Source: Octopus sinensis
Taxonomy: Eukaryota
Assembly: GCF_006345805.1 (NCBI RefSeq)
Contig: NC_043012.1
Coordinates: 16,244,001-16,308,000 of the forward strand
Direction: 5' to 3'
DNA length: 64,000 nucleotides
Under the pieces are notes generated by a model. The model did not search any database and was not told the DNA's origin. It was given only the letters and a program-made list of their open reading frames with translations. The stretch's first letter is position 1. Every line of letters starts with the position of its first letter. This document shows, one piece after another, positions 1 to 64,000 of this stretch. Both the position numbers and the translations under genes were made by a program.

Positions 1-158
1 GTTTATGTCCAGGTAACTTAGTGGTTCATCAAAAAGAGTCCGATATAATAAATACTAAACTTACAGTCCTGGGATCGATTTGTTCGACTAAAGGCGGTGC
101 TCCAGCACGGTCGCAGTCAAATGACTGAAACAAGTAATAGAATAAAAGAATAAAAGAA
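1..158 (+). mobile_element. 3' part of tRNA-derived SINE (octopus OR-type family)
   Basis: Ends GGCGGTGCTCCAGCACGGTCGCAGTCAAATGACTGAAACAAGTAATAGAATAAAAGAA, the same 3' end as the full copies at 19101-19523 and 26601-27006. Confidence 0.8.
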
Positions 159-159
159 T

Positions 160-190
160 ATATAATATATGAATATGTCTGTTACACATT

Positions 191-238
<48 letters not shown>

Positions 239-321
239 ATATATGTATGTATATATATATATATATTTGTGTGTATGTATATATGCCCAGATTCCCACAG
301 TTATGATATATGTATATATAT

Positions 322-355
<34 letters not shown>

Positions 356-457
356 ATATATATATGTACCCCTATCTATATATAGATAGATACATATAGA
401 CAGATACATACACATATAGACAGATACATACACAGATGCATACATATACTTGTATAT

Positions 458-508
<51 letters not shown>

Positions 509-510
509 AT
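160..510. repeat. (TA)n-rich compound microsatellite
   Basis: Direct reading; source of the spurious YIYI ORF 227..445. Confidence 0.95.
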
Positions 511-869
511 TCGTGTTCAGCAGGTAATCACTGACATTTTCTTTTTTACATTCAAGGAGTTTTCTAATTCAATATATTATACGCTTTATTTATGATTTTA
601 TCCGTTTTGGGAAGCTCCGATAAATTATTTATTTCACTTTTCCAATCTTCTTCATAATGTAAATGGATTTTGTTGCTTGTAAGAATGACACTTCTAGTCG
701 GAAGTAAGATACATCAAAAGTTATTCTGGTTTAATAGTTTTCACGTCTGTGATTGTCACGGAAGGCATCAGTTCAATTCTTGCTTTTAGATTTCAAACTT
801 ACTTTGGATTTGAAGTAGGAATTTCTTTTAACACAACATATTTACATGCAATGATTTATAACTATATCT

Positions 870-1143
870 ACTTAGACAGTTGAGGTTGTTAGATTTTTAC
901 ACTTAAAAATGCCTGGCCATTTAGAGAAAATGTCAACAACCACTAAGCAGTATGACCCATTTAAGGGACCAGCGAAATCACTGTGTAATTTCGACCGGGA
1001 ACATCTACTTTTGACCAAGTTTCACTTTTGATCTTCGATAACTGTGCCGCTAGAGCACATCCTCTACAGCCTTTCATTAAATTTTCGATTTCTTTGTCCA
1101 TTTTTGTCCAGTACTCGGAGCTACGCCCTAAAGCTTTCGTCAT
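870..1143 (-). pseudogene. Ty3/Gypsy integrase fragment (H2C2 region plus first D of DDE)
   Basis: KALGRSSEYWTKMDKEIENLMKGCRGCALAA...W, then after a break GSYCLVVVDIFSKWPGIFKCK; this matches the Gypsy integrase pattern by recognition. Confidence 0.8.
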
Positions 1144-1970
1144 CGAAATACCAGGATGTCCAACAGGAAATGTCCAACATGAAATGTAATGGTGTCGACC
1201 ATACTTTCAATCTCTACCTCTGCAGATTGTGCCACCATATCGAGACTTTGTCCTTGCCAGTTCCTGTGGGGTGTCCTGGTGGCCTGTAGGACCACCACCT
1301 TCTCCTCCATGCCTAACAGTATGCCAGCCACCAGCCAGGTTACATCCACTTCTGGGGTTATTTCCTCTAACCTAACCTTGGAAGCACTCCTCCCAATGTA
1401 TACGGGTAGAAGCACCACTTCGTCCGTTTTCAATGATGTTGCCGAGTGCAGACTGGCGTTAGCTACCTCTCGGAACTGCACCTCCACTGTTCCAAACTTT
1501 TTTCCTCTGGCAAGGCAGGACATTACTTGCCAGACTGGCCTCAACGCCTTTTCAGCTTGTGCCTCCGACACCACTACTATTTTCTTTGTTGCCACCGCGT
1601 ATGTTCTCTAAATAAACGATCTTTCTTCCTTAACCTTTAACACTTCTTTCGGGTGGGGAACACCTTCACGTCGTTCCCCTCCCTTTTAAGTATTTCTTTA
1701 AACTTGCTCAGCTCTTCCAGACTTATGTCCTCAACTTTTCCTTTACCGCTGCAGCATAATCCCTCATTTCCACCATTGCGTCAATCTTCTTTAAACATTT
1801 CACCAATTCTTCATCAGACGACATAAAGTCTGAAGAAGAACTCAAATTTCCGTAATTCATTATTCAACACCCCTCCATTAAACAAGAGGGAAAACGTCGC
1901 ACCGCCAAGACAACCAAAATAACGTGTATTACATTCAAAATCCACAACCCAACTAACAAACGCTATACCG
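1140..1970 (-). mobile_element. 3'-truncated Tx1-family element (5'UTR plus N-terminal ORF1)
   Basis: ORF 1140..1595 RGKKFGTVEVQF...LLPVYIGRSASKVRLEEITPEVDVTWLVAGILLGMEEKVVVLQAT aligns with the ORF1s at 17-18, 30 and 36-46 kb. N-terminus MSSDEE near 1822. Cut off at the Gypsy fragment. Confidence 0.8.
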
Positions 1971-2539
1971 GAAGCAAGCATCTTACCACACGGCCGCAGC
2001 GGCTGACTTCTTTTTCCTACCATTTTTAAAATGTCGACAATAAGAAATAGGTCTAATAAAATGGTATATTCAACGGTTTGCAATGGACTAAAATTTATAA
2101 GATTCTCATGTCGATAATTTTTATGGGAAAAGACATAATTCAGTATGTAATCTGGTTTCGATCCCGTGCTCATATGGCACTTTATAACATTCATATCACT
2201 GTGAAAGAAATGAGTGTTTCAACATTACTTAAGTTTGAGATTTCAAACTATATTAAGAATTTTTTTAAGAGTACCCTCGACAACAATTTAATACAACCAT
2301 CAATTAAAACATTATAATCCGAGAAAATATTCTTTGCGACATATCTACTTAAAACTAACGTTGACGTCCACTTGCTCATATTTCTGGACGTCCAGTGTTT
2401 AACGATAAGTTGAAAACCAACTGGAAAAGGCTTTACTTTAGCTTAAGTCCCCAATTTCATGGTCCGCTGATTAATACATTAGCCACACTGATTTTCCTAT
2501 CTCATCCATTCCATATAAATTACCAAAGAGGTTTCGAAG

Positions 2540-2648
2540 GAATGAATGTGTGTGTGTGTGTGTGTCTGCGTGCCTGCGTGTGCATGTGTGTGTGTTCGTA
2601 TACATACATGCATACAAATATGTCTATACATACATTCATATATGTATG

Positions 2649-2683
<35 letters not shown>

Positions 2684-3180
2684 GTGTGTGAGTGTGTCTA
2701 TCGATCTATCTTTCTGTCTACCTAAATATATACACACTGACATACATGTGTGTGTGTGTGTGTGCGTGTGTGTGTGTGCGTGTGTGTATATACATGTTCG
2801 CGTATGTGTGTCTGTCTATAAGTATGTATGCATGTATGTATGTATGTATGTATGTATGTATGTATGTATGTATGTATGTATGTATGTATGTATGTATGTA
2901 TGTATGTATGTATGCATGCATGCATGCATGTATGTATGTATGTATGTATGTATGCATGTATGTATGTATGTAAGTATATACGTACATATAGCTGACATAT
3001 AAGATCAATCATAAATGCTTCAAAACTTACCGTTAATGTTGGAGTATGTTGTTTCATTTCGTTGTATTGCATTACTAAATCCTCTCTCTTTCTCTCACTC
3101 ACTCTCTCTTTCTCCCTCTTTCTCTCTCTCTTTCTCTCTTTCTCTCTCTCTCTCTTTCTCTCTCTCACCCGCTTTCTTTC
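2540..3180. repeat. Compound (GT)n/(TATG)n/(CT)n microsatellite block
   Basis: Direct reading. Confidence 0.95.
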
Positions 3181-3497
3181 AAACGTTCCTGTCATAAAAC
3201 CACCGAGTTATCTTAAGTTTATAAACATCGGTAGATAAGGGACTCTAAGTCATAATGCACCGATTACTAAATATTCCGGACTCTCATTCATATCGGAATT
3301 AATTCGTCGAAGGTACTTTAGATAATAAAAGTCAGTGTGGGCAAAAGGAGCGGGGGAAGAAGAGAAGGGAATGGATCTCCGTTGGTCTAAGCGATGACTT
3401 TTCAGTTGTTGATCAACTCGATTTTCTGCTCATTGAAAATAACATGTAATGAGTCTACGTTCGTTGTAATCATATATATACATACATACATACACAC

Positions 3498-3658
<161 letters not shown>

Positions 3659-4789
3659 TATATATATTATAGATATGTATATACGCTTTTGCATTTCGGT
3701 TTTGATGACAATTGTTTGCGACTGCTACCCACGGCATTCAATGCAGCTGAGTTTTGGCGTCTCACTTCAGGGAAAGTTAAAAGGTTACCTGTAATTTGGG
3801 TCTCAGCCATAAACCAGCATGTCTTGGAATATTTACACTTACATCCCCGAAACAATTTTCAGAATTTACCATTAAAAAATGACATTTGAAAGCATCGCGT
3901 TTCTTTTGCGTTCAGTATAAATTCTGTGGTTTTAAAATCATGGAAGTTGGTTAGACTCAACTTAGACTTAATTGAACAAATAATTGATCAAAGATACTTT
4001 AACCGGCCAGATAAATCGATTTAAAATACTTAAAACTTTTAAATCTACAAAAAATAAAAACTATAACACGCACGAAATTTATGTATCATGTAAATAATGC
4101 TATAAAACATTGTAATAATGCACATATTATGTGGAGAATACCAATTACATAAGCTCAACATTTAAATCTAAAAGGGAATCCCATATAATAGGGAAATATG
4201 TATATACATGAGTGTGCACGCGTGTGTGTGTGGCGTGTATATGTGTGTGAGTGTGTGTGTGTGTGTATCTGTGTGCGTGCGTATGTGTCTGTGTACGTGT
4301 GTCTGTGTGCGTGCGTGTGTCCGTGTGCATGTGTTTGTATGTGTGCATGTGTGTGACGCTAGGAGGTTATTGAAGTGAGATTTAATTGTTTGATGTAGCA
4401 CCTTTGAGCGAACATACGGATACACCTTCGCTGATTAATATCTTTACAGAACACAACTCACAACGTCCGGTTGCTGTCCACTCCAAATACTGTCGGGTCA
4501 AGCAAACAATCCCTTTGTCTCTTTTTACTTCCTATTGGAACACTAAAGTTTGTTCTTCATAATAAATTCCTTCGATATTTCACTAACTCGTCTTTTTGAT
4601 TTATAGTTTCCGTAACATACAATTATTAATTTTATTCGTTTACCGGTTTCACTCATTGAAATTCAGCCTTGTTGCGGGTATTCCATTCGTAGATTTTACC
4701 TCATGTGTTTATTTTATCTCCATTTGTCAAAACTGACGATTGCTCGAAAGCCTTCATGTGCAAACTAGAAATTTGAAACAAAGAAGTCA

Positions 4790-5260
4790 ATATTAAAAAT
4801 TTTGCAATATTTGAGAAACTGTCATCAATTATCGCTGCTGGAAATGAAGACCAAATGTTACTGCAGTTTGCTGAAAATGGAATTTTGCAGCATTTGAGAG
4901 CATTGAAGAATGAATTAAGCCTTTATTTTCCAGAAGTCTCTCGTGAGTATTTGGATATAATGCAAAATCCATTCATATTGTCAGTTGCAACAACTCCTGA
5001 TGATTGTCAAGATGAATTCTTGAGCCATTCATGTTTGATTCCTATCCCAATATAGCAGAGAGTGCCACATGTGCAATACTTCAACGTAGAAATCAATATT
5101 TTCAACTTTGTCAGCTGAGTTTGTGCTGATGTTTTCAGTAGTCTGAAGAACTGAGCCATTATGTTGTCATAAATATTTTGCTATCGTGAGAACAGCAACG
5201 GATTATTCCATTTTTTTTTTTGTTCAGGAATTCACTCGGATCGCGTGAAACATGTACTTA
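4790..5260 (+). pseudogene. hAT (Buster/Charlie-like) transposase C-terminal remnant, unit 1
   Basis: LQHLRALKNELSLYFPEVSREYLDIMQNPFILSVATTPDDCQDEFL and a downstream YLC motif, resembling the hAT dimerisation region. Confidence 0.7.
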
Positions 5261-5494
5261 TGCGCGGCTGACGTCTGCCATAGGAAGTAACTCTTCTTTC
5301 TTTCCCAGAAAACGTTATAACTTTGAAAGCACTTTCTGTTGTACTCTTAATTATCAAGTCACCTTCGGCATGAAAAAGATTATGCACTGCCAGCCAATTC
5401 ATATGTTTACATGCATGAATGCATGAATACATGCTCAGCCACCCAACACGAACTCACACACACACACACACACACACAGATAGATAGATTGTTT

Positions 5495-5577
<83 letters not shown>

Positions 5578-6071
5578 GGACGGACGGACGGATGGATGGA
5601 TAGATAGATTCATTTTTATGTATGTGTGCGTGTGTAAAAAAACCCGCATATATATATATATATATATATATTGCAAAGAGAACTTATTATTATGCTTGCA
5701 ACCTTTGGACAGATATGGCATTTTTCTTTTTTCCAGTATAATTAGTGAAATAAAATTATTTTACAAGATATCTTATGAAGATATTCTCTGGCCAACATTT
5801 GTATAATTCTCAGATTTACTCTACGTATGTCACAGCAGGCAATGGTTATGTGAATCTATCGACGATGCAGCATTGAATCGCTATACATTTTTATAATAAT
5901 CATACAATATCCTTATATGGTATGGACTCTACATTTACCATATCAAATTATGGTGATATTAATTTATCGATGCTACAATAACGAATTGCCTGCAATCAAA
6001 CCAATAACAGCTTCACTACAATCAAATCCTACATAAACAAGTATATAGTCCAAAACTATGATTATACACAG

Positions 6072-6108
<37 letters not shown>

Positions 6109-7214
6109 CGCTTTTGCATTTCGGTTTTGATGACAATTGTTTGCGACTGCTACCCACGGCATTCAATGCAGCTGAGTTTTGGCGTCTCACTTCAGGGAAA
6201 GTTAAAAGGTTACCTGTAATTTGGGTCTCAGCCATAAACCAGCATGTCTTGGAATATTTACACTTACATCCCCGAAACAAATTTTCAGAATTTACCATTA
6301 AAAAATGACATTTGAAAGCATCGCGTTTCTTTTGCGGTTCAGTATAAATTCTGTGGTTTTAAAATCATGGAAGTTGGTTAGACTCAACTTAGACTTAATT
6401 GAACAAATAATTGATCAAAGATACTTTAACCGGCCAGATAAATCGATTTAAAATACTTAAAACTTTTAAATCTACAAAAAATAAAAACTATAACACGCAC
6501 GAAATTTATGTATCATGTAAATAATGCTATAAAACATTGTAATAATGCACATATTATGTGGAGAATACCAATTACATAAGCTCAACATTTAAATCTAAAA
6601 GGGAACCCCTTTATAATAGAGAAATATGTATATACATGAGTGTGCACGTGTGTGCGTAGGTGGCGTGTATATGTGTGCGTGTTTGTGTATGTGTCTGTGT
6701 ATCTGTGTGCGTGCGTGTCTATCTGTGTACGTGTGTCTGTGTGCCTGCGTATGTCCGTGAGCATATGTCTGTATTTGTGTATGTGTGTGACGCGAGGATG
6801 TTATTGAAGTGAGATTTAATTGTTTGATGTAGCACCTTTGAGCGAACACCTTCGCTGATTAATATCTTTACAGAACACAACTCACAACGTCCGGTTGCTG
6901 TCCACTCCAAATACTGTCGGGTCAAGCAAACAATCCCTTTGTCTCTTTTTACTTCCTATTGGAACACTAAAGTTTGTTCTTCATAATAAATTCCTTCGAT
7001 ATTTCACTAACTCGTCTTTTTGATTTATAGTTTCCGTAACATACAATTATTAATTTTATTCGTTTACCGGTTTCACTCATTGAAATTCAGCCTTGTTGCG
7101 GGTATTCCATTCGTAGATTTTACCTCATGTGTTTATTTTATCTCCATTTGTCAAAACTGACGATTGCTCGAAAGCCTTCATGTGCAAACTAGAAATTGAA
7201 ACAAAGAAGTCAAT

Positions 7215-7700
7215 ATAAAAATTTTGCAATATTTGAGAAACTGTCATCAATTATCGCTGCTGGAAATGAAGACCAAATGTTACTGCAGTTTGCTGCTGAA
7301 AATGGAATTTTGCAGCATTTGAGAGCATTGAAGAATGAATTAAGCCTTTATTTTCCAGAAGTCTCTCGTGAGTATTTGGATATAATGCAAAATCCATTCA
7401 TATTGTCAGTTGCAACAACTCCTGATGATTGTCAAGATGAATTCTTGAGCCATTCATGTTTGATTCCTATCCCAATATAGCAGAGAGTGCCACATGTGCA
7501 ATACTTCAACGTAGAAATCAATATTTTCAACTTTGTCAGCTGAGTTTGTGCTGATGTTTTCAGTAGTCTGAAGAACTGAGCCATTATGTTGTCATAAATA
7601 TTTTGCTATCGTGAGAACAGCAACGGATTATTCCATTTTTTTTTTGTTCAGGAATTCACTCGGATCGCGTGAAACATGTACTTATGCGCGGCTGACGTCT
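7215..7700 (+). pseudogene. hAT transposase remnant, unit 2
   Basis: Same peptide as unit 1 (ORF 7196..7480). Confidence 0.7.
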
Positions 7701-7947
7701 GCCAGAAGTAGAAGTAACTCTTCTTTCTTTCCCAGAAAACGTTATAACTTTAACTTTGAAAGCACTTTCTGTTGTACTCTTAATTATCAAGTCACCTTCG
7801 GCATGAAAAAGATTATGCACTGCCAGCCATTCATATGTTTACATGCATGAATGCATGAATACATGCTCAGCCACCCAACACGAACTCACACAACACACAC
7901 ACACACACACACAACACACACAGATAGATAGATTGTTTGATAGATAG

Positions 7948-8021
<74 letters not shown>

Positions 8022-8086
8022 GGACGGACGGACGGATGGATGGATAGATAGATTCATTTTTATGTATGTGTGCGTGTGTAAAAAAA

Positions 8087-8117
<31 letters not shown>

Positions 8118-9659
8118 TGCAAAGAGAACTTATTATTATGCTTGCAACCTTTGGACAGATATGGCATTTTTCTTTTTTCCAGTATAATTAGTGAAATAAA
8201 ATTATTTAACAAGATATCTTATGAAGATATTCTCTGGCCAACATTTGTATAATTCTCAGATTTACTCTACGTATGTCACAGCAGGCAATGGTTATGTGAA
8301 TCTATCGACGATGCAGCATTGAATCGCTATACATTTTTATAATAATCATACAATATCCTTATATGGTATGGACTCTACATTTACCATATCAAATTATGGT
8401 GATATTATTTATCGATGCTACAATAACGAATTGCCTGCAATCAAACAATAACAGCTTCACTACAATCAAATCCTACATAAACAAGTATATAGTCCAAAAC
8501 TATGATTATACACAGTTATATATATATATATATATTATATATATATGTATATACGCTTTTGCATTTCGGTTTTGATGACAATTGTTTGCGACTGCTACCC
8601 ACGGCATTCAATGCAGCTGAGTTTTGGCGTCTCACTTCAGGGAAAGTTAAAAGGTTACCTGTAATTTGGGTCTCAGCCATAAACCAGCATGTCTTGGAAT
8701 ATTTACACTTACATCCCCGAAACAAATTTTCAGAATTACCATTAAAAAATGACATTTGAAAGCATCGCGTTTCTTTTGCGTTCAGTATAAATTCTGTGGT
8801 TTTAAAATCATGGAAGTTGGTTAGACTCAACTTAGACTTAATTGAACAAATAATTGATCAAAGATACTTTAACCGCCAGATAAATCGATTTAAAATACTT
8901 AAAACTTTTAAATCTACAAAAAATAAAAACTATAACACGCACGAAATTTATGTATCATGTAAATAATGCTATAAAACATTGTAATAATGCACATATTATG
9001 TGGAGAATACCAATTACATAAGCTCAACATTTAAATCTAAAAGGGAATCCCATATAATAGGGAAAGGGAAAATATGTATATACATGAGTGTGCACGCGTG
9101 TGTGTGTGGCGTGTATATGTGTGTGAGTGTTGTGTGTGTGTATCTGTGTGCGTGCGTATGTGTCTGTGTACGTGTGTCTGTGTGCGTGCGTGTGTCCGTG
9201 TGCATGTGTTGTATGTGTGCATGTGTGTGACGCTAGGAGTTATTGAAGTGAGATTAATTGTTTGATGTAGCACCTTTGAGCGAACATACGGATACACCTT
9301 CGCTGATTAATATCTTTACAGAACACAACTCACAACGTCCGTTGCTGTCCACTCCAAATACTGTCGGGTCAAGCAAACAATCCCTTTGTCTCTTTTTACT
9401 TTCTATTGGAACACTAAAGTTTACTCTTCATAATAAATTCCTTCGATATTTCACTAACTCGTCTTTTTGATTTATAGTTTCCGTAACATACACTTATTAG
9501 CTTTATTCGTTTACTGGTTTCACTCATTGAAATTCAGCCTTGTTGGGGATATTCCATTCGTATATTTTATCTCATGTATTTATTTTATCTCCATTTGTCA
9601 AAACTGACGATTACTCGAAAGCCTTCATGTGCAAACTAGAAATTTGAAACAAAAAAGTC

Positions 9660-10170
9660 AATATTAAAAATTTTGCAATATCTGAGAAACTGTCATCAAT
9701 TATCGCTGCTGGTAATGAAGACCAAATGTTACTGCAATTTGCTGGAATTATGCAGCATTTGAGAGCATTGAAGAATGAATTAAGCCTATATTTTCCAGAA
9801 GTCTCTTGTGAGTAGTTGGATATAGTGCAAAATCCATTCATATTGTCAGTTGCAACAGCTCCTGGTGATTGCCAAGATGAATTCTGGAGTTACAATCTGA
9901 TTCGGGAGCCATTCATGTTCGATTCCTATTCCAATATAGTAGAAAGTGCTACCTGTGCAATACGTCAACGTAGAAATCTAGATTTTCGACTTTGTCAGCT
10001 GAGTTTGTGCTGATGTTTTCTATAGTCTGAAGACGGGAGACCATTATGTTGTCATAAATATTTTGCTATCGTGAGAACAGCAACGAATTATTTCATCTTT
10101 TTTTTTTTTTGTTCAGGAAGTCACTCGGATCTCGTGAAACATGTACTTATGCGCGGTTGACACCTGCCAT
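9660..10170 (+). pseudogene. hAT transposase remnant, unit 3 (diverged copy)
   Basis: NPFILSVATAPGDCQDEF, then frameshifted ELQSDSGAIH. Retains a segment deleted in units 1 and 2. Confidence 0.7.
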
Positions 10171-10366
10171 AGGAAGTAACTCTTCTTTCTTTCCCAGAAA
10201 ATGTTGTAACTTTAATAGCACTTTCTGTTGCACTCTTTATTATCAAGTCACCTTCAGCATGAAAAAGATTATGCACCGCCACCCAATTCATATATTTACA
10301 TGCATGAATGCATCAATACATGCTCAACCACCCAACACGAACTCACGCACACACACACAGGCAGAC

Positions 10367-10466
<100 letters not shown>

Positions 10467-10504
10467 TCATTTTTTGTATATGTGCGTGTGTAAAAAAACC
10501 CGCA

Positions 10505-10543
<39 letters not shown>

Positions 10544-11754
10544 CAAAGCGAACTTATTATTATGCTTGCAACCTTTGGACAGATATGGCGTTTTTCTTTT
10601 TTCCAGTATAATTAGTGAAATAAAATTATTTTACAAGATATCTTGTGAAGATATTCTCTGGCCAACATTTATATAATTCTCAGATTTACTCTACGTATGT
10701 CACACCAGGCAATGGTTATGTGAATCTATCGACGGTGCAGCATTGAATCGCTATACATTTTTATAATAATCATACTATATCCTTACCTGGTGTGGACTCT
10801 ATCAAAATACGGTGATATGAATTTATCGATGCTACAATAACGAATTGACTGCAATCAAACCAATAACAACTTCACTACAGTCAAATCATACATAAATAAG
10901 TATATAGTCCAAAACTATGAGTATACACATAGTTATGGTGTGGCTCGATATAACAAAGCTTATTTGCAATCAACCTGTATTATCAGGTGAATCATCTAAA
11001 TCAGGTGATTCTCCTGGACCAGTGTAACTTTACCACGGCAGAAGCCTCGATGGAACGATGAGGCATGGATATGTGGCCTGGATTTTAGTCATATTGCTCT
11101 TCCGCTAGTCGAAATATCTCATCTACGTTCACCATAATTACAGATCATAGCAGTATTTCACTAACTGAATTCATTGATCCTGGCCGTTGATAGTTTGTTG
11201 TCTCTTCATTCGGTCAATTTGCCGGAATATTTTACATTCACCCACCATGCTGAACACCAAATTTTAACGTACCCTAATTCGGGTGGTTATATGCTCCTGT
11301 CAGGCTCCCGATAACTTGGAGCCTGACAAGTGCTATTGATGCGGGTCAGAGTAGACCTGGGAAAAATAGTGGTTAAGAGGTGGTATTACAATCCTCAATA
11401 CCCCGGAACAAATGTATATATAATAGATTATACAGTGGATATTACTGTATGAATTATAAATGATTCAGTAGTTTTTTAACACCTTCATTGTGAAGTATTA
11501 ACTTAGCGATTCGACAGACTTAGCGAAATTAATCCCAACAGAGATTATATAGAACGTTCGGTCAACTCTAGTTGTATATTTCGCTGGCAGATGGAAATGT
11601 GATTTAACTGAAGCACAGCAGAATACAGTTCTTTGGTTTCAAGTTAGTTCTGAACTAGTTAAATCTGTAAGCAACGACGGTCCACTCATGACCTTACATT
11701 ATTATATGTAGAGTCAAACTTTGAAGATGGCAGGATACGTTTTAAAGGAAATGT

Positions 11755-11982
11755 GGCTTCTATTTCATTGGTTTCAAATTTTGTCACAAAGTCACCAGGT
11801 TTGCTGGAAGAGCTAAGTCAATTGCATCGACCCCAGTGTTTAACTGGTACATATTTTATCGACTTCGAAATGACGAAAGGCAAAATCGACATCGGCGAAA
11901 TTTGAACCTCAGAACGTGCAAACAGATGAAATGCCGCTAAGTATTTTGTCAAGTATGCTAATGATTCTGCCAGCTTGCCGCC
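11755..11982 (-). mobile_element. Degenerate tRNA-derived SINE (GGCGGCGAGCTGGCAG-head family)
   Basis: Reverse complement of head GGCGGCAAGCTGGCAGAATC and of the body matches the copies at 22168 and 32101. Confidence 0.7.
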
Positions 11983-12417
11983 ATGTTTGCAATACATTAA
12001 CGATTATGAACTATATGAAAAAATGTAGTATAAATTAGGAAGAATGTACGTCTGACAATTTAATATTATGTTCAACTATGACCCAAGCTTAGATCCAAGC
12101 TCCTCATATACTAGACTTTTTATTTTAGATTAAAATACAAACAGCAATAAGTCTATTTTCATGTAAACATTCTAGTGTGAGGGAGGTAATTACACATTTC
12201 AAAGTTATCTCCCGTGGGATTTTTGTTTACTTGTGATTTTGCAATTCTTACTACATTCGTTCTATTTATTTAGCATTAATTTGAAATGACTGCAACAAGT
12301 TACATTAGATACTGTAAATACTTTTGAAACAGAATTTGAGAATTGTGATGTTTACAGAAGGTTCTGTAAAAACTTTTCTGTTAATGTCCCTCTACAAATA
12401 ATATTTCAAATTAATTC

Positions 12418-12520
12418 GGGCGGCGAGCTGGCCGAATCGTTAGCACGCTGGCCATAATGCTTAGAGGCATTTCGACTGACTTTACGTTCTTATTTCAAAT
12501 ATCACCGCGGTTAACTTGAG
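12418..12520 (+). mobile_element. SINE head fragment
   Basis: GGGCGGCGAGCTGGCCGAATCGTTAGCACGC... Confidence 0.65.
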
Positions 12521-12775
12521 CCCCTAGATAGTTAGGTCCTTAGGTAACTGCCCAGAGAATCCATTCCTTAGATGGTCCTGCTTATTATTATATAATTAGT
12601 TTTAATAGTATGAATAAAGTGGGATTATAAATATATAACTTACATCAGGTGATGAAAATATACATTTGTGTCAAAAGCGTGATGCAGAAATCTAAACAGT
12701 ATGAAACTAAGACATTATTAACAAAACACTAATTTTGAATGTGCTTACATTTAAGAAATAATCCGTGATTATATA

Positions 12776-12942
12776 TATTTCTTTACTACCCACAAGGGGC
12801 TAAACATAGAGGGGACAAACAAGGGCAGACAAACGGATTAAGTCGATTACATCGACCCAGTGCGAAACTGGTACTTTAGGATGAAAGGCAAAGTCGACCT
12901 CGGCGGAATTTGAACTCAGAACGTAACGACAGACGAAATACC
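12776..12942 (-). mobile_element. 3' part of SINE interrupted by the Tx1 element
   Basis: Reverse complement GTATTTCGTCTGTCGTTACGTTCTGAGTTCAAATTCC...TTTAGCCCCTTGTGGGTAGTAAAG continues the head at 18289-18352. Confidence 0.9.
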
Positions 12943-13189
12943 AATTTCTTTATTGCCCACCGGGGGCCAAACATAGATATGGACAGTACAACTGATGGGA
13001 TCAGTGAATCGATATGATTTTACATAAATGTGACATCAAAAATAAAATACAATACATAAAAATCGAATGGAATACACAGTACAAAAACAATACAAATGAA
13101 GCGATGATCAAGTTACGCTCCGATCCCACAAGCCCCGATCTACCGCTGATACCTTTTTATTTTTCCTTTTTTTTTTTTTCCTCGTCTAT

Positions 13190-16100
13190 TCACACGGTTC
13201 CTTGCACGCACAACACTCGTGCAACATACTTCCATCTCTTTTGGAACGTACACTCTGACAGACACCTCTTCTCCAGCCACAGTTTCCTTTTCAAATGAAA
13301 AGAAAAAAGGATCGTAAATTGTCACCAGAGATAAAGTTGCCTGTCTTAATTCCTTTTATCCTAGTATTCCATACAGCCTCTTTTGCTATTGCTACAACCG
13401 TGAGAAAACAATTCTTACCTTCGTTCGTTAGAACTCCCGGTGGGTCAACTTTTATAATTGACTCAGTCGACAGCCGTACTCTTCCTTCGCCGGACAACAG
13501 ATGTTCAGCATAAGCCCACATTTCAGTTATCTCCGGACACTGAACAATAGCGTGAGGGACGGTTTCCCTGTCCCCACCGCATCTTGGACAGGTCGGCGAC
13601 TGACGTTTACCATGTCTTGCGAGCTTATCCCAAACGGGCAAGGCACCTCTGTAGCATTGCCAGGTTAAGGACTTTTGGAAGTTGTCCAACGTTCTCAACC
13701 CGAATGTACGATGAAACAAGCTGTCCAGTTGAATAAATCCGAGACCTAGAGTCGACCCCAGGCCATCGTCGCATTCAGACTCTACCAACCCACTATATAA
13801 AATCCGTGTGGAACCCCCACCGCTGGCGTTGCCCGAGCGCCGGAACAGCAAGAGGGCCTTACGGCACTCTTTATGCCACTCACTCGACCTCGGTCTACGA
13901 GAACACCAGGCTTCCTGTTCGCAAAAACTCTTGAACTCAGGGAACATTTGTCTGGCCAGCGGAGACCACACCCGTTCACTATCCAGGAGAATCCAGAGGT
14001 GCCTCAACCTCAACGCATGTCTGCGCATCATTAACCAAGGCATCCCTAAACCTCCATTTAAAGGCTTTTGACAGCAGACAGAGCGTTTCACAAGTGGCGA
14101 CCTGCCCTTCCACAAAAAGCGAAAGAGCTGTCTCTCCAACCTGATCAACCACGAATCCGGACAGGGCACGACAGTCAGGCGGTAGGTAATGACCGATGCG
14201 ATAAACACATTGGCCACTTCCGCCCTCCCTTTCAGGGATAGCCACCGCCAAGACCAAGTCTTGACTACTGCAGCCACCCTGCTCAATACCTCCGTCCAGT
14301 TCTTCTCTATCTGGAGGCCTGGTCCAAACCAGACTCCCAGCAACTTAACCGGTCCCTCCGTCCAGCGCCTAACAACACTGTCTGAAGGCATCGACTTGCC
14401 AACCCAGGTGCCGAGCTGCAAGCCGACCGACTTTTCCCGGTTAATCTTTGCTCCTGCTACCTCCTCGTAAGCCTCAATAGTCTTACCTACTTCACGTAGG
14501 CGTACCACTGTGGTTACACTGATAGTGATATCATCCGCGAAAGCCGTAACAAACTCCTCTAGTCCTGGTTCTCTCGGGATGCCACTCAACCTTTGCAGTA
14601 ATGGGTCGAGAGCCATCACATACAAAAGTGGTGAAAGCGGACATCCTTGACGAACCGAGCGTCTGATGCAGAACGGCTTCGAAAGGAAACCGTTCACCCG
14701 AACTATCGAGTCAATGTTGTGGTACAAAGCGATAAACCACCTGAGGAAGCCAAGGCCCAGGCCAAACCGCGCAAGTACAGTCGCTAGGTATCGATGGTCA
14801 ACCCTATCAAAAGCTTTAGACTGGTCCAAATGCACCAATGTCCCACCTTTGCCAGATTTATTACCAAACCTCTCTATGGTATAGCGAATAAGATGGAGGG
14901 TATCCTGAATGGTTCTGCCTGGGATGGCACATGTCTGTGCCTCCCCGACTATACCATTCGCGACACGCGCCAACCTTTTTGCTAGAACCTTGGCCAAAAT
15001 CTTCACTTCTGCGTTTAACAGAGTGATGGGCCTGAAATTCTCTAGAACGTCCCCCTTGTCCGGGTCCTTTCTGACCAACGTCACTACTCCCCGGCGCACA
15101 GATCTGGGGATAAACCCATTCTGTTTCCAGTTCGCGTACACGTCAGTCAGTAGTTGCCCGAACAAGTCTGGCATACATTTATACAGCTCGTACGGAAGAC
15201 CATCAAGTCCCGGTGACTTACCCGCTTTACAATCGGCCAAAGCCTCCATCACCTCCTCAAGTGTGATTGGCCCTTCGCAAGACTCCGCATCCGACCCCGA
15301 GAGGCACGGCAGCCCGGTAAGAAAGTCCTCGAGGGCTCTCCCACCACCAGGACCGCCGTCACCCCCGAACAGCTGGGCGAAGTACTCCCGAAAGACCTCA
15401 CACATTTTCTCGGGTTCGTTTATCAAGACACCATTTTGATTCGTCAAAGACCGAATAGAGGAACTATTTCCTTGCCGAGCTTCCACCACTCGGGCCCATC
15501 CAGCGGCTTTGATTCCTTCACTTCCTATTGCACGTAACTTAGCTCTGGTAATACTTCCCATGTGGTGGGCTTCAAGATGCTGGTTTAACTCCAGTCTTTT
15601 CACCCTCGCTTGGTCTGTATTACCAGTCCTCCAGGCTTCTTCTAGTTCCTTAACTAGACCATCTCCTATTTTACGTCCCTTCTTAGCTAAACTTATGCCA
15701 AACCTAATAGACTCATATTTGATGGCTCTTTTTAGGGCGTACCACCATTTGTTATTAATGATGGTACCTGTTAATGCCCTCTGTATTAACATCTTGATCC
15801 GCTTTCTGTACTCCTCAATCGCCAAAGGGACGTATTGAGTTTCCAGTAGCCAGATCCCTGTCTATGCAACTTATCTACCGTCAGTTTACAGGTAACCATC
15901 TTGTGGTCACTGTAGCTGACTAGAAAAAACTGTGGACACTCAACTATGGACTTATCTTTTTCTCTAATTAAAATCCTATCTAGATATGTTCTGGTAGACC
16001 CGTCACTATTTGACCACGTCCACTGTGGAGTGTTCGGGTGCTCCAACCTATATGGATCTGCTAGCTGAAATTGACTTAGCAGATCCCGAAAGCCTGTGTT

Positions 16101-16589
16101 ACATTTTCTGTTCATGTTCGAGTTTGAGCCAACACAATCTGTGTGTGCTGCACATATTGTATTAGAGTCTCCTAACACTACTAGTGAATGCGACGTGGCT
16201 AGGAACTTTCCTAGGCCACGAAAATATTCAGTTTGCGGGCCAATAATGTTTGGTGCATAAATAGCGACCAGCCTGATTGTCTTGCCACAACTGAATGTCA
16301 AGTCGAGAACGACCAGCCTGCCTTCTGGGTCAGAAAAAACCAACTTTTTCTCGGCTACCCGGTTTCTTTTTAGTAGGACCAACACCCACCCCCCACCTCC
16401 CGCCCGACTCGGAGAAACGTATTTCTCGTAGCCGTTCAGGAGGGGGAGCAGATCTCTTGGCCCCTTCACCCGGGTTTCCGTTGCAACAATTACATCCAAA
16501 TTTCTCGACCTGATGTCATTCAGAAAGCGTCCTTGCTTCCAGCTTGACAACAGGCCATGAACATTTAAACAACCAATGTGAATAGCCAT
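13190..16589 (-). CDS. T1 ORF2: APE endonuclease, reverse transcriptase and C-terminal CCHC (two frameshifts)
   Basis: EN motifs GCLNVHG, ATET, AIYAPN, GDSN, YLDRIL, SDHK. RT motifs LDQSKAFDRVDH, RQGCPLSPLLY, FADD. C-terminal CPRCGGDRETVPHAIVQC. Frameshifts at ~15825 and ~13295. Confidence 0.92.
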
Positions 16590-16600
16590 CACTTACCTGT

Positions 16601-18112
16601 TTAATTAGGATTGTCCGGTGGAGGGGGACCCTCCACCTTTTTTTTATCCAGGGTCGGAGGTGGACGGTCTTGGGAAATAGATTTGTCAAAATCCCGTCTC
16701 ACCACCGGCACAGAATTATCAGGTGGAGGGGGAATCTCCACCTTTTCCTTTTCTCGCGGGATCGGAGCTGGTAATCCAGGAAATATCGACTTGTTAAAAT
16801 CTAATCTCAATGAAGATACAGTCTTTCTGTACTTATTTTGTAGAATTCTATAAGTCTTATTTGAGACTTCATATATGTCGTAATTGATAAATCCTCTGAA
16901 AGGTTATCAATTTTTTTTACAGTCTTTATGAGTTGAATGTCTCTCATGAGCTCAGTATCTTTAGTGTATACGGCTATTATGCCTTTTTCTTCTTTTTCTC
17001 TTCTGGCAGTCTTTTTTGGTCGTTGTTCTGTAGTAGTCGCCGCTCTCGGCTGGGTTGCTGGTTGTATTTTTCTTTTGTTTGTTGTTTTTTTCTCATCTGT
17101 TCTTCTTTATCTTCTTCCTCTTTGTCTTTTTTCTCCTCTTCCTCCTCTTCTTCATTTTCTTGCAGTTCCTTCGAATGTGGCCTAATTGACCACATAAAAA
17201 ACATCGAGGTTTTCGGCCCTCAACAAACACCACGAGGTTCTCCTCCCCTACCTCAATTGTCTCAGGAATTGTTTGAATTATTTTAGGGTCCGCTTGAATG
17301 AGAAGATTAATTGTTTACCATCCCAGCGTGGGTTTTCCGTAGCGGTAGCCTGGAGGAGAGTAATTTTTTCTACCTCTTTGATTAGGACTGCCGCCAACAA
17401 CCACATAGGTTCGACCTCTGGCGGGACCCTTGTAATTTTTATTCGCGACGTCCTCATCCCCATATAATAGGGTATTAACTCCACGTCGTTCGTTTTCAAC
17501 GTTTCCACTGAGTTCTTGTGTGCTATTTCTTTATTGGTGAACCTTACTCCACCGTTCCGAATTTTTTTCCTCTTCTCAGAAATACTACGTCGCCCAATAT
17601 TGGCTTTAAGCACTTTTCTATTTTCTCTTCTGACATTCTTTCAATTTTTCTATTTTGTAGACAATATGTTTTGAAAATTATTGTTTTTGCTTTTCTTCCT
17701 GTAATAACTTTGCGGAGGTTCAATTTTCACACTGTTGTCATTTATTTCCATCATTTGCTGCTGTATTTCATAATTTCGCTTTTATTCGTCGACAGTATCT
17801 GGGTTCCACCCCCAGCAGCCAACGCAAAACTTTTTTTTCCATTTTTTGGTTCTATGTGGATGCTAGGCACATCAATTATTCTCTTCGACACAATGCCTTT
17901 GTTCTCTGGCAAAGTCGGAAACTCTTCTGGTGAAAGTTCTGACGAGCTCTCAGACACATCTCCAAAAATATCAAATATATTATCCTCTCTGCTATTCCTT
18001 CTTGTAGCGGGGGAAACCCCTATTTCCTTGTCTGTAGTTGGCTCCTCGCCGGACATGTATTTCCTCCTCTCAACAGGAGAAACAAGTATTCTGCTCCAAC
18101 GGTAGGCTCCAT
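16601..18112 (-). CDS. T1 ORF1 (RRM-like core plus CCHC knuckle), frameshifted
   Basis: Pieces 17751..18056, 17278..17613 and 16977..17204. The knuckle reads CFLCGQLGHIRRNC after a one-base correction near 17215. Confidence 0.8.
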
Positions 18113-18288
18113 GCTAGACGACATTCTTCCCCCCAAAGGGGGAATGAACAACGCGTGCTACCACAAGCACTAAGTGTTTTCAATTGAAAACTCCAACAGT
18201 TAAGTTATTCAACAGTTTAACAAGAAACAACAGTTGTTAACAATATTAACACCACGAAACAGCAATTCTTATTTCACGAACACATGTG

Positions 18289-18352
18289 CGACAGACGAAA
18301 TACCGCTAAGCATTTCGCCAGGCATGCTAACGTTTCTGGCAGCTCGCCGCCC
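18289..18352 (-). mobile_element. 5' tRNA-like head of the SINE interrupted by T1
   Basis: Reverse complement GGCGGCGAGCTGCCAGAAACGTTAGCATGCCTGGCGAAATGCTTAGCGGTATTTCGTCTGTCG. Confidence 0.9.
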
Positions 18353-19100
18353 TTTCCGTGATTATATATGCCAGGCAACTGAACTGATATTTAAATATTT
18401 AAAAAAATCGTTAAAACCTATATTACAATAAGTAATTTAGTTTCTGTCTCGATTTAACCAATGTTTTCAAATGCATAAAAGACGCCAGATTTTCAAATAC
18501 TTCTACAAATATCAAATCAATGTAGCCATTGATATACAAGAGAAAATTTTAAATACTTTTAAATATTCTCTTATTGCTCAATGTCGATTTGCAATTAATT
18601 TTAACATAAAGTCTTCAAACAATAAGTGTCAATAAAAATACTCAACAGAAATATATTTCAACAATAATAAAAAATCTCACATCTCTGAAACCTAGCTGAA
18701 CATTATGAAAGTTGTAAACAACCTCATTCTCTGACAGGGATTGGTAAATCACAAAGGAACTACATTTTGTTACAGGTTGACAAGTAATCTTGAAGTGTAG
18801 TTTCAAGGTCTATCACGTGAAAACCAAAGAAACAGGGTCCTTTTGGCGAATATTATCCCTTGTTTAAATCTTTACATCTTCAGCTGCTATTTCCTATTTG
18901 AATTTATTTATATTGCTTTTTAATATATATTTATGTACTTTTAAATTAGTTTTATTTAATGTGCCTTCTTCCTCTCCTATCTTTTCCAGTTTCTTGTTAA
19001 CATTGAGGATGACTAATTTCATAAATTTAGCTCCATCACTGCAATTGATATGAAACAAAGAAAATATATTATTTTAATGAACATTTTACTTTTATCTTAT

Positions 19101-19523
19101 AGGTGCAGGAGTGGCTGTGTGGTAAGTAGCTTGCTTACCAACCACATGGTTCCGGGTTCATTCCCACTGCGTGGCACGTTGGGCAAGTGTCTTCTACTAT
19201 AGCCTCGGGCCGACCAAAGCCTTGTGAGTGGATTTGGTAGACGGAAATTGAAATAATCCCGTCGTATATACGTATATATATGTATGTGTGTGTATATGTT
19301 TGTGTGTCTGTATTTGTCCCCCCCACCACCACCAACATCGCTTGACAACCGATGGTGGGTGGGTGGGGGGGTTTACGTCCTGTAACTGAGCGGTTCGGCA
19401 AAAGAGACCGATGGAATAAGTACTAGGCTTCTGAAGAATAGGTCCTGGAGTCGATTTGCTCAACTAAAGGCGGTGCTCCAGCATGGCCGCAGTCAAATGA
19501 CTGAAACAAGTAAAAGAGTAAAG
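19101..19523 (+). mobile_element. Full-length tRNA-derived SINE (OR-type)
   Basis: A-box-like GTGGCTGTGTGGTAAG, B-box-like GGGTTCATTCCC, internal (TA/TG)n, and tail ACTGAAACAAGTAAAAGAG. Confidence 0.88.
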
Positions 19524-19767
19524 GGTATACCAAATTAATTTTATCTCATATCAGTCTTCCATACATTCTATATACAAAGATAACATTTTGTATATGGACT
19601 TGGACGTGAAGAATTGATGTAGCCATGATGTTCGGGTGATCTAATGAGCTAGCTTTCTTTATCTTCAGTGATTTGTAAATATATGCTTAACATACATATA
19701 TATCCTAGGGCCCCGATAATTACACGTATAAACCTGAACTCTTAACAATTATGCTATATGCCCACGA

Positions 19768-19900
19768 GATTATAGCGTAATGGTTAAGAGCACGGGCTAC
19801 TAACCCCAAGATTGCGAGTTCAATTCCAGGCAGTGCCTTGAATAAATAATAATAATAATAATAATAATAAATAATAATAATAATAATAATAACAATAATA
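19768..19900 (+). mobile_element. Short tRNA-like SINE with (TAA)n tail
   Basis: TAGCGTAATGGTTAAGAGC (A box) ... GAGTTCAATTCC (B box), followed by (AAT)n. Confidence 0.6.
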
Positions 19901-19902
19901 CT

Positions 19903-20130
19903 CTGGCTGCCCAGTCCTGGCTAAGAAGGAATATATTCACAGACGTGACAGAGTTGGGACCTACATACACTGGAAGCTATGCCAATATTATGGAATATAA
20001 TAAACAAGGTATGCACTTCGACAATTGGTGGTTAAAAGGTGTTGCCGAAGGGATATGATGCGACATTCAAAGGCATTTTGGATCGATGTTAAACCTCTGC
20101 CGCCTTGTTTTCGTTTTAGGTAGAAGCGGT
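19903..20130. pseudogene. Two inverted R4/Dong-like LINE fragments
   Basis: Plus strand SGCPVLAKKEYIHRRDRVGTYIHWKLCQYYGI; minus strand DRFYLKRKQGGRGLTSIQ. They join near 19998. Confidence 0.7.
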
Positions 20131-21160
20131 CTATGTATGTATATAAGTATACATATATGTATGTATGCATGTATGTATGTATGTATGTATGTATGTATGT
20201 ATGTATGTATGTATGTATGTATGTATGTATGTATGTATGTATGTATGTATGTATGTATGTATGTATGTACAAAAGAGAATGTACATGTATACGTATACAT
20301 ATATTGATACGTGCATTAGAACGTCATTGCTTTTATTTTTTAATCCAACGTATATTCACTGTAATTTTTTCCCTATTAAACATTTATGTGCATCTACTCA
20401 CCCCCACCCCACCCCCACCTTCTTTATCTTCACCCTTCTGTCTTATGTCTAACTTCTGTCGTACACCATTATATATATTGTATACTTTTGCTTATGTCTT
20501 ATTTATATCACAGTGGTATCCCGTTCCTAATGTTGTAACATCTTATTATAGAAATGTAACTAATAGTCATCAGTAAAACCACCCGCTAATTAATACCCAA
20601 GCAATACGGTTCTCTTTCTTTTACTGATAAACTGATATGTATATAAATATGTGTGTGTGCGCGCGTGTGTGTTCTCTAACAATAGTTGTGAATACAGTTT
20701 TGTAACAATAGCGATTACGCAGCGTCGCTGTTTTTCACACATTATTTTTTCATAAGACCAAGTATTAGCTTGACAATTAAGCGAAAAGGCGACGAAATGT
20801 TATTTCCTTTTCGTATGCTGAATAAGCTGTTTTCTATGTAGGTATCATTTTTGCGTAAATATACGTTTAAACTAGTTTCACTCTCTATTCTTTCGCATAG
20901 AACAACGGCATCATTTCCAAAACATTCATAGCTTTTCTTTCAATCTTATTTCTATTCATGTTCTTCTTCTTCGTCTTCATTCCCCCCCAATTTTTATTTT
21001 GCTTTGCACTGTTTCTGAGAGCGTCCATTACACAACGGAAACTAGTTTGTTATCAATTGTTAGCACCAACTCAATAAATAGACAAATTCTCTAATTTTAA
21101 CGGCATGGAGACCTTCATTTAAATCATGGTTGATTCATACTTTGGAACAATCTCATTTTA

Positions 21161-21266
21161 GGAGTGGCTGTGTGGTAAGTAGCTTGCTTACGAACCACAT
21201 TGTTCCGGGTTCAATCCCACTGCGTGGCAAGTGGATTTGGTAGACGGAAACTGAAAGAAGCTCTTC

Positions 21267-21358
<92 letters not shown>

Positions 21359-21560
21359 TTCTGTGTAAGTCCGCCCAACATCGCTTGACAACCAATGCTG
21401 GTGTGTTTACGTCCCCGTAACTTAGTGGTTCGGCCAAAGAGACCGATAGAATAAGTACTAGACTTCCAAAGAATAAGTCCTGTGGTCGATTTGCTCGACG
21501 AAAGGCGGTGCTCTAGTATGGCCACAGTCAAATGACTGAAACAAGGAAAAGATTAAAAGA
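21161..21560 (+). mobile_element. OR-type SINE with internal deletion
   Basis: Head GGAGTGGCTGTGTGGTAAGTAGC and tail AATGACTGAAACAAGG. Confidence 0.85.
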
Positions 21561-21598
21561 GTATATATGTATATATTTATTTAAGTCTATATACATAC

Positions 21599-21629
<31 letters not shown>

Positions 21630-22167
21630 TGTATGTATGTATGTATGTATGTATGTATGTATGTATGTATGTATGTATGTATGTATGTATGTATGTATGT
21701 ATGTATGTATGTATGTATGTATGTATGTATGTATGTATGTATGGTTGTATGTATGAACACACTCACACACACGTATGGCTAGTTAGAAAATCTCTATAAT
21801 GGATGAAAGTAATAACTATACTGAGAAGTAACGCTTACCTCCACTTCAACATGACTGTAGGAACGAACGTTGGAGCCCCACGATGACCATGCTCCAGCTA
21901 GTTATTCCATACAATCTGCACTCGATATAAATTGCAATATATATCCGATGCAGATCGCATCGATTATCTGCTGGAAGAGGCTCTTCCTGGAGATATAAAC
22001 GGGAGTAGCGTCGGTTTTTACGGAACAGCCATGTTAAAGGGCCAGTAAACATTACTATATATATAAAGTAAGAACGCTTTCTGAAGACTACAAATACAAA
22101 CAGTTATCCTTGCCCAGCTTCAGCTATTATTATACGGGCATTATTTCTGACTAGGGAAGAACAATTG

Positions 22168-22410
22168 AAGGCGGCGAGCTGGCAGACACGTTAGCGCGCC
22201 GGGCGAAATGCTTTGTGGTATTTCGTCTGCCGTTACGTTCTGAGTTCAAATTCCACCGAGGTCGACTTTGCCTTTCATCCTTTCGGGGTCGATTAAATAA
22301 GTACCAGTTACGCACTGGGGTAGATGTAATCGACTTAATCCCTCTGTCTGTCTTTGTTTGTCCCCTCTGTGTTTAGCCCCTTCAGGGCAATAAAGAAATA
22401 AGAAATAAGA
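22168..22410 (+). mobile_element. Full-length SINE with Tx1-shared tail
   Basis: GAAGGCGGCGAGCTGGCAG...GAGTTCAAATTCC...TGTCCCCTCTGTGTTTAGCCCCTTCAGGGCAATAAAGAAATA; AAGAACAAT on both flanks (possible 9-bp TSD). Confidence 0.9.
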
Positions 22411-22670
22411 AAGAACAATCAAGGCGAAGCACCGTTATATAAGAGTGGTCATTGGAATAGAAGGAAGCGAAACGCCAACTACATATCATTCACAGAAATG
22501 ATATTACGAAAGTTCTGTTTAATTTAACTTATTTCAATTTATTCTTCCTTTAGTTGGGGATTATTAAATCAACTTTATAAAGCGATTGAAACCGATAGCG
22601 TATTTTGATAAAGATGTAATTTCTTACTTTCATCCATGGTAAAGGTAATAAAGCATTTTCTTCTTTTTGT

Positions 22671-22726
<56 letters not shown>

Positions 22727-23084
22727 TTATATATATCTGCATATCTGTCTATTTATACACACACATACACACACAAAATACACACATATTATTCGTAAAA
22801 AGGATTGGATGTATTTGAATGTATGGGCTGACTCAGTATCGAACCCACCATTTTGCGAGTGTGAGGAGAACATAACTATTCGTACTCATTAAAATTTTCA
22901 CACATTATACGATAAGAGTACGACTCTTCTTTCTTAGCCTGACCCGACCCGAAATATGTTAACATTACAACAAAAAAAAAAAGAGATCCCCAAAATAAGA
23001 AATGCATTGATAGCTGTTTTGTGTACTTCAGTTACTCATCTCATTCCACTGAGTTCCACTCCAGTCAGTACCAATTTTTCTTGA

Positions 23085-25400
23085 CATCGCTTCGCTGACG
23101 AAGATTAGGAATACTGTTGTCCATGTCCTCTTCAGGCTCGTTCTCGGCTGATAAGGCCGATGTGGCATCGACATATCCGATTGCAGTGATGAGAGGGGTA
23201 TGGTTTTTCGGGGTCTGATGATGCAGCTGCATAATTGTTTCGCCTCTGACGTTTGTCTTCAAGAGAGTCACTGCGAGAGATCCCAAAGGAGGAAACAACA
23301 TCGCTGATTGTATGGCGCCAAGCGACGCAGTCAGCTGTTAGAGTGGACCACTCACGATAATCATTGTCACAAATGCTAAGGGATTGCTTCAGGGTGTCCT
23401 TGTAATGTTTACTTGGCACCCCACCCCATACTGTTGCGGTGGCTAGTGGTGAGCTCACCGGACATGATGATCTTGAGTGGTGGTCTTTCATCTTGTCAAC
23501 GTGCCTCGTCCAATGCAGTCGTGTCTCAAGCAAAATGGCTTCCTTCCAGGCTGGTGACCTTTGCTCGCTCGAGCACCTCAGTGTTAATCATGCAGTTGAT
23601 CCAGTAAATGTTGAGGATGGTACGGAGGCAGCGTGGATGAAAACATTCAAGGAGCATCAGATGATAGCAGTAGGTGACCCAAGACTCAGAGCCATATAGG
23701 AGCGTCGTGAAAACGACGGCCCTGCAGACGCTGACTTTTGTGCTGATCTTAAGATGCTTTTTGTTTAAGACACGCTTGTACAGTCTGCCAAATGCTTTGT
23801 TGGCCTTTGCAATTCTGTTGTGAATTTCTTTGTTGATACTTGCATCTGATGAGACGGTACATCCAAGATAAGAGAACTGCTGTACAGACTTCAGTTCTGT
23901 TTCGGCAATGGTGATATGAAGCGGGATGTACACTTCCTGAGGAGCTGGTTGGTGTAATCTCTACGAAAGTAACTTCTAGTCCGAAGGGCTGTGCGGCCTC
24001 TGCGAAGCAGGATGGGATGCACTGCAGGGCTCTTTCTGTGTGTGCGACAAATGCGGCATCATCTGCAAAGAGGAGGTCCTGGATCAGTTGCTCTTGAGCC
24101 ATGGACCTGTAGGCGCTGTAGACGCCGAAGGCTGATGAGACTACCATACAGACGTCTACAGCGCCGTCTTCAGTGTTGAGGTCTGCAGTGACCTGCTTAA
24201 GCATCATGATGAAGAAGATGCTGAAGAGAGTTGCTGCCAGGACACAGCCATGCTTCACGCCGTTGTTGATGAGGAATGGGGCTGATATATCGCTATTCCG
24301 GTGTACTTGTCCTTGTTGGTCTTCTTGAAGCTTTCATCCTTTCGACAGCCAATTCTTTTAGGATCTGAGACAGACCTTACCTGACCATAGTGTCGAACTC
24401 TTTCGTGAGATCAACAAATGTTACGCAAAGTGGTTTGTTTTGCTCCCGCTACTTTTCCTAGAGTTGCCTGAGAACGAAAACCATATCTGTTGTTCTTCTG
24501 TTGGCTCTGAATCCATATTGGCGTTCTGGAAGATGATTTTCGGCGATAGACAGATCAAATCTGTTGAGGAGAAATCTTACTAGAACTTTTTCCTGCAGTG
24601 AAAAGCAGGGTGATCCCCCGGTAGTTTGAGCTTGAGCTATCTGACTTTCTCTTGTTTTTGTACAGTGTAATGATGACAACATCGTAGAAATCTTTTGGCA
24701 GCTTAACTTGTTCCCAGCATGCAACGAGGAACTCGTGGGGTTTAGCATGTAGGACAGGACCCCCGTGATTCCATATCTCTGGAAGTATACCACCGACTCC
24801 TGCTGCCTTTTTACTCTTCAGCCGGTCTATGACAACTGTGCTCTTTTTCAGGGTTGGAGGCTCATCTAATTCCATTCTGACTGGTTGCTGTTGGATGTAG
24901 AGGATTGCGTTTTCCTGGACAACTCGGTTTGCATTGAAGAGGGCCTAAAAGCATTCAGAGCAGTGGCTGAGGATAGATGCTGTGTCTGTTAGAAGCGCCT
25001 TACCATCTCAGCTGCGCAGGGGACTCTGGTCCTGATGAGTTGGATCGTAAACTACCTTGAAAGCTTCGTAGACACCCCTGTAGTCGTCAGAGTCAGCACA
25101 CAGCTGGGTTCTCCGTGCGAAGTTAGTCCACCACTCCTTCTGAACTTCACAGAGTTTGCGATGCAAAAAGCTGCAGGCTTGGCGAAAGGCCGGTTTTTTT
25201 CTCTGGGCAGGACGGTTGTGCAAAGTGTGCTTGGTGGGCAGACCTCTTCTTTAATAATTCCTAGATCAGTACATCGTTTTGGTCAAACTAGTCCTTGTTC
25301 TTTTTCTTCGTAAACCCAGGAATTTCTGCAGTGGTCTGTAGGATGGCGGTTTTCAGTTGTTCCCACAGAATTTCTGGAGAGAGATTGATGTGCTGTGTCA
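23085..25400 (-). mobile_element. Degenerate 5'-truncated RTE-clade LINE
   Basis: Fragments NYRGITLL, QYGFRANRRTTDMVFVLRQL, MKHGCVLAATLFSIFF, LLFADDAAFVAH, FSYLG, KANKAFGRL, LLYGSESW. Confidence 0.88.
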
Positions 25401-26022
25401 TCAATTAATCATCTCATTCTGCTGCGTTCCACTCCACTCAAACTACCAGTTATAGCTACAGTACTGTGCGGATTGGCGTCCTATTCGACCTCCCGGCTAC
25501 TTCAACCCTCGAAAACAGGGGAAAGCTGTGGTCAAGTGGTCATGTGAGCCAGTAAGATTGCAGAAGAGAAAAAGAAGAATGAAGGGGAAAAAGAATGAAA
25601 GGAATTTTTTCTGAATTTGGTAAACGGCTTACTTTCCGAACTGAGTCAATAAAATCAGGAGATTTTTTTTTTCCTAAAATATCGTGCAACTAATTGACAG
25701 TTTTACATAACATCTCCTTATTAGTGCACCAACTCTCTTCAGTAAGGATTTCTATGAAATTCATTACATATCAATTAAGAGCTATTGTCTCCGCAAAGGA
25801 AAATTAAAAACATTGACCTAATTTATGTGAATACTACACGTGTTTTTTTTATCAAATATATCTCAGAATGAAAAGTCAGTATAGACACGTGCGCACAAAC
25901 ACACGCACACCACATACACTCACACACACACAATTACGTATGTATGTATGTATGTATGTATGTATGTATGTATGTATGTATGTATGTATGTATGTATGCA
26001 TGTATGTAGTATGTATGTATGC

Positions 26023-26250
26023 ATGTAGGCGTGGGTGTGTGGTAAGCTTGCTACCCGACCACATACTTCCGAGTTCAGTCCCACTGCGTGGCACCTTGGG
26101 CAAGTGTCTTCTAATATAGCCTCGGGCCGACCAAAGCCTAGTGAGTGGATTTGGTAGACGGAAACTGAAAGAAGCCCGTCGTATATATATATGTGTGTGT
26201 GTGTATGTGTGTTTGTGTGTCTGTGTTTGTCCCCCCAACATCGCAACAAG
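26023..26250 (+). mobile_element. 5' half of OR-type SINE
   Basis: Head and body match 19101-19270. Confidence 0.8.
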
Positions 26251-26279
26251 AAGCCCACTGTATATATATATATATATAT

Positions 26280-26410
26280 GCGAAACAAGGCGGAAAAAAT
26301 AGTTCTCGAATACCAGAGGTAGAATAATATGCTTTACTACAAAGTAGCAAAAATATAAAAAAAATCTGTTACTCAGAGTTTCACGTTCCCGTTTGTCGGT
26401 AGTTTTATTT
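26280..26410 (-). mobile_element. Penelope-like terminal repeat fragment with degenerate hammerhead-like motif
   Basis: Homologous to 31600-31730. Reverse complement CCGACAA ACG GGAA CGT GAAA CTCTGAG TA ACAG. Confidence 0.55.
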
Positions 26411-26600
26411 ACAAACATACATACATACATACATAAATGTGTGTGTGAGCGCGCGCGTGCTGTGTGTGTGAATCTGCGCACGCGTCTGGACTGATTTTCC
26501 ATTCTGAGATATATTTAATGAAAAACACTTGAAGTATTTACATAAATTAAGTCAATGTTTTTAATTGGGATAATTTTGCTGTTTTTTAATAAAGTATATA

Positions 26601-27005
26601 TTACTCTTACTCTTTTACTCTTTTACTTGTTTCAGTCATTTGACTGTGGCCATGCTGGAGCACCGCCTTTAGTCGAGCAAATCGACCCCAAGACTTATTC
26701 TTTGTAAGCCTAGTACTTATTCTATCGGTCTCTTTTGCCGAACCGCTAAGTTACGAGTACGTAAATACACCAGCATCTGTTGTCAAGCAATGTTGGGAGG
26801 ACAAACACAGACACAGACACACACACACATACATATATACGACGGGCCTCTTTTAGTTTTCGTCTACCAAATCCACTCACAAGGATTTGGTCGGCCCGAG
26901 GCCATAGTAGAAGACACTTGCCCAAGATGCCACGCAGTGGGACTGAACCCGGAACCATGTAGTTGGTAAGGAAGCTACTTACCACACCACACAGCCACTC
27001 CTGCG

Positions 27006-27006
<1 letters not shown>
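26601..27006 (-). mobile_element. Full-length OR-type SINE
   Basis: Reverse complement of the head at ~27006 and of the tail TTACTCTTTTACTTGTTTCAGTCATTTG at 26601. Confidence 0.88.
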
Positions 27007-27043
<37 letters not shown>

Positions 27044-27373
27044 GTTTGTGTATCCGTACTTGCCCCCTACCATCGCTTGATAACCGGTGTTGGTGTGTTT
27101 ATATCGCCGTAACTTGGCGTTTCGGCAAAAGAGATCGATAAATAAGTACTAGGCTCACAAAGAATAAGTCGTGGGGTCGGCTTTTTCCACTAAAAACCGT
27201 GCTCTAGCATAAACACAGTAAACATATATACAGATATATCAGCGGCTGAACAGTCTAAGGGAAGTAACTCCCAAAATATATTTACGTGTTATCTTTCTTT
27301 AATACAATAAATTGCAACACTAATAATTTCTCGCGATGAAACGTTTAACGATATATATGTAGTGCTGGTCTGT

Positions 27374-27531
27374 GTTCAAATTCCGCCGAGGTCGACTTTG
27401 CCTTTCATCCTTTCGGGGTCGATAAATTAAGTACCAGTTACGTACTGGGGTCGATATAATCGACTTAATCCGTTTGTCTGTCCTTGTTCGTCCCCTCTGT
27501 TTTTAGCCCCTTGTGGGTAGTAAAGAAATAG
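27374..27531 (+). mobile_element. 5'-truncated SINE with Tx1-shared tail
   Basis: Ends TTAGCCCCTTGTGGGTAGTAAAGAAATAG. Confidence 0.85.
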
Positions 27532-27800
27532 ATGTATATAGTGCTGTTCGTTGGAGGCTCCTGGCTGACATGCTACACTCATTCTGTTCTTTATGCAACA
27601 CGATCTGTTAAGTCAGTGGTTCTCAACCATTCTTTGACTCCTTGGATTTCTATTTTACCCAGACGAATCAACACAACCATTCGATGTTTAAAAATATCCT
27701 ATTTTTGCAATTCAACATTAGTCACACTATACAACAGTATATGTGTAGGTACATTTATATCTATATATATATGTCTGTGTGCGTGCGTGCGCGCGTCTGT

Positions 27801-28063
27801 GTGAAGGCGCATGGCTTAGTGGTTAGGGCGTTACACTGACGATTGCGAGATAGTGGTTTCTATTCCTAGATCGGGCGTTGCGTTGAGTTCTCGAGCAAAG
27901 CACTTCATTTCACGTTGCTCTGCGATGATTTCCGCATCTGCCATGTGGCACATAATGCACCTGTACAGGTCGTGTCGATTTGATGGAGGGAGTGAGCTTA
28001 TGTGTACACAAGCATTTGATCACTACAAACAAATCATCCGTGTGGTTGTCCAGCAAGAAATTC
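27801..28063 (+). mobile_element. tRNA-derived SINE (third family), interrupted by element E2
   Basis: GTGAAGGCGCATGGCTTAGTGGTTAGGGCG head; stops at the 3' junction of E2. Confidence 0.7.
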
Positions 28064-28070
28064 TGTTCAA

Positions 28071-29344
28071 TTATTTATTGTCCACTACGGGCTTTACACG
28101 GAGGGACAGTACAGGACAGAGAGTTGGGGGTCATACATACAATCGCTAGCAAAATTAGATAACAAATGATGGGATGTAAACAGTGGTAACAAATGAGAAG
28201 TTTGAAAATTTTAGATATAAATGAGATTAGTAAGGTAGTACTCCGAAAAGCAGAGCATGCTGGATTGGACGTAGAGACACCACAAGCCACGAGCCATTCT
28301 GGCCGCTCGGCTAAGACTTAGGAATTGACACTCAAGTTAGTCTCATATGACTGAAGAGTAAGAAAAAGTAGAAGGTTGCTTACGTTGTGTACTCAGGGGC
28401 AGTGAAAGATTTTTCTTACTCTCTTGTGTGGCTTGTGTGGCGGTGGTAGGTAAATCCTTTGGGCTTTGGGTGTCTTCCATTGGAGTGCTTTTGGTTGGTA
28501 TACTGGTTGGTTGTGTAGAATGTGAACCTTCTTTGAGGATGGTGCAATAGTTTCTAATACTGGATTCGAGACTGTGGCGGTGTCCGCTGCCGTGCACGTT
28601 GATGTGTCTTCTCTAGGTTGTATGGACTTGGCTGTTTCGGTGGGTGGTGGGTAGGCTTGTGGTGCATTCTGGGTTGGCTTTCTTGGGATCTATTGGGGTG
28701 TCTCCTCTGCTAGAGGTGGGGGGTGGCTTATGTCTCTTGTTCACGGTGAGCAGGAGGATATGATATGGCCTTTTTGCCCACATCGGTAGCACCTTGGTTC
28801 TGTTGGTTAGCTTGGATTAGCAACTCTATCTCCTGTCCCCACTAGTTCTGTTAGTGCTGTTTGGTAACTTGTAGTATGTTTATTTTGTCCTCAATGTCGA
28901 GCAGGACAGCTGTCACCACCCATAAGTGATTGTTGTCTCACTCGCACTGTTGATACGAAACCGCGACTGTTTAGTTTAAATTCTTCTTTCTTGAGGTCCT
29001 TAATTTTGTCGTCCTTGAAAATACCCGTTGTATTCTTTTGGGGTGTAGATCATTTCCCTCCTCCCGCTCGTAACAGGGGTGAGAAGGGGACAGTTCGTTG
29101 GTCACTTCATCTCGGTGGGCGTAACTCTCACCGAAGCTGGAGCCCCTGATTGAAAAATTAATTGTGTTGCCAAAATACAAATAAACGATGGTAAAAATCT
29201 CCCCCAAAAGAGGGAAGTTTGGATGCGCCACCTCCCGGCTAAGCAGGTTCAGTTACGAGACGCACAAAATTCAACAACCATAATTATAAACGCACTTTGG
29301 TAATAGGAATTTACAAAACTTACAAACGTAAAAAATACACGTCA
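28071..29344 (-). mobile_element. ORF1-only Tx1-family element E2 (internally deleted ORF1)
   Basis: Reverse complement encodes WVVTAVLLDIEDKINILQVT and EPRCYRCGQKGHIISSC. 5'UTR is homologous to E1. Tail CTGTCCCTCCGTGTAAAGCCCGTAGTGGACAATAAA. No ORF2. Confidence 0.75.
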
Positions 29345-29360
29345 GTTCGGCAAGGAATTT

Positions 29361-31520
29361 AATTCTTTATTTGCCACAAAGGGCTACACATAGTGGGACA
29401 ATACAGGAGAGACGAGAAGCGGTCGTGACTGTAAGGTGAAACGGTCGAATGGATACAACAAAGTGAAACAAATATGTTAATGGTTAAAGATTATGACAAA
29501 ATAATGGAAATAGCGGAATGGAGGATACAATATGTAACTCAGGGCATGGGGCCCCAACAAGCCATTACTCCAACATTGCTCTTGCAAAGGAAACTCAGGG
29601 GTTCGCGCTCAAGCCACACACACTCATACGTAACAGGCGTACCACTTGCATCCATCTGGTAGCGGTGGTAGCAACTCTTTATTCGTTTTAGTTGATGTAG
29701 TAGTTGGTTAAACCAATGCCAGAGAGAAAGTTGCCGCCCTTATCGCTTTTACTTGTGTCAATCACATGACCTCTTTTACTATAGCCACGAAAAAAACAAA
29801 AAACAACAAAAAACAAAAAAAAAAGGCTGCCGGCCTTTCCTTATTGAAGGAAGGAGGCGGAACAATCTTGATGGACTCCGTTGACACCTGTGCACATCCC
29901 AGAGCAGGTGTTCGACATAAACCTATAGATTCGAAATCAGCAGTCACTGTACGATCGCGTGCAGAGCAGGTTCATTGCTCTGCTCGCATCTCAGATATGA
30001 CAGCATGCCTAAAGAATTTATCTCGAACAGGCAGTGCTTCTCGGTAGTACTGCAATGTATACAGGAGGATGTGTGTCTCTGCTGTGCAGGGGTGTAGATA
30101 AAAGTGTTCTTTCTTTTACATTTTTCTTTGCGACTTCCTTCCATTCAAGGTGACGGTTTCTGTGATGTGTCGCATGTCTTTGCCTGTATTGTCATTGGTG
30201 GGAGTCTGGTCAGGCGTGCTCTTTACCCCCGCCCCCTTGGTTGGGTCATTGGTTTTCGCTGCTGGGGCTGAGCCTGTTGGGTGTTTAGTGGAATCAAGTT
30301 TGTTAGGCATGGCATTGGTCTAGCCATTCGCAGTTGAGGTTTTTAGCTGCCGATGATCGTTAGGTAGAGTGGGTCCATTGATGATGATTCTTGTGGGCAG
30401 GTGCCCTAATATGGCTCTCTACCCACATTTATAGCATCTGGTACTCCGTCCCTCCACCATGACGCGTAGCGCTGTTTTATCTGGCAATTTTATTAAATCT
30501 GGTATATCTTCAAATTCTGCTGCGTTGCCTGGATTAGAATTTCTAGGCCTTGTTTTGCTGATGTAGCTTGGTGATTTGCAATATTTATATATTGCTTTCC
30601 AGGTCAACAGGACAGCCGCCACCAGCCACATTATGTCATTCATTGGTGGGACTTGCCCAATTTTTATCTTCGAGGTTCTTTTGCCCAAGTATGAGGGAAG
30701 TAGTACTAGTTCTGTTGATTTTAAAGGCACCGTGTGGTGTTTTTCTGCTTCTTCTTCGGACGTTAATCTGACCTCCACTGTGCCGTTCCATTACTCTCTT
30801 GCCACATCGGTTATACTGCCCCATATGGGCTGTAAATATTTCTCTATGTTTTCTTCAAAAGCATATTCTATTTCTTAGATAAAAAAAATAGTTTTGAAGA
30901 TGATGGTTTTTCGTTTTGTTATTTGAACAATTTCGCCGGGAGGGGTTACATTAACGTTGGTGCCCTCCCGTTTTTTAAAAAGAATTCTATATTCTTCTAA
31001 TCCAGTTGAGTTTATATTTAAAGTTTAGTGGTTTACCGTTGCTATTGACGAGAAACCGCGTCTGTTCGGTTTGGTTTCCTGTCTCATTGGTGTCGCAGTT
31101 TAGGGTGTCTTTGGCAGATTTCGTTAGCTTATCTTGGGTAATTGAACTATTCCCCTCATCCTGTTCACGATAGGAAAGGGCGGGGAACATTTTTTTGTAT
31201 AATTCGTTAATCAAATCGTTATAAACTTTGACGTTGGGGGCGTTACCTTCGCCGTTGCTGGAGGCCATGATGCAAAAATTAATTACGTAGACAAATTTAC
31301 AATAGAAGAGAAATTTACAATTCGCCCCTTCAAAGCGGAAAATTCTTGGGTACGATACCTCCCCTGCTAGGCAGGTTTGGTTCCGAGGATGCACAAAATT
31401 AGCGATAAATTGAACAGAATTTCGGACTAGTAGAGTATCAACAATTACGAGCAGAAACAAAACACGTCTGGTCGCGAGAAACTGGTGACCATTATACGTG
31501 GTCAAACGACGAGAGCATCC
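29361..31520 (-). mobile_element. ORF1-only Tx1-family element E1
   Basis: MASSNGEG start near 31270; LLPSYLGKRTSKIKIGQVPP; VEGRSTRCYKCG. Tail TTGTCCCACTATGTGTAGCCCTTTGTGGCAAATAAAG. No ORF2. Confidence 0.78.
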
Positions 31521-31521
31521 T

Positions 31522-31581
<60 letters not shown>

Positions 31582-31584
<3 letters not shown>

Positions 31585-31809
31585 GGAGTAAACACATAAA
31601 TGTGAAACAAGGTGGAAAAAAGAGTACTCAAATACCAGTGGTAGAGTAATATGCTTTATTTAAAGCAGCAGAAAATTCAACAAAACCTGTTACTCTGAGT
31701 TTTCCGTTGCCGTTCATCGGACAGTTTTTCTAGCAAAAACTCTCCGATGAACGTCAACGGGAAACTCAGAGTAACAGGTTTTGTTGAATTTTCTGCTGCT
31801 TTAAATAAA

Positions 31810-31810
<1 letters not shown>
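31582..31810. mobile_element. Penelope-like terminal sequence forming a 76-bp-arm palindrome with two minimal hammerhead-like motifs
   Basis: Arms 31654-31729 and 31735-31810 with 3 mismatches; each contains CCGATGA-stem-GAAA-CTCAGAG-TA. Confidence 0.65.
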
Positions 31811-31847
<37 letters not shown>

Positions 31848-31849
31848 CG

Positions 31850-32040
31850 TCATGCTTGATCGTTAAATCGTTAAATTCACAAGTTATTTTTATTCTCTCT
31901 GTTTATTTTCTCTTATTCCTTTCACAGCGTAGGCTCGAAACGTAAAGGATTTTCTCACTTTTCCGAGCGTCAAACTAATACTCCTGTTTCTTGTACATAT
32001 ACCTCTCTACGTCTTTTGTCTTTCTGTAAATTTCAATTAT
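31850..32040 (+). mobile_element. Probable Penelope-like terminal fragment (second family)
   Basis: AGCGTAGGCTCGAAACGTA, the 3' half of a minimal hammerhead. Family assignment is from memory only. Confidence 0.4.
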
Positions 32041-32100
32041 ATATATATATATATATCAGAGAGCAAAGTGTACGTACGCTGATTATATATATATATATTT

Positions 32101-32328
32101 AAGGCGGCGAGCTGGCAGAAACGTTAGCACGCCGGGCGAAATGCGTAGCCGTATTTCGTCTGCCGTTACGTTCTGGGTTCAAATTCCGCCGTGGTCTACT
32201 TTGCCTTTCATCCTTTCGGGGTCGATAAATTAAGTACCAGTTACGCACTGGGGTCGATATAATTGACTAAATCCGTTTGTCTGTCCTCGTTTGTCCCCTC
32301 TGCGTTTAGCCCCTTGTGGGTAGTAAAG

Positions 32329-32333
<5 letters not shown>
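32101..32333 (+). mobile_element. Full-length SINE with Tx1-shared tail
   Basis: AAGGCGGCGAGCTGGCAGAAACG...TTTAGCCCCTTGTGGGTAGTAAAGAAATA. Confidence 0.9.
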
Positions 32334-32356
<23 letters not shown>

Positions 32357-32361
<5 letters not shown>

Positions 32362-32746
32362 AAATCGGACAAGAACGCAAAACATCCGGACAGCTAGGTG
32401 ATACAAAAAGGGACAACAAAACATCCAGCTAGAGGATACAAAGAAAAAAGGTCGGGGTCATTCGAAGCCCTCTCTCCTCAGTCAAGCACCAGATTATCCT
32501 CGCAATTTCGGCTGATTCCTTCCAAGGAATCTAATGCTCTTAGCTTAGTTGTTCCTTGGGGCTGGCCAGATTGGAGCAATCTCAAGAGTAATCAGCCGAA
32601 ATTGCGAGGATCACCTGATGCTTAACTGAGGATAGAGGGCTTCGAATGACCCGTACTTGTTTTCTTTGTATCGTCTATGTGGATGTTTTGTCGTCCCTTT
32701 TTGTATAACCTAGCTGTCCGGATGTTCTGCGTTCTTGTCCGATTTT

Positions 32747-32750
<4 letters not shown>
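32357..32750. repeat. Fold-back inverted repeat (~161-bp arms, 72-bp spacer)
   Basis: GTACAAAATCGGACAAGAACGC... at 32357 and its reverse complement ending at 32750. Confidence 0.85.
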
Positions 32751-32784
<34 letters not shown>

Positions 32785-32809
32785 ACACACATATATATAT
32801 ATATTATAT

Positions 32810-32848
<39 letters not shown>

Positions 32849-32973
32849 CCATTTACCTCTATTTACTTATACGTTTAATTCTACTTTTCTTTTCGTTCAT
32901 TCTCCATTATTTTAATGATCAGATAAACCTGTCCTACCTTGGTTTTGTTTTCCTTTCCCTTTAATTTACATAC

Positions 32974-33042
<69 letters not shown>

Positions 33043-33059
33043 TATACACACACACACAT

Positions 33060-33093
<34 letters not shown>

Positions 33094-34276
33094 AAAAGAA
33101 AGAGACACAGAGAAGACAAATAGTAAGTAAAGATACGTAAGCCTCAAACAGCACATCATCCATTTGAAGTACAGATGATATTCTCTAGAATCGGTAAATG
33201 GCATAGAAGAAAATGAGTATATATACACGCACAAATGCATTCAAATACGTATAATCAGAACTAAATTAAAGAAACTGGTGTAAAATAAATAAATAAATAA
33301 ATATATAAAGCCAAAATTTAATTACATATATACAGCGTAAATTTTATAAATGAAAGCAAGGAGAAGAATTTACATATATTTGAAAGAACAGTTTTGAAAA
33401 ATTCATTAACAGAAAAGGAAATACTCACAATAAATAAATACGTTTAAAAACGATTCAGTTGCTCTAATAATGCTCTAATAAGTTGCTCTATTAATCAAGT
33501 ATTTCTTTAATTATTTTTGTAAGATAGGAAAACATTTCATATATGTGTGGCAAATATAGTGAATTGTCTTTTGTTATTAGAATGTATTAGTCTTATTAAC
33601 TTCAGTTGCAAGGATGCAAGGAGAATAGAGAAAAAGAATTCCTTAGGAAACCAATGAATTAGTCACAAGTAGAGGAAATTGAACCTTGTTTATACACCCG
33701 ATTTGTCAGTAGCTTTTTACTACCACTACAATATTTACAGTATCCAGGTATTAAAATATACACATCTACATGTACACACAGAGAGTTGCATATAAAATCT
33801 CAGCATAGCTTGATTTGTTGGTATGTTACAAGACTATAATGGGATATTAACAACTGCTATATTAGAGATAAATGACACACGTGCTGGCTCCAGTTATGCC
33901 TACATTTCCTTGGTTAATATCTATACTATGATGTATATAAAATACATAATATATATATGCACATACAAGCACACAACACGCACACACACTCACACATATA
34001 CGTTTATGAAGTGGAGTTTATGAATTTCAAATGTTGGTACATTTAGAATATTATGGCGACATGGCAGTACCACAAACAAATTGGCTTTAGCAGTGAAAGC
34101 AGCAAAAGGAAAAATACAAAGAAAGTTATGATGAAAATTAATGAATTTGAAGCAAGAGAAAAAGTCATGAGATGTTGAAAAACGAGGCAGTAGTTGGATA
34201 GGAACTATGGTGGCAATTTCTATCAACTCATGGAAATTCAAGTATTTTCCAGCAAAGTGAATTTTTTTAATTTATG

Positions 34277-34892
34277 CGCCCTTTTCAAGCCTAGCCTGGC
34301 TCATGGGCCCGGTTTCCCGGTTTCTATGGCGTATGTGTTCTCCCCAGCTGGACGGGACGCCAGTCCATCGCAGATAAAAAACGTCGCCCTTTTCAAGCCT
34401 AGCCAGGCTCATGGGCCCAGTTTCTCGGTTTGTGTGGCGTATATGTTACCCCCACCTGGACGGGACGCCAGTCCATCGCAGATAAAAAACGTCGCCCTTT
34501 TCAAGCCTAGCCAGGCTCATGGGCCCAGTTTCTCGGTTTGTGTGGCGTATATGTTACCCCCACCTGGACGGGACGCCAGTCCATCGCAGATAAAAGAAAA
34601 ACGTCGCCCTTTTCAAGCCTAGCCAAGCTCATGAGTCTGGTTTCCCGGTTTCAGTGGCGTATGTGTTCCCCCCACCTGGACGGGACGCCAGTCCATCACA
34701 GCGTTATTCAAGAAACAGGAAGAGAGAGTGGGAGAAAAATTGTGGCGAAAGAGTACAAAAGGGTTTGCCACCACCCCGCTGCCAGAGACTCGTGGAGCTT
34801 TTAGGTGTTTTCACTCGATAAACACACAACGCCTGGTCTGGGAATCGAAACCGCGAGTCCGCTGCCCTAACCAGTGGGCCATTACGCCTCCA
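34277..34892 (-). mobile_element. tRNA-derived SINE whose 3' ~108-bp module is tandemly repeated four times
   Basis: CGCCCTTTTCAAGCCTAGC at 34277, 34385, 34493 and 34605. Head reverse complement TGGAGGCGTAATGGCCCACTGGTTAGGGC at 34892. Confidence 0.85.
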
Positions 34893-35464
34893 TAGTGAAT
34901 AAACTAGAGAAAAATTGAAGTAGTTAAGTGTGCTAAGTTTGGTGTCGGTAACTACTAAACATAAACGCAATTGATATCGCCGTGAATTTTCCTTTTCTTT
35001 TATTTTCCAAGTTTCTTCCCAATTTACACAAGATCAAATTCTTACTTCAAGTTGCTATTCTCTGTAAGTCTCAATGATCTCGTGATATCAAGGACAACTC
35101 ACCTACCTCTATTTATAGACTAAGTAGTCGAATTACGTGCATCTAATACAATGTACTTGTGTCATAAGACTTTTTGGTGATAAAAATAAAATTAGAGACA
35201 GAGGCATAGAAATCCTCGAGACTACGTTCTCCTACTAAAAGCTTACATTGTGAAAACCCACTTTCAAATTTCCGACAGCGAATATAATATTTCTTTGCAA
35301 GTGTAAGCTAAATGGGGACGAAATATAATATTTGAATATGAATGTATCCTTAATTAATGCTGACTATAACATTTTCTTGTTATTTGATAAAAATGTAAAA
35401 CTCAGGAAAATATTGACACATTGGCTTTTTGATAAATATACATACATTCATATGTACACACACA

Positions 35465-35535
<71 letters not shown>

Positions 35536-35549
35536 AATATATATATATA

Positions 35550-35585
<36 letters not shown>

Positions 35586-36024
35586 TATATATCTTTATAT
35601 ATATAAAACTGAGAATGTGTGTCTGTCTGTCTGTCTGTGTGTTTGAGAACTACACAACCAATTTCATTCAAATTTTACACATGCCTTACTTAGGGTCCGG
35701 GGAGTGTCATCGGCAAAAAAATGTTCAACTTCTTGCCTAGAGCGAGCCCATAGCAATATCATATCTTCTCCACTATTTCAGTATTACGTGTTAAAAGTGA
35801 AACAAAAACGTTTCTCTATTTTATGTCAGATACTTTCACTTTAACAATAAAAATAATAATAACAATTAAATTATATGTAGTAAGTAATAATTAAAATCAA
35901 ACTAAAGTATAATATAATCGTAACATAACAAAAGTAAAAATAGCAATTGGTATGAAATTGCATCAGTGATTTGAACTTGAATAAGTGGTTTCACATGAAT
36001 GGGAATAAATTAAAAATAAAATTA

Positions 36025-36119
36025 GCGTGCAGAAATGGAATAGTCCAGATGGATAACAAAATATTAAATTAAAAGAAAAGACTATTGTCTATAAAGTATA
36101 CAATGTAGAGAAAAAAGGT
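36025..36119 (+). pseudogene. Left half of the older host ORF1 fragment
   Basis: Reads KEKTIVYKVYNVEKKG from 36072 and aligns to the RRTIKYKV / KRIIYKTYDTTKK motif of the other ORF1s. Confidence 0.65.
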
Positions 36120-37770
36120 CGCGTTTTTTCGGCTCCGTGTTTTTTACGCTCGTAAAATTCGGTAAAGAAAGAGTTGTTGTTGTTGTGGAGGTTTTGAACG
36201 GCGTTGGGGCGGTTTCGCGTTCCACTGGTTCTGCGTGTTGCACTTTTTCGGTTCGGGAGGCCGTTTTTCGGTCTGAGGCGATTATGAGCCGCCTCCATCA
36301 AGCGGAGGAGATGGAAGGGAGAAATTTCTCTGAAATTTCGACGGAAGTGTCGACATCTGAGGAGGAGTTGGCGGTGAAAAGGATGGAAGGCACCTACGCA
36401 GGTGTAACGAAGAAGTCAACGGAAAGACAGATAGACCTGGCTAAGTTGGCGGGCCTCCAGGAGTTTGTGAAGGAGGACGAGAACGGTGAAGTTGAGCTGC
36501 TGCCTCCAGTAGGGCGCGGAGACTGGTTCCATCGTAGAACCATTAAATATAAAGTATTTATGAATGGAGGTAGAAAGATGGAAGTAATTAACATGGAAGC
36601 AATTGAAGAGGCTCTCAAGCAGACAGGAGAGGAAATTGTGTACATGACAAAAGGATTACAATACGGAACCGTAACGGTGCAATTTAAAAGTGAAAAAGCA
36701 GCCAGGAATGTAGCAGCCAAGGTGGTGAGTACAGAAAAGATTTACTTGTTACCCTCGTATCTGAATAGGCGGACAACCAGAATTAGGGTGGAAGGAATAC
36801 CTCCACACCTAGAGGGCGAATTAATAACGGCTGCGGTTATAAAAGGAAATGAAGATAAAGTGGACATCCTCCACGCCATTATGAAGTATGAAGGCGTGAG
36901 AGGTGCCACACTAGTTATGAACATTCAAACGGAGGCGGATGTTATAGAGAGGATTACGGACAGCACAAAAACTGGAAATATTATTATGAGAGTGTGGGTG
37001 GAGGGTAGGGCGCCCAGGTGCTACAAGTGTGGCCAAAGGGGTCACATAAGAGCCTACTGCCCTCCCCCACCAAAGGAAAAAGAAAAGGAAAGCGTTGAGG
37101 AAACCTCAGGAGAGGAAGAAAATAAACAGAAACAAACAGAGAAGAAAACGACAGAAGAAGAGGAGATGCAACAAGAGTGGAAAGAAGGGGGAACAAAGAG
37201 AAAAAGAAAGAAAAAGAAAAACTGTGCGAAGCCCCAACCCACCCCGACACCACCCATACCCTTGGAGTCCCATCCTTCCCCTGCAAACAGTGATTCCACC
37301 CACTCCCCGCCTACAAGAAAATCAAAAACAGACACACAGAGCAAAGAAAGTCCCAAGACCCATTTTTTATGTTTATACATGGGAAAGACATACAAAACGT
37401 TAAAAAACGGGTGTTAACCAAGTGGTACGAACACGAAGATTGTAGCTACACGGCTGTGGATAGTGATGATACGGGTATATTGGTGAGAAGGTTTGAGGAA
37501 GAGGGTGTGTGTGGAAGTCAGTGGAAATGAAAGATGAATGGATAGAGATGGCTAAAAGAAAAACGAATGTTGTGATAGGAAAAAAAGGAATACTAATTGG
37601 AAATGGGTGAAGAAGGATAGATAAGTGATGCTGGCGGATGGGGCCGTCGGTATCACTCTCATATACCATTTTCATATTCCATTTTGCTCATATATATGTA
37701 ATTGTGATGTTCTATGTCCCCAATGTTTGTAATGTCCCCTCTATGTAGCCCCTAGTGGGTAATAAAAAAA
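36120..37770 (+). mobile_element. ORF1-only element A
   Basis: 5'UTR, ORF1, short 3'UTR and tail TGTCCCCTCTATGTAGCCCCTAGTGGGTAATAAAAAAA. Confidence 0.88.
36284..37417 (+). CDS. ORF1 of A (377 aa; probably longer if a homopolymer frameshift near 37405 is corrected)
   Basis: YGTVTVQF, LLPSYLNRRTTRIRVEGIPP, CYKCGQRGHIRAYC (CX2CX4HX4C) and a K/E-rich linker. Confidence 0.85.
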   Translation: MSRLHQAEEMEGRNFSEISTEVSTSEEELAVKRMEGTYAGVTKKSTERQIDLAKLAGLQEFVKEDENGEVELLPPVGRGDWFHRRTIKYKVFMNGGRKMEVINMEAIEEALKQTGEEIVYMTKGLQYGTVTVQFKSEKAARNVAAKVVSTEKIYLLPSYLNRRTTRIRVEGIPPHLEGELITAAVIKGNEDKVDILHAIMKYEGVRGATLVMNIQTEADVIERITDSTKTGNIIMRVWVEGRAPRCYKCGQRGHIRAYCPPPPKEKEKESVEETSGEEENKQKQTEKKTTEEEEMQQEWKEGGTKRKRKKKKNCAKPQPTPTPPIPLESHPSPANSDSTHSPPTRKSKTDTQSKESPKTHFLCLYMGKTYKTLKNGC

Positions 37771-39445
37771 TACGCGTTTTTTTGCGCTCTGTAAAATTCG
37801 GTTAAAAAAGAAAAACAACAAAAAGTGAATTGTGGTTGCGGAATTGGAACGTCGGTTGGTGCGGTTTCGCGTCGCACTGGTTCTGTGCGTCGCACGTTTT
37901 CTGTTCGGGAGGCCGTTTTTCGGTCTGAGGCGACTATGAGCCGCCTCTACCAAACGGATGAGATGGAAGGGAGAAATTTCTCTGAAAATTCGTCGACATC
38001 TGAGGAGGAGTTGGCGGTGAAAAAAATGGAAAGCACTATGCAGGTATAACGAAGAAGTCAACAGAAAAAGAGATAGACCTGGCTAAGTTGACGGACTTCC
38101 AGGAGTTCATGAAGGAGGAGGAGAACGGAGAGGTTGAGCTGTTGCCTCTAGCAGGGCGCGGAGACTGGTTCCATCGTAGAACCATTAAATATAAAGTATT
38201 TATGAATGGAGGTAGAAAAATGGAAGTGATTAACATGGAAGCAATTGAAGAGGCTTTCAAACGGACAGGAGAAGAAATTGTGTACATGACAAAAGGATTA
38301 GAATATGGAACCATAACGGTACAATTTAAAAGTGAGAAAGCAGCCAGGAATATAGCAGCCAAGGTGGTGAGTACAGAAAAGTTTTACTTGTTCCCCTCGT
38401 ATTTGAATAGAAGGACCACCAGAATTAGGGTGGAAGGAATACCTCCACACCTAGAGGGCGAATTAATAACGGCTGCGGTTATCAAAGGAAATGAAGATAA
38501 AGTGGACATCCTCCACGCCATTATGAAATATGAAGGCGTGAGAGGTGCCACACTAGTAATGAACATACAGACGGAGACGGAAGTTATAGAAAAGCTTACG
38601 GACAGTATAAAAACTGGAAATATTATTATGAGAGTGTGGGTGGAGGGTAGGGCGCCCAGGTGCTACAAGTGTGGCATGAGGGGTCACATAAGAGCCTACT
38701 GTCCTCCACCACTAAAGGAAAAAGAAAAGGAAATCGTCGCGGAAGCCCCAAAAGAGGAAGAAACCAAAGAGAACCAAAGGGAAAAAGAAACGACAGAAGA
38801 AGAGGAGATGCAACAAGAGTGGAAAGAAGGAAGAAAAATGAGAAAAAGAAAGAAAAAGAAAAACTGTGCGAAGCCCCAACCCACCCCAACACCACCCGCA
38901 CCCTCTCAATCCCACCCTTCCCCTGCAGACAGTGAACCCACCCGCTCCCCTCCAACAAGAAAACAAAAGAAAAATAACAATACAGACAGACAAGAGTTTG
39001 AAAACGAACCCAGGCCGAACATTTATATTGTGACTGAACAGAAAGAGGTTGAAAGGGTAATGGAGGAGTATGAATGGTATGAAATGGATGGGACCAGATA
39101 TGCAGTGCTGGAAAAGAAGAATATAGATGAGTTTGTGTTGAGGTGTGAAAGGGAGAATTGGGAGGTGAAAGATACAAGAATGAGCGATGAATTCGTGGAA
39201 TATATGGAGGACAGTTTCGGAGTAAGAATGGATATGGATGGTCTTCGTATTGGGAATGAACATTCAGGTGACAGTGAAAACAAAAGGACAGGTAAGTGAT
39301 GCTGGCGGAGGGGGCCGTTAGCATCGCTTTCATATTATCATTTTTTCATTTTCATTTGCTCATAAATTTAATCATATTGTTCTATGTCCTCCATGTTTTG
39401 TTAGGTCCGCCATTCTTCGTAGCCTCTGGTGGGTAATAAAGAAAT
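37771..39445 (+). mobile_element. ORF1-only element B (close relative of A)
   Basis: 5'UTR and ORF1 core are near-identical to A. Tail GTAGCCTCTGGTGGGTAATAAAGAAAT. Confidence 0.88.
37936..39299 (+). CDS. ORF1 of B (one frameshift near 38035)
   Basis: ORFs 37825..38049 and 38088..39299; CYKCGMRGHIRAYC. Confidence 0.85.
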
Positions 39446-39652
39446 AACATGGAGGAAATCAATTTTTTGCGTTATTAGTAAGTTGATATATTTTTGCTCT
39501 CGTACTATTATCTCTGTTATTATATACTGTTGGTCTATCTGTTTTGGAAGTCAGCCTTCGTGCGAAGACTTCGCGTTGGTGTTCTCCCTCCGTGGGGGAA
39601 AACTACAATTAATTTGGATTTACCAAAGGCTTGTTAAAGCCATTTGTTCAAG

Positions 39653-41040
39653 ATGGAGTCCCCCATCTCTTATTCGCCCGTGACGAGCGAGGATGAATAC
39701 CCGGCGTTGTCGCCAAGAAAAAAAGAGGCGTTGTCGCCAAGAAAAAAAGAGGCGTTGTCGCCGAAGAAAAAAGAGGCGGCGTCGCCCAAGAAAATGGAAA
39801 AACCAGTACCAGCATCAACTCCAGCAAAAAAATTCGCTGAAGTGGCTGGGAAAAAGATCAAAAAAATAAATATAGAAAATTTTGGAAAATTTGCAGACTG
39901 TGTAAAAAAAGAAGGCACAGAAGTGACTGTGGCCACAAACATACAAATACATGACGATATAGAAAAAAAAAGAATAATATATAAAACTTACGACACAACG
40001 AAAAAAATGATCCAAAAAATCGAAGAAAAAAAAATAGAGTTTTGTCTAAAACCTTTTATGGATAAAATAACGTATATAAACAGAGGAAAAAGATACGGCA
40101 CAGTGGAGGTGCGTTTTACTACGGAGGAGATAGCGAAGAAACTATCGATGGAGCCGATCAAAGCGGAAAACATTGTCTTACTACCATTGTATAAAGGAAA
40201 AAGGACGTCGAAAATTTCAATGAACAACATACCGCCAGAGGCAGATGCTGAATGTCTGGTGGCAGCAGTGATGGTAGGTCTGGAGGAAAAAATAAACATC
40301 CTCCAGGCCACAGTGGAGGAAGAGGAGTTTGGAAAGGGCAGAAAATAGTGATAGCCATTCAGGCGGAGGTGCAAACACTGGAAGAAATTCCAGAAACGGT
40401 AAAGATTAGTGAAGACGAGAAAAAAACAGTTTTCGTGGAGGGCAGGAAGCCGAGGTGCTTCGGCTGCGGCAGAAGGGTCATGTAAGGGCGGAATGCCAAC
40501 CCCAACCCAAACCGCAGGAAGCACCTAAGCCAAAAGAAAAAGAAGATAATGTGTCACCAGAAGCAGCGTCGGACGGCCCAGAAGGGAAGACTGAAGGTGT
40601 GGAGGGACGGTGACAGCAGAACCAGCGGCGGAGGAAAAAAAAAAAAGAGCGAGGAAAAGATAAATGAGGAGGGGTGGGCAAAAATTACCGGAAAAAAAAA
40701 AGAAAAACGGAAACCACCCCTCCCAGAGTAATTTTAAAAAGAAAAAAGAGTCAATGAACTCGTATATGGCCGTAAAGGCAGCAAATAGCAGACTCGGAAA
40801 CGCGTTGGCAGCCATGGCCAAAGTGGAGAAAGTAGTGAAAGAAAACGACTTTGTAATTTACAGAATAGGCCGGAAGGATTACGGGCGGATAAAGTCAGAA
40901 TTCTTCCATGACGTAGGCCCACTTAGATTGGATGTGACATCTCCACATATATTCGAGGGCCTACGTCAGACTCCCCCACGAGGCCCAGAAAAAGAGGTAG
41001 AAGAACAAGAGAAAACCGAACCACTGATATAAGGTAAGTA
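39653..41040 (+). CDS. ORF1 of C, frameshifted
   Basis: YGTVEVRF, LLPLYKGKRTSK, VEGRKPRCFGCG; N-terminal SPRKKE repeats. Confidence 0.8.
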
Positions 41041-44000
41041 ATGGATTACATTTATGTTGGTTGTTTGAATGTGCGCGGCCTGGGAGCAGGCTGGAAGCAA
41101 GGTCGCTTCCTGCATGATATCAGGTCGCGTAATTTAGATGTTATTGTTGCTACAGAAACCGGTTAGAGGGGCCAAGAGGTCTACTCCCGCTGTTTGACGG
41201 CTACGAGAGTTTTTTCTCTCCTGGCAGTCCTACAGGCGGGAGTGGGGTGTTGGTCCTATTAAAAAGAAACCGGGTTTCTGAGAAAAAGTTAATTTTTGCA
41301 GATCCAGAAGGTAGGCTGGTCGTCATGGATTTGACGTTCAGTAATGGTAAAGTTATCAGACTGGTTGCAATTTACGCACCCAACCATACAGGGCAAAGTG
41401 ATTATTTTCGTGAACTAGAAAACTTTCTTGGTACTTCGCATTCATTAGTGGTGCTAGGAGACTTTAACACAATTTGCAAAGCGGATGTAGATTGTGTTGG
41501 CTCGCGTCCAGATAGAAAAGGCAACAGTGGCTTCATGGAACTGCTAAGCCGCTTTGAGCTAGCAGATCCTTATAGGCTGGAATTTCCGAACGCTCCATTG
41601 TGGACATGGTCAAACAGCGACGGATCTTCCAGGTCATATTTAGATAGAATACTAATTAGAAAAGTAGACAGTAAAATAGCTAAGTGTCCACAGTTTTACC
41701 CGATCAGCTACAGTGATCATAAAATGGTCACTTGTAAGCTTGACATAGATAAGGTTAAAAATAGAGGATCCGGTTACTGGAAACTTAATACGTCCCTTTT
41801 GGCGATTAAGGAGTACAAGACCGGATTAGGAATATAATTCAGAGGGCACTATCTGGTACCATCATTAATAACAAATGGTGGTACGCCCTCAAACGAGCCA
41901 TCAAGTTTGAGTCTATTAGATATAGCATAGGAGTAGTGGCTAGAGAGGCTAGAAGGGAAACTACTCTAGTTAAGGAATTAGAGGAAGCCATGAAAACTGG
42001 CTCTGCGGCTCAGGTGGCGTCCAAGAGACTGGTGTTAAACCAGCACCTCGAGGCCAAACACATGGGCTGCATTGTCAGGGCTAGAATCCGCCATATGGGA
42101 TGTGAAGGAATCAACGCCGTGAGATGGGTCCGAGTGGTGGAAGCTCGGCATGGTAACGATGCCACGATTCGATCTTTGACGAACCAACAAGGTGAGTTGA
42201 TAAACGAACCCGAGGAGATGTGTGAGGCCTTTCAGGAGCACTTCGCTCAGCTTTTCGGTGAGTGCGGCGGACTGGATACGAGGAGGGCCTTTACGGACCT
42301 ACTCGACGGTCTGCCGCGCTTATCGGGGCGAGATGCGGAGGGCTGTGAAGGGCCAATCACGCCTGGGGAGGTGTTTGAGGCAATGGCGGACTGCGGCGCG
42401 GGCAAGGCGCCGGGTTTGGATGGTCTACCCTATGAGTTATATAGAGTATGCCAGACTTGTTCGGGCACCTACTGGCGGAGGTCTATGCGAACTGGCAGCA
42501 GAACGGGCTTATACCCAGATCTGTGCGCCGGGGAGTAGTGACTCTCGTCAGAAAGGACCCGAGCAAGGGGGAGTGCATTGATAATTTCAGGCCCATCACT
42601 CTGCTAAACACAGAGTTGAAGATTTTGGCCAAAGTGTTATCGAAAAGATTGGCGCGTGTCGCGGATGGTCTGATCGGAGAGGCACAGACATGTGCCGTTC
42701 CGGGCAGATCCATTCAGGATAATCTCCATCTAATGCGGTACACTATAGAGGGGTTTAATAGTGATTCTGGCAAGGGTGGGGCACTGGTCCATTTAGACCA
42801 ATCTAAAGCTTTTGATAGGGTCGACCATCGTTACCTGGTGTCTGCCCTGGCACAGTTCGGGCTGAGCCTTGGCTTCCTCAGGTGGATTATCCAAATTATG
42901 ATAACATCGACTCGGTAGTTCGGGTGAACGGCTTCTTGTCGAAGCCGTTCAAAATCAAACGCTCGGTTCGTCAAGGGTGTCCGCTCTCCCCGCTTTTGTA
43001 CGTGATGGCTCTTGAGCCATTACTGCGAAAACTGAGCGGCATCCCGAGACAGCCAGGTAATGGAAAATCAGTGTCAGCGTACGCGGATGACATCACCATC
43101 ATCGTAACCGAAATGGACCACCTATGTAAAGTAGGCAAGGCCATAGAGGTTTACGAGACGGTGACAGGACCAAAAGTTAATCGCGAAAAGTCAGTCGGCT
43201 TGCAACTCGGCACCTGGAGAGGCAAGTCGATGCCTCCTGACAGCGTCGTGGGACGTTGGACGGAGGGTCCGATTAAACTGCTAGGGGTCTGGTTCGGTCC
43301 AGACCTCCAAATAGAGAAGAATTGGGGCGAGGTAACGAGCAAGGTGGCTGCAGTAGCCAAGACCTGGTCTTGGCGGTGGCTATCCCTGAAAGGGAGGGCG
43401 GAGGTGGCCAATGTGTTTATCGCATCGGTTATCACCTACCGCCTTTCCGTCGTTCCTTGCCCTGATTTGGTGGTTGATCAAGTTGGAAAGACAGCTCTTC
43501 TACTTCTTGTGGAAGGGCGGGAAACCACTTGTGAAACGCTCTACTTGCTGTCAACAACCGTTAAAGGGTGGGCTAGGGATACCTTGGCTGATGATGCGCA
43601 GACATGCGCTGAGGTTAAGACATCTGTGGCTCTACCTGGATGGTGAACGGGTGTGGTCTTCGCTAGCAAAACTGATGTTTCCCAAGTTCACTAGTTTCGG
43701 TGGATGGGAAACCTGGCTGAATCGTAGATCGAAACTTGGCACTTGGTACACGGAGTGTCGCAAGGCTCTCCTGCTATTCGTCGCTCGGGCAACGCCTGCG
43801 GTGGGGGTTCCACCACATTCTTCTATAGAGGGTTGGTAGAGGCGGATGTGAAGATACCTTGGGGGAAACCCTAGGTCTCGACGATAATCAGCTGGCCAGT
43901 CTGTTCCGACGTACGTTCGAGCCGAGGACACTGGACAACTTCCAGAAGTCTCTGGCATGGCAATGCTACAGAGGAGCTCTACCTGTTCGGGATAAACTCG

Positions 44001-44420
44001 CAAGGCACGGTGGCCAAGACAGTCCGATATGTCCAAGATGCGGGCGGGATAGGGAAACCGTCCCGCACGCTATTGTTCATTGTCCGGACGTGTCTGAGGT
44101 GTGGGTTTATGCCGAACAGCTGTTGTCAGGTACACGAAGAGTACAGCTGTCGACTGAGTCGATTACAAAAATTGACCCACCGGATTTCCTCGTGAATGAA
44201 GGTAAGTTTCGTTTTCTCGTTGTAGTAGCAATTGCGAAAGAGGTGATATGGAAGACGAGAATGAAAGGTGTACAGTCAGGCAAGTTCATCTCCGGCCCTG
44301 GTTTGATGAAGTATTTCATCTTTCACCTGAAAAGGAAGATAGGGCTGGAGAGAATATGCCTGACTAGGAGAGTGTATGAAGAACGATGAAAGGATGTAGC
44401 ACGAAAGTTGCGAGTGAAAG
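41041..44420 (+). CDS. ORF2 of C (APE endonuclease plus RT), multiple frameshifts
   Basis: GCLNVRG, GDFN, SDHK, LDQSKAFDRVDH, RQGCPLSP, YADD, CPRCGRDRETVPHAIVHC; clearly paralogous to T1 ORF2. Confidence 0.9.
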
Positions 44421-44689
44421 ATACAACATAAATGTAATACCAAGCGCAACCAAAAGTATCAGTGGGGAGGCGGGGCTCGTGGGGTCCGAGCTAAACCCGC
44501 ACCCACTCCACCCGTAATGTCTTCCGGTCTGTCCCATCATTCGATTTCTGTCCATTTATTGTAATTCATGAAAATTTTTAAATTCGATTTATCGTAAAAA
44601 ACCATTCGTGTGTCTGACCCCATCATCAGATTGTATTGTCCCATCTATGTTCGCCCCTTGTGGGTAATAATAAAACAATATGGAGGAAA

Positions 44690-46597
44690 TCTATCCACGT
44701 GTGTTGTGAGTTATTTTGTATGTGAAAATTGGAAAAAAAACTGTTAAAAATTGTCAAAAAATTGAATCGCGCGAGGCGTTTGCCGCTACGTGTTTGAACC
44801 TTTTATAGAAGGTGTGTCGACCCTCAAGTCATGGAGACTTACGCGGAGGTCGCCACAACAAAAAGTGACGAGTCTCTTAGAATAAAAGAGTGTTCTTTAG
44901 AAAAGAACAATTGAAGGAATACGAGAAGTTCGTCAAAAGGGAGGGTGACAGCGTGAAGCTGGTCCCGCCTGTGAAACAATAAGAGAAAGAAAAATAACAA
45001 GACGATAACGTATAGAACGCAAGATAGAAACACGAGAAAACTGGTGAGAGTGACGATTGAAGAAATAGAGAAATGTCTGGGGGACATCATGAAAAAAGCG
45101 ACTTTTGTAGACAGAGGAAAGAATATGGTACGGTGGAGGTGAGATGCGCAACAAAGGAAGTGGCGGCCTCATTGGCTTCCACTGTCCTGAAAGCGGAAAA
45201 TTTCACCATGTGGCCGACGTATAAAGGAAGACGAGGGGTACGGGTAAGAGTCCCAAAGGTGCCCCCAGATATTAAAGCAGAAATGCTGGTAACAGCCATT
45301 ATTGGGGCAGCAAAAGAGGAAGTAGAAATAGGGTCAATTAAGGAGACGAACGTTGTAAATTGGAAGGGATTCGGAGTAGAGTTGTGGTTGATTGCCACAA
45401 TGGAAGACATCGAAAGATTTCCCTTCCAAATAGAAATAGAAAACGAGAAAACAATTAGTGTAATAGTGGAAGGCAGAAAACCGAATTGCTACCTGTGCGG
45501 ATCAAGAGGGCACATAAAAAAGGAATGTCCGCTGTATGAATTCACAGCGGAGCAAAAAGAGACACAAAGTGGAGAGAAGGAAAACGAACACGAAGGAAAG
45601 AACAGCGAAAACAAGGAAAAGGAAATAACGGAGAAACAACAAGAGAAGGGAAGTAACAGCGCACTGAAAGAAAATGAAAACAAAGGGAAGATAGTAGAAA
45701 AGGAGCAAAATTCACAGGGTGCAGAAGTAGTGGAGAAGGAGCCAAGGCAGAAGCAAGAGAAAGAAAAGGAAAGTACATTAAAGGAAAGAGAAAAAGCAGG
45801 AAAAGAACAAGAGAAGGAACAGAACCAAGAGAAAGGAAAAGATGGTATGCAAAAAGGAAAAGAAACAACAGGAAAGGAACTTAAGGCACAGGGTAGAGAG
45901 ACGGCAGACAAAGAGCCAAAAAGACAAGAGAAGGAAAAAGAAAGAAGAGAAAGCAAAAAGAGAGAAAGAGAGAAACCGAGGGAGGAGAAAAAAGAGGAAG
46001 TAAGTCCTAAGAGAAAAACCAGAGAAAACGTAGGTACGAATAGAAAATTCAAATACTATGGAACGTTGATCCATCACAGGCACTGTGAGGAGATGGAAGA
46101 TTTAATAAACGTAACAAATGGATATACGTGGGTCAGGATGGGCACCGAATGGAAAGAAACAGGTGCACTCGTCCACGAGAAAGACGCCGAGGCGTTCATC
46201 GAGGCAGCTGGCAAGAACGTGTCAAAACATATGAAATGCCGACTTACAAGGTTGCCACGAACGATGGAATTTTACTCAGATTTGGTAGAGATAATGGAGT
46301 ATATATAAAAGAAAAGGTATTGTGAAAACTTAATTTGGAAATGATAAAAAGAACTTTAAATTCTGAAAAAAAAAAAAGAAATGTTGAACTTTGTAAAACT
46401 TTTGAAATGTATGTTGAAAATGTATAAAATGTTTTATTTGGAAAATATTGTTGACGAATAAAAAACAAATGACGAAATGTAACCGCTCGATTTCGGGGAT
46501 CGAGTGGGCATTACACCACATTGTACAAACTTCATAATTCATTATTCATTTTCCCGATTGTATTGTCCCATCTATGTAGCCCCTAGTGGGTAATAAT
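44690..46597 (+). mobile_element. ORF1-only element D
   Basis: ORF1 ~44830-46308 (YGTVEVRC, CYLCGSRGHIKKEC, long K/E-rich linker), 3'UTR and tail TTGTCCCATCTATGTAGCCCCTAGTGGGTAATAA. Confidence 0.88.
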
Positions 46598-46880
46598 AAA
46601 ACAATATGGAGGAAAGCACCTTCGAAAAGTGTCTTGGTGCAACTATGAAAGGTATATAATCAGAGGTGGTAAATTCGCCACCATAGAAGCAATGTTCGAG
46701 TCAACGGAGCGTGCAAGGGAGTATTTTATTTTTACCTTTATATCTGGGACGTAGGACGTCCCGGAAAAAAATTTAAAATGCCCCTCCCCCAGAAGTAGAG
46801 GTAGGCTGGATTGTAGCCACACTTCTATACAAGAGGGAGGACAAGATACAATTGATCGAAATTACAAGAGACGGGCTAAC
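46598..46880 (+). pseudogene. Right half of the older host ORF1 fragment
   Basis: With frameshifts reads NNMEESTFEKCLGATMKG.YIIRGGKFATIEAMF...LPLYLGRRTSR...PPEVEVGWIVATLL..REDKIQLIEIT. Confidence 0.75.
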
Positions 46881-47714
46881 AATTCCAGTCTGTTATATAT
46901 TTTGAGTATTGTTATCACTAGCGATATCAAGATATAACTTTGTATTTTGTATTTTATGTATAGATGTATTTATATAGATGTACATGTAATATGTACACAT
47001 ATATATACACATATATACATGCACTAGCACTATGACCCGGCAACGACGGGTATTTAATGCTAGTATATATATATATAATCTTCAACGTATCATTTAAGCT
47101 GGAAGTAATTGTGTATGGTTTGGTGGTCCTGATAACATTGCTTTGTGGTGCTGAATCTTGGACTTTGTGATATCAGAATTCCGAACCAACTTCTCTTTGA
47201 CCAATTCCCAACAGGAAGCTCAGTTAGAAAGCTACTCTTGCGCTTTAAAGAGAAGCTAAAAGACAATCTGAAGCAATTCAACATTCCCTGGGAAACAAAG
47301 CATCAGAACGCAGGACCTTGCGCCAGTTCAAACATTTGAGCAAAATAGACTCCAACACCGGGACCAACTTCCTGAAAGTATACAGGCACGCTGGCAAATC
47401 ACTGCCCCTCTACTTGGAAACTTTACATGTAGATGTGGTTTTTGTGGTACATGGCAAAGTGGATCTTGCCGTCGACTCAAGAAAACGGATAGTAAATGAT
47501 GCACAAGCATTCAAGCAAACTGAGTCCTCAACTTGTTCCATTTACCAAAAGGTTTGCAAGGCACCAACAATCCCCAAGAAACACATTCGTCTTCATAGAA
47601 CATCATTAACGCTTTATGTTACTGATCCATTATATAAATAAATAATAAATTTCTGTACAAGTAAAATGTGACATATATATGGTTTCAAATTTTAGAAGAC
47701 CAGAAAATTCGAGA

Positions 47715-47865
47715 AAGGAAAAGGCAATCACATCGATCCCAGTACTCTACTGGTACTTATTTTATTGACTCCATAATGATGAGAGGCAAAGTCGACCCAG
47801 GGGGGCATTTAAATTCAGATCGTAAAGACAGACGAAATGCCGCTAGACGTTTGGCCCGGCGTGCA
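47715..47865 (-). mobile_element. Degenerate SINE fragment
   Basis: AGGCAAAGTCGACC...GACAGACGAAATGCCGCTA matches the reverse complement of the 22168/32101 family. Confidence 0.65.
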
Positions 47866-48301
47866 ATAATTAAATAAATACATACTTACAATTATGCACA
47901 CAGATGCGCGCGCACACAAAAACACACACACGTATATGTATATGTATATGTATATGTATTTTTGTTTTTGTATATATGTATGCACATATATATATATTTA
48001 TATCTACATACAAATACAAAAACAAATACATAGATACATATATATATATATTCATACATACATACATATGTATATACATCTATATACATACATATATATA
48101 CACATATACACACATACACACAAACACACATTCACAGACACACAGCATATGGCCGCTCTTCCGCCCATCTTATTTATCCTACAATTTTTAGGGCAGACAA
48201 ATACCAGGGAAACACTAAGGGTTTGTCACCTCCTTTTGCATTAGTAGGTGATTGAAAGCTGAAACGATCGACATGGATTAGGATCAGTAGAAGCCTTCTG
48301 A

Positions 48302-48629
48302 GACCCCCTTTGGTCATGACTGACCATGGGATTGCACCTAGAATGTTACCTACCCAGGCACAAGTCCGGGCAAGTTTGTTTATGGAAGACCTGCAGTTGT
48401 CCATGCATACCAACCTCCCCTCTCTACGCCACCGATGTTATGCAAGAGAAAGGCAAAGACCGATACAGCTTGGCACCTGTGAGATCGCAACTCATTTCTA
48501 CAGGTGAGTGAACTGGAGCAACGTGAAATAAAGTGTCTTGCTCAAGAACACAGCACGCAACCAGGATTCGAACTTACAACTTCACGATCGTAAGCTCGAC
48601 GCTCTACCCACTGAGCCAAGCACTTTCAC
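48302..48629 (-). mobile_element. tRNA-derived SINE (family also at 60514)
   Basis: Head reverse complement at 48560-48629; tail GACCCCCTTTGGTCATGACTGACCATGGGATTGCACCTAG. Confidence 0.75.
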
Positions 48630-49632
48630 GCCTTCTAATGATCCCTGAAAACCGCAAAGGTATTTTATGGCAAGATATCGAGCTGCACTCTACAACAAAT
48701 AGGAAAGTAATGACTACCTGTTTTTTTCTTTTTATTTCTGTGATCTGCTAAACAGGCTACGCTTTTTTGAAAATTCACACCTACGTCCGCTATCTTCAGA
48801 TAACCATTTAAAATTCTTCTGTATCCCTAATGGTTCCATAGTCATTGTGATGATAACAACTTCGCTGCTTTTCTAAATTGTTTGCATTTCGTATTTTTGG
48901 TGGTGGCTTTTTTTTATTTTCTCACGTTCCAATCCAAACTGGCAAGCAGTTTCGATTGCATAACACTTTCCTATTTATCGATTATTATATCTTGGTCTGA
49001 ATATCTAATTTGCTTGTCCTTTTGAATTCCCATATCTTAAAGTATCATTATACGGTAGTTTTCAACAACACGTGCTTCGCTTTGTAGTCATATCAATTTT
49101 CTGCGTGCCGAAATCCAACCATTGCACAAACTTGCCAAAGAAAGTTTGCAGTTTTGTTGAGACTCTAGATTATGTAAAATTTCCGAAAATTACTTGACAT
49201 CTGTAAAATACATTTACAACCGTCTCCTTTTTTTCCATCACACACTCTACCTGAGGTGTTCTTATTATTTACATTCTTTCTTGTGTATGTCAGTCTGAAT
49301 GGTTTATTCTGCGCAGCTAAAATAAAGCCCCATGTCTTGTGTCCCGTTTACGGTTGTTTTATCACTATTATGTGCAGTAGCAACTGACCAGTTGTGAAAC
49401 TAAACAGCAGCCACCTGGGAGTGGTGACACTCAGTCTATCAAAGGAATTTCCATCCCCTTTTCCGCAGTGTCAAACAACAGAGGGAACCTGGATAAAATT
49501 AATATACGCCCAAATATGACTTTAGAAACTCAATAGGAAACGTCGCTTGAGAACTGGGCGGTGTAAGTCTTATGATATTGCCTGCTATTCTTTCAGGATC
49601 ACGTACAAAGCCAAAAGCCAAATTCTTCTAAC

Positions 49633-49684
<52 letters not shown>

Positions 49685-49689
49685 TATTT

Positions 49690-51400
49690 ATTTCACTGAT
49701 ACTCCAGTTCAACACATTAGAGTTATAAGTAGCAACTGGAACTGCTGAGAAATTTATAGATAACACAATACTGTGCGCAAATAGCTGATTTCAGAACAAC
49801 TCGAACTCTCCTATAACTTTCCTTTCTGGTCTTATCTTTCATGCTTGCATGCTGAATGCCAGAGTCTTCATTCATTCCTAAGTATTTGTAGGTTCCTCCT
49901 CAAGTACTTTTATTGTTTGTGCCAACATCTAACACGACTGAATTTGAGGTCTTCAATTTCCCTTTCTGGTTATTGGTTTTGGTGTACTAACCAATGCCAA
50001 ACTCCATCCCGTTGTCATCACTGAATGCTTTCACAGTAAGTAATAGGCCTTCAAGCTCATCGTTGTCTTTGCCACAGAGTTTTGAGTCATCCTTATTTTC
50101 TTGTTATCAATTTTATACCCAAACGATGTTCTGTTAAATTCACTTGTGAGGTTCACTTGTAAGAGTATACAAAAAAATTGAGAAAAATGAGTCACCTTGC
50201 AAAATCCACAGTTGAAGCTAATGCTGTTTGAAGCTACAACTCCATTAGGATGCTATAATTGGAGATTCGTGTTCCACAATGACGTATTATGCTTCAGAAA
50301 GTTTGGAATTACGGGGAAAATTCTGAAGTAATCCTGCAATTTCTGGATCCATAAATGCGGTATACTGTCAAAAGCGTTTTTGTAATGAATGCCTGTTGAA
50401 CTGAGATTTCTGCGCTTCTTATGACAGTTCTCAAGGATCATGCGATTAATTAGGAGCTAATCATTGTATATATGAGCCTCGTCGGTACTTTTTTCTTCTT
50501 CAGTGGGGGAAAATATTGTTCTCTTCCATAAATACATGTTTTCTGTACGAGAACAGATGTTAACATTTGTAGAAGTGGTGGATAACCTGGTTATGTGCCG
50601 ACAGCCTTTTTAACTTTAGTTTCATTAATCTTCGGGAGTAGGTAAGTAATACCATTTGCTAACCAGTCAGGTGTTTTCTCAGCATCTCTCATAAATTCAT
50701 TAAACAGCTTGACTACCTTTTCGTGTGCGCACGGAAACAATTAGGGCCAAATATTTGGTACCCTATCTTTACCTGGGGATTTCCACTGATGGGCGTTCGT
50801 TCATGAGTGAATGCGATCCTAGGTCTACTACTGAGGTGTCTTACTATGCCTGTTCTTGTAAATGCTGATAAGAATTGGCACCTAATCCAATCTGCAATTT
50901 TATGCCTTCTCATCACGTGCAATTATACTCCAAAGGGTTATTTTCTCCTACCTCATATCTCAATAAAAGGTTTTGGCATTAGAAATGAATTATTTTAAAT
51001 GTAAAAATTACTGTAAATTTTGTTTCAGTGTTTCTTGTTAATGCCAGGTCTTCCCCTGATTAAAATCCAAATTTTACCCTTCCTCTTTATTCTTTTTCTG
51101 GATACTACATCATTTCCACAGCATATTTCATTTAAAATTTATATTTCCACTCTAATTAATTCAATCTCTTTTCCTAATTTATTTCTCCAGTTTAGAATCC
51201 TTCTTAGGTTTTCATGTCTTTTTACAAGGCATACAACTGTCTTCGAGTTCACCATTTTTTTTCATTATTTAGTCGTCGATAAATAAAGTAACAGTCCTAG
51301 ATTGTGGATTAGCAGAATTGTCAGAGTTACTGAATGAGATACTTTGTGACATTTGTTCCGGTTTTTTGAATGCAGAGTCCAAATTATATCAGTAGTATTT
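49690..51400 (-). pseudogene. Decayed R4/Dong-like RT fragment
   Basis: ILENCHKKRRNLS..IHYKNAFDSIPH, then GI.QGDS, then DDSKL.GKDNDELEGLL.TVKAFSDD.GMEFG. The right boundary is uncertain. Confidence 0.7.
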
Positions 51401-52238
51401 TTGAGGTTGGAAAGCGGCCTCAACGAACGGGCTCACAGGGTTAGACACCGACCTGAGTAGAGTAAATTGAAGCAGAGTTAACCTAAAATTGATACAGTAA
51501 TAATATTTTATGGCATTAGTTTCTTCATTAAAAATAAGATTCATAAGGAAAGAATAATAATTGTTTATTTGTTTTAAATAAACAGCTAATGTTTTTATCA
51601 AATGACATACATCCAATGACAAAAGAACGATTCTATGAATAAAGTTTACATGGATTAAGTTGGAAGTATTATAACTCATATATAACTATAGGCAAAGCAC
51701 TACTTAGCCACCGATAGAGAATAACGAAAGCGAGTTGTCACAATCTTCAGAAAATTGAATAGATAATGCTAGATGGTATATTTCTGAAACGCTACACTCT
51801 GAGTTCCAATCCCACGATATTCAAATTTCCCTTTCTTATGAAGTCATAAGCGTAAGTACTAATCGAAAGTGGTGGACATGCGAAATTTCTACAAGACCAA
51901 GGGGAAAAAGTGTAATGTAGTAATGTAGTACCTGTACCGAGTTTGTGGCTTCTAACAGCAACACCAGCGATGGAACTGTTCCTCATATTCATATATATAT
52001 ATATATATATTTACATAAAACTATCGTGTACATTAAAACACATTAAGAGGCTTACAAATAGGAAATAAGAAGGGGAATATTCTTTATGTTGCATGTCTCA
52101 TTTCTCTGTCTTTTTTCGTTGTTCGAAAAAACGTTCGTTTGTATGTTTTTGTTTTATACTTTCGTTTCTCATTGTGTTCAACGATTTTTGATGTCCTGTA
52201 TCCATATATGCATGTATATACACATATATATTTAGGTA

Positions 52239-52281
<43 letters not shown>

Positions 52282-54049
52282 GTATATACACAACTAGCTC
52301 TCATTTCTCTTAACGAAATTCCAGTTAGAAATACTGGTCAACTTGAGCAAGATTTATTAACACTTGCCTAGACTGTATCTCCAATGCATGTAACTATTAC
52401 TAGCTTGTTACTCTCTTCCATGTGCATTAACTAGTATATATATGTGTGTGTGTACATACAAATATGTATATACACACACAAACATATGTATAAATATATA
52501 TGTATATAGAAAAAGAAAGAGAAAGAGAGTGTGAGAGAGAGAAATAAGGAAGCACATAGATTGATACATTGGTAGTTAGATAAATACATATATACAGAGA
52601 GATGCGCACACGCTACCACACTCACATGCACATATCAGAAAGATAAATCAGAATTGCCACTGACATGCATTGTGACTGCAAATATGAATACACAAGGAAT
52701 AAATACATTTTTCTGCCTCAGTAAGCGTTAACAGCTCAACAATTGTCCTACCTTGCCAGTAGAATACATAAAACTTAAAGATATGGAAAGCAGGCGGAGA
52801 ACATTTATAGCTTAGGGATATTTAAAACCAAAATGAATTAATCGAAATGGCTCGAGCAAAATATATGTGCTGTGTGTTATGTATTCGTATGCTTCCTGTT
52901 CGTAGCTGAAGATTCTCTTTGTCTCAAATTTCCTTGAGCAATGTTTATAGAAATCTCATAGATAAATACATAAGATATTCTGCCTTTTACTTCATCAGAG
53001 GAGATCTGTGTTTATCGTGTATGCGACCTGAGGCCAGCCTGAAGATAAACTTAAGTGGTTTCTTCACGTTGCATCTTCAACTTCTAAATAATGGCTGTGT
53101 ACTATTCACTAACGCTTAATATCTTAATATCGATGTTACTAAAAATTATGAGTAAAAAAGCAGAAAAAAAACAACTGATACTAAAAAAAAAGCATAAATA
53201 AATATCTTTAGCTAGCAGACAGTCGGTCTGTCGGTTTTTTTTTTCTCCTTAAAAATCGTATATATGTCCTATATAATAGGAGGATATTGTTGCTAATCTC
53301 GGCTGATTTTGAGAAATATATTCTTGTGTCTTTGCTTGTGCAACCAGATTTGCCTTGCTTAATACTTATTTTAAGTACGTTTTTATCTTATATAAGTAAT
53401 TCACATTCTGAGTGATATATAAACACAAACCTGAGAATAGATTTGTTAGAAATATAAAAGCACAATTTCATTTCTAGTGATATAATTCAGTTGATTCAAA
53501 ACAGAATAAAGGGAATGAAATATATGTAAATTAGTCTTCTTTTAAAAATAATTTTATTAGTGTTTACATTATGTATGCATTGGCCATCTTCCAATTCTTT
53601 GCCTAGCTTAATATATTTTGCCATCTTCCATTTAAAAGTTTAGACCTGGATAAATAAAAGAATTCCATACAATAGAAAATCTGTTTGCAAAAGAATTATA
53701 TAAAAATAATTTTCTTGAATTTCCTATTAAAGTAAACACGCAATGCAATAGAAATAAAATTAAATTCATTTTAATTTTACATTTACTGATATAGTTTAAA
53801 GAAGCATGTTATTAATTTTAGATTTAAACAAATCATTTTAACAATGAAAGATTTCTCTTTTACGTTCGTCTTACACACAGCAAAAGCAGAAACAATATTT
53901 TAGTTTTATAAGGAACAGTGATGACAGAAAAATACTTCAAGCGTTCAAAATGTGCTTACTTCAATACAATAAATATCAAGAATGTTACGGGCCACATTTG
54001 TAGAAATTTGTTGAACCTAAATAAGACTCTACTCCTTCTATGTATTATG

Positions 54050-54120
54050 CCCGCCACTAGGTATCATGAGTGTCTGATGATTTTTGGATCCGTTGCCAGT
54101 GATGGTGAAGTGTTGGCTTG
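54050..54120 (+). pseudogene. Possible Tc1/mariner-type DDE fragment
   Basis: LMIFGSVASDGEV resembles the VMV.GVV.SDG motif; very short. Confidence 0.25.
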
Positions 54121-54658
54121 CTGTTGTGAATTCACAGGAGAAACCGACTCAATTTATCCCTGGTGACCTCCATTGCAAGTGCAAATGATTGTAGTTAATG
54201 TTCCTATTTTATCAATACCATTTATACTTCTTGGCTGTAGTCACGGAGCTTTTGTGTGATCTGACTATTCAATCAGCTTTCCATTACACATTGCTAGGAA
54301 ATAATCCGCTATTTAAAAGTACATTTTGCTTCTGTTGCGTGTTTTTATTGTAAAGTATCCGAAGCAAAATGCAAATGAAGGCGTTCAAAGTCGCTAACGA
54401 ATTAACAAAGTTGTCATAAATACAAACGGACAATCTCCAATATATTTCAATATTTTCTCTGTACTTCTTCACACGTATTATTTTCTAACTGGGACTAATT
54501 CTTCGTAGTTCATTCGTTTTTCTTTTGGTACGTGTCTGTATTTCCGTACACAGCAGCTCTCTCTCTCTCCATCTGTCCCTCTACCCTTCTTTCACTCTAT
54601 CCCGCTCTCCTCCGCCTCTGGTTTCTTTTTCTCTCTCTCTCTTCTCTCCCTCTATCTG

Positions 54659-54704
<46 letters not shown>

Positions 54705-55869
54705 GTGACCTTTAGTTTTCTTCATAATGTAATTCATATACCGACTACCATTTAAAACTAAATCAATAAGAGTCTTGACAATAGTATCATCATCATTATA
54801 ACCATCATCCATTACATCACTACATCACAATTAACGGCACTGATATTATCATAACTATGTATCATGTTACAAATCAATATTACCATAACTACAACCACAT
54901 GACAAACAACGCCATCAGAAGAAATAGCTATCCTCTCTGCAAAATCATAAATAAACACGTTTCCTATTTCTTAAGAAGTTTAACAAGTAATTGATTTCGT
55001 GAAGATGTTAGATCAACTTGTAAAATATAAATTCGATACAACAGATCTTAGATTACTAAAGAAAAAAACCGAAAGCTTATGCTGTCAATTTTAACTAAAA
55101 TATTCATACTCTGCAATGTATTTCCAGTCACGTTTCCGTTAGTTTTGTTGATTTTATTATTCAGCCAATAATGTTTTCGCGTTTAGTACGAAAAAATCTG
55201 AAGATTTTTCTTGATTAACATTTTAAAAAGTTTTTTTTTTTAGAGTAAAAGTTATTTAAAAATCTCTTTCAGTATAAAAAAAGCGCTTTCCAAAAAGAAA
55301 TGAAATAAACGTCTTAATGCATATTATGACGGAGCAGTTAAAAGTTAATTCTTGGTAGCAAGAAACTGATTTCATATTCATAACATGTCTTCTTGGTGTC
55401 CACCATAATGCTATCTAAATTTTTATGTACAAATTGAAGATATAATTTCGTTCTATTGCAGATATTACGTTTTTCGTTCTATTACAGATAGCCAAGTCGA
55501 TATGAACGTTTGATGGTTCGTACTTTGTCTCTTATAACACAATATACCCTCGTCCGTGACATTAGAATTTCAACACACTAGTCCATGAACGGAATAAAAC
55601 ACCTTTTTTATGTGTCTAATATCATTTCAAAAATAAATTTATTCATGTGGTAATGTCTACACAATCTGGCAGAAAGTTTGTCGTATGAGATAACACCATA
55701 GATCAATATATCTCTTATCTGCAGTGGAGTTTCAAATGGAAGAGTTTTGCTTTATGTGATGAATATTATTCATTTTGCTTCTCGCTTACAAATATCTTCC
55801 CTGCTGATTGGAGTTGAAACCTAGAGAGTCTATAAAGAAAGCTCAAGTAGACAATTTACATGCATATAT

Positions 55870-56140
55870 GATGAGAGATCTACGACGAATTATTAATATT
55901 ATTATCTTTGACGGTGTGCTGGTCTGCCTCCTACGATGGAAATACTCATGGATAGAAATTTACGTTGGTTGGCTCACGTACACAGGATGGACAACAACGG
56001 ACTCCCCAGACATACTTTATTTCTACTTATGCAAGAGGAAAAGAAACGACAGAACACCCAGACTGATATTCAAAGACATTACAAAAGAAACATAAGGTGG
56101 AAGCAAATGGAGAAAGCTTATAACTTCGTGCCAAAGCCAT
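55870..56140 (+). pseudogene. RTE-like LINE C-terminal fragment
   Basis: LRWLAHVHRMDNNGLPR motif. Confidence 0.65.
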
Positions 56141-58249
56141 GAACAATAGTCGCGACGACTGAATGCAGATAGGTACAAATATCAACTAAGTTAATTTCAC
56201 AAACTCATCCAGGTACTAACATCGTTCCTAACCTGAACATAAAAAACAAGCATTTCTTGCATTGAGGAGAGTTCTATTGATACAGATAATTAATTAACCA
56301 TCTTTCAAATGCACAAAATGCAATAAACGAGAAGAATGAAAGCAGAATAAGGAGTTCAAATGTTGGTTAAATAAATCTGTTAATAATTACATTTCATTGT
56401 TTTGGTTGATCGAAATTATAAATTGAAATTTTGCCTTAATATGTTCAATACTTGTGTGTAAAAGAAATTAAAATATACAAAAAAAAAATTCTAAACTTGA
56501 CCTTAATTCTAAAATTGTAATTTACATGGAAATAAATTATAGAAACTTGAAGTATTTTAAAACGAGGACAGTAAATATAGTCCTTCAAACAATAAATTGA
56601 TAGAAAACTAATAACACGATCGGAGTGATAGTTATGTTAATGGTCTTCTTTCTGCTGTTGACACGAGAATAGTTAATGGGTAATTATAGGCTTAATAGTC
56701 TAGATGAGTAATTGATGGATCATTAAGGTCTTAATGGTTTAGATGAGTAATTAATGAATGAATCATTAAGGACTTAATGGACGAGTTGAGTAATTAAGGG
56801 AATTAAGTACACCATATAAGTAACGCATTTAATTTTGCATTAATACCAAATTGTATACTTCGGATATACGTGTACAAATTCATAAATATTTATAACACAT
56901 TTACAATGCACATGTACAGATAAAAGCAAGTAGTGAAATATATACTCCTGTATATAATGGAGAATAGCATTGTGTGTGTGAGAGCATGTGTGAGTTTGTG
57001 CGCGCGAGTGTGTCTCTATGTGTACGAGTGTGCGTAACATGTTCGATTTTCTACTTGAAATTATAGTAAATTATTTTAGGTTTGCTACAGCGTATTCAGT
57101 GTATTTTTAAATTCTGTGCTTAAGTTATCCCATTAGGAGACACTAGATGATAGTTGTTTAAAAACAACGGATAAATCACCTAAAAAAAATTAAGTACACA
57201 CATTTATCAGAATACTGTTGCAATTTAAACACGACACTCTTTCTTCATGATGCAGGAAGATGGTATCACCACTCTTCTCCAAACTAATTTTACATAAATA
57301 TATTTTTACAGTGATGAAACTATTTTAAAATCTATACTTTGATCCCATCTTTATGCATACATACATATATATAATGTCATTGAATTAATCACTTAGATGT
57401 GTGAAATGCTGATATGAAATAGTGGTGAACATTAATTACATTCTGCTTTTGTTTTGTTGATGATATAAATGCAGATGAGATTATTTTTATTATCCTTATG
57501 TGTCGAATGACTTTTTCTGCTCACATATGGCAATGATTAATCACTTACAAATTTATCAACTCAGCATTTTGAATTAGTGATAATTTCATTAATGTGTATC
57601 ATAAAGCAGACCTTAGGATGTTGCTTAACCCTCGAAATGTCATTTAAATGTTTCTGCTTCTTTTAATTGATCGTTAAATATTGTAAATACTTCGTGGTTA
57701 GATCTCATGAGAGGAATGTTTGACATTCATGGCTGTTATCAAGCTGATCGAGTTTCACACTGCCTGGGCTTACTTCTAGACTGTAATTCATCCCATCCAT
57801 CGTTTTACAAATATGTATCACGCTTCGAATTTGCTCGTTTATAGTAATCCGAAACTATTACCAGATACGTCTTATTTCTACATTATTTCTACATTCTTTA
57901 CCTAATAACTATTTCTACTATTCATGATCTTGCTGACTTGCTTTTATTATATTCTTTGCGTTTCAAGAGGACGCCTTGTCGTAATGGCTACCCTAATATG
58001 TAGTTCAATGTTATAAATCAAAATGAAGTAGCAAAATGACTTCGATTCTCTTGGTTTGAGTTATAACCCTTCCTGAGGAGATCTTGCCCATGAGTCTACT
58101 CTGCAGTTCTGGTTAGTTTGGTTAAAAGATTTATATTTGCATCGAAATACAGTGTTCATCGAAAACGCTGCTCCCCTGGAAGCCAAGTACTTTGCCTTAG
58201 AATCTGTTGCATTTTATCATTGTTTTTCCTTTTATTTGTTTCATTCATT

Positions 58250-58440
58250 AGACTGCGGGCATGCTGGGGCACCACCCTGAAGGATTTTTGTCGATCGAAT
58301 CGACGCCATTACTTATTATTTTTTGTAATTCCTGATACTTATTTCTTTCGATCTCTTTTGCCGAACTGCTATGCCACAGAGACGTAAACACACCACCACC
58401 GGTTGTCAAGTAATGGTGGGGGGAAAATACAGACAAAGAT
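58250..58440 (-). mobile_element. 3' part of OR-type SINE
   Basis: GACTGCGGGCATGCTGGGGCACCACC...CTCTTTTGCCGAAC matches the reverse complement of 19340-19500. Confidence 0.65.
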
Positions 58441-58481
58441 AATATATATATATATATATCACCATCACATCACGTACATAC

Positions 58482-58543
<62 letters not shown>

Positions 58544-58929
58544 ATATATTATATATATATATGTATGTATGTATATGACAGCCTACTTTCAGTTTCTGTC
58601 TACCAAACGCACACATACGCGCGCGCATATATATGCATGAATGTATGATGTGGCTAGGAAGCAAGCTTCTTGCCAAACAGCCACGCTTGTCCCGATATTT
58701 TTATTGTACTTAATTTTACTTTGTATTTCTGTAGTATTCGTCACCCTTTTGCATTTGTCTCTTCTCTTTCTCGATTTCCCAAAAGATTCAGAGATCTTGT
58801 TTTCTATGGCATTTCTTCTATATTTTTGCTTTCTCGCTGTTTACCTGCAACTGGTTTTAGGTGTCCCTAATCGAGAAGTTTTAAAAGTCATTCAAGAAAT
58901 TTGGCTGTCATTCTAACAGTATTAGTCTT

Positions 58930-59480
58930 AAGAATTTAGTAGCTAGTGGCTACATTTATGTTATAAGGTGGGTTAATCCATAAGATTCTCCTTTGTCTGC
59001 ATTTTCTTGGTCTATTTATATTTGATTCAATGTAGTAAATGCTATTGTTAAAGTTGGACCTTTCTAATGCAGCAGCATTCTAATATGGGGTAGCTTTTTC
59101 AAAAGTGTCTTTGTCGGCAGATAAATTGGAGACACGCCTGCTAATATTGTTAACTATTTGTTTAATTACTGCTGGTGAGTGGTTGGAACCGATGTCTATG
59201 TACGAGGCCTCCTCGTTTGGTTTGTGATAAGGTTTAAATTCTACTTTGTTAAGATTCATATTGATGTCTAGGAAGTTGACTTCTTTAAGGTTGGTATTAA
59301 TAGTGGTTCCTAAGCGTAATTGGCTAAATATTTTGCATAATTCTTTTAGATATTGCACCCCTACTTACTTTTCTCAGGCTTAGAAAATATTGGTCAGTAA
59401 AAAGTTGCTCGAAGGTAGGTTTCTTCAGAAAATAAATACAAAGAACTAAAATAAATATAAAGAAAACCACTCAAAATACC
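58930..59480 (-). pseudogene. Penelope-like RT C-terminal fragment
   Basis: VNFLDINMNL...YHKPNEEASYIDIGSNHSPAVIKQIVNNISRRVSNLS, a PLE-type RT/thumb pattern. Confidence 0.75.
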
Positions 59481-59558
59481 CAGAAAGAAATATTAATGAA
59501 ATAAAGTATCCTCCGCCTTAAGAATTGAAGTTACACACACACACATACACACGCGCAC

Positions 59559-59610
<52 letters not shown>

Positions 59611-60447
59611 CACACACACACACACACACACAACAACAACAACAACGAAAACAACAACGGCCACTCCCTAATACTAACACAGTTGAGGAATTTTGAAACT
59701 CCACAATCAAAGCTCTTCACAGTTAAGCTATCCACTTCTTCCTTTCCCCAAAATACCGTAACTGGCCCATCGTCATGATTGCCATCATGTTCTACTGCTA
59801 CTACCCTTACTACATCTAAACAATAGCAACAACAAGATCCTCATTGGAAGTCACTCTTCAATACCAGAGCAACTGATGACCTATTAAACAACATAGAACC
59901 TTGCTCCTCTCCACGGTCAGGCCACTGGAAGTCTTGTCAGGTTAACACAACAGATCTATCATCACCACTATCATCCTATTCTACTGCTACCCCAGTTAGT
60001 GAAGAATCATACCTTTCTTCCCCCAGCATCCGCCTTAATCTAAATGTATACCTGACAACTTCATGATAAATCTGTCAAATGTAAATGAAGTAAAATTATG
60101 AACGCACAAAACACCAAATGATGCCGCTGTTCTCAATGTGAGGGACCATGCATACGCAGTGACTGTAACTTCACCCATTTACCTGGGACAAGTCACAGAA
60201 TTCGTACGAGCAATAACAGCCAACGACAAACCTCACGTCCTACAACACTACCACCACCATGGAATGTCCATGAGAGTATCTCGATCAATCAATGAACTTT
60301 TCAGCCGATCATCGTAATTCAACTCTAAATCACACTATATAATTATATATGCGTCAATGTGCACATATGTGCGTCTCTATAACTTTATCATCCTTTCTGT
60401 ATATGAACGTGTTTATGTGTGTATACATACATACATACATACATACA

Positions 60448-60481
<34 letters not shown>

Positions 60482-60513
60482 CATACATACATACATACAT
60501 ACATACATACATT

Positions 60514-60981
60514 GTGACCCCTTCGGTCAGGAATGACCATGGCATTGCACCTAGAAAGTTAGCATCCGAGGCACAAGTCTGGGCGAGGTTGTTTATGGAA
60601 GACCAGCAGTCGCCCACTCATACCAGCCTCCCCTCTCCACGTCACCGATGTTATCCAAGGGAAAGGCAAAGGCACCTGTGACGTCGCAGCTTATTTATTA
60701 ACTTGCAAGTGGCTGAGCACTCCACAGACACGTGTACCCTTAACGTAATTCTCGAGGAGATTCAGCGTGACACAGAATGTGACAAGGCTGGCCCTTTGAA
60801 ATACAGGTACAACAGAAACAGGAAGAAAGAGAGAAAGTTGTGGTGAAAGAGTACAGCAGGGTTCACCACCACCCCATGCTGGAGCCTCAATAAATATTCA
60901 CAATGCCCGGTCTGGGAATTGAAACCGCGATCCTACGACTGCGAGTCCGCTGCCCTAACCACTGGGCCATTGCGCCTCCAC
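60514..60981 (-). mobile_element. Full-length tRNA-derived SINE
   Basis: Head reverse complement GTGGAGGCGCAATGGCCCAGTGGTTAGGGC; tail GTGACCCCTTCGGTCAGGAATGACC. Confidence 0.82.
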
Positions 60982-60989
60982 ATATACAT

Positions 60990-61378
60990 GATGATGGCTG
61001 TCCGCTCGTGACCGAGGAAGACCATTGCCGACCGCTCTAGGACTAACTTATATTTTGCATTTGCGGCTCCGTTGGTGGCTAATGAGCCCTGCTCTTGACA
61101 AGCTTATAAAACGACTGCCAACATTGCAGACCAAGCTTTCCCCATTCACTATACGAGCCGTGCGCTTTCGTGCAGCTCGCTTAAGTTCTTCATGCTGGAT
61201 ACGTGCTCTCTCAGAAGTGTCGATCCCCTCCTTAACCTGATTCCTCCATCTGTGGCGATGACAGGCATTGTTCTCCTAGTCAGTGTCCTGCATATCAAAG
61301 GCCTTTAACGAGGACTTGACACAGTCCTTAAATCGCAGCCTTGGTTTCTGCCGGAGTCTCCTTCCATTCACACGTTCT
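60990..61378 (-). pseudogene. RTE-like LINE 3' fragment
   Basis: [23 protein letters not shown]...SRAGLISHQR; ends in (CAT)n-like sequence. Confidence 0.7.
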
Positions 61379-61379
61379 C

Positions 61380-61585
61380 CACACATACATACATACATAC
61401 ATACATACATACATACATACATACATACATACATACATACATACATACATTACATACATACATACATACTACATACATACATACATACATACATACATAC
61501 ATACATACATACATACATACATACACATACATACATATACATACATACATACATAACATACATACATACATACATATATATATAT

Positions 61586-61651
<66 letters not shown>

Positions 61652-61970
61652 ATATAATATATATATATATTATCGAAAGTGTTACTTTTCTGTTTTTCAG
61701 GGTACATGTATTCCTATTTGCTTGTCATTTCTGTTAAACAGCGGTGTATTTCTGTAAGACATAAATAGCTTTTGTTCACATCATATATCTACTTTTTCAT
61801 ATCACAGTATTAAATTCTGTGTTTGGGGATTTAATATTGTATCTTTTGATTGCTTGTTTCTTCTTCCGCTTGTTTTACTTTATTTTTATTACTTCAGAAA
61901 TCTACGATTAAGAGAAATGTTCTTAGCGATTGTGTAGACGAAATACCGTGATTTATATATATGCACATAT

Positions 61971-62013
<43 letters not shown>

Positions 62014-62023
62014 GTGTGTGTGT

Positions 62024-62054
<31 letters not shown>

Positions 62055-62089
62055 AATGTATATATACATATATATATACATATATATAT

Positions 62090-62125
<36 letters not shown>

Positions 62126-62215
62126 GTATGTATGTGTGTTGTGTGTGTATGTGTGTGTGTGTGTGTGTATAGATAGATACATACATACATACATACATAC
62201 ATACATACATACATA
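61380..62215. repeat. (ACAT)n/(TA)n/(CA)n microsatellite blocks
   Basis: Direct reading. Confidence 0.9.
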
Positions 62216-63139
62216 GAGGAGGAGAAGGAGAATAGGAGACTTGGAATTTAATAAATATCTGGAGACATTTTATTCTGAATTTATGCTGTGTGATTTCTGC
62301 TTTTATCTCGTCTTCCTTACACTTGAAAAACTGTAATTCGTTGATGTTCTTGTTTAGTTACAGGCATGACTGTTTAGTTCAAGCATGACTAAACAGACCT
62401 ATGATCAAAGGTGTTACAACCGTCGTCATATCGTTTTAGAAGTTTAGTTTCCACGGCTACATTATCTAATGTGACATTGACTTTGTTAGTGTAGCTTTCA
62501 GAGCGATTTGACTGATATAATAACCAGTCAATAGTATACGTGGTGGCTCCCTCGTTGAATGAGTTACTTTAATTTGTATTCCTACATTTTCTTTTTGGTT
62601 GCTGCAATCGTTCATCTGATATGTTCTTTGTTTATACCATTGTATTTTGACATTCACATGTCTGTCTTTTCTTAATCCCGATTTTATCCTTGATAACCTA
62701 GCACCATTTGGTTGACCTATGGTTATTGATAGCATCTAACGAAAGTTATACTATTGTCTTAAACATCCTTGTCAATGCTTCATATATAGTAGTTTGCCTT
62801 GTTTTCAGTTTCCTTTAGTTCTGTTCGTGTTAGTTCATTCCAGGAAATCCTTGATCGAGCAGATCTATAACCAAATGGTTATGGTTTAGTTCAGGATTAA
62901 AGATCCTTCTCAGATCATCAGGATTTAAGAGCGTAAGAGAGAGTTGGAACTGTTGGTCCTCTGAAAAGACAATTTTCAAATAAAAATAACTGGTAATTTC
63001 TATATTTTAGCAAGTATCGAGTCTTTATTGAAAAGTTAGGTTTTAACCGATAATTTCTAAATTTCTCCATCACTATTTTTCTCTCCTATATATATATATA
63101 TATATATAATATATATATATATAATATATATATATATAA

Positions 63140-64000
63140 TGTCTTGCAAACAACTTGCACATGCAAGTGCTACCAGTTAAAAGCTCCGTATATCGGAAGC
63201 TAGCAAGTGTATGGGGTCATCAGGAGAGAATGCGCGCCGTTTCGGGGCCTACCTCTCGACGGCATCAATGCGCACCGGCCCCCCTCACTGATATAAGGCC
63301 CCGCTTGCTAGATCAGCTGGTTATGAAGAACTCAATATACTTCTAGCCATCGCTCATCGTCTCTTTTTAAGCAAATCCAGTGGTTAGCCTTCTCCACTGT
63401 AGATTGGATATCAGTCATGGTGGTATTGACTTTACGATGAGTTAGGCCTAACGATAACAACAGTCGTCTCACGCTGTGTCCTACAAACCCTCTACATCCG
63501 ACTTCGATAGGAAAATGTTCCGCTTTCCAGCCTGCGCCTTCACATTCCTCGAGGAGGTTTTCATAACGGTTTAATTTTCGAGCTCGAGCGGCGTCCATAT
63601 TATCTTCGTGAGGAACCGTTAGCTCGACTATATTTACAACTTTCTTTCGTTCACACCACATCAAAATATCTGGTTTTTTCGAAACTGGGATGGGAAAGAA
63701 AACTTGGCACCCAGGTAAATCTGTAGTTACCTCCCAATAGCCGTTCCACTTTTCATTTTTCTCAGGAAGTTTCTTGGTCTTCTTCTTGAAACGGATCTGC
63801 TGACCTGGTCGCACGAAGGTAATGAACTCTCTTGATGGTACTTTTAACGATTTTTCCTCAGTGTTGTTGAGATGAATTTGGTTCTTTATAGCATTGAAGA
63901 TAACCTTAAGGACCAAGTTGTGCCTCCATGTGTACCTGTTCAATGCTAATGAACAGTTGGAAAGAATATGTTTTAGTGTACCGACTTTTCCACATTTGCA
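63140..64000 (-). mobile_element. 3' end of a restriction-like-endonuclease LINE (HERO/NeSL-like), continuing beyond the window
   Basis: Frame open from the window edge to 63332: CKCGKVGTLKHILSNC, RYTWRHN, KPDILMW, VELTVP, PIEVGCRGF. The 3'UTR abuts (TA)n. Confidence 0.85.

What the first reader, a model, noticed from the sequence alone, without database searches (positions are those of the whole stretch)
12776..46600. One 3' tail shared by autonomous Tx1 elements, ORF1-only elements and a tRNA-derived SINE: a three-tier retrotransposon system
Seen (minus-strand tails written as reverse complements): T1 12943 TGTCCATATCTATGTTTGGCCCCCGGTGGGCAATAAAG; C 44636 TGTCCCATCTATGTTCGCCCCTTGTGGGTAATAA; A 37733 TGTCCCCTCTATGTAGCCCCTAGTGGGTAATAAA; D 46564 TGTCCCATCTATGTAGCCCCTAGTGGGTAATAA; similar tails on B, E1 and E2. 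SINE copies at 12776, 22168, 27374 and 32101 end TGTCCCCTCTRYGTTTAGCCCCTTGTGGGTAGTAAAG or a close variant. Most can form a GCCC-loop-GGGY stem just before AATAAA/AGTAAA. Established: SINEs share 3' tails with 'stringent' partner LINEs (L2, CR1, RTE), whereas L1-type elements usually rely on poly(A). Inference: this Tx1-group RT recognises a specific stem-loop and mobilises both a coding (ORF1-only) and a non-coding (SINE) parasite. I know of no description of such a trio, but cannot check Repbase or Dfam.
Basis: partly seen in the sequence, partly recalled or inferred. Interest (0 to 1): 0.88.

Follow-up and report, generated by a model that had tools for sequence, protein, structure and literature searches.

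The report
Octopus LINE, ORF1-only and SINE share tail
In this stretch of octopus DNA, three kinds of jumping element (full-length L1/Tx1-type LINEs, shortened copies that keep only the first gene, and a short non-coding SINE) end in the same about 45-base tail with a small conserved RNA hairpin, so all three probably use one reverse transcriptase; this is a new example of a known kind of parasite-on-parasite relationship.

Summary
A covariance model finds exactly 11 copies of the tail in the window: 2 full-length LINEs (T1, C), 5 ORF1-bearing shortened elements (A, B, D, E1 and a new one, F) and 4 SINEs. There are no orphan tails. A model trained only on Argonauta and metagenome tails recovers 10 of the 11; nine rank above the first non-tail hit. 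Similarity between the classes is confined to the last about 44 nt (76-77% identity, against 50-60% further upstream and 54% for shuffled tails).

The 4-bp stem with a CTTGT-type pentaloop shows compensatory changes: GCCC/GGGY in Octopus, GGCC/GGCY in Argonauta, NGGC/GCCN' in relatives with 40% ORF2 identity. In Argonauta the SINE and LINE tails changed together.

No copy has poly(A), and the elements have 15-18 bp target-site duplications (TSDs). An ORF1-only element in O. sinensis is flanked by a TSD, and ORF1 has dN/dS 0.33.

ORF2 is of the L1 superfamily. Its Tx1 placement could not be tested against reference sequences. The tRNA origin of the SINE was not confirmed. "E2" is T1's own ORF1.

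Each component has precedent: stringent LINE-SINE pairs, and HAL1/HeT-A-type ORF1-only elements. I found no published Tx1-SINE tail pair. Verdict: a new member of a known kind, of moderate interest.

The parts
12943..18288 (-). T1: full-length L1/Tx1-type LINE (5.35 kb). It has a 5'UTR, a broken ORF1 (about 16980-18056, RRM-like plus CCHC), ORF2 EN 15786-16592, ORF2 RT plus zf-RVT 13291-15825 (one frameshift between them), a 3'UTR and the tail at 12944-12987. The 16-bp TSD GGTATTTCGTCTGTCG lies at 12927-12942 and 18289-18304.
   Evidence: Pfam Exo_endo_phos, RVT_1 and zf-RVT; PDB best hit human L1 ORF2p at E 2e-46; sequence; tblastn map.
12777..12942 (-). 3' part of a SINE that T1 split. Its head is at 18289-18354(-). 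The perfect 15-bp TSD ATATATAATCACGGA lies at 12762-12776 and 18355-18369. The tail is at 12777-12820.
   Evidence: R1 hit at 56.1 bits.
22168..22399 (+). Full-length SINE (232 bp). Its tail carries GCCC-CTTCA-GGGC and AATAAAGAAAT, followed by AAGAAAT repeats up to about 22413.
27369..27529 (+). 5'-truncated SINE copy with the tail.
32101..32332 (+). Full-length SINE inserted in a (TA)n microsatellite. The hairpin is at 32309-32321 (GCCC cttgt GGGT).
28069..29344 (-). F: a degenerate ORF1-derived non-autonomous element (CCHC knuckle at about 28771) with a tail at 28069-28112. It lies head-to-tail directly behind E1. The possible TSD is 29345-29360 against 28048-28062 (12 of 16 identical).
29361..31522 (-). 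E1: an internally deleted LINE. It keeps ORF1 (RRM-like plus CCHC), the last ~100 codons of ORF2 (..YREALPVRDKF..), the 3'UTR and the tail (29361-29404).
   Evidence: (match to the ORF2 3' ends of C and L002).
36117..37771 (+). A: an ORF1-only element (1.65 kb). Its ORF runs 36137-37417, the C-terminal part is frameshifted relative to B, there is no ORF2 remnant, and the tail is at 37728-37771.
37772..39445 (+). B: an ORF1-only element about 90% identical to A. Its ORF runs 38088-39299 and the tail is at 39402-39445. It joins A's tail directly.
39446..44676 (+). C: a full-length LINE (5.2 kb) with several frameshifts. ORF1 is at 39644-41032, EN at about 41050-41837, RT at 41816-44389 and the tail at 44634-44676. 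It is preceded by the 15-mer AACATGGAGGAAATC (39446-39460).
   Evidence: (inverted-repeat matches to T1 at 73-85%).
44677..46602 (+). D: an ORF1-only element (1.9 kb). Its ORF runs 45073-46308 and the tail is at 46559-46602, nearly identical to C's tail. It is preceded by AATATGGAGGAAATC (44677-44691).
46603..46890 (+). G: a fragment of an older ORF1 (RRM region). It starts with AATATGGAGGAAAGC (46603-46617), which is the third copy of the 15-mer and therefore the original target of the D and C insertions.

Best explanation
The window is octopod DNA (its SINE copies are up to 93% identical to ones in Octopus sinensis). It carries one retrotransposon 'guild' built around an L1-superfamily, Tx1-type LINE.

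The LINE encodes ORF1 (RRM-like plus CCHC knuckle) and ORF2 (APE endonuclease, RT, C-terminal zinc finger). Its RNA ends in a ~45-nt module: a TGTCC-rich box, a 4-bp G/C stem closed by a CUUGU-type pentaloop, then AAUAAAGAAAU.

Inferred mechanism: ORF2p binds this hairpin (the 'stringent' mode, as in UnaL2, R2, SART1 and maize LINE1-1_ZM). It starts target-primed reverse transcription at the ...GAAAU end rather than on a poly(A) tail. That would explain why every genomic copy ends there, why no copy has poly(A), and why the copies have 15-18 bp TSDs.

Two kinds of non-autonomous element carry the same module and so use the same ORF2p:
(1) ORF1-bearing deletion derivatives (A, B, D, E1, F). These still make their own ORF1 protein, which is under purifying selection.
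(2) A ~232-bp Pol III-type SINE that carries this tail as one of at least three alternative tails on the same head and body.

Shown: the shared tail, its restriction to the 3' end, stem covariation, SINE/LINE tail co-evolution between genera, TSDs, absence of poly(A), and the L1-superfamily ORF2.

Inferred: that ORF2p recognises the hairpin, that it acts in trans, and that the clade is Tx1.
For: - Tail census: 11 window hits, all on the three classes, with no orphans. Independent model R2 finds 10 of the 11.
- Between-class identity is 76-77% in the last 44 nt, against 50-60% in the two preceding 44-nt blocks and 54% for shuffled tails. ORF1 proteins of the same elements are only 30-38% identical.
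- Hairpin: 94.4% of cells are paired against 73.1% in shuffles (0 of 500 reach it). Three of four pairs show double changes. The covariation score is 0.553 against 0.184. Slid controls give 13-46%.
- RNAalifold predicts only this hairpin; pair 2 is GC in 10 sequences and CG in 9.
- Argonauta SINE tails (CGGCCCTTGTGGCTAATAGAGAAAT) match the Argonauta LINE tail (CGGCCCTTGTGGCTAATAAAGAAAT). Octopus SINE and LINE tails both have GCCC/GGGY.
- The hairpin persists in relatives with 40% ORF2 identity: AGGC-cttgt-GCCT, TGGC-catgt-GCCA, CGGC-tatat-GCCG.
- TSDs: T1 16 bp, the split SINE 15 bp, the O. sinensis ORF1-only element ~18 bp.
- E1 keeps an ORF2 C-terminal remnant, which shows origin by internal deletion.
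- dN/dS for A against B ORF1 is 0.33.
- ORF2 matches L1 ORF2p at E 2e-46, against R2 at 4e-21. Pfam finds EN, RT and zf-RVT.
- AAUAAA is kept in all Pol II-type tails but mostly lost in SINE tails (AGTAAA, AATAGA) while the hairpin is kept.
Against: - There is no experiment. Recognition by ORF2p is inferred from analogy with stringent LINEs.
- Single tails do not fold more stably than shuffled sequences (z from -1.3 to +0.5 for nine of the ten tails folded; F is the exception at -2.8). MFE structures of A, B, C and D use an alternative pairing of the TGTCCC box with GGGTA.
- The stem has only 4 bp. The hairpins of the distant relatives were picked by eye, so there is selection bias.
- Some copies have a broken stem (C·A at pair 3 in F, in the O. 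sinensis ORF1-only element and in one SINE).
- The sample is small: 64 kb plus about 45 kb of two other octopods.
- Neither full-length LINE in the window is intact.
- ORF1-only elements A, B and D share no 5'UTR with T1 or C, so their exact autonomous partner was not seen.
Confidence: 0.72

Rival explanations
1. The conserved hairpin plus AAUAAA is a transcript 3'-end-formation or stability signal, not an RT recognition element. The classes share it because they descend from one LINE, not because they compete for one RT.
For: AATAAA directly follows the hairpin in every LINE and ORF1-bearing copy. ORF1-only elements clearly descend from LINEs by deletion (E1).
Against: The SINE, presumably Pol III-transcribed, keeps the hairpin while losing the AAUAAA hexamer (AGTAAA in 4 of 6 Octopus copies, AATAGA in Argonauta). 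The SINE head and body are unrelated to the LINE and occur with other tails, so the tail was acquired rather than inherited. All copies end precisely 5-8 nt after the hexamer with no poly(A), so cDNA synthesis starts at a defined internal point.
Confidence: 0.12
2. The ORF1-only and SINE copies are not independently mobile. They are dead deletion products, or chimeras made locally by recombination or template switching next to LINE 3' ends.
For: A, B, C, D (plus fragment G) and E1-F lie in head-to-tail arrays. A joins B without a TSD.
Against: A TSD-flanked 1.6-kb ORF1-only element with the same architecture sits in a different species and locus (L003 9459-11054). A and B are about 90% identical with dN/dS 0.33. 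SINE copies with the same body-tail junction occur at four dispersed window sites with their own TSDs, and also in O. sinensis and Argonauta.
Confidence: 0.05
3. The SINE is mobilised by a different LINE clade present in octopus (CR1, RTE or Dong-R4) whose tail merely resembles this one.
For: The same SINE head and body carry at least two other tails (..AAAATTTGAAACCA, and ..GGCCTTGTGCC..ATTATTATTG), so other partners exist for sister subfamilies.
Against: In the roughly 170 kb searched, the tail is found only on L1/Tx1-type ORF2 or ORF1 elements and on the SINE. The tails co-vary with the Tx1-type LINE tail of the same genus. No CR1 or RTE 3' end with this motif was seen, but those clades were not sampled systematically.
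Confidence: 0.08

Closest known systems
Stringent-type LINE/SINE pairs with a shared 3' stem-loop: UnaL2/UnaSINE1 (eel), CR1/tortoise Pol III SINE, Bov-B/Bov-tA, and within the L1 clade maize LINE1-1_ZM/ZmSINE2-3 and Chlamydomonas L1-1_CR/SINEX-3_CR (PMC3472496; PMC3747384 Table 1)
   Same: The SINE 3' end is homologous to the LINE 3' end only. There is a short hairpin with compensatory changes and a conserved loop. The elements end in a short repeat rather than relying on poly(A). Both partners have TSDs.
   Different: The partner here is an animal L1-superfamily, Tx1-type element. The 58-pair survey lists no Tx1, no animal L1-clade and no mollusc pair. The stem is very short (4 bp) and lies directly before AAUAAA.
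SINEU / Tx1-Mar in crocodilians (Kojima 2015, PMC4494074)
   Same: It is the only published case I found of a SINE attributed to Tx1-clade machinery.
   Different: That link rests on shared target preference (Mariner-N4_AMi) and on poly(A) tails, not on a shared 3' tail. Here the link is a shared tail, and insertion sites are varied.
ORF1-only non-autonomous LINEs: HAL1 (L1 clade), HeT-A (Jockey), Ag-Sponge (CR1) (PMC5786205)
   Same: They encode only an ORF1 homologue, keep the LINE 3' end and are amplified as units. ORF1 is under constraint.
   Different: These come from the Tx1-type lineage, use a specific tail rather than poly(A) (unlike HAL1), and show no 5'UTR similarity to the full-length LINEs in the window.
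Mammalian L1 + HAL1 + Alu/B1 guild
   Same: It has the same three tiers: an autonomous LINE, an ORF1-only derivative and a SINE, all dependent on one ORF2p.
   Different: The mammalian tiers are linked by poly(A) (relaxed recognition). Here they are linked by a sequence- and structure-specific tail.

Membership tests
Stringent LINE-SINE partnership (shared 3' tail) | SINE 3' end homologous to the LINE 3' end, with the homology confined to the end | tested here: met
   76-77% identity in the last 44 nt between classes, against 50-60% upstream and 54% for shuffles. BLAST of the SINE against A's tail gives E 2e-6.
Stringent LINE-SINE partnership (shared 3' tail) | Conserved stem-loop supported by compensatory changes | tested here: met
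   94.4% of cells paired, 3 of 4 pairs with double changes, 0 of 500 shuffles reach the score, and the slid controls are low.
Stringent LINE-SINE partnership (shared 3' tail) | Copies end at a defined sequence or short repeat, not at poly(A) | tested here: met
   All 28 tails end in ..AAAGAAAT or a near variant. (AAGAAAT)n follows the SINE at 22399 and (ATT)n follows the L004 tail.
Stringent LINE-SINE partnership (shared 3' tail) | SINE and LINE tails co-evolve within a host lineage | tested here: met
   Octopus has GCCC/GGGY in both; Argonauta has GGCC/GGCT in both.
Stringent LINE-SINE partnership (shared 3' tail) | Retrotransposition depends on the tail (assay) | not testable with these tools
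   This needs a cell-based retrotransposition assay.
Tx1 clade of the L1 superfamily | ORF2 with an N-terminal APE endonuclease, an RT and a C-terminal zinc finger, with L1 ORF2p as the closest solved relative | tested here: met
   Pfam Exo_endo_phos, RVT_1 and zf-RVT. 8c8j/8sxt L1 ORF2p at E 2e-46, against R2 at 4e-21.
Tx1 clade of the L1 superfamily | Type I ORF1 (RRM plus CCHC knuckle), as described for Tx1-type animal L1s (PMC5203782) | tested here: inconclusive
   zf-CCHC is found by Pfam in A (19.3 bits, just under the curated cut-off of 20.8) and D. The RRM is inferred only from the motif pattern (..YGTVEVRF..), with no Pfam or PDB hit.
Tx1 clade of the L1 superfamily | RT phylogeny groups with Tx1 reference elements (RTclass1/Repbase) | not testable with these tools
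   No Tx1 reference sequences are available here. Indirect support: L1-Tx1 is the only L1-type superfamily listed among the recently active LINE superfamilies of O. vulgaris (PMC13282606).
Tx1 clade of the L1 superfamily | Target-sequence-specific insertion | tested here: inconclusive
   T1, the SINEs and the O. sinensis ORF1-only element lie in unrelated sites. However, D and C reused one 15-bp site, F inserted right behind E1's tail, and the distant relatives form tandem arrays.
ORF1-only non-autonomous LINE (HAL1/HeT-A type) | Encodes an ORF1 homologue, lacks ORF2 and keeps the LINE 3' end | tested here: met
   tblastn finds ORF1 hits only in A, B, D and F. E1 also keeps an ORF2 C-terminal remnant.
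ORF1-only non-autonomous LINE (HAL1/HeT-A type) | Amplified as a unit (TSDs, several copies) with ORF1 under constraint | tested here: met
   L003 9459-11054 with the TSD CAGAAA[C/T]GTTAGCACGCCG. A and B have dN/dS 0.33.
ORF1-only non-autonomous LINE (HAL1/HeT-A type) | Shares the 5' end with its autonomous partner (the 'bipartite' definition) | tested here: not met
   No 5'UTR similarity between A, B or D and T1 or C. The true parent subfamily may simply be absent from the window.
tRNA-derived SINE | Head recognisable as a tRNA, with A and B boxes | tested here: inconclusive
   ARAGORN finds nothing even at 80% thresholds. Rfam finds no tRNA hit at E<=10. A B-box-like GGTTCAAATTCC is present, and the A box matches only partly. 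ARAGORN also missed the second SINE family (19107), whose head looks tRNA-like by eye, so this negative result is weak.

The most novel reading that the evidence does not exclude
An animal L1-superfamily (Tx1-type) lineage uses stringent, hairpin-specific template recognition. The signal is a 4-bp stem with a CUUGU pentaloop that has been kept from Octopus and Argonauta out to relatives with only 40% ORF2 identity. This lineage would be the so far unidentified partner behind part of the octopus-specific SINE expansion, while also supporting a long-lived lineage of ORF1-only 'half-LINEs'. The same machinery tends to re-insert immediately behind existing tails, which builds head-to-tail arrays.
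Probability: 0.45. Interest if true: 0.62.

Novelty: new member of a known kind. Interest (0 to 1): 0.5.

Why it matters
SINEs make up about 11-12% of Octopus genomes, and most families are still 'unclassified' with no named LINE partner (PMC13282606). Their expansion has been highlighted as an octopus-specific genomic feature.

Tying one abundant SINE family to a Tx1-type LINE through a co-evolving tail names a driver for part of that expansion. It also adds the Tx1/L1 group in animals to the list of 'stringent' LINEs. This bears on the proposal that poly(A)-only recognition in mammalian and plant L1 is a derived relaxation (PMC3472496).

The 4-bp stem and pentaloop form a compact element that can be mutated, which suits tests of how an L1-type ORF2p selects its template. 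Two parasites share the tail, one with and one without its own ORF1. That gives a natural comparison for what ORF1p contributes in cis.

Tried and rejected
- tRNA origin of the SINE head. ARAGORN at default and relaxed thresholds, and Rfam in gathering and E-value modes, gave nothing. I left this as inconclusive.
- Thermodynamic support for the hairpin. Single tails are not more stable than shuffles, so I rejected this as evidence and relied on covariation.
- Alternative long-range pairing of TGTCCC with GGGTA. It appears in the MFE folds of A, B, C and D, but it is not kept in Argonauta and RNAalifold does not choose it.
- AAYATGGAGGAAA as the native 5' terminus of C- and D-type elements. I rejected this because the third copy is in-frame ORF1 coding sequence of fragment G (M-E-E-S-T-F-E-K-C-L), and the sequences diverge immediately after the 15-mer. 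A reused TSD fits better.
- Strict site specificity for the whole family. I rejected this because T1, the SINEs and the O. sinensis element lie in unrelated targets.
- 'E2' as a separate ORF1-only element. It is T1's own ORF1.
- Naming the clade through database names. The best homologues are unnamed or 'hypothetical protein' (Argonauta hians, O. sinensis). I ran no further search on this.
- Target repeat around the array. The flanks of A and D have no other copy in the window or the loci.
- L010/L011. About 45 nt beyond AATAAA are conserved between the two loci. It was not resolved whether this is the element's end or a target.

Full report
WHAT IS IN THE WINDOW

The sequence is AT-rich, full of TA/CA microsatellites, and dense with retroposons.
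- The best homologues of the large reverse-transcriptase ORF are from Argonauta hians and an unnamed NCBI assembly (58% identity).
- The only database homologue of the ORF1 protein is an Octopus sinensis protein.
- The SINE copies are up to 93% identical to copies in O. sinensis chromosome CM016880.
So the window is octopod DNA, probably Octopus or a close relative.

CHECK OF THE OBSERVATION

- The core 14-mer occurs 8 times against 1.55 expected.
- A covariance model built from 23 octopod tails finds exactly 11 hits in the 64 kb. Four are on SINE copies (ending at 12777-, 22399+, 27529+, 32332+). Two are on full-length LINEs (T1 12944-, C 44676+). Five are on ORF1-bearing shortened elements (A 37771+, B 39445+, D 46602+, E1 29361-, and a new one, F 28069-). 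There are no orphan tails.
- That model was trained partly on window sequences, so I built a second one from Argonauta and metagenome tails only. With filters off it still recovers 10 of the 11. Nine of them rank above the first non-tail hit at E=0.15, D falls below it at E=0.28, and only the degenerate F is missed.
- Pairwise identity between classes is 76-77% over the last 44 nt. It falls to 50-60% in the two preceding 44-nt blocks, and shuffled tails give 54%.
- ORF1 proteins of the same elements are only 30-38% identical. The tail is therefore far better conserved than anything else these elements share.

- The 'SINE at 12776' is the 3' part of a complete SINE that T1 split. The SINE head is at 18289-18354(-). 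T1 is flanked by a perfect 16-bp TSD (GGTATTTCGTCTGTCG), and the SINE by a perfect 15-bp TSD (ATATATAATCACGGA).
- The ORF at 17278-17613 is T1's own broken ORF1, not a separate element.
- E1 still has the last ~100 codons of ORF2 behind its ORF1. It is a snapshot of how ORF1-only elements arise by internal deletion.

THE ELEMENTS

T1 (5.35 kb) and C (5.2 kb) each have a 5'UTR, an ORF1 with an RRM-like segment and a CCHC knuckle, and an ORF2 with APE endonuclease, RT and the zf-RVT finger. Each then has a 285-350-nt 3'UTR. Both are damaged.
- ORF2 matches human L1 ORF2p over about 600 residues at E 2e-46, against 4e-21 for R2. It therefore belongs to the L1 superfamily.
- I could not place it in Tx1 by phylogeny, because no Tx1 reference sequence is reachable here.
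- Indirect support for Tx1 comes from two papers. L1-Tx1 is the only L1-type superfamily listed among the recently active LINE superfamilies of O. vulgaris (PMC13282606). RRM+CCHC 'type I' ORF1 in animals is described as characteristic of Tx1-type elements (PMC5203782).

A and B (about 1.65 kb, about 90% identical) and D (1.9 kb) have ORF1 and a 3'UTR but no trace of ORF2.
- In O. sinensis, an element with the same architecture (L003 9459-11054) sits inside a SINE head. It is flanked by an ~18-bp TSD. These units therefore transpose as such.
- A against B gives dN/dS = 0.33 over 300 codons. Part of their divergence therefore happened under selection for a working ORF1 protein.

The SINE is about 232 bp, with a B-box-like GGTTCAAATTCC.
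- ARAGORN and Rfam do not recognise a tRNA in it, so 'tRNA-derived' remains unverified.
- The same head and body also occur with two other tails. One ends ..AAAATTTGAAACCA (window 11816-11982-, 47722-47864-). The other ends ..GGCCTTGTGCC..ATTATTATTG (L003).
- The Tx1-type tail is thus one of several modules this SINE has acquired, which is the usual mosaic pattern.

THE HAIRPIN

Single tails are not more stable than shuffled sequence (z from -1.3 to +0.5 for nine of the ten tails folded; F is the exception at -2.8). Several MFE folds prefer another pairing. The case rests on comparison between species.
- In Octopus the stem is GCCC/GGGY. In Argonauta it is GGCC/GGCT or GGCC/GGCC. In a metagenome contig with 60% ORF2 identity it is GGCC/GGCC.
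- In relatives with about 40% ORF2 identity it is AGGC/GCCT, TGGC/GCCA or CGGC/GCCG. The loop is mostly CTTGT throughout.
- On 31 hairpin-centred sequences, 94.4% of cells pair against 73.1% in shuffles (0 of 500). Three of four pairs show changes on both sides. The covariation score is 0.553 against 0.184. Sliding the partner strand drops pairing to 13-46%.
- RNAalifold, given only the 23 octopod tails, predicts this hairpin and nothing else. Its second pair is split GC:10 and CG:9.
- Caveat: I located the hairpins of the distant relatives by eye. The Octopus/Argonauta/L004 comparison does not depend on that.

The most telling point is co-evolution. In the 22-kb Argonauta locus, the SINE copies carry CGGCCCTTGTGGCTAATAGAGAAAT and the LINE carries CGGCCCTTGTGGCTAATAAAGAAAT. 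These SINE copies share the body with the Octopus SINE. In Octopus both have the GCCC/GGGY version.

HOW IT MOST LIKELY WORKS

- None of the 28 tails examined is followed by poly(A). They stop 5-8 nt after the AATAAA hexamer at ..GAAAT, sometimes followed by (AAGAAAT)n or (ATT)n.
- For Pol II transcripts, this means cDNA synthesis begins at a defined internal point. That is the behaviour of 'stringent' LINEs, whose RT binds a 3' stem-loop.
- The SINE mostly lost the hexamer (AGTAAA, AATAGA) but kept the hairpin. This argues that the hairpin, not the poly(A) signal, is what matters for mobilisation.
- I therefore take the hairpin-plus-GAAAU module as the recognition and initiation site of the Tx1-type ORF2p. 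ORF1-only elements borrow it while supplying their own ORF1p. The SINE borrows it and supplies nothing. This step is inference, and no experiment exists.

COMPARISON WITH WHAT IS KNOWN

- Shared-tail LINE/SINE pairs are classical. A survey of 58 pairs lists L1-clade examples only from maize and Chlamydomonas. It lists none from Tx1, none from animal L1 lineages and none from molluscs (PMC3747384; PMC3472496).
- The one published SINE-Tx1 link (SINEU/Tx1-Mar) rests on shared targets and poly(A) (PMC4494074).
- ORF1-only LINE derivatives are known from three other clades: HAL1, HeT-A and Ag-Sponge (PMC5786205).
- Mammalian L1 + HAL1 + Alu is a functional analogue of the 'trio', but it is linked by poly(A).
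- Searches for an octopus SINE partner found nothing. Repbase and Dfam could not be consulted.
- I therefore class this as a new member of a known kind, not a new kind.

SIDE FINDING: THE ARRAYS

- A-B-C-D-(G) on the + strand and E1-F on the - strand are head-to-tail arrays.
- After the tails of B, C and D comes the same 15-mer: AACATGGAGGAAATC, AATATGGAGGAAATC and AATATGGAGGAAAGC. The third copy is in-frame coding sequence of an older ORF1 fragment, G.
- The simplest reading is that D, and then C, inserted at the same nick directly behind B's tail. Each insertion duplicated the same 15 bp.
- F likewise sits directly behind E1's tail, with a 12/16 TSD-like repeat.
- In Argonauta, a 5'-truncated LINE 3' end follows a full LINE tail.
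- The 40%-identity relatives occur as regular ORF1-ORF2 tandem arrays.
- Re-insertion next to existing tails may reflect priming on DNA complementary to the tail. This was not tested.

Noticed in passing
window 39446-39460, 44677-44691, 46603-46617; also 29345-29360 vs 28048-28062: The same 15-bp sequence (AAYATGGAGGAAAKC) follows the tails of B, C and D, and its third copy is coding sequence of an older ORF1 fragment (G). D and then C seem to have inserted at one identical spot directly behind an existing tail, reusing the same TSD. F sits the same way behind E1. This produces the head-to-tail arrays A-B-C-D-G and E1-F.
   Followed up: partly
L006/L007 and L008/L009 (ENA contigs ctg14421c, ctg88761c): Relatives with about 40% ORF2 identity occur as regular tandem arrays of ORF1-ORF2-ORF1-ORF2 with a period of about 6.5-6.8 kb. 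The contig names end in 'c' (possibly circular assemblies), so this could be a true array or an assembly artefact.
   Followed up: no
window 11816-11982(-), 47722-47864(-); L003 11056-11265, 11271-11490, about 11800-11920: The same SINE head and body occur with two other 3' tails (..AAAATTTGAAACCA, and ..GGCCTTGTGCC..AAGATTATTATTG). This points to tail swapping and to further LINE partners. The second alternative tail again contains a GGC-CTTGT-GCC hairpin.
   Followed up: partly
SINE tails: window 12777-12790, 27516-27529, 32319-32332; L001 SINE copies: The AATAAA hexamer is kept in all LINE and ORF1-bearing tails. In most SINE tails it is changed to AGTAAA (Octopus) or AATAGA (Argonauta), as expected if the SINE is not a Pol II transcript.
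   Followed up: partly
window 19107-19307(+), 21160-21560(+), 26024-26224(+), 26800-26987(-): A second, unrelated SINE family whose head looks tRNA-like by eye (..GGCTGTGTGGTAAG....GGTTCAATCCCACTGCGTGGCA), usually followed by microsatellites. It has no Tx1-type tail.
   Followed up: no
window 23132-24875(-): Fragmented ORFs with reverse-transcriptase motifs (..LLFADDAAFVAHT..) from a different, non-L1-like LINE. It was not classified.
   Followed up: no
window 1149-1628(-) and about 4438, 6862, 9310(-): Another ORF1-like (RRM region) fragment lies at 1149-1628. A near-identical ~80-nt segment recurs three times at about 2.4-kb spacing, which suggests a long tandem repeat in the first 10 kb.
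   Followed up: no
window 34277-34712(+): Four tandem copies of a 108-bp unit (81-92% identical).
   Followed up: no
L010 about 6725-6770 and L011 about 6640-6690: About 45 nt downstream of the AATAAA of two distant LINE relatives are conserved between the two loci (TTTGGAG.G.GTGCA..TGTGC.CAC..CAAATA) before the flanks diverge. In L010 a Ty3-like pol gene follows. This could be the true element end or a specific target.
   Followed up: partly
window 22158-22175 vs 22407-22424: The SINE at 22168 has a TSD-like repeat that runs into its own first bases (GAACAATTGAAGGCG against GAACAATCAAGGCG). This looks like microhomology at the 5' junction.
   Followed up: no
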